The position numbers were made by a program, and so were the translations under genes. Positions 1-64,000 of a stretch of 64,000 nt of DNA are shown here, piece after piece. How positions within the stretch are numbered: the first letter of the stretch is position 1; the number at the start of each line of letters is the position of its first letter. The DNA is from Anthoceros angustus (lineage: Eukaryota; Plantae; Anthocerotophyta): positions 62,001-126,000 of the forward strand of contig MU008173.1 of assembly GCA_010909165.1 (NCBI GenBank), in the 5' to 3' direction. The notes under the pieces are model-generated. The model searched no databases. It saw only the letters and a list, made by a program, of their open reading frames with translations, and was not told the origin of the DNA.

Positions 1-1266
1 GTCTTCGCGCCCCCGCGCCCTCCCTGCCTTCCGCTTGACGAAGGCAGATCGCTCCTGCCTTCCGGAAGTCTTTAATTTGAAACACCCCGCGCTCAGTTCA
101 TACTCTCGCGCACAGTTCTAAAATCAAGCATGGTTGGGTTGTGCCGTGCTGAGCAAAATACGGCAGTGACATCCTATACCATGATGAGAGAGAATCGTGG
201 TGGGCGAGGCATGGCAGATTTTACACGCGCGAAGCATTGATTGCTTCGGAGATTCAGGCACATTTGCGGTACTTGGCTGCCCCCAAGGACGTATGTTGCG
301 AATCCCACGCTTGTGCGCCTTATGGGATGCCCGACCCTACATCACCGCCCTATTCTGAAATGGCCTAAAAGCTAGGGTTGTTCAGCTTGTGCAGTCGAAG
401 TATTTTAGGGCCCTCACCCAACCGAAGAATAGGACACGAAACACTCCCCGAACCGATGAAGCCGAGCTATGTACACCCCCTTGTAAGTCTACGCGCTCAA
501 CAGAAGGTCATGCTCACTTGCTCACGTCATTTCCTTGCACACCACCGAAACATCCATCACTGATCCAACACTTGAAGCCACAAGCTCAGCTCCCCACGCT
601 CTGCATCAACCCGGACGCGAAGTGCGTGCAGAAGGACTCTCCAAGCTACTCTGCTCTCCAAGCAACACAGCCACTTCAGTCACCTTCGGGCCAGCTTACA
701 GAGAGCACGCGGTAGGGGGAGCAAGACATTTGCAAAGCACGAGATTGACGGATGTGGTCTTGAGTGTAGCGCGTACTGCAGACAGAGGTATTGCAACTCG
801 GGGTTTCCGATTGTCGGCTTCGGGTAGTAGTGTGTCATGTGACTCCTGTGGTGGCGTATCACAAAAGCTTGGCAGCAAAGGACGCCACGTTAAACCAGTT
901 CATGGTGTGGTGCATTCATCAAATCATAAGTTCTCGGTGAATGCTGAACATCTCCACAACCGCAAACATCCAGGGCGTTGATCTCCTACCAGGTGGTCTT
1001 CGCTGCGGCCACTAGGTTGAGGATTTGCACACCTATCTTTTGACCATGATCTTCCGAAGCCGAAAGCCTGGAACAACCATGAACCCAACTTTGAGCGGGG
1101 CCATGTCAGACTCCTCCTCCTCACCGTTATCCGCAATCCTTGCCATGTACCGCTCGTCAACACGGCACTAGGATCTTTGCTCTACGGGGAAAGGAGAGAG
1201 CCAACCTCTGCAATTGCCACAGAGCAATAGCTAGAAGCACAAACCTCCTCAAGGCCTCATGATGAG

Positions 1267-3136
1267 TCACAATTCGAGGGTGGAGGCCATTTCGACCGTC
1301 TCGTCAGTGTCACCGAAGTTGAGTCGTCGAGTCTGAACGCGGATGCACGACCTGCCGAAGAACATGGACGTGGTCCATTTGCGCGCCATACCTAGCATCT
1401 CGGGATCCTGCGAGATGTCCATTCTGTACTCGCCTTCCAGAACCACGCCGGGCTCGGTGACGTAGCGCACCATCAAGGCGTCTGTGCTGAAGATGCGAAA
1501 TCTTACACCGGTCTGGTCTGCACGACCGGGCCATCCGGGAAGCGAGAAGCATTCATCCACGCCAACGTGCTGTCCCTTGCGCACGAAGATGCTGAACCTG
1601 TGCATGCATCGCCAACCCAAGGAATCACCCCATGCCCGATGGCTGGAAGGATCCAGTTCCTCATCGAAGGCACGCATCACCTCCAGGCCGTAGGTTTTGC
1701 GGGACACTCTGGAGGTGACCAGGTCGGGGGAGAAACCGAAGAGGACAGCTCCTTGGCACACGGCGCTACCGGGATCTGGCGGCATCACGATCGCTTTGTC
1801 TCCTAGCCTGCCTGCCAATGCTGCCTTCACTCTGTCCCGCAGGTAAGGAGAGGCAGAGAAACCGCCTACCAGCAGCAGCTGCTTCAGGCGCGGGGTTATG
1901 GCCTCCCGAATGAGCTCTATGATCCTGTCCACCACAGGGTCGAAGATTTGCTTCATATCCGACACTGTGAGCTCGATCTCAGCGAAGTTCAGGTCCACGT
2001 CCTCGCTCCCGCCAAATTTCCTGTTGTAGGATTTCCACGCCTTCTTCATGGCCTTTGGGACGTCCAGGCTCTGAGTACCCCAGTCCTCAGAGCCATCGAA
2101 GGAGGTTTTCATGTCGGACCAGCGCCTCTGCAGCGAGGTCATGGCAGCAGGGTTCTGGCTCACCACTTCGTCGAAGCAGCCCATCCTGGCCCGCAGCAAG
2201 TGGAAGAAGTTGGCGTCCACATGCGCGCCCCCGCAGAGATCACCCGAGCTCTGCACCGCTTCCTTCAGCTTCAGCTCCTTCTCGCCATTGTTGGCCATGA
2301 TGTGGACCACAATGTCCGTGGTTCCTCCCCGATGTCCGCCACCATGAACTCGTCTCCACGCTTCAGGTTCAGCTGCTTTGATCTGGTCTTGGCGCAGTAC
2401 GCTGATGCCGCCTCCGACTCAACACGATCCGCACGGGATGCGGGCTGGCGGTCTGGACCAGGTGAGGCGGGCAGCTAGGGCCTGCCACCAGCCCGGCCAT
2501 CTCCGCGCACTTGCGCATGATCTGCTTGGCGGAATCGTCCCAGATGGCGGGGACGGTCAGGCACCATCGCACATCCCTGGCCGTGATGTGGCCGCCCCAT
2601 GTCTCCTTCAAATGCTCGAGAGCGAAGGTGGAGATCTCCTTGATGAAGTCGGCCGTCGCTCTCACCACTGGCAAGCCCTCGGGAAGCTTGACGCCGACAT
2701 CTTGCCCATCCGTCTTCGTGTCCGCCTCTTCTGCCTGGGCCATGCCGTGCCCCTTACCTCCTGTCCATCCCATTTCCAGCCCTGACAGCATCCTGGAAAG
2801 AGCGGCATCCCGAGCCTTCTGCGGCGCCAGATGCAGCTTGAACCTGGTGAGGTGAACCCCAGCTTCCGATCCAGCGGCCGGGACCTCTTTGAGCTGTCGG
2901 GCCTGCGCCGGCCATCCCCAGTGTGTCACCTCGTACACTGGCTTGCTGCTCAAGCCGTGCCTTCTTCACGTAGAACAGCCCGGTCTGCGTCTTGCAATAT
3001 GATTTGCCCTCCTGCCCCGGCCACTCGTAGAATGCGCAGATCTTGTCAGGCTCGTCCTTGTGCGCAAATGCGAAGCCAGAGTATGTTGTGCCGAAATCGA
3101 TCCCCACCACCACTCTCACCTCGCTCCCTTCGCCAT
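1267..3136 (-). CDS. HSPA12-like atypical Hsp70, copy A (full length; frameshifts may be sequencing errors)
   Basis: Consecutive ORFs 2754-3149, 2369-2953 and 1267-2310 give VVVGIDFGTTYSGFAFA, WCLTVPAIWDD, CGGAHVD, LLLVGGFSASPYL and SRVSRKTYG, which are actin/Hsp70 NBD motifs of the HSPA12 type. No introns apparent. Confidence 0.85.
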
Positions 3137-3979
3137 CGCAGCTTAGCAAGCTCCCAAGACGAATCAGCAGAACTGGTGACTCAAATCCCTGCCATCTCGG
3201 TTCTTCTTTCCCTCGATCTCAACGAGCAAGGAGCGTGCTACGCACCGCGACACCTTCACCAATCCCACTCCGATCTGCATCTTGCTTCCCCAGGACTCCG
3301 CTAGGTGACTTGTTTGTGCCTTCTGCTAATGTTAGGAAACGACTCATTCCACGCTTCATTTTCATGACCTGTGCTTCCTTATGCCAACGTCAGACGGTCA
3401 GTTGCACATACGCCAACGCCACTAAACAATGGGAGGAAATGCTAAAAGTGTGGGGCGACTGTGGCGCTATCTCTCCACTTGTGTTCGTCTTTGGCTGGAA
3501 GTTTTGGCGATCTTCTATGTTCTATGACTCAGGCGGCAGACAGGGTCCTGTATCTTGTGAGGTTGCTTCAGCTACAGTTGTGAAAGAAGCTGCACCTGGA
3601 GGCTGAAGACTGTCAGGAGGACACACTCAGCCAGTACACTTGCTCTCTCCATGTGAGTACAGGGCAGGAATCAACAGTGTACAAACACAAACAGCGTCCA
3701 GAAAAACAATTCCTTCTTTCTTCTTCTCACTCTGATATGTGCATAACTGGAAGGAAACTCACCCGGCTTTCCCAGGTCACCCGCTTCATCTAGGGCTTGG
3801 AAGCATTTCTCAATTTCGATCGGATCGTCCAGTTGCACTCGAATCAGAAGCTCTGGATGTGACATGACAGGAGGGTCGTGCCGATTTCATGACAGAGCTT
3901 GTCATCTAAAGCTGGTGTCATCTAAAGCTTGTCGAATGCGATGATGGAAACCGGAAGCAAGGCAAGGCCTGATGATGAG

Positions 3980-5834
3980 TCACAATTCAGGGTGGAGGCC
4001 ATTTCGACCGTCTCCTCAGTGTCACCAAAGTTGTCTCGTTTACAGTGAACGCGGATGCACGATCTGCCGAAAAACATTGACGTTGTGATGCAACGGTTCA
4101 CACCGATCTTGCCAGGATCGTGTGAGACGTCCATTTCGAACTCGCCTTCCAGAACCACGCCGAGATCGGTGGTGTAGCGCACCTCCACGGCGTCTGTGCT
4201 GAAGATGCGCAATGGTATGCTGGTCTGGTCTGCCATACCGGGGCTTGCGGAAACCGAGAAGCTTTCATCCACGCCGACGTGCTGTCCCCTGCGCACGAAG
4301 ACGCCGAACCTGTTCTTGCATCGCCAACCGTTATGATTCCAAGTCTGGTAGCTGGGAGGATCGAGCTTCGAATCGAAGGCACACATCACCTCAAGGCCGT
4401 AGGTTTTCCGGGCCACTCTGGAGACGACCAGGTCGGGGAAAAACCGAAGAGGACAGCTCCTTGGCACACGGCGCTACCGGGATCTGGCGGCATCACGATC
4501 TTGTCTCCCAGCCTGCCCGCAGTGCTGCCTTCACTCTGTCCGCAGGTAAGGAGGCAGAGAAACCGCCTACCAGCAGCAGCTGCTTCAAGCGCGGTGTGAT
4601 GGCCTCCCGAATGAGCTCTATGATCCTGTCCACCACAGGGTCGAAGATCTGCTTCATGTCCGACACCGTGAGCTCGATCTCGGCGTAGTTCAAGTCCACG
4701 TCCTCGCTCCCGCCAAATTTCCTGTTGTAGGATTTCCACGCCTTCTTCATGGCCTTCGGGACGTCCAGGCTCTGAGGACCCCAGTCCTCAGAGCCATCGA
4801 AGGAGGTTTTCATGTCGGACCAGCGCCTGTGCAGGGAGGTCATGGCAGCAGGGTTCTGGCTCACCACTTCGTCGAAGCAGCCGATCCTGGCCCGCATCAA
4901 GTGGAAGAAGTTGGCGTCCACATGCGCGCCCCCGCAGAGATCACCCGAGCTCTGCACCGCTTCCTTCAGCTTCAGCTCCTTCTCGCCATTGTTGGCCATG
5001 GTGTGGACCACGATGTCCGTGGTTCCTCCCCCGATGTCCGCCACCATGAACTCGTCTCCGCGCTTCAGGTTCAGCTGCTTTGATCTGGTCTTGGCGCAGT
5101 ACGCTGATGCCGCCTCCGACTCAACACGATCCGCACGGGATGCGGGCTGGCGGTCTGGACCAGGTGAGGCGGGCAGCTAGGGCCTGCCACCAGCCCGGCC
5201 ATCTCCGCGCACTTGCGCATGATCTGCTTGGCGGAATCGTCCCAGATGGCGGGGACGGTCAGGCACCATTGCACATCCCTGGCCGTGATGTGGCCGCCCC
5301 ATGTCTCCTTCACATGCTCGAGAGCGAAGGTGGAGATCTCCTTGATGAAGTCGGCCGTCGCTCTCACCACTGGCAAGCCCTCGGAAGCTTGACGCCGACA
5401 TCTTTCCCATCCGTCTTCGTGTCCGCCTCTTCTGCCTGGGCCATGCCGTGCTTACCTCCTGTCCATCCCATTTCCAGCCCTGACAGCATCCTGGAAAGAG
5501 CGGCATCCCGAGCCTTCTGCGGCGCCAGATGCAGCTTGAACCTGGTGAGGTGAACCCCAGCTTCCGATCCAGCGGCCGGGACCTCTTTGAGCTGTCGGGC
5601 CTGCGCCGGCCATCCCAGTGTGTCACCTCGTACACTGGCTTGCTGCTCAAGCCGTGCCTTCTTCACGTAGAACAGCCCGGTCTGCGTCTTGCAATATGAT
5701 TTGCCCTCCTGCCCCGGCCACTCGTAGAATGCGCAGATCTTGTCAGGCTCGTCCTTGTGCGCAAATGCGAAGCCAGAGTATGTTGTGCCGAAATCGATCC
5801 CCACCACCACTCTCACCTCGCTCCCCTTCGCCAT
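3980..5834 (-). CDS. HSPA12-like Hsp70, copy B (full length, frameshifted)
   Basis: Same motifs in ORFs 5364-5855, 5071-5376, 4493-5047 (VADIGGGTTD) and 3922-4467. Tandem duplicate of copy A, including about 450 bp of upstream sequence. Confidence 0.85.
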
Positions 5835-7115
5835 CGCAGCTTGGCAAGCTCCCAAGACGAATCAGCAGAACTTGTGACTCAAATCCCTGCCATCTCGGTT
5901 CTGCTTTCCCTCGATCTCAACGAGCAAGGAGCGTGCTACGCACCGCGACACCTTCACCAATCCCACTCCGATCTGCATCTTGCTTCCCCAGGACTCCGCT
6001 AGGTGACTTGTTTGTGCCTTCTGCTAATGTTAGGAAGCGACTCATTCCACGCTTCATTTTCATGACCTGTGCTTCCTTATGCCAACGTCAGACGGTCAGT
6101 TGCACATACGCCAACGCCACTAAACAATGGGAGGAAATGCTAAAAGTGTGGGGCGACTGTGGCGCTATCTCTCCACTTGTGTTCGTCTTTGGCTGGAAGT
6201 TTTGGCGATCTTCTGTGTTCTATGACTCAGGCGGCACACAGGGGTCCTGTATCTTGTGAGGTTGCTTCAGCTACAGTTGTGAAAGAAGCTGCACCTGCAC
6301 CCAAGAGAATGGTATTGGAGCTGGAGTTGGACTGATTCAAGTATTTGCAGTGATAAAAACTTTCCAGCACAGGAATTGATGTGGTCACAGCAGCTCAGCG
6401 GAGTTGTGGTAATGAAGTGCAAGTTGCTAATAAATTTGTTTAAATGGGAGCTGCTTATGCAGTAGTTGAAGAAGTCCAATCTGTTGATCCAGATGTTGCT
6501 CTTTTGGTAGCGCTTCAGGAGGTCCTATTTCTGTCTCAGCAACAGGTGACAACGCTACCAGGTATGAGGATAATGTTGTAACTCCAGAGTTAGAGCAAAG
6601 GGTGATTGAAATTGGCATTCAACCTGAACGGCAACTTCAAGTCCCGCTTTTCCAGAGGCTAGAATGTTCTTCTCTACTGCAGACAAAACTGGGCCTTCAC
6701 CTGTGGCCATGTGTGGTGCTGCACTGTGCAGTAACTCCCTCGGTGGTAAGGCAGGATATGGCCTCTGATCCTGAACCGCAAAGAAGGTAATCTGCTTTGG
6801 CATCCAGATCTCATCTGGCCTTGTGCCAGCCGAACTGCCTGGCGGGCTTGGTGTGGCTTTGGCACCAGATTCGTGTTTAGGTACCCTGGGAAGCAAGGAT
6901 CCTTGCTTCTCGGATTGCTGATCAGTTGTCGAGGATGAGCTTCTCTGGAAGCTTAGCCTTGCTGATCCTCCGAGGTATGCCCCAACCTTTCACTTATCGT
7001 GGCAGAGGGTTGTGTTGCTCTTGCAGGTGTCATTTGTCGGTCTCCAGATGTGTCCCTGGCACGCTCGCGGGCTGTGACAGACTGCTTTGCTTGCATCTCC
7101 TGAGCTGTTTGATCA

Positions 7116-8027
7116 GCCGAGCTCTGCACGGATTCCTTCAGCTTCATCTCCTGGTGGCCGTGGTTGGCCTAGGTGTGGACCACGATGTCCGTGGTGCCTC
7201 CCCCGATGTCCGCCACCATGACTTCATCTCCGCGTTTCAGGTTCAGCTGCCCGGATCTGGACTTGGCGTAGTAGGCCGATGCCGGCTCCGATTCCAACAC
7301 GATCCGCACTGGATGCGGGCTGGCGGCCGCGGCCAGGTGAGGCGGGCAGCTAGGGCCGGCCACCAGGCCGGCCATCTCCGCACACTTGCGCATCATCTGC
7401 TTGGCGGAGTCGTCCCAAATGGCGGGCACTGTCAGGCACCGCTGCACGTTCCTGGCCGTGATGTGGCTGCACCATGTCTCCTGCACATGCTTGAGAGCGA
7501 AGGTGGAGATCTCCTTGAGGAAGTCGGCCGTGGCTCTCACCACCGGCAAGCCCTCGGGAGGCTCAGGACCGGCATGTTTCCCATCCCTCCCGCTTGGTCC
7601 CCCCCGCTTCTGCCTCTTCCTTGGCCTGGGCCATGCCGTGCTTGCCCTCACCGCCTGTCCATCCCATGTCCAGCCCCGACAGCATCCTGGACAGAGCGGC
7701 ATCCCGAGCCCTCTGCGGCGCCAGATGCAGCTTGAACTTGGTGAGGTGAACTCCGGCTGCTGCGCCCGGGCCGCATTTGAGCTGGCGGGCCTGCGCCGGC
7801 CATTCCCAGTATGTCAGCTCGTATTCCGCCTCCCTGCCCGCAGCCGCCTTCTTGTTCACATAGAACAGCCCGGTCTGCGTCTTGCAATACGATTTGCCTT
7901 CCTGCCCCGGCCACTCGTAGAAGGTAAAGATGTGATCAGGCTCGGCCTTGTGCGCAAATGCAAAGCCCGAGAAAGTAGTGCCGAAATCGATCCCCACCAC
8001 CACGCTCACCTCGCTCCCCTTCGCCAT
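7116..8027 (-). pseudogene. HSPA12-like Hsp70, copy C, 3'-truncated after KLKESVQSS
   Basis: ORFs 7563-8048 and 7169-7702. Homology to copies A/B stops at about 7116. Confidence 0.8.
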
Positions 8028-8269
8028 CGCAGCTTGGCAAGCTGCCAAAACGGATCAGCACACAAAATCGTATCTCAAATCCCTGCCACCTCTGTTCCGC
8101 TTTCTCCTCTCATCTCAACGAGCAACGAGTCTGCCAAGCACGGAGACACCTTCACCAACGTTAACCCCACTCCTGTTTGCATCAAGATTGCTTCTCCAGC
8201 AGGATTTGACGCGCAAGCATTGCGAAACTTGCGACGGCCCACTATGGCCCTAGCTATGCACATACGTAT

Positions 8270-8620
8270 CTCACCTATGTCCAGCCCTTGTGCGACTCTC
8301 CCACAGGATGTAGCCTCGCCCTGATGTCCACTGTTTGTCCTTGGCGTATCTCCATTAGCTGAGGGAGCAGCCTTTGCCTCTATCAGGTGGCCAGAATGAG
8401 GTTCAGCTTCAGGTTAGAATTTTTTGGAACACGAATTGAATTGTTTCCCTCATCTCTGCTCCTTTTCAAACACATCGAAATCCGGACCTCCTGAATCTTG
8501 TCAATACTGTCATCTTGTAGTCTGCCTGACAGTTTCACCATCATCCGGCTTGAAATTTCCTCTTGCAGGCTTCGTGCTACTGTGGCTGGACTAACCCTCA
8601 TCCAAGGAACCAAGAGCACT
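8270..8620 (-). pseudogene. Fragment of the CLF/E(z)-like repeat (linker region)
   Basis: MCLKRSR...LKLNLILAT segment is homologous to 12190-12420, 15975-16085, 20570-20800 and 63800-64000. Confidence 0.55.
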
Positions 8621-8897
8621 GGACGAGCCGGAAGTATTTGCTATTGCTAATTTGCTAGCTAGCTTCAAACTTAGCTTTGAAGTACTTAGTGAATGCCGCC
8701 AGCTGTGATGACGCGCAATGCACAAATATGGTATGGTGTGGCTGACCAATTCCATCACCAAATCTGGTAGTCTCTTCTTTTACATCTTCTACAGGGTGAG
8801 AGCCGCTTGGTGAAAGTTCCGGTGGGAACTGCTGCTTGCAACCTAGTGGAATCGGGATGCTTGCAACCTAGTGGAGAATCGGGATTCGACAGAGGAG

Positions 8898-10752
8898 ATG
8901 GCGCCGGCGGAGGAAGCCAAGGTGGTTGTAGGGATTGACCTGGGAACAACCTTCTCAGGATTCGCATTCGCCCACAAGGATGAGCCAGACAAGGTGTACA
9001 CATTCTATGAGTGGCCCGGGCGTGAAGGTAAGCCGTACTGCAAGACGCAGACCAGCCTGCACTACGTGAAGAAGGCGTCCGGCGAGTTCGCTCTCACGTA
9101 CTGGGGCTGGCCAGCGCAGGCATGCCATTTGAGGAGAAGAACGGGGATGGAGGAGGAGAGAGGACCGAGTTTCTCACCAGGTTCAAGCTCCATTTGGCGC
9201 CACGGCAGGTGGATCCCGGAGCCTGCACGTTCAAGGATTCCAGCAACGACGTCCCAAGCAGCTCGCGATCGGGCAGGACACCGGTACAGGCACCCACAGC
9301 GCCACCGCTGCCGTTAGGCTTGTCTGTGGTGACAGCCATCAGCGACTATCTGGCCAGATTGTCCGCCTTCGCGGTGGAGCACCTGCAGGAGACGTATGGC
9401 GGCCACATCAGTCCCAGGGATTTGCAGTGGTGTCTCACCGTGCCCGCTATCTGGGATGATTCCGCCAAGCAGGTCATGCGCAAGTGCGCGCAGATGGCAG
9501 GGATGGTGACGGGCCCGCATTGCCCTCGGAATTAGCAGCGGCTGCCAGCCCACATCCTCTGCGCATCGTCCTGGAATCAGGCCGCGTCTGTGTACTGCGC
9601 CAAGAATTCGAAGCAGCTCAGACTGCGGAAGGAGACAGGTTCGTGGTGGCAGATCTGGGGGTGGAACCACGGATATCGTAGTGCACACCAAGGAGAACGA
9701 CGACGACTCGGAACTGCGACTCCGAGAGACGTCGCAGAGCTGGGACCTCTGCGGTGGCGCCAATGTGGACCTCAACTTTCAGGAGCTCCTGTCCAGACGT
9801 ATTGGCTGCCTGGAGGAGTGGGTTCGGCTGAATCCTGCATCTCTTACTCGGCTCATGAGAAGCTGGGCAGACATCAAGGCTACCTATCACGATGGAAGTG
9901 AGGAAACCCCATGTCTTGACTTGCCTCGGAAGCTGTCCCAGGCTTGGCGACTGCACGACGAAGCGAATGCATCTGCATCTGCCTCTGCCTCTGCCTCTGC
10001 CTCTGGCAACGCCGACGATGCCACCAACTACGACGAGATTGAGTTGAGAAGGTCAGACATGATGCAGATTTTCGATCCTGTGGTTGGCAGGATCGTGGAG
10101 CTCATCCGGCAGCAACTCACCCCAGACATGAAGCTGCTCGTGTTGGTTGGTGGCTTCTCAGCGTCTCCGTATCTGAGGAAGAGAATCAAGGACGCTTTTG
10201 CCGACGTGCTGGATGACAGAATCGTCATGCCTCCCGACCCGGGTAGTGCGGTGTGTCAAGGAGCTGTCATTTTGGGCTTTGCCCTCGGTTGTCTTGTCTA
10301 GGGTTTCTCGCAAAACCTACGGAGTGAAGCTTCTGCGGCCGTTCATTCCCCTGTCTGATCCTGTGGAGTTTCTCGTAGTGACAGACAGGGGACCCAATGC
10401 GAACAGCTTCAAAATCTATGTGAGGAAGGGACAGCATGTTGCCATCGACCACTCTGTCAAGCACAACCTTCTCCCAGTGGTGAGGAAGGAGACCTCGCTC
10501 TCTGTCGGCATTTACAGTACAAACTCCGATGATGTGCGCTACACTACTGATCCGGGAGTGGTGTTGGAGGGCGAATTTCAAGTGGACATTTCGGATGATC
10601 CAGATAATTTAGACCTGGAGCGGAGGCTGCAGGTGTCTATGTACTTTGGCACCTCCTGCATACAGGTGGAGGCCCGACGTCTCAATTTCGGTAATATGGA
10701 AGAAGTGATTGAGATGCACCGCAGCATAGGATTTGAGCTTGAAGAGCACTGA
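8898..10752 (+). CDS. HSPA12-like Hsp70, copy D (divergent subtype, head-to-head with copy C)
   Basis: VVVGIDLGTTFSGFAFA, WCLTVPAIWDD, LCGGANVD, LVLVGGFSASPYL and SRVSRKTYG across ORFs 8871-9317, 9122-9535, 9681-10301 and 10198-10752. Confidence 0.85.
9969..10004 (+). repeat. Coding hexamer microsatellite (GCMTCT)n encoding an Ala-Ser repeat in copy D
   Basis: gcatctgcatctgcctctgcctctgcctctgcctct. Confidence 0.85.
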
Positions 10753-10779
10753 CTCCATATTTTGCTCTTCTTCTCCCAA

Positions 10780-11100
10780 GCTTTGGAACCTTATCCAGCA
10801 GTTCCTGCATAAACTGGGATCACACTTCCGTGAAGCAGCAAAACAAGGGCAATTTCTGGCACATGCATCCTCTAAAACGATATTTGCAACGTGTGCCCCC
10901 ACACCTGCCCAAACCACGCATGCATGCTTGTTACGCACAAACTGAAAGCGTTGCACAGCAGGTTGCATTAAGCTTTTAGGCATTCCTTCCCACATGTTAG
11001 GAAACAGCCACAGAGAAGGTGTTACAGTTGCCGGAGAGTTGTCATATGGTAGGAGACGGAACAGTTTAAAAGTGTGGCTTCGATCTTGCACTCTGCAAAA
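10780..11100 (-). pseudogene. CXC-domain exons of a CLF/SWN-like E(z) H3K27 methyltransferase (decayed)
   Basis: Minus strand reads CGCxxTCGKEC..LNATCC, then an intron-like gap, then CKYRFRGC..RNCPCFAASRKCDPSLCRNCW. This matches the plant E(z) CXC consensus CPCFAAxRECDPDVCRNCW. Confidence 0.8.
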
Positions 11101-11739
11101 CAAACATTTGTGCCATAACTGACCAACCAAATCCGTCCATCCGTCCATCAGTAAAACACGTTTCCACTGCAAATGGAGACGCGCGTATCCTCGGATCAGC
11201 CACACCATCGCATTTCATAAGAGCGCCTCAAAGCTAGGTATCTGAAAGCCGGCAGCTGCCACCTGCAATTTCCATTGGCCTACATCCTGGAAAGGGAATC
11301 CAGCAGTGGATTCTATATAACTGAAAATGTGCAGAGCGCAGGGTCTAGGAATGTAACTTCCAGCTGCCGCTCTAGGTTCTGGTCGGGGTCGTGAGAGGTT
11401 CCGTCCCAGGATGTTAGGAATGGAGCCAGTCTTTCTTGCCCCGTTCCGGGAAACATGCAGCGGCATTCGTTCCCTTGGATTGAGTCGGAAAACATGCATT
11501 CGTGTCTTACAACTGGAAAGGTTTGGGCGGGAGGATTCGACAGAGACGACAGCCTCTTGGCTGGCTTCTTCACTAGGAGAAAGGACTCTTTGCGTGCGAA
11601 CTTGGAGTTGGCAGGGTCCTGACGTGACTGCCGAAGCTCCTTTCTCGTTCACTTTAACGGCCCAATCAGGGCAGGATTCCGGAGCTTTCATTCTCGTAAA
11701 ACAGCTCCTTACCGACATCCCTCTTAGAAAGGTCACTCA

Positions 11740-12420
11740 TATCTGTCGTCAAATAAAACAACAATAGCTGGCACAAGTTGTCGCACCTGGTCCTTGCCTG
11801 CTTGCATATGGCCGTCACCACCTACTTTGCGACAGCCTTCTCGTGCAGTCATGAATTTAGAAACCTCAGTACAAGTATTCCAGCCTTTGAGCAGGTTTTG
11901 GGAAATAAGACAGCTGCACCAGCAGCCAAACAAAGGGCCACCATGGCTCAGATGAAACCTACTCAGTTTCACTTAATGAGAGCAATGACCAAATGGCTTA
12001 ATGGGAAAATGGATAGCTGTTGCAGCCAAACCTTTCCCAAATAGATCTCTCTCGAGATATGTCCAGGCACTATTGTCTTCATCAGTTTCGACAAGTGAAT
12101 CTGTTTCGCAGCTGTTGCTGCTCTCAATCTGCCCCTGTACATAAGTTTTCATCGATTCGAAGTGGTTGTTCGAAACAAAAGTGAATCTGCCCAGGATGTA
12201 GCCTTGCCCCTGATCTCCACTGTTCGTCCCTGCGATATGTTCATTTGCCAAAGAAGCAGTCTTTCTTCAATGAGGTGCCAGAATGAGCTTCAGCTTCAGC
12301 CAATAATTTTGGGAAACCTTTCCCTCATTATGCTCATTTGCTGAGGTCAATGAATTGGTTCCCTGATATCTAGTCCGCTTCAAACACATCTGAACCGAGC
12401 TCCTCAATCTTTCCACTGGA
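11740..12420 (-). pseudogene. SANT-region exons and intron of a CLF/SWN-like gene (decayed)
   Basis: WTYLERDLFGKGL...(intron ending tgcag)...SCLISQNLLKGWNTCTEVSKFM, compared with plant E(z) WxxLEKxLxxKGxEIFGxNSCLIARNLLxGxKTCxEVxxYM. Confidence 0.75.
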
Positions 12421-12539
12421 TCAGCACACAACAAATCGTGACGCAAATCGCTGCCACCTCGGTTCTGCTTTCTCCTTGATTTCAATTAGGAAGGAGTCTG
12501 CTACGCACCGCGACACCTTCACCAACCCCACTCCGATTT

Positions 12540-14285
12540 CCGAACATGGATGTGTTGACGCGGCGCTTCAGACCGAGGTTGTCGGATCGCGTGAGACGTC
12601 CATCTCGAACTCGCCTTCCAGAACCACGCCGGGCTCCTGGTGTAGCGCACCTCCACTGCATCTGCGCTGAAGATGCTAAATTTCATAACCATCTGGCCTA
12701 CAAAACAGGGGATGAGGGAACCGAGAAGCATTCATCCACGCCGACGTGCTGTCCCCTGCGCACGAAGACGCGGAACCTGTGTCTGCACTACCAACCGGAG
12801 GCAGAACGCCATTGCCGGTGGCCCGGAGCATCTCGCTCCGAATCGAATGCGGACTCGACCTCAATGCCGTAGGTTTTGCGGGCCACTCTGGAGATGACCA
12901 GGTCGGGGGAGAAGCCGAAGAGGACAGCCCCTTGGCACATGGCGCTACCGGGATCTGGCGGCATCACGATCTTGTCTCCCACCCTCTCTGCGAGTGCTAC
13001 CTTCACTCTGTCCCGCAGGTAAGGAAAGCCGGAGAAACCGCCTACCAGCAGCAGCAGCTTCAGGCGCGGGGTGATGGCCTCTTGTGTCAGCTGTATGATC
13101 CTGTCCACCACGGGGTCGAAGATTTGCTTCATGTCTGACACGGTGAACTCCATGTCGTCATCCTCGTTGCCCCCTTTCTTCTTGTTGTAGGATCTCCAGG
13201 CTTTCTTCACGGCTGCCGGCACGTCCAGGTTCTGAGTACCCCACTCCTCGGAGCCATCGAAGGAGTTTTCATGTCGGACCAGCGCCTCAGCAGCGCGGTC
13301 ATGGCGTTAGGGTTCTGGCTCACGGCTTCATCGAAGCAGCCCATCCTGGCCCGCAGCAAGTGGACTAGCGCCCCCGCAGAGATCACCCGAGCTCCGCACG
13401 GCTTCCTTCAGCTTCAGCTTCTGGAGGCCGTGGTTGGCCTTGGTGTGGACCACAATGTCCGTGGTGCCTCCCCGATATCCGCCACCATGAACTCCTCTCC
13501 GCGCTCGAGGTTCAGCTGCCCTGATCTGGACTTGGCGCATTAGGCGGATGCCGCCTCCGATTCCAACACGATCCGCACGGGATGCCGGCTGGCGGCCGCG
13601 GCCAGGTGAGGCGGGCAGCTTGGGCCGGCCCCCAGGCCGCCTATCTCCGCACACTTGCGCATCATCTGCTTGGCGGAGTCGTCCCAGATGGCGGGCACTG
13701 TCAGGCACCACTGCACGTTCCTGGCCGTGATGTGGCTGCCCCATGTCTCCTGCACATGCTTGAGAAGGCACCACTGCACGTTCCTGGCCGTGATGCCCAT
13801 GCTGTCTCCTGCACATGCTTGAGAAGGCACCACTGCACGTTCCTGGCCGTGATGTGGCTGCCCCATGTCTCCTGCACATGCTTGAGAAGGCACCACTGCA
13901 CGTTCCTGGCCGTGATGTGGCTGCCCCATGTCTCCTGCATGCTTGAGAGCGAAGGTGGAGATCTCCTTGAGGAAGTCGGCCGTGGCTCTCACCACCGGCA
14001 AGCCCTCGGGAAGTTCAAGACCGGCGGCATGTTTCCCACCCCTCTTGGTCCCCCGCTTCATCCCCAGTGTGTGAGCTCGTACTCCGCCTTCCTACCTGGA
14101 GCCGCCTTCTTGTTCACATAGAACAGACCGGTCTGCGTCTTGCAATACGATTTGCCTTCCTGCCCCGGCCACTCGTAGAAGGTAAAGATGTGATCAGGCT
14201 CGTCCTTGTGCGCGAATGCGAAGCCCGAGAAAGTGGTGTCGAAATCGATCCCCACTACCACTCTCACCTCGCTCCCGATCGCCAT
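12540..14285 (-). pseudogene. HSPA12-like Hsp70, copy E (GIDFD instead of GIDFG, internal deletions, internal tandem repeats, 3' truncation)
   Basis: ORFs 14058-14738 (VVVGIDFDTTFSGFAF), 13540-14061 and 12788-13222. The 3' end is joined to a copy of the Hsp70 upstream region at about 12435-12540. Confidence 0.8.
13704..13950. repeat. Four tandem copies of a ~63-bp coding segment inside copy E
   Basis: ggcaccactgcacgttcctggccgtgatgtggctgccccatgtctcctgcacatgcttgaga repeated 4 times. Confidence 0.9.
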
Positions 14286-14767
14286 AGCAGCCAAGCTGCC
14301 GGCGGACCAGCACACTCGTGACTCAAATCCCTGCCACCTCGGATCTGCCTTCTCCTTGATCTCAATGAGTAAGGAGTCTGCCACGCACGGCTTCAACAAC
14401 CCGACTCCGGTTTGGATCAAGATTGCTTCTCCGACTAGGGCATGACGTGCAAGGATTGCTGTACGTGCCCTCTGGTTTGTGACCGTCTGTCTCTTCACGC
14501 GGATGTTCTTCCAAAGGAATCCACTTGTTCGCTGGAACTGTTCATAGTGAATGCCGCCAGCTGTGATCACGCGCCATGTACAATTGTATGTGGTGTGGTA
14601 TGGCTGACCAATGCCATCACCAAATCTGGTAGTCTCTTGTACATCTTCTACAGGAGGATAGCCGCTTGATGGAATCTCGTAGTATTGAGCAGACGAGTGA
14701 CAATTGTGGGAGGTGGTGGTGGGAATTGCTGCCTGCAACCTAGTGGAGAATCGGGATTCAACAGAGG

Positions 14768-15343
14768 AGAATCAAGGATGCCTTTGCCGACGTGCTGGAT
14801 GGCAGGATGGTAATTCCCCCCGACCCTGGTGGCGCGGCGTGCAGAGGAGCTGTCAGTTTTGGGCGTTGCCCGCGGCTTGTCACCTCTAGGGTTTCCCGCA
14901 AAACCTACGGAGCGGAGCTCGTGCGGCGCTTCATTCCCGAGTCTGATCCTTGGGAGTATTTTCTGGAGACAGACTTGGGAGAAATGTGTGCGAACAGCTT
15001 CAGAACCTTTGTGAGCAAGGGACAGCATGTCGCCATGGACTACTCTGTTAAGCAGAACATTCTCCCTGTTGAGAAGAAGCAGGCCTCGCTCTCTGTCGGC
15101 ATATTTAGTTCACACGCTGTTCATATGCACTCCACTACTGATCCGGGATTGGTGTTTGAGGGCGAATTGGAAGTGGACATTTCAGATGATCCGGAGGACT
15201 TGGACCTGGGGCGGAAGCTGGAGGCGTCTATGACTTTCGGCACCTCATGCATACAGGTGCAGGGCCGACGTCTCCATTTCGGGAACAAGGAAGAAGTGAT
15301 TGAGATGCACCATAGTAAAGGATTCGAGCTTGAGAAGCACTGA
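14768..15343 (+). pseudogene. HSPA12-like Hsp70, copy F (C-terminal third only; paralog of copy D)
   Basis: ORF 14792-15343 is homologous to the C-terminus of D. Upstream 14520-14767 matches the upstream region of D. About 1.3 kb is deleted at a GAGA microhomology. Confidence 0.8.
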
Positions 15344-15849
15344 CTCCGCTTCCCGAGCTTTGACACCTCTTGGGATTGCGACATCGTGCTGTCCTATGTG
15401 GCCCACGTCTTGCCATCGAAATGGCAATTGACTGCATCACGATCTGCAACAGCTTCCACTTTGCAGGGTTGCCTGAGCCTTGACACACATAGGGCAGGAG
15501 ACGGGAACACATTACCCAGCTGCGGCTTCCATCCTGTCAAAAACAAAAGCAGCTTGTATGTGACTTGTACAAGTGCCAACACCTCCACGGCTTTACTTCA
15601 CCCGGTAGTGAGCCATCGGGCCTCTGAATTGAGCAACGGGCCACCCTAAACAGACCCACTGCTCGGGCACATTTCCAAATCTATGTTCAAGCAAATGCAT
15701 CCAGGGCCTGCCCTAAGCCTCCCTAAGCCTCAGTCACCAGTAGCCAGTCTGCTGGTTGAGCGGATGTCCTAGACTTACAATCCTCCGTGCCATAACATAT
15801 TGGTTTTAGAATAGGAGCCTTGACACACATGAAAAAAGGTTTGAATAGC

Positions 15850-16090
15850 AAATTACCTGTATTCCATACCTATTGCAGCCAAAAATCAGCAAACCCTTCT
15901 CCTACAGACGTCGCTCAAGATTTGTCCAGCCACTTTTGTCTTCACCAGTCTCGACAAGTGAATCTGCAGCTGTACAGGATGTAGCCTCGCTCCCTGATCT
16001 CCACTGTTTGTTCTTGTTGTAACTTCATTTGCTGAAGGAGCAGTGTTTTTTTCTATCAGGTGGCCAGAATCAGCTTAAGCTTCAGGCAAG
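15850..16090 (-). pseudogene. CLF/E(z)-like SANT exon remnant
   Basis: Minus strand GWTNLERRL*EKGLLIFGCN followed by a GTATGG splice donor. Confidence 0.7.
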
Positions 16091-16124
16091 TGGTTTGCAC
16101 CGGATCAGGAAACCTTTCTCCTAA

Positions 16125-16186
16125 TTTCATATGTATAAAATAAAATTCGAAAATTTCTTTTCGAATTTTATTTAATACGTATGAAA
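16125..16186. repeat. AT-rich inverted repeat (29-bp arms, 2 mismatches, 4-nt loop)
   Basis: tttcatatgtataaaataaaattcgaaaa-tttc-ttttcgaattttatttaatacgtatgaaa. Confidence 0.8.
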
Positions 16187-16790
16187 ATATTAAATAGTTA
16201 CTATATAGTTGATCTTAGACATTCTCATTCACGCTCATTCTATAGGCGTGCTCTTATTCGTGTTTTAAACAATTATATGTTTGGCCTTTGATATCCCTCT
16301 CACGCGAATTCGGAGGCTTTAAAAATATTTCGAAGTGTATATGGAAGTGAACGAATTACATAAGTTAGTATTATACACAAACTCCCTAATATGAATAGAG
16401 AGTACTATGTTAGGATATGTATAGGCCCTCCACCATATATAAGAGCCCTTTAGGAGGTTTTGTAGGTGTGACTTATCTTGTAGACTATGATATGAATTTT
16501 ATTTGTATTTTTATTTGAGTTATTATTATTTCTATTATTATTATCATTAGTATTATGACCAAGCAACACTAAAGAGAGAAGAGGAAGAATTTGATTGAAT
16601 TTCCGTAGTGGGACAGAGTGTCAAACAATGCCTCAGTTTCCAAGTGTGGCGAGCTCAGATCCCCTGAGCCCTGAGCCCTAAACCCTAGAAATTGAAATTC
16701 CGTTCCGGACACGGTAAAAATTTGAGCTAGGTCCACGTTATTCCAGTCCGAGGCAGGGCCGAGCCCTTGTGAGACGTGGAGCTGATCGCC

Positions 16791-18059
16791 ATGGGTTCCT
16801 GCAACAGCACGGCCGACAGCAGTGCGAGCGCAGGGGCCAAGGTGGATGCGAGTGCGAAGAAGAAGAAGAAGGAGAAGGCTCGCTGGAGCGAGCTGCCGGA
16901 TGACGTCATAGCCAAGATTCAAGCTCAGCTGCCGCTGGTGAGCCTGGTGCGATCGCGCGCGGTGTGCAGAGCGTGGAACGCGGCCGTGGAGTCCGCGGGC
17001 TTGTTGCAGGAGCGGGAGGAATCGGGAGCGGGAGCGCGGGACTCGTTGCTGTTGGTGACAGGCTTGCACCTGTCCAAGTCCGAGTTTGGCTGTGGCACGG
17101 CCGGCGCCCCGAGGGCGTGCGCCTACGACCCCGCCTCCAACCGCTGGTACCAGTTCCGGCTCCCGCCGTGGCTGCAAACTCCACCGAACCAGGGGGAGAG
17201 CATGGAGGCGGTCCCGGCGTGGGGGGGCAACGGCATGCTGGTGGTTCATTTGCGGCCGGTGTTGTACGACAATGGATGGTGGGATCACGCGGTCGTGGCG
17301 CACCTGGGCAACCCGGTGATGCGCTCCTGGGCCTCGCTGCCGGAGCTTCCAGAGACCATGCGCTTCTCCCGTGTGCTGGGGCTGTTCGTGGACGCCCAGG
17401 CCAAGTGTTTCAAGCTGGTGGTGTCGGGTTTTTGGCCTCCTCCGGGCCGGTCGACGCTCGTGTTCGACTCCGCGCTGGGGACCTGGAGTTTGACATCCTC
17501 AGGTGGGGCGTATCAAGGATCATGGCAGGGAGTGTTTGTGGGCACCGTTCTTTACTGCTTTACCGTAAACCACGATCTGGTGGCTTACGATCTGGAGCGG
17601 GCGAGCTGGAGCTTGTCGGGCGTGGCCAGGCCGCCAGAGTCGGACTTGCTGGTGCATTCCAACCTCGTCAACCTGGGGGGCCGCCTGCTTTGCGTGTTCG
17701 TTTTGAGCAGGGGTCAGTCAACGTTGTGGGAGCTGGAGATCTGGGAAGTGGACTTCGCGCGCATGGCCTGGACGGTGGTGGACGCCATGCCCGCTAGCAT
17801 GTTCGATCTATTCCGGGCAGACAGCAGATTTCATTCACAGTATATGTACCACTATCCAGGCATCTTGGAGACTGTGGCGGCACAGGACAAAGTAATATAC
17901 CTCATCCATCACAAGTCGCAAAGGATCGCAGCTCTGGATTTGCGACACACGCCTGGAGCTTGGAGGTGGCTTCCCTTCATGCCCTACACGAATTTTATCA
18001 GAAACCGCTATTACTGCATCAATCCTTGGCTGAAATTCGGCAGCTGGATGCAACATTAG
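16791..18059 (+). CDS. F-box protein with kelch/FBA-like beta-propeller C-terminus; intact, single exon
   Basis: Uninterrupted ORF. F-box WSELPDDVIAKIQAQLPLVSLVRSRAVCRAWN, followed by plant F-box/kelch-like blades (AYDPASNRW, NPVMRSWASLP, VFDSALGTW, VAYDLERASW, LVNLGGRL). Confidence 0.9.
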   Translation: MGSCNSTADSSASAGAKVDASAKKKKKEKARWSELPDDVIAKIQAQLPLVSLVRSRAVCRAWNAAVESAGLLQEREESGAGARDSLLLVTGLHLSKSEFGCGTAGAPRACAYDPASNRWYQFRLPPWLQTPPNQGESMEAVPAWGGNGMLVVHLRPVLYDNGWWDHAVVAHLGNPVMRSWASLPELPETMRFSRVLGLFVDAQAKCFKLVVSGFWPPPGRSTLVFDSALGTWSLTSSGGAYQGSWQGVFVGTVLYCFTVNHDLVAYDLERASWSLSGVARPPESDLLVHSNLVNLGGRLLCVFVLSRGQSTLWELEIWEVDFARMAWTVVDAMPASMFDLFRADSRFHSQYMYHYPGILETVAAQDKVIYLIHHKSQRIAALDLRHTPGAWRWLPFMPYTNFIRNRYYCINPWLKFGSWMQH

Positions 18060-20094
18060 TTTGAAACGAGATTTGAAGGAGCAAGCACCCGTAGGTTACA
18101 TGTAGGTACAGCGCTTCCATGGACAAATTTTGGACAGAAGCGATTTTGGACGAGCAATTCCGGACTGTCAAGAGTGATTATAAAAGACTGTGAAGAGCAA
18201 TTTTGGACTGTGAGCTTCGTTTCTTCCTCCTGCTGCATTCCCACTCAGTGGGTCGCAGCAGCACAAGAGTAATGAGGAGATCGTTACAGTAGGCTAAGTA
18301 ACCTCCACTCACGCATGGCCAGCACTTTGTCTCTGTACACAAGGCGTTGCCAGGCCTCGGACATTTTCGTCTGAACATGAAAAACCACGGAGTGAGAATG
18401 CCAGGAGTCCACCACTGACTATCCAGCTTCTCCACGCGTTCATATATGACTCAAAGTTTGAATGCGGCCACGTCCACCGCCAGATCGTTCGCGTGAAGTG
18501 CAGAGAGAGCGGGGTACCCAGCTCCAATTCGGTTGCGCATTGGCCACAATGGGTTTTGGTGAAGTAGAAGCTTCCTCTATCTTCATGTTTGCTTCAAGTT
18601 TCACGCATGATTCAACATCTGCTGGCCATGCCGCGCTCCAGACTTGGGCTAATCGTTCCGCTTCAAATGGATTTATAGGCCCGCTTCATCCCGTCGGGAT
18701 CAACAATGCCCTGGGGGAAATGGCGAGTCCAGGGGACTCGCCCGTTGTACCCACCAGGCGGCCCGAGATCGTTCGTATGAAGGCCAAGAAGTGGGACATA
18801 CGACTCTTCTGCTCATACACGAGAATGACGGCAGGTGAAATAGATACTACTCTGTCTTGATGTTTGCTTCACGTTTCTCAGGTGATTCTACACCTGCTGG
18901 CCATGGCACTCTAGGCTTAGGCTAATGGCTCATTCTTTGCTCAACAGAGCTCAAGTTCTCGCCGAAACAATACAAGGACGTCGACCCTCTTCGTTCTCTT
19001 CCCCCGGGCATGGACAATCCCCCATGGCACACACCCACAGGTCTGGAAATACCCGTGTACTATTTCTTCGCAGGTTCCAGAAAGATTAGCATGGGAGTTC
19101 TGCTACGATTTGACCCACACGTAAGATTCATCACTGGCTTGAAATCGATGCAGGCCGTTCAAATTGTTGGAGCGAGAGCTGGCTCACACGAGTTCCTGTG
19201 CTGCATTGCATGCGTTGGCTGAAATTAGGGTTGTTCAGATTATCCCCATTCGCAATCGGCACCGCTCTACGCCGCTCTTTAATGCCACATTTCCAGGCAT
19301 CAAGGCATCTCAATGCCGGTGAAAGTAAACTAACAAACTATATAGTTATTTTTTATTTTAAAATATGTTTTTATATTTTAATATTATTTTTATCTCACAA
19401 GATGATAGTTAGGACGATTCTTTCCATTCTAAGGTCGGTCTTCCTTCTTTACAATTATTTGATGGAGGGTTTTAACATTCTACAATCTCATCCAACTTAG
19501 TATTTATTAGGAGTTTAAACTATTTGTATGAAATTCGCATGAGCAGGTGGTCTTAAGTGGTGATACTTATGAATGATTCACCTTAGAAGTTTATCTTAGA
19601 ATTAAACTATAATTTATTAAAATTTAAGTGGTTGATGGTGTATTGGTTTAAGTGCTTAGTTATAGTAATAAGAAGAAATGATTAAATATGGGTGTAAGGA
19701 TTCCATTAAAAGTTTTTTTTTTCAAGCCCATTTTTATTTATTTATTTATACATTCACAATCAAACAAGGGAATCGAGCTCAAAAGAACTTGGAATTACCA
19801 TAGAGTAGAGAAAAATATTTTAAACCACCTCGCAAACAAATAACCACCTACGTTGAGCTACTACCTTAACCACTGAATGAGGATCTGTTTTCTTGAAACA
19901 CTAAGGAATTTCTAGAAAGGATCCCATCAAAAGTTATAGGTGGCAAAAGTTATACAGTCTCATATACAGAAACTATTTAAAAGATAATTTTCAATGATCT
20001 TTATTATTGGTTTACTCAATTATTTGTTATGGTGCATATATTCCCTGCCCCCTTATCAATCCTCAGTTTGGGTTTTATGGGTCTCATATGCTTG

Positions 20095-21060
20095 TTTGCC
20101 TTTCACGGCAGGTTGCATTAAGCTTTCAAGGACATTCCTTCCCACATGTCGGGAAACAGCCACAGGCGGTGCAGTTCGTCTAGACAATCCCTCCTGGCAA
20201 CGTCACTCAACCTTTGTCGTAAAAAAAAAACAACAAAAGCTGGCATAAGTTGTCGCACCTAGTCCTTGCCTGCAGTATTGCCTGATTATGGACAACACCT
20301 ACTTTGCGACAGCCTCTTCATGTAGTCATGAATTTATAAACCACAGTACAAGTCTTCCAGCCTTTGAGCAGGCTTTGGGAAATAAGGCAGCCGCATCAGC
20401 AGCCATAAGAGCCGTGGCTCAGATGAAACCTACTTGGTTTCCCTTAATGAGAGAAATGGCTTAATGGGACAAAATGGATAGCTGTTGGAGCCAAAAATCT
20501 GCAAACCTGTCTCATACAGATCTTTCTCAGGCTTTTTCCTGGCACTATTGTCTGCAAACAAGTAAATCTCGCCAGGATGTAGCCTCACCCCCTGATCTCC
20601 AATTTTTGGGCTTGCTACATGTTCATTTTCCTAAGAAGCCGCCTTTTCTTCTATCAGGAGCCTAGATTTAGCTTCAGCTTCAAGCAAGAAATTTGGGAAA
20701 CCTTTCCCCTGGTCATGCTCATTTTCTGAGGTCAATGAATTGGTTCCCTGATATCTAGTCCGTTTCAAACACATCTGAACCGAGCTCCTCAATCCTTTCC
20801 AATGGATCCTGCAGTTGCACCCACACCTTTCCTTCGAGAGCATGATGTGTCTTTCTTCTGGATAGAGCTGAATCCCTGCTCCTCGCAGCTTCTAACACCA
20901 AACATCCCATTAAGCTCACCAGGCTGTTGTGAACAAAATGCAATCACGATCTGTTCACCCATCACCCTATAGTCCAGCAACTTGGAGATATCAACCTACA
21001 TGCAACAATCTACTACAAGGAGGCAGACGTACCTATAACACACATTGAGAGCCGCAGGGT
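20095..21060 (-). pseudogene. CLF/E(z)-like gene fragment (linker, SANT, start of CXC)
   Basis: EKDLYETGLQIFGSNS / CLISQSLLKGWKTCTVVYKFM / CGCFPTCGKECP*KLNATC on the minus strand; paralogous to 10780-12420. Confidence 0.75.
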
Positions 21061-21090
21061 CTTCATCTTTTTAACTTCTGGTTTAACCTC

Positions 21091-21183
21091 TGCCCTCTTT
21101 CTGGCATACAGGGATGCCAGAAAGAGGGCACATATACTTTTCTCCTACACTTGAGAAAAGTATATGTGCCCTCTTCGGCATCC
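21091..21183. repeat. Two overlapping foldback hairpins
   Basis: Perfect 17-bp stem 21091-21107/21114-21130; ~31-bp stem 21112-21144/21153-21183. Confidence 0.85.
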
Positions 21184-21231
21184 TGCTTTCTTCATTTTCC
21201 ACGATGAACTCTGTGGAATGAAAGAAAGCCC

Positions 21232-21366
21232 TGTTAGAAATCTATAGGATTGGTGCAACACATCACATATTAGAGTTATGAATATAAGTCCTAGAAGTAT
21301 ATAGGATTATCCCAGGAGCGAGATAGGGTTTCATACTATCAAGAGTATGACAAGGCCAAAGGCTAT
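21232..21366 (+). mobile_element. Left part of the Ty1/copia 5' LTR (split by the giant insertion)
   Basis: Starts TGTTAGAAA, an 8/9 inverted match to the LTR end TTTCTCACA at 61623-61631. Ends at the CTAT TSD. Confidence 0.75.
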
Positions 21367-21399
21367 AACAGCATAATATTTGAAGGGGCTGAATATACA
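21367..21399 (+). repeat. Left TIR
   Basis: aacagcataatatttgaaggggctgaatataca. Confidence 0.9.
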
Positions 21400-21659
21400 A
21401 AGCCTTACCAAGAGGAAAAACTTGGGCCTTTGAATTCGCGATTCAGATGTTTTGGTTTTCTTGGTGATGGTTCATTCCTTCCCTTCCCTTCGGCATCAGC
21501 TACTTTTCTCGTCGAGTGCACACGGTTATGGTCATCTTGTGAAAGCCCCAATGGTCTTCGCGGTGATATTCGATCGGTCTTTGCCATTGGTTTAACACCT
21601 ACTTGGAAAGCAATACACAGCACTAAAAAGCAATAAAAGATTAAAGAGGATGTTTGCAA

Positions 21660-24600
21660 GATTAAAGAGCTCGTTCAACAATGGTCGTGCAGTCATTGGG
21701 CACGCCGGCGCCCCGGAAAAGGCTTCCAAGCTGGCTACGCAACAGAAAGTAAATGTCCAATAACCTAACTACCAAAATCTTCGCCAGCAGCTTGAGTCTT
21801 GGGTGGGCATTGCCCAGATACGCTATCCAACACAACATCGACGTTTCTGAGAAGGGCGTGGTCGGGGTCCTCGAAGTTGTCGTTTTTGGGCATTCTCCAC
21901 ATCCAAAAGACCAGGATGACTGCTTTCGGTGTTGTAGTCTAGATGCCACACTGCGCTCAGAGTTCTCTGCCCGTCATCAAGGATTTGCCCCGTTTTCTCT
22001 TTCATCCTGTTCAACCCCAAAGGTACGACCTGTGCTTGCAAGTGACCCTTCTCAGACAAGCTTAATTCCTTTGCCCAGAATTGGGCAGGTCCTCGTCGGT
22101 GTGGCTCATGATTCAATTCCTCCTGAGCGTCTGGAAGTACCTCATATCCATGTATCCTTTGGGGAATGAATTGCGCACATCATTTGTCCAAGTCCGCAGC
22201 GATGCAATTGCGGCCACATAGCGTAGCTAGGGTTCGTCGCTTCACGCACACGCATCTAATATCCAATCTCCTTCTTTGGAGAAGTTGTTGATCATCTTAC
22301 GCATCAACCCTAATGGCCTCGATAAGCACATACCACGAGCTTGTCCAATGACATATAAAGAAGCTTCTTGATCGGTGTTGTGCCCAATGATCACGACCAT
22401 TATTGAGCAGGCCAAGGGCGGTGTTAGGTAACATTGAAACCTTGTTCTTCTTCTTTGTTACCCCCACCCTACCGTGATGTACTCGGCGGTATCATATCCA
22501 CCTTGATCATTATGCATGTTAGTTTTGTCCCATACAAGGAGACCATCCCTCCACGATTACTGCTGCGCGCAGCCTCCCTCACGGTGTGCGGCTCCTCCAC
22601 CCATGCATAACTATCATGCGGTTCCTCACAACTCGTCATGTCATGGAAAGAGTGAAATCATGCATCGTGTTTGGTCCATCTTTACATCATGCTTTCCTTG
22701 TTGAATCCACAGGCACATCCATAACCAATAAAGTGTAATTCCTCTTAGTAAAAACCCTCGGATGTCCAACACATCTCTCGCTACCACTTGGTATTTCACG
22801 ATACACTCCGTGGTTGGAGCAGTGAGCATTGCAGGCCTTCTTCCATGTCCATGTCGCTAGGGTCCTTTGTTCGTTCTCGGACCCTTCCATGTGTGCACTT
22901 CGGTGTAAGCACGGAAGTCCTCAGTAGTTTTTCAAATCCGCACATCTTTCACTTGTTGCACCGTCACGTCGGTCGGTGCTCAAAACGATTATGACAATAG
23001 GTAGGGTGGGGAAGGCGCGGCATGCGGCCTTCACCCCATTTACAACGAAGAAATGGTGGGCGGGCCCCCTCCCACTCAATGAGTCTTAAAACAAATGACA
23101 CCTTTCCATCGAGCTGTTTGAAACCGTGCAATAACATCATCCGAAGAGTGCATTGGGTATTCTGCCTAACCATCTCGAAGAGTCACATCCTAAGTGTTTC
23201 GCCGCCACTTGGATGACATGAAGTTTCTTCCGCAGTATCACCTCCTTGGACATACCATTCAGGTCCAGTAAACTGTCAAAACCTTTTCCATCACACTAAT
23301 CAGCATTTTCTGACCCGTCTCTCCTGGTGGAATTCCTTGGAAACTGCGCCATGGTTTCCCTTGCATCTCTTTGGGCTTAACAAAAACGCTTTCCACAGTC
23401 TTCACCTCTTCTCCAACTTTGCGTTTGCCCTTGCTCTTCTTGCTAGTACCTGCTGCAACATGTTTGGCCTGTTCAGGAAGTTCCATCGCCTCCCACTTGG
23501 TGAAGATCATCACGTTTTCCCACACCTTTCCCTCCAGTTTTGCTATGCATAGTATATGTGTCCGGTTGTCCACTTTGTTTTGCTTGTATTGCTCATCTTC
23601 CCGACCTTCGTCATCCTCTATCATTGCACCTTGTATAAATTGAACTTCCAGTTCATGCTCATTGTCACACCATCCGCTTTGCAATCAAGTTCATCCACAG
23701 GTATCGACCTTTCGATAAAGTTCATCTTTTCCTCTTGTCGACATTGTGTTGTGGTCGGTTGCGAACTCGCATCTCTGTAGAGTTAGCCCGCAATAGACAT
23801 GGGCCTCCATCCATTGGAACCTTGCCTTCCACGGTGATATATCGCAAGGCTGCTTCATGGCGGCGTAAGTATGATTGCCTCAGTACCCCATAATATACTT
23901 CTTTGCGGAACTTTTTCCGGTCTAATGTTTTGATATCCACGATCGGATGGGTCAATCATACAAAGCAAAGGCAGCACACCTTCTTCAATACGACCCTTGA
24001 GATAGCGAGCCGGGTAGTTCGCCCAAGCCTCATCCACTTGACGAACAGCATCCGGGTTAAAGCGAAGCGCCCTCAAATTCTCGACTTTACAGTCTGTTTA
24101 CGGCACCACCTTCTTTGATCACACTCACGACTTTACGCAAATAATCCTCATGCATCATAGCTTCGGTCTTTCTCCATCTGTTGAGACATGCAATGTTGGA
24201 ATCTCATTGTTGTCGATTTCCCTTGGGACGCTTGAACTTTTTCACCTCGTTCCTATCGAACCATCCGCACTCCGGGACTGCTTTGCCCACCACCTTCCTC
24301 ATCATGCATGCTTTTCCGCTTCTCATGGCCCCAGCGCCTTCCTCCAGCCACAGGTTTCCCTCGGCCGGCATCTGGCGCCTCCCTCCTCCGCGTCAGGCGC
24401 GGCATCGGCGCCCTCCTCCCTCCATCACCCCGGCATGCGGCGCCCGGCGCCTCCTCCTCTTCATGCGGGCGGCATGCGGGCGGCGGCGCCCTCCTCCTCC
24501 TCTCATGCGGAGGCGGCATGCGGCGCCCCCTCTCCTCTCAACTGGGGCGGCATGCGGCGCCCCCTCTCCGCCTCTCGTATGAGGCGCGGCATCGGCGCCC

Positions 24601-26800
24601 CCTCTCCGCCTCCTCCATATCACGGGCCGGCATGCCGGCGCCGACGCCTCCCCTCTTCCATGTAGCGGGACTCCTCCCATGGTGCTTGGATGGCGGCGAC
24701 CTTGGAAGGAATCGTCGCTGCGGCTCCCTCCATCACCCCGGCATGCGGGCGCGGCGCCTCCTCCTCGTCCGTCATGTTGCCCAGTGGTCGGGCCATGGAA
24801 GACCACCCAGTGCATTTTCCCCATCATCCTCTTCAAATGCCTCCACGTCTGAATGACCAAGCAACTCAGGAATAGGCCCATCCTCCTCATCAGAAGGACC
24901 GAACTCTACCTCATCGTCTTCTTCATCCAGTGCAAAGTTTGGAAGTCCCTGTCTTGTCCTCCTCAATGACATCTCTCGGCGATGACGTATAATCGAGCTC
25001 GTAATCACCTCACACATGCTTGCACCTGTAAAATGTTCTCTCACTCTGTCCATCACAAGCAACAAGCACACTGTTAGACTGCAACACTACATCCAAGGAT
25101 GATGGAGAATGCACTGTAAGCAAGATGTATACTCACATTCTCAGCTCTGAACGCTTCTCGAAAAGTGTTGGACAACTCCTTCGGTTCACATTTCTTCCTG
25201 TGTAGACAGGCCACTTTCAACAAATACACAGTATAGTCGGGTGCAAGCATGCTTTGGTGCCACACTTTTGTGCCATATGGCAAAGTACATTTGGCTATCT
25301 TGTGCTAGAGTATGAATGGTGTGAATATGAATTTTGAACCATTTACTTTTATATATTTTATCATACTTCTTACCTTATAGTATATATATTTTATTATTAT
25401 TATTAGTATGCTCTACTTTAACTTTCTACTTTTTACTTTAACCATAAAACTTAACTTTAGGTAAGTCTAAATCACTCACTTTACCGTTGACAAGCTGTGC
25501 CCACCACCTTCCTCATCATGCATGCTTTTCCGCTTCTCATGGCCCCAGCGCCTTTCCCCAGCCAGCCCAGGTTTCGTGGCGCGGCATCGCCTCCTCCTCG
25601 CCGCGTCGGCGCCGGCATCGCGCCCTCCTCCATCACCCCGGCATGCGGGCGGCATGCGGCGCCCCCCTCCTCTACCTTGCGAGGCGGCATGCCGGCGCCT
25701 CCCTCTCTCAGGGGCGCGGCATGCAGCGCCCCCTCCTCTCAACTGGGGCGGCATGCGGCGCCTCTTCCCGCCTCTCCGTATGCGGCGCGGCATGCAGTGC
25801 CCCTCCTCCCTCTCATATCACAGGCGCCGGCATGCGGCGCCGCGCCTCCCCTCTTCCATGTCTGAGGGACTCCTCCCATGGTGCTTGGATGGCGACGTCC
25901 TTGCGAGGATTAGGCTGCGGCTCCCTCCATCACCGGCATGCGGGCGCGGCATGCGGCGCCTCCTCGTCCGTCATGCGCCTTGATCGGGCCGCCATGGAAG
26001 ACCACAGGTCCCGCATTTTCCCCATCATCCTCTTCAAATGCCTCCACGTCTGAATGACCAAGCAACTCAGGAATAGGCCCATCCTCCTCATCGGAAGGAC
26101 GAACTCTACCTCATCGTCTTCTTCATCCGATTGCAAAGTTTGGAAGTCTGTCTTGTCCTCCTCAATGACATCTCTCGTGATAGATAATGGAGCTCGTAAT
26201 CACCTCACACATGCTTGCACAGCAAATGTTCTCTCACTACATCCATCACAAGCAACACCTTTGTTAGGCGCAACACTACATCCAAGGATGATGGAGAATG
26301 CCGTAAGCAAGATGTATACTCACATTCTATTCTGACGCTTCTCGAAAGTGTTGGACAACTCCTTGGTTCATTTCTTCCTGTGTAGGCAGGCCACTTTCAA
26401 CAAATACACGATGGTCGGTGCAAGCATGCTTTGGTGCCACTTTTGTGCCATATGGCAAAATACATTTAGCTATCTTGTGCTAGAGTATGAATGGTGTGAA
26501 TATGAATTTTGAACCATTTACTTTTATATATTTTATCATACTTCTTACCTTATAGTATATATATTTTATTATTATTATTAGTATGATCTACTTTAACTTT
26601 CTACTTTTTACTTTAACCATAAAACTTAACTTTAGGTAAGTCTAAATCAGCTCACTTTACCCGTTGACAACTGTGCCCACGTTTGGACATTGATGCGTCC
26701 CACCTCTCTCCCTTCCTCCGATCCTCGCTTCTCGCTTCCTCCCCCTCCTCCTCCTCGCTTCGTGTCCGCTTGAGCTGCCTGCTGCTTCTTGCCATGGCTC
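21660..26800 (-). pseudogene. Multi-exon cargo gene(s) of unknown function, frameshifted; C-terminal part weakly resembles amino-methyltransferase motifs
   Basis: Chain of minus-strand ORFs (26652-26852, 25074-25283, 24772-25071, 23855-24076, 23722-23955, 23259-23684, 22964-23173, 21662-22116) with an AT-rich intron-like block at 25300-25480. Confidence 0.45.
24284..26680. repeat. ~1.2-kb tandem duplication with TGCCCAC microhomology
   Basis: 24284-25497 matches 25498-26673; TGCCCAC occurs at 24284, 25498 and 26674. Confidence 0.9.
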
Positions 26801-27556
26801 CTAGGGAGCACTCATCGTTTAAGGAAGCTCGCAATTTGAAGCGGCAGGCCAAGGCTGTGCAAGATCGGGCTGCATCGATCTTGAGATACTCCTACCTTCA
26901 GGGCCAAGGTATGGAATTGGCACGATGGTGATGGGAAGCTCCGCGAGAAAGGCTTGGGCGTTGAAGCGACAAGTTTTGATGGGTTTGAAGGAGAGATTGG
27001 GAGGGCGGACGTGTTGTCGATGCCTTTGGCAAGGTGCAAGCGAGAACATAGGCTTTGTATGGCAAGGCACACTCTCATTTCGGGAGTGGAGGCACGTAGA
27101 TGATCTATTATACCACATCTATGGGAAACGCGTAGCGGTGCAACTCACGGTGGTGCCAGTCCATGGCCTTGGGACTTTTGGTAGAGAAGAAGCTGCAAAT
27201 GTGTGAGCTGGGCAGCCTTCCTTTTGAAGACTGAGGCGAAGAAGGAGGCGAAGGAGGCAAAGGAGGCGAAGGGGAAGAACACTGGGATGGATGAGAAAGA
27301 GGTGGAAGTTGAAGAAATGGCGTCGGAGGAGGACAAGGAGGCAGTTGCCGGCTCTCTCCATAGGGCCGCCGGCTCGCCTGTGAGGTCACAGAGCCGGGGG
27401 CGACCGTTCGCTCCCTCCGCTGTCTCACCTCCTAAGGCTTCTAAAGCCTCTTCTATTCCGGTGATCACGAGGTGGAGCAGGAGTCGGAGTGGAGGCCGCA
27501 TTTGGTGGCCGGCGGGCTACGATTCCAATGAGCAGCCAAGCTGCGGAAGACTTTAG
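26800..27556 (+). other. Possible cargo ORF(s) of unknown function with EAK repeats
   Basis: ORFs 26683-26931, 26925-27206 and 27203-27556 are co-oriented and adjacent. Confidence 0.3.
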
Positions 27557-29749
27557 AGACATCGTCGGCAAAGGTTCGTCTTCTCGGGCTGCGTGAGGTG
27601 TTGCCACTTTACAACATGGGCGGTATCGGGACTCGACATGGGTGGACGGTTGTCGATGTTGGGGCACTGTGGTGGTGCTAACCTAGTGGTGGATGCAGGA
27701 TCTTTGGATATATTGGCTGAAGGATGGGGTGCTAGTGATTTCCTGATGTATGGGTCTTTGGTGGTATGGGTTGCTTGTAATGTTGCTTGTAATGTGGGTG
27801 CTGGTGCACGCTTCTTTTCTTTTGCTCTCCGCTAGAGGCCACTTGTGTTCATGCGGTGTGATTTCGTGCGCTTGGGGCCGTGGCTCTGATTTTGTTCCTC
27901 TTATGCCGCCCATCTTGGACAGTGCTTTCCTATTTTGAGGCTGATGCCCACCTTCTTATTCTAGTGTTCTAATCCGTCGTGGCTGTAAGGGCTTGGTGAT
28001 GCGCGCTTCTTTTTGCGCGCTGCTCTCCCGCTGAAGGCCGGCATGGTTTCCAGAACTGTGTGATTTTGTGCACTTGGCTGGGGCCGGGGCCCGTTGTTTT
28101 CGTTGCTCTTGTGCCGCCCATCTTCGACAGGGCTCACCTCTTTCCAGGCTGATGTCCTGCTGTTTATTCTAGCGTTCTAGATGTTGTTATCTGTACGTGT
28201 TGGTGGTGCGGTGGTAATCTTCGCCGGTGGATGTTGGATTTAAGCTAATTCGTCGTGATCGGTGCTAACCTAGTGGTGGATGCGGAGGTTGAATAGATTT
28301 GCTGCGCATCGGTCTTGATTTCCTGGCGATGTATGGGTCTTGGTGATATGGGTTGGCTGCGATGTTCTTTGGTAACTTTGGATCTTTGTGCTAGCTCTTC
28401 AGGCGTTCGGCGTTCTGATCGTCGGATCTGTAAGGGCTTGGTGCATCGTATGCCCATGTGGCTACCGAATTTAAGCATAGGTGGTGGGCTGAAGGGGTGC
28501 TAGTTGTCTAACGTTGCTTGGATCGATTTCCTGTTCGAGGCTCTTATCCCACTTCATCTCGCAGTGCATAAATCGGTGGGGTGTTAGTGGTTGGTGCAAG
28601 TGGTGCAACTCTGCTCATCTTTGTATGATGGTGCTAAGGTCTCGGTCAGCTGGTTGTCTGGATCTTTGTTATGGTGTACTCTGCCATCTGTTCTTCTAGA
28701 AGGTTCTTTGGGAGGTAGGCGGTGAAGGGTTCGGTCCTTAAGAGTTTTGGTATGTCAGCTCTACATATGTTGTGAAACGGATGCTATTGGTTTTTGGTTT
28801 TCAATAGATGGGATCTTGCGGATGCCTCCGGAAGCCGTTTTCATCTTGCTCCAAGTTTCCATCCTTGGTTTTTGCCACGGGCGTGGTAAGCGGTCCGTCG
28901 AGTTAGTTCTCCTTGGTGACCCGGGCATTGAAGGGTGCACAGTCACGCTTGTTGTCCAGCCCCTCTAGGTCGGTTTGGTACCCTTGTATTAGAGGACCAT
29001 TAGTCATATCGCCCCTTTTGTGTGTTCATATGCGCACTTGTGTGTTTTGTGTTCAATGTTTCTTCATGAGTCTCACTTGTGGCGGTTGCCCCATCGTCCA
29101 TGTGTGAAAATATATCCACAGTGGCGGAGTTGTGCTACTTGCACACCTCCCTGTTTTGCTGGTCACTAGGCCATTGACCAATTACAGCGGTGTCGAGGCG
29201 GCTTATTAGCTATTTTGGGCTTTTATGCAAAACAACCCAATTTTTCCTGTAAAAGCAGGCCGGCGAGATACAACAAAATCATGGCCTTACATGCAGGATC
29301 CACGAATCGCCAACTCTGGATCCGATGGAGCGATGGAAGTCAAGAAACTACATTTTATTGTCATGATAAACTTGTACCCTATTTACCTTTGTCAAAATTT
29401 GGAATCCATTTACCGCATCGGGGTGGTGTATGATTGTGACATGTACTCCAGACAGGCGACTTGGACATGTTTGTGGGATATTTAGCACAAATTTCTCGTA
29501 CTTCCCTCTTGTCCTTCCATCATGTTCCAACTCATGTGTGTCGTCCAAGTGCATACGTGCGTTTGAATGGTTGCATTTGGCTTCATCGGTATACATGAAT
29601 GAGAGGCGGCGGTATCCGGCCCACACCTCATGTAAACCGGTCAAGAAAAGGATGTACATGAAGCTAAGGGTCGTCTTCAATAGCCACATGATCGTCGTCT
29701 TCAATAGCCACTGATCGTCGTTGTTCGCCCTTCCATGGTCTTGGTTCGC

Positions 29750-32700
29750 CTCCATTGGCACATCTTCTTGCGGAGGCGGGCGTCATAAGATTCGCTGATG
29801 ATTGAACGTGTTTGGGCCTTCAGCTGTTTAGTTCGAGTTAGTTCAAACCCATAGGCCAAAACAAATGTATCAGCAATGATCAGCATCTGCACATTCTTCT
29901 TTGACCTTCTAGTGCCTTGCCTGCAACGCCTTGTACCGTGCCCTAAAAGCACTTGATACGGCAATATCATCTCTTCCATGTACCTTCCTTCAAAAGCGTC
30001 GTATTACATGTCACCCACGGTGAACTTTCATGAAAGGTGATTCGCTTTTCGAAATCTATGTGAAGGACCTTTGCAATCCGAAAGGACGATTGGTGCATCA
30101 TTTTCGCAAGGGCTGCTATCATATTTCCGCCGCAATCTCCGAAATATCACCATTTAACCTCTCTTGCTCTCTTGAGGAATGTTCGATAGGTTCCTACATA
30201 CATGTCTCGTCTAGGCACTTCATGACAATGGATGAGGAAGGACTTCAACATCCGGAGCGAAGCAGGATCTTTGCGGGATCTCTGCTTCTTCTCGATTATA
30301 CCATCGCCAAGGATTCTTCAATTCTGTCGGACCACAGAATTTATCTTTTCCACAATGCCCTCTTGTTCTTCCAAAGCGATTTCCACCACATCTTGCCGTC
30401 GCCCAAAATGTCTTTTAATTTCTCCTCCAATTTGGCCGGATAGCGATAATGACCTTTCGGATCTCTTCCTTCAGCATGTGCTTTTTTTCCTTACTTCCAA
30501 AGACATCGAGGCGGCAAAATTGGTCATTCGGCACATGCTTCAAGAACTCGAGGCCTTCATTGGTGGACCAGTAATTATCAGTTGAATATTGTTTACCTCG
30601 CATCACCGTAATGAAACCGCGTTCCTCCCTCTCCTCTCGAGTTATTTTGAACTGATGCTGAAAAGAAATGTTGTGCAACTGATGCACAGTGGCTACCCGT
30701 TGGTAGCCAGCCCTGCCATTAGGGATGGGCCAAACATACCTTCTAAAATCAGGGACTTCAGGCACCAATACAATCTGTGGGTTTGGCGTATAAGCACTTT
30801 CCAACACATAGGTGAGTTTGGGCAAGGAAAAGCCTCCTTATGCCTTAGCACAGTCGAAAATCTGGAGAACATTTGGTCTACTGATCATGGGTGTGCCCAA
30901 CAAGGAGGAAGCCTACCTTGATCTTCTCAAAGACTCGCAATGACACCAACATGTTAAGGTAGGCGAATAGCGGGCGTTTTATTTTCACGTCGTGTTACGT
31001 GTCACCCACGGTGAACTTTCATGAAAGGTGATTCGCTTTTCGAAATCTATGTGAAGGACCTTTGCAATCCAGACGATTGGTGCATCATTTTCGCAAGGCG
31101 CTATCATATTTCCGCCGCAATCTCCGAAATATCACCATTTAACCTCTCTTGCTCTCTTAGCGAAATCGTTCCGATAGGTTCCTACATACATGTCTCGTCT
31201 AGGCACTTCTCACAATGGATGAGGAAGGACTTCAACATCCGGAACAGCAGGATCTTTGCGGGATCTACTTCTTCTCGATTATACCATCGCCAAGGATTCT
31301 TCAATTCTGTCACGGACCGAATTTATATTTTCCACAATGCCCTCTTGTTCTTCCAAAGCGATTTCCACCACATCTTATCGCCTAAAATGTCTTTTAATTT
31401 CTCCTCCAATTTGGCCGGATAACGATGACCTTTCGGCATCTCTTCCTTCAGCATGTGCTTTTTGCTACTTCCAAAGACATCGGAGGGGCAGCAAAATTGG
31501 TCATTCGGCACATGCTTCAAGAACTCGAGGCCTTCATTGGTGGACCAGTAATTGTTGAATATTGTTTACCTCGCATCAAGTAATGAAAGCGTTCCTCCCT
31601 CTCCTCTCGAGTTATTTTGAACTGATCTTTGAAAAGAAATGTTGTGCAAGCGATGCACTGGCTACCGTTGGTAGCCACTACCATTAGGGATGGGCCAAAC
31701 ATACCTTCTAAAATCGGGGACTTGAGCACCAATACAATGTGGGTTTGGCGTATAAGCACTTTCCAACACAGGTGAGTTTGGGCAAGGTAAAAGCCTCCTT
31801 ATGCCTTAGCACGAAAATCTGAGAACATTTGGTCTACGATCATGGGTGTGCCAACAAGGAGGAAGCCTACCTTGATCTTCTCAAAGACTATGACACCAAC
31901 ATGTTAAGGTAGGCGAATAGCGAGGCGTTTTATTTTCACGTGCCGTGTTGTCCAGGTTGCAAATATAACACCTTGAGTAAACCCTTGTAGTTCAATATAA
32001 CATGTTGTATGGCGATTATCGGGGTTTGCGTTCACGATATTTCAAACTCGATGAACAATTTTCTTGACATAGTATAGTTGTATACAAGGCGACCAACAAC
32101 ATGGACGTCAAGAAGCGGAGTGTCGCCATATTCTTTGGCGGATGCATGAAATGTGGGGCTGTGTCTTACATTGGTCCATTAGTCTATAGAGTCCGAGATA
32201 CCGTGCGGGGTTTGCATAACACTTGACCCGATGCTTCATGCACTTTTCCCTCTCTGCTTTTAAACGCTCTCTGTGGTTTCGCAAATCGGCTTCATATTCT
32301 TACACGCTCAATGAACCAAGGAACAACGCAACTGTTTAGTATGGCAACAATCTGAGAACATGGCATCGTAGTAGCAAGTGCAAATGAGAATGGCCAAGTC
32401 TTGTTGGTATCTGCGCAGCCTGACCGAGTGCGCGGTATCTGGCGCACCATGACCTTTCCCGGATGCGGTATCATTTTCGTTTTCAAACAACATCGTACCT
32501 TGTTTCAGCGTTCTTTCTCGCTCCGATCTTCCGTTTAAGGTAGTCGCATGTAACTGGCTGCAAAGCGATTATTTTGGGATCCTTACTTTGAAGTGATTAC
32601 GCCTGGCAAAAGTAGGAGTGTGAAATATTGTCTTGGCCAGCCATTGCATTTGTTGCTTGTATTCTTGAAATATTTCTCCTTTGGTATAAGAGTCCAGGAA

Positions 32701-32900
32701 GGTGATCGCTTCAACATTTGGCATCAGCTCTGCGATTAACATGAACAAGCTGGTTCATCCCGTCAACTGCGGTGGAAGCATGTATGCGTCGGTTGCCTCT
32801 CGTCTGGGAGGAGGCGGACCATGGTATATTATCTGCGGCTCTCTCCTTGGGCCGCCGATTTGAACCTATACAAAACACCCTTGTCAGGTTTCGCGGCCTC
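29750..32900 (-). pseudogene. Sola-like (DUF7869-type) DDD transposase #1, frameshifted and partly duplicated
   Basis: Minus-strand motifs read across indels: IAELMPNVE..YTKGEIFQEY, MDQCKT..PHF..VHVVG, LYLQxDNTARENKN..FAYLNMLV, KVGFLLVGHTHD..DQMFS, ISFQHQFKITR. Confidence 0.75.
29997..31950. repeat. ~1-kb tandem duplication within transposase #1
   Basis: 30011-30990 matches 31002-31940; the second copy is indel-rich. Confidence 0.9.
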
Positions 32901-33429
32901 CCTCTCTGGCGCTTGGGTGACTCAGGCCTGAATTCCAGTACGCCCTCTTCGCTAATTGGCGCTAGGGCTTGTGTAGTCGCCTCCGCATATGTGCAACTCG
33001 ATCCATCCAGCAGACCACTACACACGATGCTGTAAGCGAACACTCGCCTGTGTTGTCGAGCCCCAGTGAGGAAGACTCCTCCAGTGGCAGCGTGGCGTCG
33101 TGCTCTCTTCCACTTCTGGTCTTAGCGTCTAAACTTCTTGAGGCCCGGCAGTTCGGTGAGTGATTCAGGAGGAGCACTCTCAGGAATAGCGACACCCTCT
33201 GGCCTTGTTGGCACTTCCGGCCTTTGGCAAAATCGATTGTCAAAATTCGCTCCGCACGAACTTTCCTCTTCTGCAATTTACTCCTGTCATTCCTGCTCTC
33301 GTCCTCTTGTACCCATTTCAACACGCGTTGTGCTGGAGTGTTACGCTCCAACTCCTGTTCAGGTACACAACGTACTTCTCCTTCATTACTCTCGGTAGAT
33401 AGAGCCATGGCTGCATGCAAACTTGTTGA

Positions 33430-33575
33430 ATCACAGTGTTCACACAGCCAATTCCCTTCTGGAATATCCTTTAATGCAGGTGTGAGACAGAAAATATGAT
33501 AGCCTCTGTTGCACTGTCACGAGCATAAGCTCTTCATCCGTGGTGTGCCGCATGCCTCACAGGCAAATCCTGGTG
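33430..33575 (-). other. PHD finger at the C-terminal side of the gypsy integrase
   Basis: FACEACG..DEELMLxxDxCNRGYHIFCLTPALKDIPEGNWLCEHC, a C4HC3 pattern read across small indels. Confidence 0.85.
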
Positions 33576-36389
33576 GTACCCGTTTGAGGAACAATTCTTG
33601 CATCAAGATTTGGCAAGTGACATGGAGCTAAATGTTTCATGTGCTCCTTGCATCTTACGCCATCCGTCCTTGAGTTCCACTACTCCTTGCTCACCCACAT
33701 TTACCACCACGAGAATCAACAACCCGGTCTTGACATCTAATGTGCTTGGCAGTCATGTTGTAGGTACACATAATCTCACAGTGCGAATTTCACGGCCTTG
33801 GGCTTCCATGAGCCCCAGCGTGTGAGCATATCTCAAGCGGTCTCTGTCTTTGTGCAATCGCAAGATTGTCCATAGCCATGGGCGAGAATCCTTGAACATT
33901 TCGCTCTAGCTTGCACTTCGTAAGCACACCTCCATATTCCTACTCCAGTCTACAGGAGTAGAATATTTGTCTTGCACCACATTGGGCAAAGCGCATTCCT
34001 TCAGAACAATGCAGATGAAGCTTCCCAATCTTTGCTGCACACTCACTCTATAACCCAACACAATATAGGAAGTAATTCATCCCGGCACTTGGGTTCCACG
34101 GTGATCACGATTACTTCACGAGGCGTCCTTGAATGTGAACCAACCTTTACGCGGACCATCGGCTTGAGGATGATCCTGGGCGTTCTCCTGATCAATCGGA
34201 CTTACGTCCGACCAGCGGAATTCTCCTCTGAATTCATTGCCTTGATCGGTGAGCACCTCCGCAACTTCCGTCTGCTTAGTACACCGCGCTCTGCTGGTGT
34301 AATATGAGGTTCTTGAGGCGAAATGCTACCTCCACCCACTTGAGAAGTGCTCAATCATCACCATACGATGTGATTTCCTTGCTTTGTCAATGGTAGTTCC
34401 GGCATCAAGTCCACCGACCACGAAAAACAAACCCGGATTGGTAAAGAGTGTAACACAACATCTTGTGTGTTAAACCAGCCTTCATTGCATCACACAGCTG
34501 ACTAGCCACCACTCTTTCCACATCGCATACATGCGGACCGAAATATGTGGTCTTGACATGTGGTGTGTCCTTTTACACCAAAGTGACCTAGTGTTTCATG
34601 CACTTTAATCACAATCCTGTTCTTTCTTGAGGACTTGGCACCTTCTTTACAACCTCTCCTTCTGTGACAACTCTCCATCCGCCATGAGTATCGGCCACTC
34701 GTCCGTAGTGCAGCGGCGGTGCTCTTGACATTAGTGCGATACCTTCTTTGGCGGTACAGCGCTTGTGAATGCCTCGGATGTCACGGCGGTCAAGATCGGC
34801 TCTCCTCCTGTTCACCTTGATCGCCATGAGTGCCATGAAAACTGGGCACATTTTCCATGTGTCCTAGGTCTTGTCGTGCTCGTGGCATCGTCGGCATTTG
34901 ATGGATTCCTACTCAAACCATCGCATTGTGGTGCACCTTGCACCGCTATGCACGATTTCCATGTCATATTCAGCGCAATGCCCACGGCGTTCGCTCAACT
35001 TCATGTTCGTCATGAGCCAATGAAGTGGTTGATGATCCGTCACCAACTGAAACGCCTTCCAAGCAGATAAATTACGAAATGCAACACGCCTGCGGCAAGA
35101 CACTCTCCTTCATATGAGGAGTAGTTTACCTCTGCATTGTTGGATCTGCTTGCATAAGCCACAACTCGCTCCATTCCTTCGTCGATGTGGATCGCTCCTA
35201 TCCTGCAATACTCCAATCCGTATCTGGAACAAGCGGCTTCTCAAAGTCGGTCTAAGATGGGCTTCTCGACCAATTGATCCCTTAGATCTTGCCGCTAGCT
35301 CATTCTTGATCCCATTTCCAAGTTACCTCCTTCTTGACATCTCATACAAGGGTTTGCATGTGGGCGGGTCTTTCATAAACCTCCTGTAGTTCACCAACCC
35401 AAATGCTCTAAGGCTGCCACATCCTTGGGCCTAGGCATCGCATCACTGCACCTTAGCCAAGCTGCGGCATGATTCCTCCGGCACAATTTCATGTCCAAGA
35501 TACTCAATCCGCTTGAATGCAAATTTGCACTTTTGGATGAGCTTTCAAGCGATTTGGACAATCTTTGCAGAGTCTCCGGATGATCCATATGTTCCTCGAT
35601 GGTGTCATGAAAACTAGGATGTCGTCGATGTAACAACGCACAAGCGGCGGATCCTGCGGCTCAAGTCGCAATTCTCGGAAATATATGGAAGCATTTTTCA
35701 GCCGAAGGGCATAGTCTCCCATTCCCAAAGCTGATCCTTTCCCGAGCCGTTTTGCTCTTGTCTTGCTCCTCAATCACAATCGATTGAAACGGCGGAAATC
35801 CAAAGTGGTAAAGTACTTTGCCTTACCAATTGCATCAAAAATCTCATCTGGAGTAGGCATGGGATACCGCTCCATCAACGTTACTTCGTTGAGAGGTCGA
35901 TAGTCCCACACATTCGCCTATCTTTCCACTCGCCATTTTCGTCCTTCTTGATTGGGAAGCGATTGCGTGACATACTCGAGCTTGATTTCGAATCAATCAC
36001 CTTCAAACAGCTCGACAACGCTTGTCCACAATTTCCACTCTGGACTCAACCTATGCCTTCTTGAAGATAGGCTCGAGCTAGTGGTAACAATCTTGAACTT
36101 GATCTTTTCGTACCTTCCTAGCTCATTCCAGCTGAACGCAAAAGCACCTCTGTTTTTCTCGAGCATGTCGATGATCTTTTGTTTGTCCTCTGGACTGACG
36201 TCTTCATCAATCTTCCAGACGTGAACCTCCTTGGTGACACTCTTGGTTACAAACTCTGTTTCCACAGCAGCCATGCCAAACATGTCTTGGGTTCCTTCCC
36301 TTTCATCCGCCTCTGCCGGCTTTCCATCTTCTGCTAGCTGCAAGTGATGGCTCTTTTCCTTCACCTCCTGCCAACTGAAATGCCAATCC

Positions 36390-37300
36390 AGTACTCACTA
36401 ACCACCTTAAGCTGTATAGATCGAATGCTTGTCCCAGCAACTTGTGTTTGGACGCCTCACTCACACCCATGGTCTGCGTACCCTTCTTGGCAAACCCCAT
36501 GGCTTGTTCGCGTTCCTCAACATTGAGCTCTCCTAGCTCCTCTCCCTTTGAGTCCAGGATCATGCCATCTCCTCCTCGCTTGAATCGTGGGATTGTGGTG
36601 TACCAAAGTCGACGCCCTCCGGCTTCACCAACTCATTCCTTTGGATAAAGCGGAAGTTTGTCCATCTTCTTGACTTGCTGCGAGTACCTTTCTGGTTCCA
36701 GGATTTCACTAACGGTCTTCCGTGGTGGAACCATGAGTGTTCTATGTTGTCTCAGTGTCTCAAGTCCTGCAACGTTGGTCCAGTAGCTGCGAATCCTGTG
36801 TGCGTAAGAGCCACACTGCACAGCATCAATGACCAGCTCATTGCCGAACCATGATCGGACCTCCTCATACATCGTTCTGACAGCCGGACGCTTGTCCAAC
36901 GCTCCACACACGTTTTCCAGTATGTACCAGCATCTGGGATTCACAAGTTGAACCTCCCTGACAACCCGCGCGACCTCAGCAGCAAGGGAAACACCTTCGC
37001 CTTTCCCTCTTCCTGCTACTGAGAAGGTCTTACACTCCCATCCTGCGATGATCATATCCATCGGAGACGAGCTTGCCGCTTCTTCCCACAAGCTTCGATC
37101 CGTGGGGCGGCTGCTCGACAACCTCTCATGCGTCTTCTCTTAGATGGAAATAACACACAACACGAGAATTCGATTTGCCACGACTCTAGCCTTCTCGTCC
37201 TTTTCCACACGGTGTAGCGCAAACCTTGATGCCACATTGAAGCACCGCCTCAATCCGCGATTCACGAGCACAATTCAACAAGTGAATTCCTTGAACTTGC
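36390..37300 (-). other. Cytosine-5 DNA methyltransferase domain (DNMT3-like) between protease and RT
   Basis: Motif I-like LVELC..IEAVLQCGIKV, IV AGWECK, VI YILENV, VIII SYAHRIRSYWTN, IX EEREQAMGF, X HKLLGQAFD. Confidence 0.88.
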
Positions 37301-37518
37301 TCTCCATCGCACTACGAATCATTGATTCGCCTTCCCTCCGTCTTGGCGGGCTTCATGTTTGGTATGGATCTCTCGGACATGTGTGGTGAGATTCCACAGG
37401 CGATTCTCCTTTCGTGATTTTCTCGAACCCTTGCCTCCTCAAGGTGCTCGAGCCGCGATCTTGACACTCCCTTTCCTCTGCGGGTTTGATTCTTCGAGAG
37501 GACAATTCCTCTGTCTCC

Positions 37519-40500
37519 TCCCACATCTCGTGTCTGTGCTCAATTTGAGCGCTGGAAGCCATCCTGTTGTCCTGACCATCTCGCCGCGGCTTGCTGGCCT
37601 CCTTCACAGTCTTATCGTTCCTTCTACCACTTTTGCTCATGTTCAAGGGAATAGTTGCAATTCGCGAAAAATCCCCTTGCTTCCACAGCGGTCGATAGAA
37701 GGCTTCTTCATACAGTGGATCAACTCCCATGGCAGGGCCATGTGTAGCATCCGCTCCTAACACATCGTGGGGCGTGGCACGGTCACCAAACACGAACCTC
37801 CATTGTGGTCGCATCCTCATGCTGGCTTCAACTCGATCTTGATCGGTTTCCTGGTCATCCCATCACCATTTCCTTCGTTCCTGCGGAAGTAGTGATGCTT
37901 ACATCGCTTGGTACCAGCTTGCTGCCATATAGCTTGAGAGCAGCCTGTACGCGAGCTCCCAACAATACTGGATCTGCTCCAGTGTCCACCAGCACATTGA
38001 CTGGTGCAAATCCGTCAAAGGTAATTTCCCGGTTTCTGTTGTCAATCATGGCAACACCTCCTTTACCCGACGTTCAGGCTTTAGATGGTCTCCTCGCAGG
38101 CACATCAAGCTACGAACTGGACTTCTCGGTTCTATCTCTTTCCTGATCCATTCCCTCATGATCTTCTTGAAATGTGAACTCTTGAGTCAAGTTCCGAAAT
38201 TGACCACGAACCTCCATGGCCTTCTCCAACAGTGCTTCTACATCCACCTCCGGGTTAGAAGCCACCTGCATAATAGTACCATCATCCACTTGCCTAAAAC
38301 TTTCAGGCATTTTGCTTTGCTCTCGTTCAGACGTGTCCTTGGCAGTAACCCCTTCTCCGAGGTCAAGTGCGGCCTTCTTCTTCTTCTTGCGAATCGCCGC
38401 CATGCCATACACTTCTTCATCCGAGTCAGAGAAGAGAATGCGTGACTCTGACCTGCTGGCCATGTTAGCCATCTGCTTCTGCATCTCTTCAACTTGCGCA
38501 AGAAGAGCCTTGCGACTAGGGCCTTTGCCCTTCTCCTTTTCACTGCCCATTACCTTGGGCTTGAGCTCTGGATGAGCCTCCCAACATGCGGCCTCTATGT
38601 GGCCCCATCGACCACAAGCCTTGCAAACCTCCTTGCCCTTCGGGCCTCCAAGTCTGAAGTCACATTCGAATGACTTATGTGCACCACGGCACCTACCACA
38701 TTTGATGGCCGACTGCGTTGTTATTTGGTCTCTCCTTGGCGGTGATTGTTTGGGGGAGGGGTGACCAAATCGCTTCTTGTTATCTTTGGAATCTGGATCC
38801 TCCTTGTCGAGCCGTAAAGTCTTGCCGATCAAATTGTGATCCTCCGGTATGCTTGGTGACATCCCCTTTAGCACCTTCTCGCAATCTTGTAGGCGTCGGT
38901 CAAACCATACTTTTCTCCATGAGCACCATGAAGAGCATCCATTACCTTCCTTCTGTCTGGCATCGCAGCCATGAAAATTTCAGCAGCCTCGCATGGTCTT
39001 CACATCCGTGTCCTCCACCAAGATCTTGATCGATGTATGGCCCTCGGTCTCATTGGACTTGAAGCTAAAGCAGTCGACTCCACAGATCTTCTCCAAGGGC
39101 GATGTTGGAAACATGTCCTTCAATCTTTCAAACATGAGATCAACCAAATGCTCTAGCTCGTCTTCCTTGGAGCGGAGTGAGTGGCTTGCCGCAACTCCTG
39201 CAAGTTCTGCATTGTTCTCTGATGCCAAGATGTCCTTCTTCGTCTCAGTACATCAACGCCTCACGCGGATATTCGACATCTTCATGAGTGCCATTCTCGG
39301 GTGAAGATCCTTGTACTTCATCTTGTTTTACGCCATTCCCAGTGAACTTCTCCTCAAAATCCGCCGATGCCAAGATGTCCTTCTTCGTCTCTAGTACATC
39401 AACGCCTCACGCGGATATTCGACATCTTCATGAGTGCCATTCTGGGTGAACCCGATCCTTGTACTTCATCTTGTTTTACGCCATTCCCAGTGAACTTCTC
39501 CTCAAAATCCATGATGACATGCTCCCATGTTTTCCGGTGAAAACATCATTCTTCTTGGCGTACTCTCCAGTTCCATTTGAATCGGCTCTTCGCTCCAGTC
39601 TCAAAGCGAGATCTCGTGATGGGCGTGTTGTCTCTGTCTTGGTCGGGCGTCCTTTTGAAAGGTGATCCGTGGATCTTTTGTCCCTTTCTAGGATGGCGGG
39701 CGGTGTCCCTCGTTACTCGGCTGACCTCAAAAATACCATCGATCAATCCGCCTATGCTTGACAATCGAGGAATGTTGTCAAGCGGCAATCCTCAGCGCCC
39801 AACTAGCTAAGAAAAGCAGTGTCTACGGTTCTATCCGAGGCGTTCCCACATCTCGGTCGTGCTCAATTTGAGCCTTTGGAAGCCATCTCGTCCCGACCAT
39901 CTCGCCGCGCTTGCTGGCCTCCTTCATCTTATCGTTCCTTCTACCACTTTTGCTCATGTTCAAGGAATAGTTGCACGCGAAAATCCCTTGCTTCCACAGT
40001 CGATAGAAGGCTTCTTCATATTGGATCAACTCCCATGGGGCCATGTGTAGCATCCGCTCCTAACACATCAGGACGTGGCACAGTCACCAAACACGAACCT
40101 CCATTGTGGTCGCATCCTCAGGCTCGGCTTCAACTCGATCTTGATCGGTTTCGGTCATCCCATCACCATTTCCTTCTGCTCAAGTAGTGATGCTTACATC
40201 GCTTGGTACCAGCTTGCGCCATATAGCTTGAGAGCACTGCACCCGAGCTCCCAACAATCTTGGATGCTCCGGTGTCCACCAAAGACATTGGTGCAAATCA
40301 AAGGTAATTTCCGGTTTGTCAATCATGGCAACACCTCCTTTACCCGACGTTCGGGCTTTAGATGGTCTCCTCGCGGGCACATCAAGCTCTGATGGACTTC
40401 TCGGTTCTATCTCTTTCCCGATCCATTCCTCATGATCTTCTTGAAATGTGAACTCTTGAGTCCAAGTTCCGAAATTGACCAGGAACCTCCATGGCCTTCT

Positions 40501-42105
40501 CCAAGGCTTCTACATCCACCTCGGGTTAGAAGCCACCTGTAGTACCATCATCCACTTGCCTAAAACTTTCGGGCATTTTGCTTTGCTCGCTCGACGTGTC
40601 CTTGGCGTAACCCCTTCTCCGAGGTCAAGTGCGGTCTTCTTCTTCTTGCGAATCGCCGCCATGCCATACACTTCTTCATCCGAGTCGAGAAAGAATGCGT
40701 GACTCGACCGGCCATGTTAGCCATCTCGCATCTCTTCAACTTGCGCAAGAAGAGCCTTGCGACTAGGGCCTTTGCCCTTCTCCTTTTCACGCCCATTACC
40801 TTGGGCTTGAGCTCTGGATGAGCCTCCCAACATGCGGCTTCTATGTGGCCCCATCGACCACAAGCCTTGCAAACCTCCTTGCCCTTGGGCCTCCAGTCTG
40901 AAGTCACATTCAAATGACTTGTGTGCACCACGGCACCTACCACATTTGATGGCCGACTGCGTTGTTATTTGGTCTCTCCTTCAATGGTGAGCTTGGTGAT
41001 TGTTTGGGTGACCAAATCGCTCATTGCCGACCCTTATGCGGAATCTGGATCCTCCTTGTCGAGCCGAAGTGCGCTCGATCAAATTGTGATCCTCCGGTAT
41101 GCTTGGTGACATCCCCTTTAGCACCTTCTCCGCAATCTTGTAGGCGTACCAAACCATACTTTTCTCCATGAGCACCATGAAGAGCATCCATTACCTACCT
41201 TCATTGCATGGCATTGCAGCCATGAAAATCTCAGCAGCCTCCCGCATAGTCTTCACATCTGTATCCTCCACCAAGATCTTGATCGATGTATGGCGCCCTC
41301 GGCGTCTCATTGGACTTGAAGCTAAAGCAGTCGACTCTGAATCTTCTCCAAGGACGATGTGGGAAACATATGCTTCAGTCTTTCAAACATGAGATCAACC
41401 AAATGCTCTAGCTCGTCTTCCTTGGAGCGGAGTGAGTGGCTTGCCGCAACTCCTGCAAGTTCTGCTTCGTTTCTCCGCCGATGCCAAGATGTCCTTCTTC
41501 GTCTCAGTACATCAACGCCTCACGCGGATATTCGACATCTTCATGAGTGCCATTCTCGGGTGAAGATCCTTGTACTTCATCTTGTTTTACGCCATTCCCA
41601 GTGAACTTCTCCTCAAAATCCGCCGATGCCAAGATGTCCTTCTTCGTCTCTAGTACATCAACGCCTCACGCGGATATTCGACATCTTCATGAGTGCCATT
41701 CTGGGTGAACCCGATCCTTGTACTTCATCTTGTTTTACGCCATTCCCAGTGAACTTCTCCTCAAAATCCATGATGACATGCTCCCATGTTTTCCGGTGAA
41801 AACATCATTCTTCTTGGCGTACTCTCCAGTTCCATTTGAATCGGCTCTTCGCTCCAGTCTCAAAGCGAGATCTCGTGATGGGCGTGTTGTCTCTGTCTTG
41901 GTCAGGCGTCCTTTTGAAAGGTGATCCGTGGATCTTTTGTCCCTTTCTAGGATGGCGGGCGGTGTCCCTCGTTACTCGGCTGACCTCAAAAATACCATCG
42001 ATCAATCCGCCTATGCTTGACAATCGAGGAATGTTGTCAAGCGGCAATCCTCAGCGCCCAACTAGCTAAGAAAAGCAGTGTCTACAGTTTCTATCCAGAG
42101 ACGTT
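37519..42105. repeat. ~2.3-kb tandem duplication of gag-protease with CCCACAT microhomology; each copy also has an internal ~140-bp duplication
   Basis: 37520-39843 matches 39845-42104; the internal duplication is at 39221-39510 and 41481-41770. Confidence 0.9.
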
Positions 42106-43111
42106 CCCCCACATATGCAGGACTCTGTCTGGTGAGCCTAGCCAACTCTACGGTGATTCGGACTACAAGTGCGTGAAATCGATGGTAGAATTCCTATCCA
42201 TCAGAAGTCATTCAGCTTATCTGGTGGAGCCTCGTTCTTGGCGCTCCATGGTAGTCGCTCCACAGGCTGGAAGATGATCGATTTCCGCCTCCTCCGGTCT
42301 CCAGTGCGCCACAATGTCCTCCAATGCAGCCGTCTCGGTTCTCCAAGCAACGGAAGGATTGTAGATGTGGTGAGATCAAGTTGGTTGCACAGGCTCCCAC
42401 TTGATAGTCTGCGGTTCCCAAAAGTCACAAGAGAAATGAGACAAAATGTAGGGACGTATGGCTGCCTTTCCATTCGAGACAAACATCTACAATCCAAGAA
42501 TCCATGGTGGCCACATATATAGGCAAAACCCCGAGTTCTCGATGAAGTGCCTCCTCGTTCTCGATGGTAGGCACTTTAGGTATATTATAATCCTACTTTC
42601 CTTGGCCTTGAATAAATAATAATGTTTATGAGTTCAACCATCTATTCGCCCTTTTCCTTGATTTCTGATTTTTATGTGTTTTCAATATAGTTAGATGCCT
42701 ATATATGCGTCATGCCACCGCCTTACATACATAACCATGTATATAGATTGCATGTGTCATGACACATCGTCCGTTAACATGTCCACATACATCACATGTC
42801 ATCCATCGTCATGCATACATACCATGTGCATGCCATCCATAGGCGATGCACATGCCATCACATGCACGCATCCAAATCAAGTGGCTTATGCCAAATGGGA
42901 TGCCAATCGATCGTGTAATGGTTTCATCAGTCTTGCTACATCGATTCACGACATGACGCATGACATTCCCGGCATTTTCCTCTTTAGAATGCAATTTACG
43001 CCTCTACACTTTTGTCAAAAGGCTGGCTCTGCCAGAAGGCATCTTAGCTTTCTTATCCTTTGAAGCGCCTCGGTGGTTACAATCGCTATAGCTCGAAGCG
43101 CTCTGCCTTGT

Positions 43112-43760
43112 TTAAGGCCACATGCTGCGTACACATTGAGAGAACCTTTGCCTGATCAAAGACGTGTTAGTGACGGTGGGAAATTCTGAGGTAATGATAT
43201 GTATTAACTTGCATCTTCTCTCCAGACTGTGAGCACTCCATGCCCTGTGGACATCCAACCTTGCTGCCGCCAATCTTCGTATCCGAGCACATGCTTTTTT
43301 CCAAGTTTCGTAATCAGCGCCACCAAAGGCAATATCGCGATCATTGTTTTCTAATTCTTCCATCTCCTCCACTTCGATGGTTTGTTCTGGATTCCTCCTC
43401 GATCCCCTCATTGCAGAAAGGACAGCGCATACGATCTACCACATAGTCTAAGATCGTGTTAGGATGGATTGCCGCTAATGTGTTTTGCACCTCGCTTCCA
43501 ACATGACGGATCGGTGGCCGGTCGGACAAAATGCTGTTGCTGAAACTTGCCTCCAGCTTCTTTGAAACCAGCTTTCCACCTCTCCTCCATATCGTCCTTG
43601 TTCTGCTCCAAACCTTGTTCGCACATGGAGCTCCTCCAACATGCCTTCCTCATGCGCTCCCTGGCTGGAAGCTTGGCACTCGCTTGACTGACATCATCCA
43701 CAAGCCAATACCCTGATCCATCATCTATTGCCAAATTTGTTGGCGCCGGCGCCATCGCCC
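43112..43760 (-). other. Cargo ORF fragments of unknown function
   Basis: ORFs 43459-43956, 43341-43529 (CPFC) and 43112-43411. Confidence 0.3.
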
Positions 43761-45749
43761 TTTGGAGAGCGAGCAAGCAAGCGAGTGAGTGACAAAACAT
43801 GCAGTGACGAAGCATGCAGGTCAAATTGGTGCGGGAATCATGAAAATTCAAGAGCAATGGGAAATGATGATGACGATTTTCACTTGACAACGACGTGAGA
43901 TGAGACGTGGGACGCGTGGGACAAAGGCAACGCGACTTGGCAGTTGTTATCATCAATCACAAAATGGTGAGGTCTTGGCCATCACATCAAACACCTATGC
44001 CACATACTCCATTTCTCCAATAACCACGCAAGAGGCGTGCACCACTTAGAGGCCCTAGCGGGTTTTGAACATCAAGAAGGAGTGCCATCGCAAGAGGAAG
44101 CTGGAGGATTCTCTGGAGGAACAAAGTGGAGTCTTGTCCATAAAATTTGCAGTGCTAGCGATTTCGTGAAGGATCACTATAGACACGACCACTATCTCAC
44201 ATGGTTGCGATCCAACAAGTGCCGGCAAGTGCCCAACAACGTGCTCAATGCTTCCTACAAAATCGCTACCTTGCAATCTTCGCTTGGGTATACCCGGTGG
44301 GCACTCTGCGATCGGATAGCATGAAGCAGTGCAGTCCGGCCCGAGCCTCCCCGGGTGGGTTAAAGTTCCGTCGCTGCCACGGAGGTGTGGTATCTAGGAT
44401 ACGGTCCGCTCGAGCCTCTAGCCTTCCTCGGTGGGTTGAAGTTCCCGCCACCCCAAGCACGTCATTTAAAACAACATGAGGCTTGCAATCGATGCAAGTT
44501 TGCGAGAGGTCGATGAAAGCGGATAGCGTGATCGCAAGTTGCTATGCTCTCCCGCCTGCTCCTTTCTTGCTTTTCTTGGTTGCGGAGATTAATCGGGTTG
44601 GTATCATCCCCCGCGATGAACAACATATAAGCGATCGATCGGCGTCGATGCTCGTGTGGTGTTTTGTTCAGTCTCGATGTGTTTCGCAGACGTCGCAACC
44701 TTGCAGCGCCAGCCCTAGGCTCTGGGCCGTCGTCTCCGATCGCGGCTCCATCGGCTCGATTCACCGGCCGCCGATTGGCGTGATCACACTTGTACTTTAA
44801 GTACCAACTACTTATATCTCGCTTCTTCTACTGTGTATACATTAGCAAGGTCTGTAATGTACCTCCCCACATCGCGTTGCTAAGCGGTAACTCTACTGCT
44901 CCTCACCGATGCGGTCCACCAACTAAGAGCTTGCTGCGGTGCATTTTCATCTTGAAAACGCCGCGGGGATCAAAACATGGCTGCATTCAAAGAGCGGTGT
45001 ACTGCTGCTGCCGTCTGAAGGAGTTTAGTCCATCCGCAAGGCACTTGGATATGTAGGCTTTCACCACTCACTCAATGCTAGCGCATGGGCGATACCCTCC
45101 GGGATGTATGTACATGTCACCACATCAAGTCTACACGATTCACGATTGTCTGTGCAAGGTCGATCGAGCTAACCATTTCGATCCAAGTTTCCACCAAGTC
45201 GCAAGAGGAGAGCTCGAGTCCGCAGTTTGCTATATATGCCGCCGCTCTCGCTTTCTTGCTTGCGCAAAGAAAACCTCCGCCTTGCCCCAAAAGCTTGCCC
45301 GAATATCGTGGGTCCACATATAGGGAGGTGGGGTGGTGAGCGCAATGGCAAGGACCATGCCCAATGACGACATTACTTGGACAAGGAATGTTCGTCGCAA
45401 GCACCCGACCATGGAGCTGCGATAGAATCGAGCCGAGTTCGTCGTTGCTCGTAATCGAGATATCCTGCGGATGCCTTGCCCTTGCCCCATCCGTCAAAAC
45501 CAAGGGTGGGCGAGAGGTGATCATTCGACATTGCATGCGCTTTTAAGGGAACATGAAGTGATGGTGAGGGGAAGTGATGGTGAGGGAAGAGGAATTGTGT
45601 CCAGTGTAGAAGGTGGGGAAGAGTAATTGCTGGTGTAGAAGGTGAGGGAAGAGTGATGCAGTGTAGAAGGTGGCTTTCACCACCGCAGCGATGCACCGGT
45701 ATGAAGGGGCTCCAATTCGATGAAGTGACAATACATCGAAGACGAGTTC

Positions 45750-48470
45750 CTCACTTCTCCTCTCACATCGGATGGCGATGACGGAGGATGGCGAGGATCA
45801 TTTCAAGAACTAGCGAGATAGCATTCGCCACGAAGCCTATCTAGAGTCCATGAATGTTGGTGAGGATGATGAGGATCCTTGGCGCAACAAAATAAGAGTA
45901 GCCGCAGACTAAGTTGTGTGAGGGTTCAAGAGAACTGTTTGACTACAACGTTGCACTTGTTGTATATGCAAATGCAATTCAAGGTATCGACGTCTTTATG
46001 AATGCTTTATTTGGATTCTTGGCAACTAGAGCCCTTCCAAGCCCAATAATATGCCAAAAGCGAGGGATGCAGAAGCTGCTACATGTTGGCCAAGACTATG
46101 AGAAAATTGACGTCTGTATTGGAGGCTGCTTTTAGAGGACCTATGGACGGAAGCGTAAAACTTGCGGGAAGTGTGGTGAGTACCGATATGAGAAAGGAAC
46201 AGTGGTGCACGACACGTGGCACGTGGCGTATGTGGTACTTCCGGTGATCCCTAGGTTGCAACGATTATTTAGGTGTCGATCTTGCGTTGAGATGTCTTCA
46301 CATGTTACCAACGAGTACAACAGGAGAATGGCCATATTTTGACTCACGCATGGGCTCGTTGATGCTCGATGGTTTTGGTGACGATCCAAGAAATATTCAC
46401 TTCACACTTGCAACAGACGGTATCTGCCCGTTTGGAATGCGGACCTCTACTCGATCAACTTGGCCAGTTTTGCTCATCAACCAAAATTTTCCTCCTTGGA
46501 TTGCATTCAAGAAACAATATATCATGATGCCAGTATTGATACCAGGGCCTCACAAAGTTGCAAATGCAGATATCTTTCTGGAGCCTATGTATGAAGAGCT
46601 TCGAGAACTTTGGACAGGAGTATTTGTTGTGGATGCATCCCGGGATGTATCGACCCAAGCCGTAATTTCAAGCTGCGTCGCAATTGTGAACACTATCACA
46701 GTTTTATGGGGCTGGAGTTTCTTCTCGGACTACAGTGTGGATATAGAGCTTGTCCAACTTGTTGGTCTCGCATTGATCATCGCAGTCAATGCGTTGCAAA
46801 GAGTATCTATCGGCGGCAGGAAGTTGCTACCATTGCCACATCCGCATAGGTGCATGATGTAGAGGCTTTCATGGTCAGCGAGTTGGGTGAAGTGGGAGAG
46901 AGGCAACTCACCAAGACATCATACAAGAAGTGGCGAATTGGAAGCCGGGGATTGAACTACGGGATCGAAAATGGGGGTAAAACGTAGTTTTGTTGGGTAT
47001 GACATCTTACCTTACGGAGCACTTGGAGAACCCATTTGGTGGGAAGGACGGGATGCATATCATCAAGAATGTGGCGAAGACTTATGGTATACTTTGGTTG
47101 GGCAAAGAGACGACTTGGCAACAAGAGAGGATCTCAGAGAAGGAAACAGCAAGCCGAGCATGTGGCCACAACCAATACCTGGAGACCCAGACCACTATTT
47201 GCTTCCGCAAGCTGCATGGGTTCTCACAAAGGAGAATCTTGAACTCGTTTTGCGGCAGCTGTCGGATATTCGACCTCCGACCGGATTCTGCTCGAATATG
47301 TGCCAGAAGTTCAGGTCAGCAAAGCTTTCAGGATTCAAGTCCCATGATTGGTATGTCCTTATGCTTTATTTCTTATCTATAGCCCTACGTGGCTTCATCG
47401 ATGAGGAGGTGTTCTCGGTTGTTGCCCGGTTGAGCAGCTTATTCAGGTGGTTGACCCAGAAAGAGGTTCTTGTATGTGAAGTGCAGCACATGAAATTAGA
47501 GGCCGTAGAAGTCATGGTGGAAATGGAACGACTTTTTCCAACCAGGTTGTTTGATATACAAATGCACATGATTGTGCATCTTGTTGGAGAGGTGGAAACA
47601 CACGGGCCCATGCATAGTCGTTGGATGTTCCCTATAGAGCGTTATTTGAAAGTGCTTAAAGATCTTTGTCGACAGAAGGCCAGACCAAAGGGCAGCATCG
47701 CTGCTGGATACCTAGCTATGGAGGCCATGTTATATGCCAAGTCCTTTTTGAGGGAAATGTACCCTAGAGCTAATCACTTGCGGTCAATTGCAGATGAAGA
47801 TCACGACATCATGTTCAAGTTCCTATTGGGAAAGGGAAGCCTATAATCTTACAGAAGATGAACATAGGCGCATGCACAAGTACATCTTGATGAATATGAA
47901 AGCCATGGCTCCATACTTGGCTATCCATGTAGGCGAGGTGGAAAATGGTTTAACTCGGGAAAAGGATTTTAGACAATGGTTACGTCGGTCCATCGGCCGA
48001 TGGCGACATGACACCCCAACGGGATATAGCAGCCCTCCAGGCGAGGAGTATCGTGGACTCAAGGCTTATGGCTACCACTATCGTACAGAGGTTGCAGACA
48101 AGCATAGAAAAGTCACACAGGATAGTGGTGTTACGGGGGTTTGGATTGTCGGAGATGATGAGCAAGCACGGCCATTTTATGGTAACATCCAACAAATCAT
48201 CAGCATGAAATGTGGGGAGGAGGATCATTTCATATTTAGGGTGAATTGGTATGAGTGTAAGCCAAGTGGGAGGACTCCATCCCTCAAAGAGGACTTGAGT
48301 GGATTCTCTTTAGTAAACCGCAAGTTGCTCTACAAAGCAGAGATGAGTCGTGGCCCTTTGCATTCCCCGAACATGTCACGCAGTGTTTTTCCATGATTCG
48401 CCATTCTCAACGCAGAAGGTTGGAGTCTAGTTGTGGAATGCCCATCCGGTATACAGAATCCCTAAGCAAA
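45750..48470 (+). pseudogene. CACTA/EnSpm TnpD-like transposase (Transposase_21 + DUF4218 + DUF4216), frameshifted
   Basis: DPRNIHFTLATDGICPF..STWPVLLINQNFPPW; GFKSHDWY; FDIQMHMIVHLVGEV..GPMHSRWMFPIERYLKVLK; QDSGV..FYGNIQQII..FRVNWY. Confidence 0.9.
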
Positions 48471-48829
48471 TAAGAGTAGAGTACACAATGTAGAGGACTG
48501 GAAATCGTGGTTACTTAGGCAGCAACACGACACACTAGAAAGCCGAGCCATCATAGTGTAGAGTCCAGACGATGCACTGTCCTTTTCCTTGAGTTGCCTA
48601 TAGGCCTGGCAGGTTTAGCGGGAGGTAGATGTGTCGATCGGCATGCGAACGAAGATGACACTTAATTTGTTGTTTTCAAACTCATCTATATGTAAAAACA
48701 ACGCCAGGTAAAGCATAATGCATTGTTCTAGCGGTTTGTCTTTGAGTTTCGGGTTGGAGAGACCCGGTTTCAAACCCAGTAACTTCAAACCACCCTTTTG
48801 AGGGTCCTCACCACACTCGGATATGCGAG

Positions 48830-49150
48830 ACCCGTCAGGTCCGGACGGGGATGCGACTTGACGGAGCTGTTCCAGCTAGGGCTAAACGGAACCGTTAGGA
48901 TCGTACGGAGCCGTCAGGGATGAACGGAACCGTTAGGATCGGACGGAGCTGTTCCCGCTAGGGCTGAATGGAACCGTTAGGATCGGACGGAGCCGTCAGG
49001 GCTAAACGGAACGGTTAGGATCGGACGGAGCCGTTGGGACAGGACAGGCTCCTTAGGACCGAACTTGACGGAGCTGTTACTGGGCTGAACGGAACCGTTA
49101 GGATCGGAGCCGTTGGGACGGAAAGGCTCCTTAGGATCGAATGGGACGGG
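48830..49150. repeat. Array of ~38-40-bp degenerate repeats downstream of TnpD
   Basis: ggaaccgttaggatcggacggagc(c/t)gt recurs about 6 times. Confidence 0.85.
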
Positions 49151-49282
49151 ATGGGCTTCTCAACTCTTAACGAGATGGGATGTGCACATTAGGTGGGGGC
49201 AGGGCCGTTGGATTGGACGGCTGCTAAGTTCGACAAGTTATAGCGGACGGGACCCGTTGGGTCCGAATGAAAAGTTAAGTGT

Positions 49283-49480
49283 ACTCCACTTTACTAAATA
49301 TCAGATTAATTATATACTATATTTATTAAATATAAAATTAATCATTGAGAATTAAAATTATTTGTTAAGAAGTAAAATTACTCCACTGTTTACTAAATAT
49401 CAGATTAATTATATACTATATTTATTAAATATAAAATTAATCATTGAGAATTAAAATTATTTGTTAAGAAGTAAAATTAC
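49283..49480. repeat. AT-rich ~98-bp tandem duplication
   Basis: actccact..ttactaaatatcagattaattatatac...agtaaaatt occurs twice. Confidence 0.9.
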
Positions 49481-51204
49481 TCATTAAGAATTCAAATTAC
49501 CGTTAAGAATTACCTGCACCTAGCTGCACTAAATCCACACCAAACGAGGTATGGCTCGAACCTAAGAAACAACGACTTTTCCAAACGTTATTTTGGAGCG
49601 TTGTTTTGGATCCTCAAATGTAGTAGTGGTAGGAAAAGGCAAGGGTGGAAGAGGACTATAGGATAGCGAAGGAGGGGTTCTGGAGGCGAAGCGAAGGGCG
49701 GGGTTCCCGGAGGCGAACGAAGGGTGCAGCAACTCCAGCCTGACGTCGCAGAGGAAGGAGGGTGAAGGAAGAGCACGAGGACTGTCCGGTCCAGCAATTG
49801 TTTAGAGCTTCCGTGACCTTGCGGTGCCCGTGAGTCCATGCGGCTTACGCGAATGAAGGTTGCTGCAGAGGAGGCCAGTCGCCGTGGGAGCGGGAGCTGG
49901 GTGGAAGTGAAGGAGGAGGCGGTGGCACTTACCTCGTACCTTTTCGCTTGAGAGTTGAGCATGGTTGTCGCCGCATGCACTAACGGGCTGTTCATTGTGG
50001 CGAGGCAGTGATGGGGACACCCTTGGCAAAGCGGAGAACCTTGTTGGAGATAGGAGGCGTGAAGTGGGTTACCTAGGTTTTTTGCAAGCGATGTAGACTA
50101 GAAGCGGGGCGGGAAGGGAAAGGGAGGAGAGGGGGTTGAGGAACGTAGCTTCTCTTCACTGGGTCGAGTTGGGACGGCGATCACATGATTTGTGTATGTC
50201 AAGTTTTAGCGTCGATGTGCAAGCCATGGTGCGCCAAGTGTGAAGCGGAAACGGGGGTTTGAGTTTGGGGAATGCCTGATTCGGGAATGTTTTGTCCGTC
50301 ACCGGACAGCCGGTGGCTATGAGCCAACGGTCAATGTCATATGGCATGGACTGGAGGGGCGGTTACATGTGAACTACACCATATCGGTTTTCCAATACTT
50401 TATTAGCGAGAAATGTATTCATCAGCATATACTTTGTACCTTGGGGATGTATATCTGAATAATATTATTCCATGTATTTTACATGGATAACCCACAAACC
50501 ACTAAAAGAGCCCGCTAGTGATGCATTCTCGTCCAATTGTGTAACATGACGGTCTACACTTTTCCATATGCCAGTTTGTAAAGGTGGCTTTGGTCGTAAT
50601 GTATCCCAAAAAGTGACACTGATTGAAATAAAGCCTAAATAAATGTTCTAGTCTGTACGTCATAAATTTATAAGGATCTCTACTTTTTCTCCCCGAATGC
50701 CTCTTTTGTTTATCCATGAGACATCAAGGTGTGGAAATATTGCCAATAAATTTCAAGTTTTGATGAAGTAGAATGGGTTTGGGTGTACTGTGCGTTGTAT
50801 TTTTAGCAGCCGTTTCCCACAAACCCTCAAAATCAACGTTCCGAGTTTTCTTAAGTGCAAATTTTGATGAAATATTTGGCCCGTCTCCGGAAAGTGGAGT
50901 GTGTCACTAGCCCTAAGGAGACCTTGTTATCGTATGAATCAGTGCGGCTGAATGTATACACAACCCTATGTGTCCGAGCCAACAAGCTTAAGGTACCAAA
51001 AGGCAAGACAAGTGGACACATGCCCAAGTAACCGGATGACCCAAAAACTTGGCAAAGGCCCGTGGCAAAGAACGTGACCAAGTGTACATGACCGAGGAAG
51101 CCACATGCTCATCCAAAAAGAGGTTGCTCAATACGTAAATCATCCTTGGGCATGGACAAAGGGACGGGGGTGACAACTCGGCCACACATGTGCAAAGCGG
51201 GTGA

Positions 51205-51420
51205 AGCGACCATGTGACCACCAAGTCAAGCAACCATGTGACCACCAAGTCAAGCAACCATGTGACCACGGTCAAGCAACCATGTGCCCAGGTCAAGCAA
51301 CCATGTGACCATAAGGAATGGGAACTTGTGGTCACCAGTTGCCCCGTGTCGCCGGCCACAATTGTGGCCAATGAGTCCACCAACCATGTGACCACAAGCA
51401 CTACTTGTGGTCACCATGGG
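51205..51420. repeat. 21-24-bp minisatellite
   Basis: (gt)caagcaaccatgtgaccac(caa) units. Confidence 0.85.
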
Positions 51421-51799
51421 TGACACAATGTGGCAAGAGGCCCTGAGACCAATCTTGTGGTCTCGGGCAGTGGCCATCCAGCGGTGAGCACATGGGAAGA
51501 CCACAATAAGTCAATGGCACAGACATCCACAATGGCACAATATACGGTACATCAGCTGCATAAATAGCAACCACCATGTACATCACCCTTGTGCAAAGAG
51601 ACCATCAATCGGCGTTTGCACCAAGCATGCATTCGTCTTCCTTGAATGCCTCACGGACATGAAAGCAAACATCGAACAACCGAATTCTCATAAAAACACC
51701 GAGCGGAGAAAACAATAACGATCCAGTGCAGGCTGAGACATCACTCAAACATCACCAATAGCGGACACATCACCAATCACCACATCACAAACAACATGT

Positions 51800-52670
51800 C
51801 CACCACAACTACGCAGATAAACCGAAGAATGAAAGATCAACCGAGACATATCAAGGAAGTGAGTGATATGCAGTAGCGTCTTTGGAGCCGTTCTCAACCG
51901 TTTTGTGTCCTTTGTGTTTGATGAGGCGCGAAGCAAGCTCCGAGCGCACAATCAGTCCTTGACATACCACAAACAATGTCATTCCGTGTCTTCCTACCTG
52001 CACCACACCATGACCACAGTTCACCACGTTCATGCCCTTGCCGAGAGTTTAGTGCGCGATATAGTTGCCTCCTACTGACTCCTATCTGCCGAGACAGAGA
52101 GGAAACCAGATGGCTTCCATGGATGTCCTCTGTCAGAATGATGTTGAATAGTGTGTTCCTGGCCCTCAGGTGGTCTCCAAATTGCACATCCTTTAGACGT
52201 GTACATGCATCCTTCACATTCTTCAATATCAAGGCTGCAAGGTGGCTATCCTTTGTAGTCTGTGCAATATCTGAACGGTACTCCTTTAGCAATGGCAAGT
52301 GGCCAAAAAGTGCCAAGATGTCCTTCCTGCATGATGATGTGTACGCAGAGGTGAGGGACAAAAAATGTTGCCCAAGTTGGCGAGCTACTCGTTGTTTCGC
52401 ACGGAGAGAGCACTCTCGACTCCCCCTGGAGGCAGCCATAGCCCGATGCTCAGCTCTCCACTTTGGACGCTGCCTGCTGATCACCTTTTGCCCGGCCACC
52501 ACCCTCATGTCTCCTCCCCTCGCGAGCATCTAGCCCTTGTTGTTCATCTTCCTCCTCGATAACCCGCACCAACCGGATGTTTGCGATGCGCTTGTTTGGG
52601 CCTCGCTTCCTCGACGACGCTGTTTCAAATTTATGCTCGCACCGCTTGCCGTGAACGGGCCATGCCACAA
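51800..52670 (-). pseudogene. N-terminal fragment of another transposase-like protein (HTH-like)
   Basis: ORF 51894-52529 has SLSRQIGVSRRQLYRA..GRKTRND and continues as SSNTKDTKRLRTAPK..HFLDMS. No catalytic region follows. Confidence 0.4.
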
Positions 52671-54510
52671 TACCATCATCGGCATGCTATACGACACCGC
52701 CTCATGACTCAGCACTTTACCAAAAAGGCTTGAGTTAAGAGCGACACAAGCACCCATTAACAAGGCCCCACACGATACACGAATGGCACAGTAGCAGATT
52801 ACCTCCACCGCCAGCATCTGCATCTTGCAGATTACCACCAGACACATCACCCAGCACCGCAAGCTTGAACCGAGCATTACAGTGCCAGCATCAGCAGAAG
52901 CGTAACAGCGCCAACATCCTGTAGCGAACCTAGCATACCGCATCAACCACCAGATCAGATACAGCTCATCATCCACAGGTGCACTAGCATCAACATCCAT
53001 CCGGCCACGCCGAAACCTGGCAGTCTCCTCCACTCCAGTGAGCGGATCTGGCTGAATGCTGGTTTGGTTGCAACATAGTGTGACCGCTGCGGAGAGCAAC
53101 CACGCCAGGTTCTTGGTGTCATCACCCACAAGTTCCTACTCCTTCTCCACATCGGACAAATGACAAGTGCACAAGTTTGCTCATGTCACCGACCTTTGCT
53201 GGAGCGTGAGTCCCCAACCACTGATTTCCTCGGCCTTGGCGGTTTTCAGAGGTTGACTTGTTAATGCCAGAGTTGAGTGGTGGTACGCAACCCGATCCAC
53301 TAGGTAAATAATCCAATTCAAATTCCCGCCATAAATCGACGGGCCATGGCCGGTTCATCACAATTGTGGCTAAACGAACTTTGTGTCTGTGGACAAACCC
53401 GTCCAAGTGAACTCAACATTTGTTTATGTGAAATAGATATTCTAATAATCTATATATTTATATATTAACGCCAAATACAAAACTCTGCTATAAGTCAGAA
53501 AAATTAGATACATCCGGACGAAATGAATTACATATATTTATATGAACATAGAGAGGACAAATTAAGAGTGTTTCGTCCGTTCCTCACTTAAGTGAGCACC
53601 AAAGCATGCTTGTTCCCAGTCATCTGTCAATGCCGGCAATGCGTCCACTTCATAAGGCCTTGAAGTGCACAAAATCCGCAGTTCTGGGTCTCGCTGCCCT
53701 CCATCCAACGTTGCCCACAGGACCCATCCTGCCCTTGCCCTTTGGTTTGTAAGTGCACCGTTGAACCCAAAAACCCAAAGCTTCAGCATAGGCGTCATAG
53801 CACAGTTTCTTCATCCGGCTCCTCTGTTTGTGTCAATAGCCATTCCTGCTGCAGAAGCATAGTGTCCTCAAGCTGGTTCATGTGCCTCCGCAGCTGCACA
53901 GTCTCCTCATACGAGTATGGGGAGGGAATTGGATCTGGATTTCCCACCCTCAATGCTTTGGGCAAGCCAGACTTCTCTCCACCGCCTACCGCGGCCTTTG
54001 TGGTGCTTGCCTTTTGAGTGACCCGGACTTTGTGCCCCTTCCGTTCCACCTCCACCTTGCTCAAGTGGTTGGAAAGCATGTCCCGGCGGAGATCGTATCG
54101 GCGTGGAGGATCTGCAGTCGATTTTGCCTCCTTCTTGCTTTTAGATTTCTTACGCCTCCGCGGCTTCTCAAACAAGTCTCCGTGTTAGGCCACACATCGG
54201 AGGTCCTTCTTCTTCGTCACTCGCCATCGTCTGCAGCACGCAACATGGGCATCAAACATGCTCAATCTGGATTAGGCAAGCACCAATTCTATTTCGGACA
54301 AGGAATTTCTCACTGTCGTCCTCGGAAAGGATGGAGAGGCTTTGGCGGGGTCTCTCACAAATTTTGGGAAAACCACGTGCCTCGCTTGAATCGCAGACGC
54401 TCCAGCGTTGGAAGAGCTTCGTTCGCCTTGATTTGGCTGGTTGAAGAAGGACTTCAATTGTTCGGGTTTTAAGGCGACAACAAACCCTAATTTCGCGATC
54501 CGTAACAAGC
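52530..54510 (-). other. Cargo ORF fragments of unknown function, possibly one multi-exon gene
   Basis: Co-oriented ORFs 53795-54175, 53562-53798, 53122-53406 and 52530-53129, with an AT-rich gap at 53420-53560. Confidence 0.3.
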
Positions 54511-55339
54511 CAGCGCGAGGTCCGAGTTATTGTCCTTATCGACTATGTATGGAGGAACAAGGGTGGAATATGTATATGGTGTGCGTTTGATGTTCTTTTA
54601 ACCCATACCCAACATACGGTTCCACACACCCGGCGTTCGCGATGTCCTTCGCACTATCGATTGCACATCGGTTTGCAAGGTAGTGTGACCAACTACGTGT
54701 TTGTTTATATACGCATGAGCAAGCCCAATATGCAATTGGGTAAGTAAGCGTTTTCATAACGTTCGGATACCCTTTTTTCCAGCCGCCCGCTATTGATGGC
54801 TACCGCCATTCATTTTAACTATGGTAGCTTATGCGGCTGCGGCATAGTAGCATAATAGCACGGGCCCCTCCATTACTTGAAATCTATTTAGGATTTGGCA
54901 ATCAAGTGATTTGTCTCTCAACGGCTTCCCGCCTCCTCTGCGGTCAAGTCATGTACCACACACCACCACCTTTTATCACACTTGTCGCGTAGCCGTCGTA
55001 ACCTTCGAGCTACGAGTCCAACACAATGCTCCAGTTCACACACTCCAAGACGCAGGCGATGTGGGTTATTCTTTGCCTTTCATTCCTTGACCAATACCAA
55101 ACAATTGTCATTGACAAATGTAGATGTGCAGGGTCAAGAAGCGGGCCGAAGATTTGGGCAAAATCAAGATGTTTCAGTTCAAAAGTACGATCCCGTAAGC
55201 AGTGAAAGGCAAGCTGGCCCCTCCGTCTCGCCCGATGCAAAGTCCTTGCCACTCTCGCCACAAAGTATGTATTCTTTGGCCGATAGCTGAGTCGTCGGGT
55301 TGTCGTCTTCGCCCCGTCACTCATTGGCATAGGTTTGTG

Positions 55340-58300
55340 TTAGTGGCTCGATCCCGGGATGCGTGTTGCGGTCCGAGGTGGAGAAGAACTCACACGTCCC
55401 GTATATGCTATGTTCCCCGACTTCGAGAACGAACCTCTACTCGCCATAGATAGAAGCCCGTCTGGAAGGAGGAAAGTTGGTGTCGGTGGTGGAGTCGAGC
55501 CTTGTAGAGGATTGTTCACTACTATTTCCAGCGAAGATGCGGGACGCCTAATGCAGATGAGGACAATGTCTTCAGACACCCCAACCATTGAGAAGTTTGG
55601 ACCGGGCGATCTGCGTCACTTTCCATCCAAGCCTTTGGCGATACCTTTCGACCTAGCGATGTGGGCTTCCGTATGCAAACGCCGGGCTAGTGTCTTTGAG
55701 GAAAAGTGAAGGCGATTATGGGAGAGGATTTCAAAGCCTTGTTGCAACAAATTGTGCATCCGCAAGTTCACAAAGAAGCTTTTCATGAACAGCAGTGCAG
55801 TTTGAGAATGGGCACGAGCAAGAGACATTTTTGCAATCATGCGGCGATTTGCAGACAAGGGGTTTTCACCTCATGGGTCGATTCCTATGCAATGTTGTTT
55901 GAAAGCCAAGCGATATCTCTTGCATAGGGTCCGCAAGGACGAGGAGTTGAAGCGGAGGTTATTAACGCACCATGGGGCGCTAATAAGGCCAGCCCTCGTA
56001 CAATCCTCCCATGCTTTGGCTGCAATTGCACGGATGGATGCGACTTTCCTTCACTTGGCGGCGACTCGAATGTGGAGGTATACAATCTACGACACTTTCA
56101 CGAAGCATGAGGTTTGGATACAATACTGAGTGGAATGGAGTCAAAAGGTGAACGCTTTGTGTCGTATGCATATTTCTTGCGGCGTGGGGTCAATTTCAAG
56201 CGGGTGAAGATACCCAAGTCAAATGATTCTCGACTTGTTCCATATCTGTGGTGAAGTTCAACATACTGACACCGATCTTGGAGTTGACCAAGGTAGGCCT
56301 CCTCCCTATTGTGGTGCTGTATGCATGGCATAAAAGCATGTGGAGTAATGGAGGAGTTAGCGTGGATGGGGAGCGGTCGGCGGCGGTGGCTCGATCCCGG
56401 GATGCGTGTTGCGGTCCAGGTGGAGAAGAACTCACTCCAGTCTCGTATGCCCAGCTATGTTCCCCGACTTCGGGGAACGAACCTCTACTCGCCATAGATA
56501 GAAGCCCGTCTGGAAGGAGGAAAGTTGGTGTGCGGTGGAGGCGAGTGCGGCGATTGTTCACTACTATTTCCAGCCGAAGATGCGGGACGCCAATGCGAGA
56601 TGAGGACAATGTCTTCAGACACCCCCACCATTGAGAAGTTTGGACGGGCGATCTGCACTTTCCATCCAAGCCTTTGGCGTACCTTGACCTAGCGATGTGG
56701 GCCTTCCGAGCGGCTAGTGTGTCTTTGAGGAAAAGTGAAGGCGATTCCGTGGGAGAGGATTTAAAGCCTTGTTGCAACAAATTGTGCATCCGCAAGTTCA
56801 CAAAGAAGCTTTTCAGCGTGCGGGTTTACGAGAATGGGCGGACGAGCAAGAGACATTTACGCAATCGCATGCGGCGATTTCGAGGCCACAACAAGGCAGT
56901 TTTCACTCACCTCATGGGTCGATTCCTATGCAATGTTGTTTGAAAGCCTTACGTGTATCTTGCATAGGGTCATAAGACGAGGAGTTGAAGCGGAGGGTTA
57001 TTACAGATGCACCATGGGGCGCTAATAAGGCCAGCCCTCGTGTACAATCCTCCCATGCTTTGGCTGCAATTGCACGGATGGACTTTCCTTCACTTGGCGG
57101 CGCCGAATGTGGAGGTATACAATCTACGACACTTTCACGAAGCATGAGGTTTGGATACAATACAGAGTGGAATGGAGTCAAAAGGTGAACGCTTTGTGTC
57201 GTATGCATATTTCTTGCGGCGTGGGGTCAATTTCAAGCGGGTGAAGATACCCAAGTCAAATGATTCTCGACTTGTTCCATATCTGTGGTGAAGTTCAACA
57301 TACTGACACCGATCTTGGAGTTGACCAAGGTAGGCCTCCTCCCTATTGTGGTGCTGTATGCATGGCATAAAAGCATGTGGAGTAATGGAGGAGTTAGCGT
57401 GGATGGGGAGCGGTCGGCGGCGGTGGCTCGATCCCGGGATGCGTGTTGCAGTCCAGGTGGAGAAGAACTCACACTGCCGTATGCCCAGCTATGTTCCCCG
57501 ACTTGAACCCGAACCTCTACTCGCCATAGATAGAAGCCCGTCTGAAGGAGGAAAGTTGGTGTGCGGTGGATGGGCGCGAGGGATTGTTCACTACTATTTC
57601 CAAAGATCAAGATGCGGGACGCCCAATGCAGATGAGGACAATGTCTTCAGACACCCCAACCATTGAGAAGTTTGGACCGGCCGATCCGCCACTTTCCATC
57701 CAAGCCTTTGGCGATACCTTAATTAGCATGTGGGCTTCCGTGTGCGCAGAGCGGCTAGTGTGTCTTTGAGGAAAAGTGAAGGCGATTCCGTGGGAGAGGA
57801 TTTCAAAGCCTTGTTGCAACAAATTGTGCATCCGCAAGTTCACAAAGAAGCTTTTCATGAGCAACGTGTGTTTCGAGAATGGGCACCCGAGCAAGAGACA
57901 TTTGCATCACAGCGGCCCGATTTCGGTGCCACAACAAGGATGTTTTCACTCACCTCATGGGTCGATTCCTATGCAATGTTGTTTGAAAGCCTTCCGACGG
58001 TATATCGTATAGGGTCCGCAAGGTACGAGGAGTTGAAGCGGAGGTTATTCAACGCACCATGGGGCGCTAATAAGGCCAGCCCTCGTGTACAATCCTCCCA
58101 TGCTTTGGCTGCAATTGCCTGGATGGATGCCACTTTCCTTCACTTGGCCGAGCGACTACCGAATGTGGAGGTATACAATCTACCAGACACTTTCACAAAG
58201 CATGAGGTTTGGATACAATACAGGAGTGGAATGGAGTCGAAAGGTGAACGCTTTGTGTCGTATGCATATTTCTTGCAACTGTGGGGTCAGAATTTCAAGC

Positions 58301-60700
58301 GGGTGAAGATACGTACCCAAGTCAAATAGATTCTCAACTTGTTCCATATGCGCGGGGCTGAAGTTCAACATACGGAGCACCGATGCCGGAATTGACCAAG
58401 GTAGGCCTCCTCCCCAGCTATTGCGGTCTGTCTGTATGCATGGCATAAAAGCATGTGGAGTAATGGAGGAGTTAGCGGATGTAGCCATCGGGTAATGGCG
58501 CGTGAGTCGCCGGGGCGCCCGACACGTTGCTATGCAGGTGATCGAGCCCTCCACCGCAGAAAAAGGAGCCGGCATGGCGGCACCATATTGTCTCGGTGAA
58601 GGGGCACGCATGGCGGCGCCCTCAAATGTCCGCCCTCCCGTTTTGTGCCGTGGAGGGCTCGGATGGCCTTCAATGGCGAATGAGGCGCGGCGCCGGCGCC
58701 TCTTGTGAGGCGGCCATGGCGGCGCCATGCACTCCACCCGAGGGCGCCCGGCATGCGCCCCAAATGTGGAGTGCATAGCATGGCGGCGCCCCCAAGGCCC
58801 TAAAGCGCGGTGAACTACGGGTGCTTTGTTGTGTCTGAGGAAGCTTGCGCCTCTTTGCACCGGTGCTGCATGCCGCGCCTCCAAGCTACTTATAAGGTTC
58901 ACTCCAGGTGATGGAAGGGGCATGTTCGTGGTCGGGGAATGCATGGGTTGGGTTCTTGGTAACTTCTGCGGGGCTGTCGGATTGTATGCAAACTGTCACT
59001 ATGCATTTGGCGTGGAATAATAGGCAGTATGCGTATGTCCTAGTTTCGATCTCGGTTTCAATGCACGACACTCGTCTTCCCAAATAGCTGCTGTATTCAA
59101 TAGTTATTGAATTTGGTGCCCACAAGTCGACAATGGTGTTCCATGACATACGACTATGTATCAAGAGGCACTCAACAAGCATCGGATACGATTGATGGAG
59201 GAACGGAAGAAGTTAAGCATCGGTCGAAATCGTACAAGGAGCGAAATATATGTTGTTATCTATCGGCGGCATGGACGAGAAAAAACTTCTGCCGCATATT
59301 TTGCGGTGGCCAAAGGACTTGAAGGAGGATAGTCGGATCACGGTGCATGTTGTTGGATGCATGATACATAATTACACGTTCGAGGCGGGCGTATCGCATT
59401 ATGCCAATCTCGTGAATGATGCAAATTTAACAATAACTATTATCCGGGCGTTATACACACGTATGAAGGATACTTCCCAAAGTCTTATACGCATTTGGAC
59501 AATACATGCCGAGAGAACAAGAACCAGCTTCTATTTGCGTGCTTGAACATGCTCGTTGAACTCGGGACGTTCGAGAAGGTGAAGGTTGGATTCCTCCTCG
59601 TGGGGCATACGCGACCAAGTGGATCAAATGTTTTCATGTTTTCTAAGCATTTAAAACATAAGGAGGCCGGACATTGCCAACTATGGAGGACATATTGAAG
59701 TCCTCGTTCACCGAATCCAGGTGAAAGTGTTGTGAGGTGGCGACTTCCGGACATACGTATGGCCATTACAATTAGTGAGCGCGGCCGGAAGTATACTGCG
59801 GTTGAAGTTGAACAACCTTTCATTTCAGCACCAGTTCAAAATCACCCGCGAGGACAAAGTTGGACGGGGAAAGGTTACCGTTATTCGCTGTAAGCAATAC
59901 TCCACTTCCCCTTGTGGGAATCAAGATGGGCTCGACTTTTGTTCCGGACACCGTCATCGGGCCCGCTCCTTTGATGGCATTTTGGCGAAGGACAAGAAAG
60001 CTAGTGATGGTGGTTTGACCGCGTGAAGGCGTGGATCACTTGAAAAAGGACTGGTGAAGCACATATTTGACTGTGGAGGAAGAATGGTGGATGGATTTGG
60101 AATGATCAACACGAAATCGCAAATATTGTGGATCATAACATTGGGCTTGTTACGCAAAACCCACGGAGATGGTATGCGATAGGGCTGCCCGTCCCCCTTT
60201 GCACATACGGAAGAAAATTTGTCTTGGACGAGGCTCTTTTGCGTGACATACCACAGGACATGTATCTAGGGGCCTACCAAACTATTGAACGCCAAGAAGA
60301 GGTGGCAAGAAGGATGGATGGCGATATTATGGAGATACTGAGAAAGGAATGTTTATTGTGACACATGCGAGGGTGACACACAATAGGCGTTGGTAGCGAA
60401 GGTTGTAAGTGTGCACCTTGGGGCCCAGAACCGTATTGCTTGTTGGTGGTGGCTGAGCACACGGATGCTTATGAGGGCAAGTATGTTGGAGAATTTTTCA
60501 AAGGTAACGACAATGGACCACCGCCAAAAGGTCGTGGAAAGTGCAAAGGGCCCCAACATCCAAAAGGTTTTGTCGAAAACCATTATTATATACTACGGGT
60601 TTCACTCACTTCAGGAAACATCATGCGCGGATAAAGCTATAAAGGAAAAGTTGAGTGCGCTCGTCCTCACATTCAACCAAACACTTGGATGAGGCAATGG
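55340..60700 (+). pseudogene. Sola-like (DUF7869-type) DDD transposase #2; candidate mobilising enzyme of the giant element
   Basis: LAERLPNVEVYNLPDTFTKHEVW..F..VKIPKS; GMDEKK.LPH..VHVVGCMIH; DNTCRENKNQLLFACLNMLV..KVGFLLVGHT; LSFQHQFKITR. Collinear with transposase #1 and ends ~0.9 kb from the right TIR. Confidence 0.8.
55343..58480. repeat. Three tandem ~1.04-kb copies of the 5' part of transposase #2
   Basis: gtggctcgatcccgggatgcgtgttgc starts at ~55343, ~56386 and ~57423. Confidence 0.9.
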
Positions 60701-61533
60701 AGAGTGATGAAGATGGAGATGAGGCACTGTGGACGGGGCGTCTCGATTCGTGAAGAGTAATGACATGTGCTAAGCAACGAAATAACAAGGGAACCTTATG
60801 TTTATCCCTAATTTCTCTTCATGGCATAGGGTTTGAAAGTCGGACACGAGTTATCGGCATAAGTTTCATGTTCTTGTCATACATTGTTTTTAAGACATGC
60901 AGACCACCATGCCGATGAGTACATCTTAAATGTCACCTTGTAGCGTCTACCATGTTTTGGCATGCAATACGCGCAATACATGATTACACAATTGCACTAG
61001 TCATAAACATTTGCCGTTATAGGCGATGAATGGTGATGGCGGACATGGGTGCTTGTGCTCCACTTTCCACCCTCTAGGCGCCATATGCTCCCATATCGTG
61101 TTCGTTTCCGCCATTATAACAGACAACAGCGTTCATGCGCGCCGTAGAGCCACGGCAAAGGCGCATGCCTGCCATGCCACACCCAATCGCCGCATACATT
61201 TTGGTGATATGACAACCTCTACAAAACCCATACCATAGTTGTCTCCATGTGTCTCCATGTGATTTTAAATGCAATGATTTCTGTTCTTGGCCACAATGAT
61301 TGCAACACAAGCCACAAAACTCGAGCGACTTTTTCCCCTGAGGGGAGAGAACATGGGTACTTTTCGTGAAGCGCATGATAAGCGGAGAGCACCGTTTTCC
61401 GAGCGTGGTTAGCTGGCACAATTCGTGATGTTCACCCTTATTTTACATCGTTTTGCACCTACTCCCAAACATGCCGTTTTGATAAACCATCTTAAACCCG
61501 GATCCACGTATATAGACCCCTGCAGCCGCTTCA

Positions 61534-61566
61534 TGTATATTCAGCCGCTTCAAATATTATGCTGTT
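61534..61566 (-). repeat. Right TIR
   Basis: tgtatattcagccgcttcaaatattatgctgtt is the reverse complement of the left TIR with one mismatch; followed by CTAT. Confidence 0.9.
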
Positions 61567-61570
61567 CTAT

Positions 61571-63795
61571 ATATGTATGCATAACACACCATTTTGAATG
61601 TATAGAACCTGGGAATTACTGTTTTCTCACATGATATCAGAGCATGGTTCAGGAGAAAAGTAAAGTACTTTGCACCACCCTGTGTGGAACTGTTGCCACT
61701 TGTCTTCTATTGCATTGTTTGTAGTTATGCAGACTAAGTGTCTGTGAAAGCTCGTTTGCAATTTCGTGAAGCTTGGTAGTAGTTTTGGTGCGAGGAACTT
61801 TTGTTTTGTCTTTGCATAGCTTTCAAAGGTGTGCATATGGAGACTACTCGTCAAGTGGAGAAGTTTAATGGCAGGAACTTCACATTATGGAAGTTGAAGC
61901 TAAAATCTCTTCTCATTGACAGGATTGTGGAAGTTTGTGGAAAATGGACTTCCGGATGGCGCTTCGAAAAGGATATGACAAGGATGCGAAAGCCTTGGCT
62001 AATATTATCTGAATGTGTCGATGACATTCTCTCACAATTGAGCGAGTGTGTCTCTTCGGGGATGCATGGAAAATTCTTTGCTGGCGTCTGAGAAGAAGAG
62101 CATTGTGAGCGAAATCTGCTGGAAAGTCAATTCTCCAACTTCAAGATGGTTGAGGCGACCATTCAACAACATGTCAACAAGTTGAAAAGCTTGGTTGATC
62201 AAATGAGGGAGGAGATCAAACCTTGAGGGTAAGGTGATCACTGTCTTGAGTAGTTTGCCACCATCATGTAGGCAATTTTTGTTGTCTTATAGGGCATCCG
62301 TGGCGATGCGTCAAGTGACAATCAACCAACCTTTGATGAGGTGGTTAGATTACTCCTACAAGAGGAGCTTGATGGTTCTTTCCGGACACAAGGCAACGAA
62401 GGCTTGGCACTCTTCTCCAAGAAGGGCACATCACGGTGGAAGACCAAGCCAAGTCTCTAGAAGGGACAAAGGATACAGATGCAAAGAGAAAGGTGAAAGG
62501 CTTTTGTTATTATTGCAGGAAGCCCAATCACCACGCAAAGGATCAGAAATAAGATTGGCGAGACTTGAAGAAGGAAATCATCCCAAGCTAATCAAGTCGT
62601 GAGAAGGACCAAGAACACATCTTCGCGTGCTTCACCGAAAGAGATCAAGCGACTTCATCAAAGAAGGATGAGAGTTTGTACCTTGACTCGGTGCATCCCA
62701 AGATTTCGCTTATAACCTTCCTTGGTTCTCAAGCTACGAGGTATTGCGGAGGGCATACGGTGGCGCTTGGTGACAATAGGTCACATGACATCAAGGGAAG
62801 AGGAGTGTTACGAGTCCATCTTCCGGAGGACAACACAGTATTAAGGTGCATCATGTGCCTCATCTTGCGAGGAATCTTCTTTCCGCAAAATTGCCGATGC
62901 AGTCATGAGGTTGTGTTCAATTCCAAAGGATTTGGATCCAATGAAAGCAGCTGAGTTATCAAATGCTAAAGTGATTGCTAGGGGCGTCCGAAGAGGAAAT
63001 TTGTACAAGTTGTGTGCTTCTGTGGGAAGGCAAACTTGCACCTTTATGGACAGCTCACAAAATAGCATTGGATCTATTGATTTATGGCATCAACGTTTGG
63101 GGCACATTGGTGTCGACAATATCAGGTTGATGAAGAACCAACATATGGTTATAGGCTTGGATTTGAAAGAAGTGGGTGAGCTGCAATTATGCCAAGGGTG
63201 CATAATGGGAAAGCTACACTGAACTAAGCTCCCAAAGATTGCAGCGCGACGAGCAAAGATGGTGCTAGAGTTGGTACACACGGATGTGTGTGGTGCAATG
63301 AAAAATCCCACTCATGGCGGAGCCCGCTACATTCTGGTGTTTGTGGATGATTTCACTAAGAAGACCTGGACATATCTTGTGAAGGAGAAATCCCAGGTAT
63401 TTACACTTTTCAAGGAATGGAAAGCCATAGTGGAGAACGCAAGTGGACTCCGTTTGAAGACTTTGCGTAGTGACAACGGAGGTGAATACATCTCCACTGA
63501 CTTCCAACGCTTTTGCAAGGAGCATGGAATTGGGAGGCAACTAACCATCCCTCACACACCGGAGCAAAATGAAGTGGCGGAGCGCAAACTTAAGAGTCTG
63601 GTGGAGGCAGCTAAATGCATGTTACATCATAGTGGCTTGAAGTACGTGAGGTGTTGTTACAAAGAACCTATGTTTTGAATCGAGTTCCAACCAAAGGTAT
63701 TATTGGAATGACCCCGGAGGAAGTGTGGTCTGGCGTCAAGCCCGACAGAAGCCTTTTGAGGATTTTTGGTTCAGTGATCTATGCTCAATTCGAGG
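61571..63795 (+). mobile_element. Ty1/copia retrotransposon: remainder of 5' LTR, PBS, gag, protease, GAG-pre-integrase and integrase; truncated before RT
   Basis: VEKFNGRNFTLWKLKL; YLDS; LWHQRLGH; LELVHTDVCG..FVDDFT..LRSDNGGEY..TPEQNEVAER. Confidence 0.92.
61632..61643 (+). promoter_or_regulatory. Primer-binding site, initiator-Met tRNA type
   Basis: TGATATCAGAGC (canonical TGGTATCAGAGC with one G>A change) directly after the LTR end ..CTCACA. Confidence 0.85.
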
Positions 63796-63799
63796 TACC

Positions 63800-64000
63800 T
63801 CTTTGAGGAATGATTAGCCCAGCTACAGTTGCTAGCATGAAGCAAGAGGAAATTCATGCTAGATGACAGTGAACTGTCAGGCGGACTGCAATATGCCAGA
63901 GGAAAGATTTGAGTGAGGTTCAGATGTGTTTGAAGCGGACTAGATATCAGGGAAGCAATTTATTGACCTCAGAAAATGAGCATGATCAGGGGAAAGGTTC
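63800..64000 (+). pseudogene. CLF/E(z)-like repeat fragment, inverted relative to the upstream copies
   Basis: gttcagatgtgtttgaagcggactagatatcaggg.. matches the reverse complement of 12330-12400 and 20700-20780; the preceding part matches 8520-8600. Confidence 0.75.

Follow-up and report, generated by a model that had tools for sequence, protein, structure and literature searches.

A 40-kb segment of Anthoceros angustus DNA bounded by a single pair of terminal inverted repeats is an oversized, decayed Sola-like transposon

[quoted passage not shown] Giant Sola-1, KDZ and EnSpm elements have been described in Ectocarpus, among them a Sola-1 family of 21.5 kb that bears a ParB-methyltransferase gene; most of these giant families carry nested insertions along, and such giants can keep moving (PMC12477816). 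A claim that nothing comparable is known does not hold; the first-pass annotation of the locus presented here had been aware of no such family in plants. The locus is a 40.2-kb element within a 64,000-nucleotide stretch of DNA (hereafter the window). It shares with the Sola elements of the literature the DDD transposase family, the 4-bp TSD, a TIR length within their range and the occurrence in bryophytes, whereas it differs from them in size; the likeness is drawn from these features and not from Sola1, Sola2 or Sola3 reference sequences. Like Sola1-1_Ec32, it is of Sola type, far exceeds 10 kb and bears, on the strand opposite the transposase, an accessory gene with an N4C/N6A-type methyltransferase domain; like giant Ectocarpus elements, it contains unrelated nested transposable elements (TEs), and its transposase genes are pseudogenised, as is often the case there. 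The two differ in size (21.5 kb for Sola1-1_Ec32, compared here by description), in the ParB domain of the Sola1-1_Ec32 gene, for which the only candidate here, an ORF562-like domain, matches nothing in Pfam or the PDB, and in that the Ectocarpus nested insertions are shared among copies whereas the window element is known from one copy. Fungal Starships resemble it only in the idea of a very large unit carrying other sequence: they rely on a tyrosine recombinase, contain numerous intact genes of host type and have been shown to be mobile, whereas the window element has a DDD transposase, and we found no recombinase in it and no intact gene carried as cargo. Ordinary plant nested TE clusters have in common with it insertions of TEs into TEs, truncating deletions and an interior made entirely of pseudogenes; they differ from it in that the outer ends and the TSD of the window element are unusually well kept for such interior decay.

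The element is delimited by a left TIR at 21367-21399 (plus strand), which begins 5'-AACAGC, and a right TIR at 61534-61566 (minus strand), both of 33 bp and matching at 32 of 33 positions, with a single G/C mismatch. The tetranucleotide CTAT flanks both, at 21363-21366 and 61567-61570. Allowing up to three mismatches, the TIR sequence has only these two matches in the whole window, and none of 100 shuffled sequences contained two. All 40.2 kb are thus enclosed by a single TIR pair with a single 4-bp TSD, and lie within one LTR. The 5' part of this interrupted LTR occupies 21232-21366 (plus strand), starting with TGTTAGAAA and ending with the left TSD; on the other side, 61567-61643 (plus strand) comprises the right TSD, the 3' LTR part (61571-61631, ending in TTTCTCACA) and a primer binding site (PBS), TGATATCAGAGC, at 61632-61643. 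Joining 21232-21366 to 61571-61631 yields a 196-bp LTR unit, TGTTAGAAA...TTTCTCACA, with termini complementary at 8 of 9 positions and directly followed by the PBS, which agrees at 11 of 12 positions with the canonical copia iMet PBS. The host's internal region (61783-64000, plus strand) encodes gag, gag_pre-integrase and rve domains, is frameshifted and continues past the window end, the 3' LTR lying outside the window. TG..CA LTR ends, the adjoining iMet PBS and an integrase upstream of the RT identify the host as Ty1/copia, in whose 5' LTR the copy landed, duplicating CTAT.

The empty site is expected to read ...GGCTATATATG... across the LTR junction, with ...AAGGCTATATATGTATG... unbroken and CTAT present once. 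We reconstructed it from the LTR hallmarks alone, because neither the window nor the searched collections, which do not include the source genome, contained a further copy of either the LTR or the TIR. Metagenome scans of collections likewise lacking the source genome gave 0 matches for the TIR and 0 for the reconstructed empty site, and a homologue search with the T1 transposase core (see below) and a host F-box gene, in a collection of the same scope, retrieved no close relative. An exact-protein look-up of one window ORF returned no record, and the element ends are absent from the nearest ENA contig, which belongs to a different organism (L007, GC 39%). The outline drawn by the first-pass annotation, with 33-bp TIRs differing at one position between two CTATs, a 196-bp LTR followed by a Met PBS and copia gag, and everything in between forming one segment, is thus borne out.

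Two DNxxRENKN/GHT(H)-type transposases had also been announced, and both are there as pseudogenes whose transposase domain carries no Pfam label other than DUF7869. T1 (58084-60700, plus strand) is the element's own; T2 (29749-32745, minus strand) is a second, diverged copy with no recognisable termini. Broken genes were searched piecewise or with X at the stop codon. Across the 14 DUF7869 proteins compared, D271, D352 and D394 are invariant in all, and an AF2 model places these triad residues in a b1-b2-b3-a1-b4-a-b5-a core, which is RNase H-like. In Foldseek the best matches were weak; most of them were to RNase H-like nucleases, to transposases or to integrases. T1 has lost two catalytic triad residues and T2 one; T1 reads G in place of the first triad D, retains the LDNTCRENKN motif and has a scrambled GHTH..D motif. 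A TSD of 4 bp is present both in the window (CTAT/CTAT) and in the Riccia sorocarpa relative L004 (GTAG/GTAG), and TIRs are found in both, of 33 bp and of 27 nt or more, respectively. The DDD triad, the modelled core, the TSD and the TIRs together support the proposed assignment of the transposase to the DDD, 4-bp-TSD (Sola-like) kind.

The element can be read against its relatives in the liverwort Riccia sorocarpa, of which we compared the DUF7869 loci L003-L006 and L009. Their transposase core is 55-58% identical to that of the window over the conserved 73 residues. Three Riccia subfamilies have a common layout: left TIR, methyltransferase (minus strand), ORF562-like gene (minus strand), transposase (plus strand), right TIR. 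The Riccia TIRs start with (G/A)ACAAC, and the termini common to window and Riccia read 5'-AACA(G/A)C. At the site occupied by L004, three uninterrupted paralogous satellite units have a single gtag, and these uninterrupted sites prove the TIR and the 4-bp TSD of a complete relative, whose termini read 5'-AACAAC.

The window matches this layout in the order and strands of the genes and in how far they lie from the two TIRs. A decayed remnant of an N6_N4-type DNA methyltransferase, assigned to the element as its own accessory gene, lies at 22117-22920 (minus strand); it is collinear with the Riccia L004 ORFs and lies on the same strand, as tblastx and tblastn alignments show (E 1e-4 to 3e-5), and it preserves stretches that resemble motif I (..LDACA../GRNCIA) and motif IV (DVP). 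The Riccia methyltransferase ORF has a weak match to Pfam N6_N4_Mtase (E 0.0026), so that the opposite-strand N4C/N6A methyltransferase gene typical of the giant Ectocarpus Sola-1 is represented here by this match and by the collinear window remnant. A second accessory remnant, ORF562-like, follows at 23277-24046 (minus strand); tblastn with a segment of L003 detects it over 213 aa (E=0.002), and it retains the GNH..AA, Y.GLT and ATD.N motifs, which are invariant columns of our alignment A2. The domain has no Pfam match and no PDB sequence match, and its AF2 model is unusable (pLDDT 43); its GGNH..AA motif, which resembles the ParB box, is the only lead towards a ParB-like domain. Similarity to Riccia is weak for each single piece, and the assignment of the accessory remnants is convincing only because they are collinear with Riccia.

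Two native arms can thereby be delineated, both collinear with the ~9-kb Riccia relatives: the left one from 21367 to about 24.1-24.9 kb, and the right one from about 57-58 kb (55.3 kb if tandem units are counted) to 61566. The offsets of all three gene remnants from the TIRs fall within ~200 bp of those in Riccia, and ~880 bp separate the transposase end from the right TIR in window and Riccia alike. Since the Riccia copies measure ~9 kb and the three window genes stand at nearly equal distances from the ends, the native element is, as read from these alignments, about 8-9 kb, and the other ~31 kb form one central block. The Riccia elements are unlike the window element in length, at about 9-9.4 kb native and 11-16 kb with nested insertions against 40.2 kb, and in preservation, several of them still having long ORFs whereas the window copy is wholly decayed. 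Two of three Riccia copies bear nested insertions (2 kb and 6.3 kb) that are specific to the copy.

The first-pass annotation had interpreted the interior as cargo drawn from at least three TE superfamilies. The pieces it named are present: besides T2, there is a CACTA TnpD with Transposase_21 and DUF4218 domains, a gypsy gag-pol with DNMT and PHD, and orphan ORFs for which we found neither Pfam matches nor homologues. Their reading as cargo is not supported. The Ty3/gypsy-type element (32965-42111, minus strand; gag-PR-DNMT(C5)-RT-RNaseH-INT-PHD) is degraded and LTR-less, no direct repeat flanking 32.9-42.1 kb even at word size 7. The CACTA fragment (46248-49110, plus strand) is truncated at its 5' end: its TnpD exons (46248-48393) are followed by a subterminal repeat array (48860-49110) on the 3' side only, with no 5' counterpart, and no CACTA/TAGTG pairs that could be its TIRs were found. 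The junction between T2 and gypsy (32745-32965) joins two truncated elements. One orphan, a near-ORF of ~500 codons at 51897-53412 (minus strand), has one stop and one frameshift. Inside the element there are no inner TIRs or TIR halves at up to three mismatches and no Sola-type AACA/TGTT-anchored pair, with or without a 4-bp TSD, and local alignment of the TIR to the interior gives only background scores. The recognisable interior genes are all TE-derived and broken by frameshifts, with in-frame stops as well, and no intact gene was found in the central block. These pieces, which lack termini, are frameshifted and lie contiguously between the element's own genes, have the look of nested-insertion debris, and we infer that the block is debris and not functional cargo. 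Because its own parts sum to about 8-9 kb of Sola type and the rest is dead TE debris, the element represents an oversized case of a kind already known and not a new class of cargo carrier.

The element also contains local tandem duplications: two GC-rich units of ~1.2 kb at 24280-26680 (A; K2P 0.14), one pair inside T2 (B; 29997-30987 and 30988-31949) and one inside gypsy (C; 37519-39843 and 39844-42111), both at K2P 0.05, and a triplication of ~1.04-kb units at 55343-58477 (D; K2P 0.07-0.10), the last unit of which holds the conserved T1 N-terminal region. Four such duplications with units of 1-2.3 kb could betray false duplication or a mis-join in a repeat-rich region, as could the many 1-5 bp indels between units (0.2-0.6 gap openings per substitution, about 0.3-0.6 in B-D) and the tracts of 300-400 bp at 100% identity that adjoin tracts 10-20% different. 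We nonetheless hold an assembly error to be improbable: TSD, TIRs and LTR halves fit one another at the junctions as they would not in a mis-join, a nearby 422-codon F-box ORF is intact, the TE genes are broken by in-frame stops and not by frameshifts alone, and ~34 kb remain once the extra repeat units are dropped. More improbable still is a composite (macro-)transposon, in which a left-hand T2 and an inverted, right-hand T1 flanked a TE-rich stretch and used their outer ends jointly. It would account for two oppositely oriented DUF7869 genes within one TIR pair, but T1 and T2 belong to diverged subfamilies, their DNA identity being only about 64-73% against 97% for the TIRs, the left-arm accessory genes are oriented as fits T1 and not T2, and T2 ends ~8 kb from the left TIR whereas T1 ends ~0.9 kb from the right one; with no inner TIRs, two complete flanking elements are not found.

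How the 40 kb came about is a question of whether the block arose before or after the last jump. Our best explanation, to which we give an even chance, is that of one dead Sola-type copy of about 8-9 kb whose middle was bloated by nested-insertion debris, mostly in situ. An element of the family design (a DUF7869 DDD transposase, an accessory gene that contains a methyltransferase on the opposite strand, and 33-bp TIRs from 5'-AACAGC) jumped into the copia 5' LTR, duplicating CTAT. The intergenic region between its two divergent genes probably received a Sola-like relative, a Ty3/gypsy that had DNMT and PHD, a CACTA and other DNA; later deletions would have stripped the nested TEs of all their termini, and local tandem duplications presumably followed. 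Alternatively, the element could have picked up the block at previous sites and brought it along when the entire unit of 30-40 kb entered the LTR in a single event, a reading that we find tenable though less likely than accumulation in situ. The element would then belong to a non-autonomous giant Sola family, which amounts to the first-pass reading stripped of functional cargo, and would have been moved via its TIRs by the transposase of another copy; since T1 is dead, any recent movement must have been in trans. The near-perfect TIRs (32/33) and TSD (4/4) look fresher than the interior, with its terminus-less TEs and duplicates diverged 5-14%, and Ectocarpus offers a precedent in its 21.5-kb Sola-1 family and in its giant DNA transposons, whose nested TEs are fixed among copies and whose transposase genes are often pseudogenised (PMC12477816). 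However, only one copy was seen, its 40 kb are roughly double the greatest Sola length that we found in the literature, and the Riccia relatives measure ~9 kb, with large insertions that are copy-specific. If the TEs postdate the element, ~2-3 changes are expected in the 74 bp of TIRs and TSDs, against one observed. These are short targets, the TIR is rich in AT and free of CpG, and the duplicates are indel-rich mosaics; their comparison with the TIR mismatch is too weak to decide. The dating argument that the block is older than the last jump is accordingly weak, its probability being low to somewhat below even. We lean towards most of the central block having accumulated at the present site, and regard as rather unlikely a giant Sola-type family of a streptophyte that can still be mobilised, non-autonomously, and that jumped with TE debris and orphan sequence totalling ~31 kb.

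Were such a mobile giant real, no larger Sola would be on record and the land-plant lineage would have its first giant TIR transposon of this sort; the locus is a concrete test case for the size limit of a mobile DDD cut-and-paste element. Our comparison adds bryophyte-grade plants to the brown, red and green algae as bearers of Sola-type elements that have a methyltransferase accessory gene. Liverworts are the sole plant group with a reported function of N4-methylcytosine (bioRxiv 10.1101/2021.02.12.428880), and the conserved, transposon-borne methyltransferase, predicted to be of N4C/N6A type, is a more interesting lead than the idea of cargo.

The 40.2-kb element is a single TIR-bounded unit with one 4-bp TSD. 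Its 33-nt TIRs start 5' with AACAGCATAATATT, lie at 21367-21399 (+) and 61534-61566 (-) and differ by a single G/C mismatch, and CTAT adjoins the outer side of both. Searching the window with the whole repeat and with each half at ≤3 mismatches returned exactly this pair and no further TIR-like site, and two TIR matches appeared in 0/100 shuffles. Excising 21367-61570 fuses 21232-21366 with 61571-61631 into a 196-bp unit with TG...CA ends and termini complementary at 8/9 positions. Directly after it comes a PBS, TGATATCAGAGC, one base off the canonical iMet PBS. Downstream lie gag_pre-integrase (E 1.7e-12) and rve (E 4e-17) domains; as both precede the expected RT position, the host element has a copia arrangement. 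The first-pass annotation had described these TIRs, their one mismatch and the shared CTAT, all of which hold, and had proposed that removing the element would restore a 196-bp LTR with Met PBS and copia gag, which the one LTR copy examined bears out.

A 23-nt inverted repeat with perfectly matching arms and an 8-nt loop (21122-21175) precedes the copia LTR by about 60 bp. Short reverse-oriented fragments with 73-88% identity to copia internal sequence (63814-63999) are dispersed through the host-gene array at 20699-20815, 12315-12419 and 8439-8594. The neighboring genes comprise a tandem array of Hsp70-like (actin-like ATPase) copies on both strands (1270-15340, spacing about 2.7 kb), some pairs being 96-100% identical and other copies frameshifted, and an intact 422-codon F-box protein gene (16791-18056, +). 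Against 5.8 billion proteins, its best match reaches just 45% identity, so the source lineage is poorly sampled.

Two decayed transposase genes had been reported inside the element, and Pfam confirms them as DUF7869 members: T1, the element's own pseudogene (about 58084-60700, +; E 3.8e-15 for the core piece), and T2 (about 32745-29749, -; E 3.9e-9), which belongs to a different subfamily (64-73% DNA identity to T1). A 92-residue T1 core gave 476 matches among 1.8 billion representative proteins, the top ones 55-59% identical. Full-length matches with names come from the liverwort Riccia sorocarpa and are labelled 'DUF7869 domain-containing'; a single 90% cluster from this species numbers 16 members. 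Three aspartates are invariant among 14 aligned family members (motifs IDGMDQ, LDNxxRENKN and GHTHxxxDQ), and an AlphaFold model places them on a b1-b2-b3-a1-b4-a-b5-a core. The top Foldseek matches of this model are weak and mostly RNase H-like nucleases, transposases and integrases; no solved structure matching the transposase by sequence was found. T1 has its first D replaced by G and its third motif scrambled, and T2 has lost its first catalytic D. By published definition, Sola elements have a DDD transposase and 4-bp TSDs, are mostly 2-9 kb with some >15 kb, and are recorded in the moss Physcomitrella (PMC10741241). By description, the DUF7869 family fits this definition. A DUF7869 protein of Tubulanus polymorphus (P0046, 920 aa; L008:10001-17483) has an annotated N-terminal protein kinase domain, which may reflect a fusion of gene models or a transposase that is domesticated or fused.

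The Riccia relatives reveal the normal anatomy of the family. Three copies from one cluster (L004-L006) have a common right end, ...GGTTCTCACTCCAGATTGTCTGTTGTT, beyond which their flanks are unrelated; in L004 the inverted left end is present too. L004 resides in a satellite that repeats every 575 bp or so. In three of its units that carry no insertion the sequence is ...ctcc gtag tctaaaac..., with a single gtag, whereas the insertion has gtag on both sides, so the family makes 4-bp duplications. The termini are alike (5'-AACAAC in Riccia, 5'-AACAGC in the window). These copies have a native length of about 9.4 kb, with nested insertions of 2 kb in L004 and 6.3 kb in L006. On the minus strand adjoining the left TIR are ORFs with a weak N6_N4_Mtase match and then an ORF of 562 codons, with the transposase next, on the plus strand. 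This order recurs in two more subfamilies, L003 and L009, with transposases only 37-64% identical to that of L004. The minus-strand accessory region (L003:4915-8109, L004:4605-8173, L009:3-2389) comprises an N6_N4-type methyltransferase and a second conserved, ORF562-like domain, both annotated in L003 as a single 689-residue gene. L004 also carries, across its left junction, a 1381-bp duplication of 100% identity (L004:2413-5172; 623 bp of satellite flank and 758 bp of element) that yields two identical left TIRs and may reflect either recent segmental duplication or misassembly. The nested insertions (L006:3505-9822 and L004:13431-15397) have a common terminus, ...CCGGTCCACGACACGACA, and represent an unclassified Riccia TE family; the larger has 2.7-kb direct repeats of 99.9% identity.

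Matches to the Riccia ORFs locate remnants of both accessory domains in the window element, at 22117-24046 (-). Methyltransferase pieces match 22535-22464 and 22307-22117 (-; E 1e-4 to 3e-5), and the ORF562-like segment of L003 matches 24046-23277 (-; E 0.002 across 213 residues), where the invariant GNH..AA, Y.GLT and ATD.N motifs are retained. In profile searches of six-frame fragments each match was insignificant, the top ones lying within 22.1-23.9 kb (-) and in the right order. Distances to the left TIR differ from those in L004 by no more than about 200 bp, and the transposase end lies about 880 bp from the right TIR in both. Given the shared genes, order, strands and distances, the native element thus measures about 8-9 kb, from 21367 to ~24.1-24.9 kb and from ~57-58 kb (or 55.3 kb) to 61566. 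The excess, about 31 kb, is confined to the interval separating the two divergent genes at their 5' ends, which in L004 measures about 2.5 kb. Functional N4-methylcytosine is reported in liverworts, involving MpDN4MT1 (bioRxiv 10.1101/2021.02.12.428880); the transposon enzyme has DVPY where MpDN4MT1 has TSPPY.

The central block consists of terminus-less TE fragments. The gypsy-DNMT-PHD gag-pol and CACTA TnpD noted earlier are indeed there, as broken pieces. The Ty3/gypsy-type element (32965-42111, -; gag-PR-DNMT-RT-RNaseH-INT-PHD) is frameshifted into about 14 frames, and no LTR was found on either side. It encodes a gag with zinc knuckle, an aspartic protease (E 1.8e-5), a C5 DNA methylase (E 4.7e-6) between protease and RT, a YIDD RT, RT_RNaseH (E 1e-5), integrase-like frames and, after these, a PHD finger (E 2.6e-6). 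Retrotransposon-borne DNMTs occur in dinoflagellates and Klebsormidium. The PHD finger and the N-terminal domain of T2 lie only some 220 bp apart, so two truncated elements abut there; T2 has no detectable termini. The CACTA fragment has TnpD exons with Transposase_21 (6e-31) and DUF4218 (3e-25) but no TIRs that we could find. After the exons, a one-sided array (48860-49110; five ACGGAACCGTTAGGATCG and six GACGGAGCCGT motifs in one orientation) probably corresponds to the subterminal binding sites at the 3' end of this truncated element. The remainder gave no Pfam match, its best orphan frame has no homologue, and no intact gene was found in the interior, broken genes being searched piece by piece.

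For the central block we infer nested insertions into the intergenic region between the two divergent genes, followed by deletions and duplications. That these accumulated in place we regard as about an even call, favored by the common fate of resident TEs, by the copy-specific nested insertions of the Riccia relatives and by a length of 40 kb, far beyond Sola sizes on record. This length also weighs against the element having moved as a giant unit, which we hold possible but somewhat doubtful. In favor of such movement, its ends are nearly perfect while its interior looks old: had the nested gypsy element and T2 come in after the element, its TIRs and TSDs (74 bp) should show ~2-3 changes, and one is seen, a mild discrepancy on a clock based on internal duplicates of both at K2P 0.05. 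Moreover, giant DNA transposons of Ectocarpus demonstrably keep transposing with nested TEs aboard, their transposase genes often dead (PMC12477816). A composite of two Sola-like elements would account for two transposases, but is unlikely: the TIRs are 97% identical whereas the divergence between T1 and T2 is deep, the orientation of the left arm fits T1, and no inner ends were found.

Assembly error may explain the tandem blocks, four duplications of 1-2.3 kb with K2P 0.05-0.14 (24280-26680, 29997-31949, 37519-42111 and 55343-58477). Their copies differ by very many 1-5 bp indels, yet hold tracts of 300-400 bp with 100% identity, a pattern pointing to gene conversion or to artefacts of assembly or polishing. 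The same reservation applies to the frameshift counts, although in-frame stops are also present. The matching junctions of the element, however, cannot arise that way.

The first-pass annotation had envisaged a cargo-carrying giant Sola-like element. The Sola-type unit stands, with its TIRs, TSD and DDD family; the cargo is not supported, the recognizable interior genes being broken, terminus-less TE fragments. The likeness to Starships is only conceptual, and we found neither a tyrosine recombinase nor intact cargo in the element. Compared by description, its closest described counterpart is Sola1-1_Ec32, a 21.5-kb Ectocarpus family whose opposite-strand gene combines a ParB-like domain with an N4C/N6A methyltransferase domain (PMC12477816). 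The window element matches this design in its methyltransferase; the family's ORF562-like domain, for which Pfam and PDB sequence searches gave no hit, may or may not correspond to the ParB-like part. We therefore rate the Anthoceros element as an oversized, dead representative of an already known transposon type.
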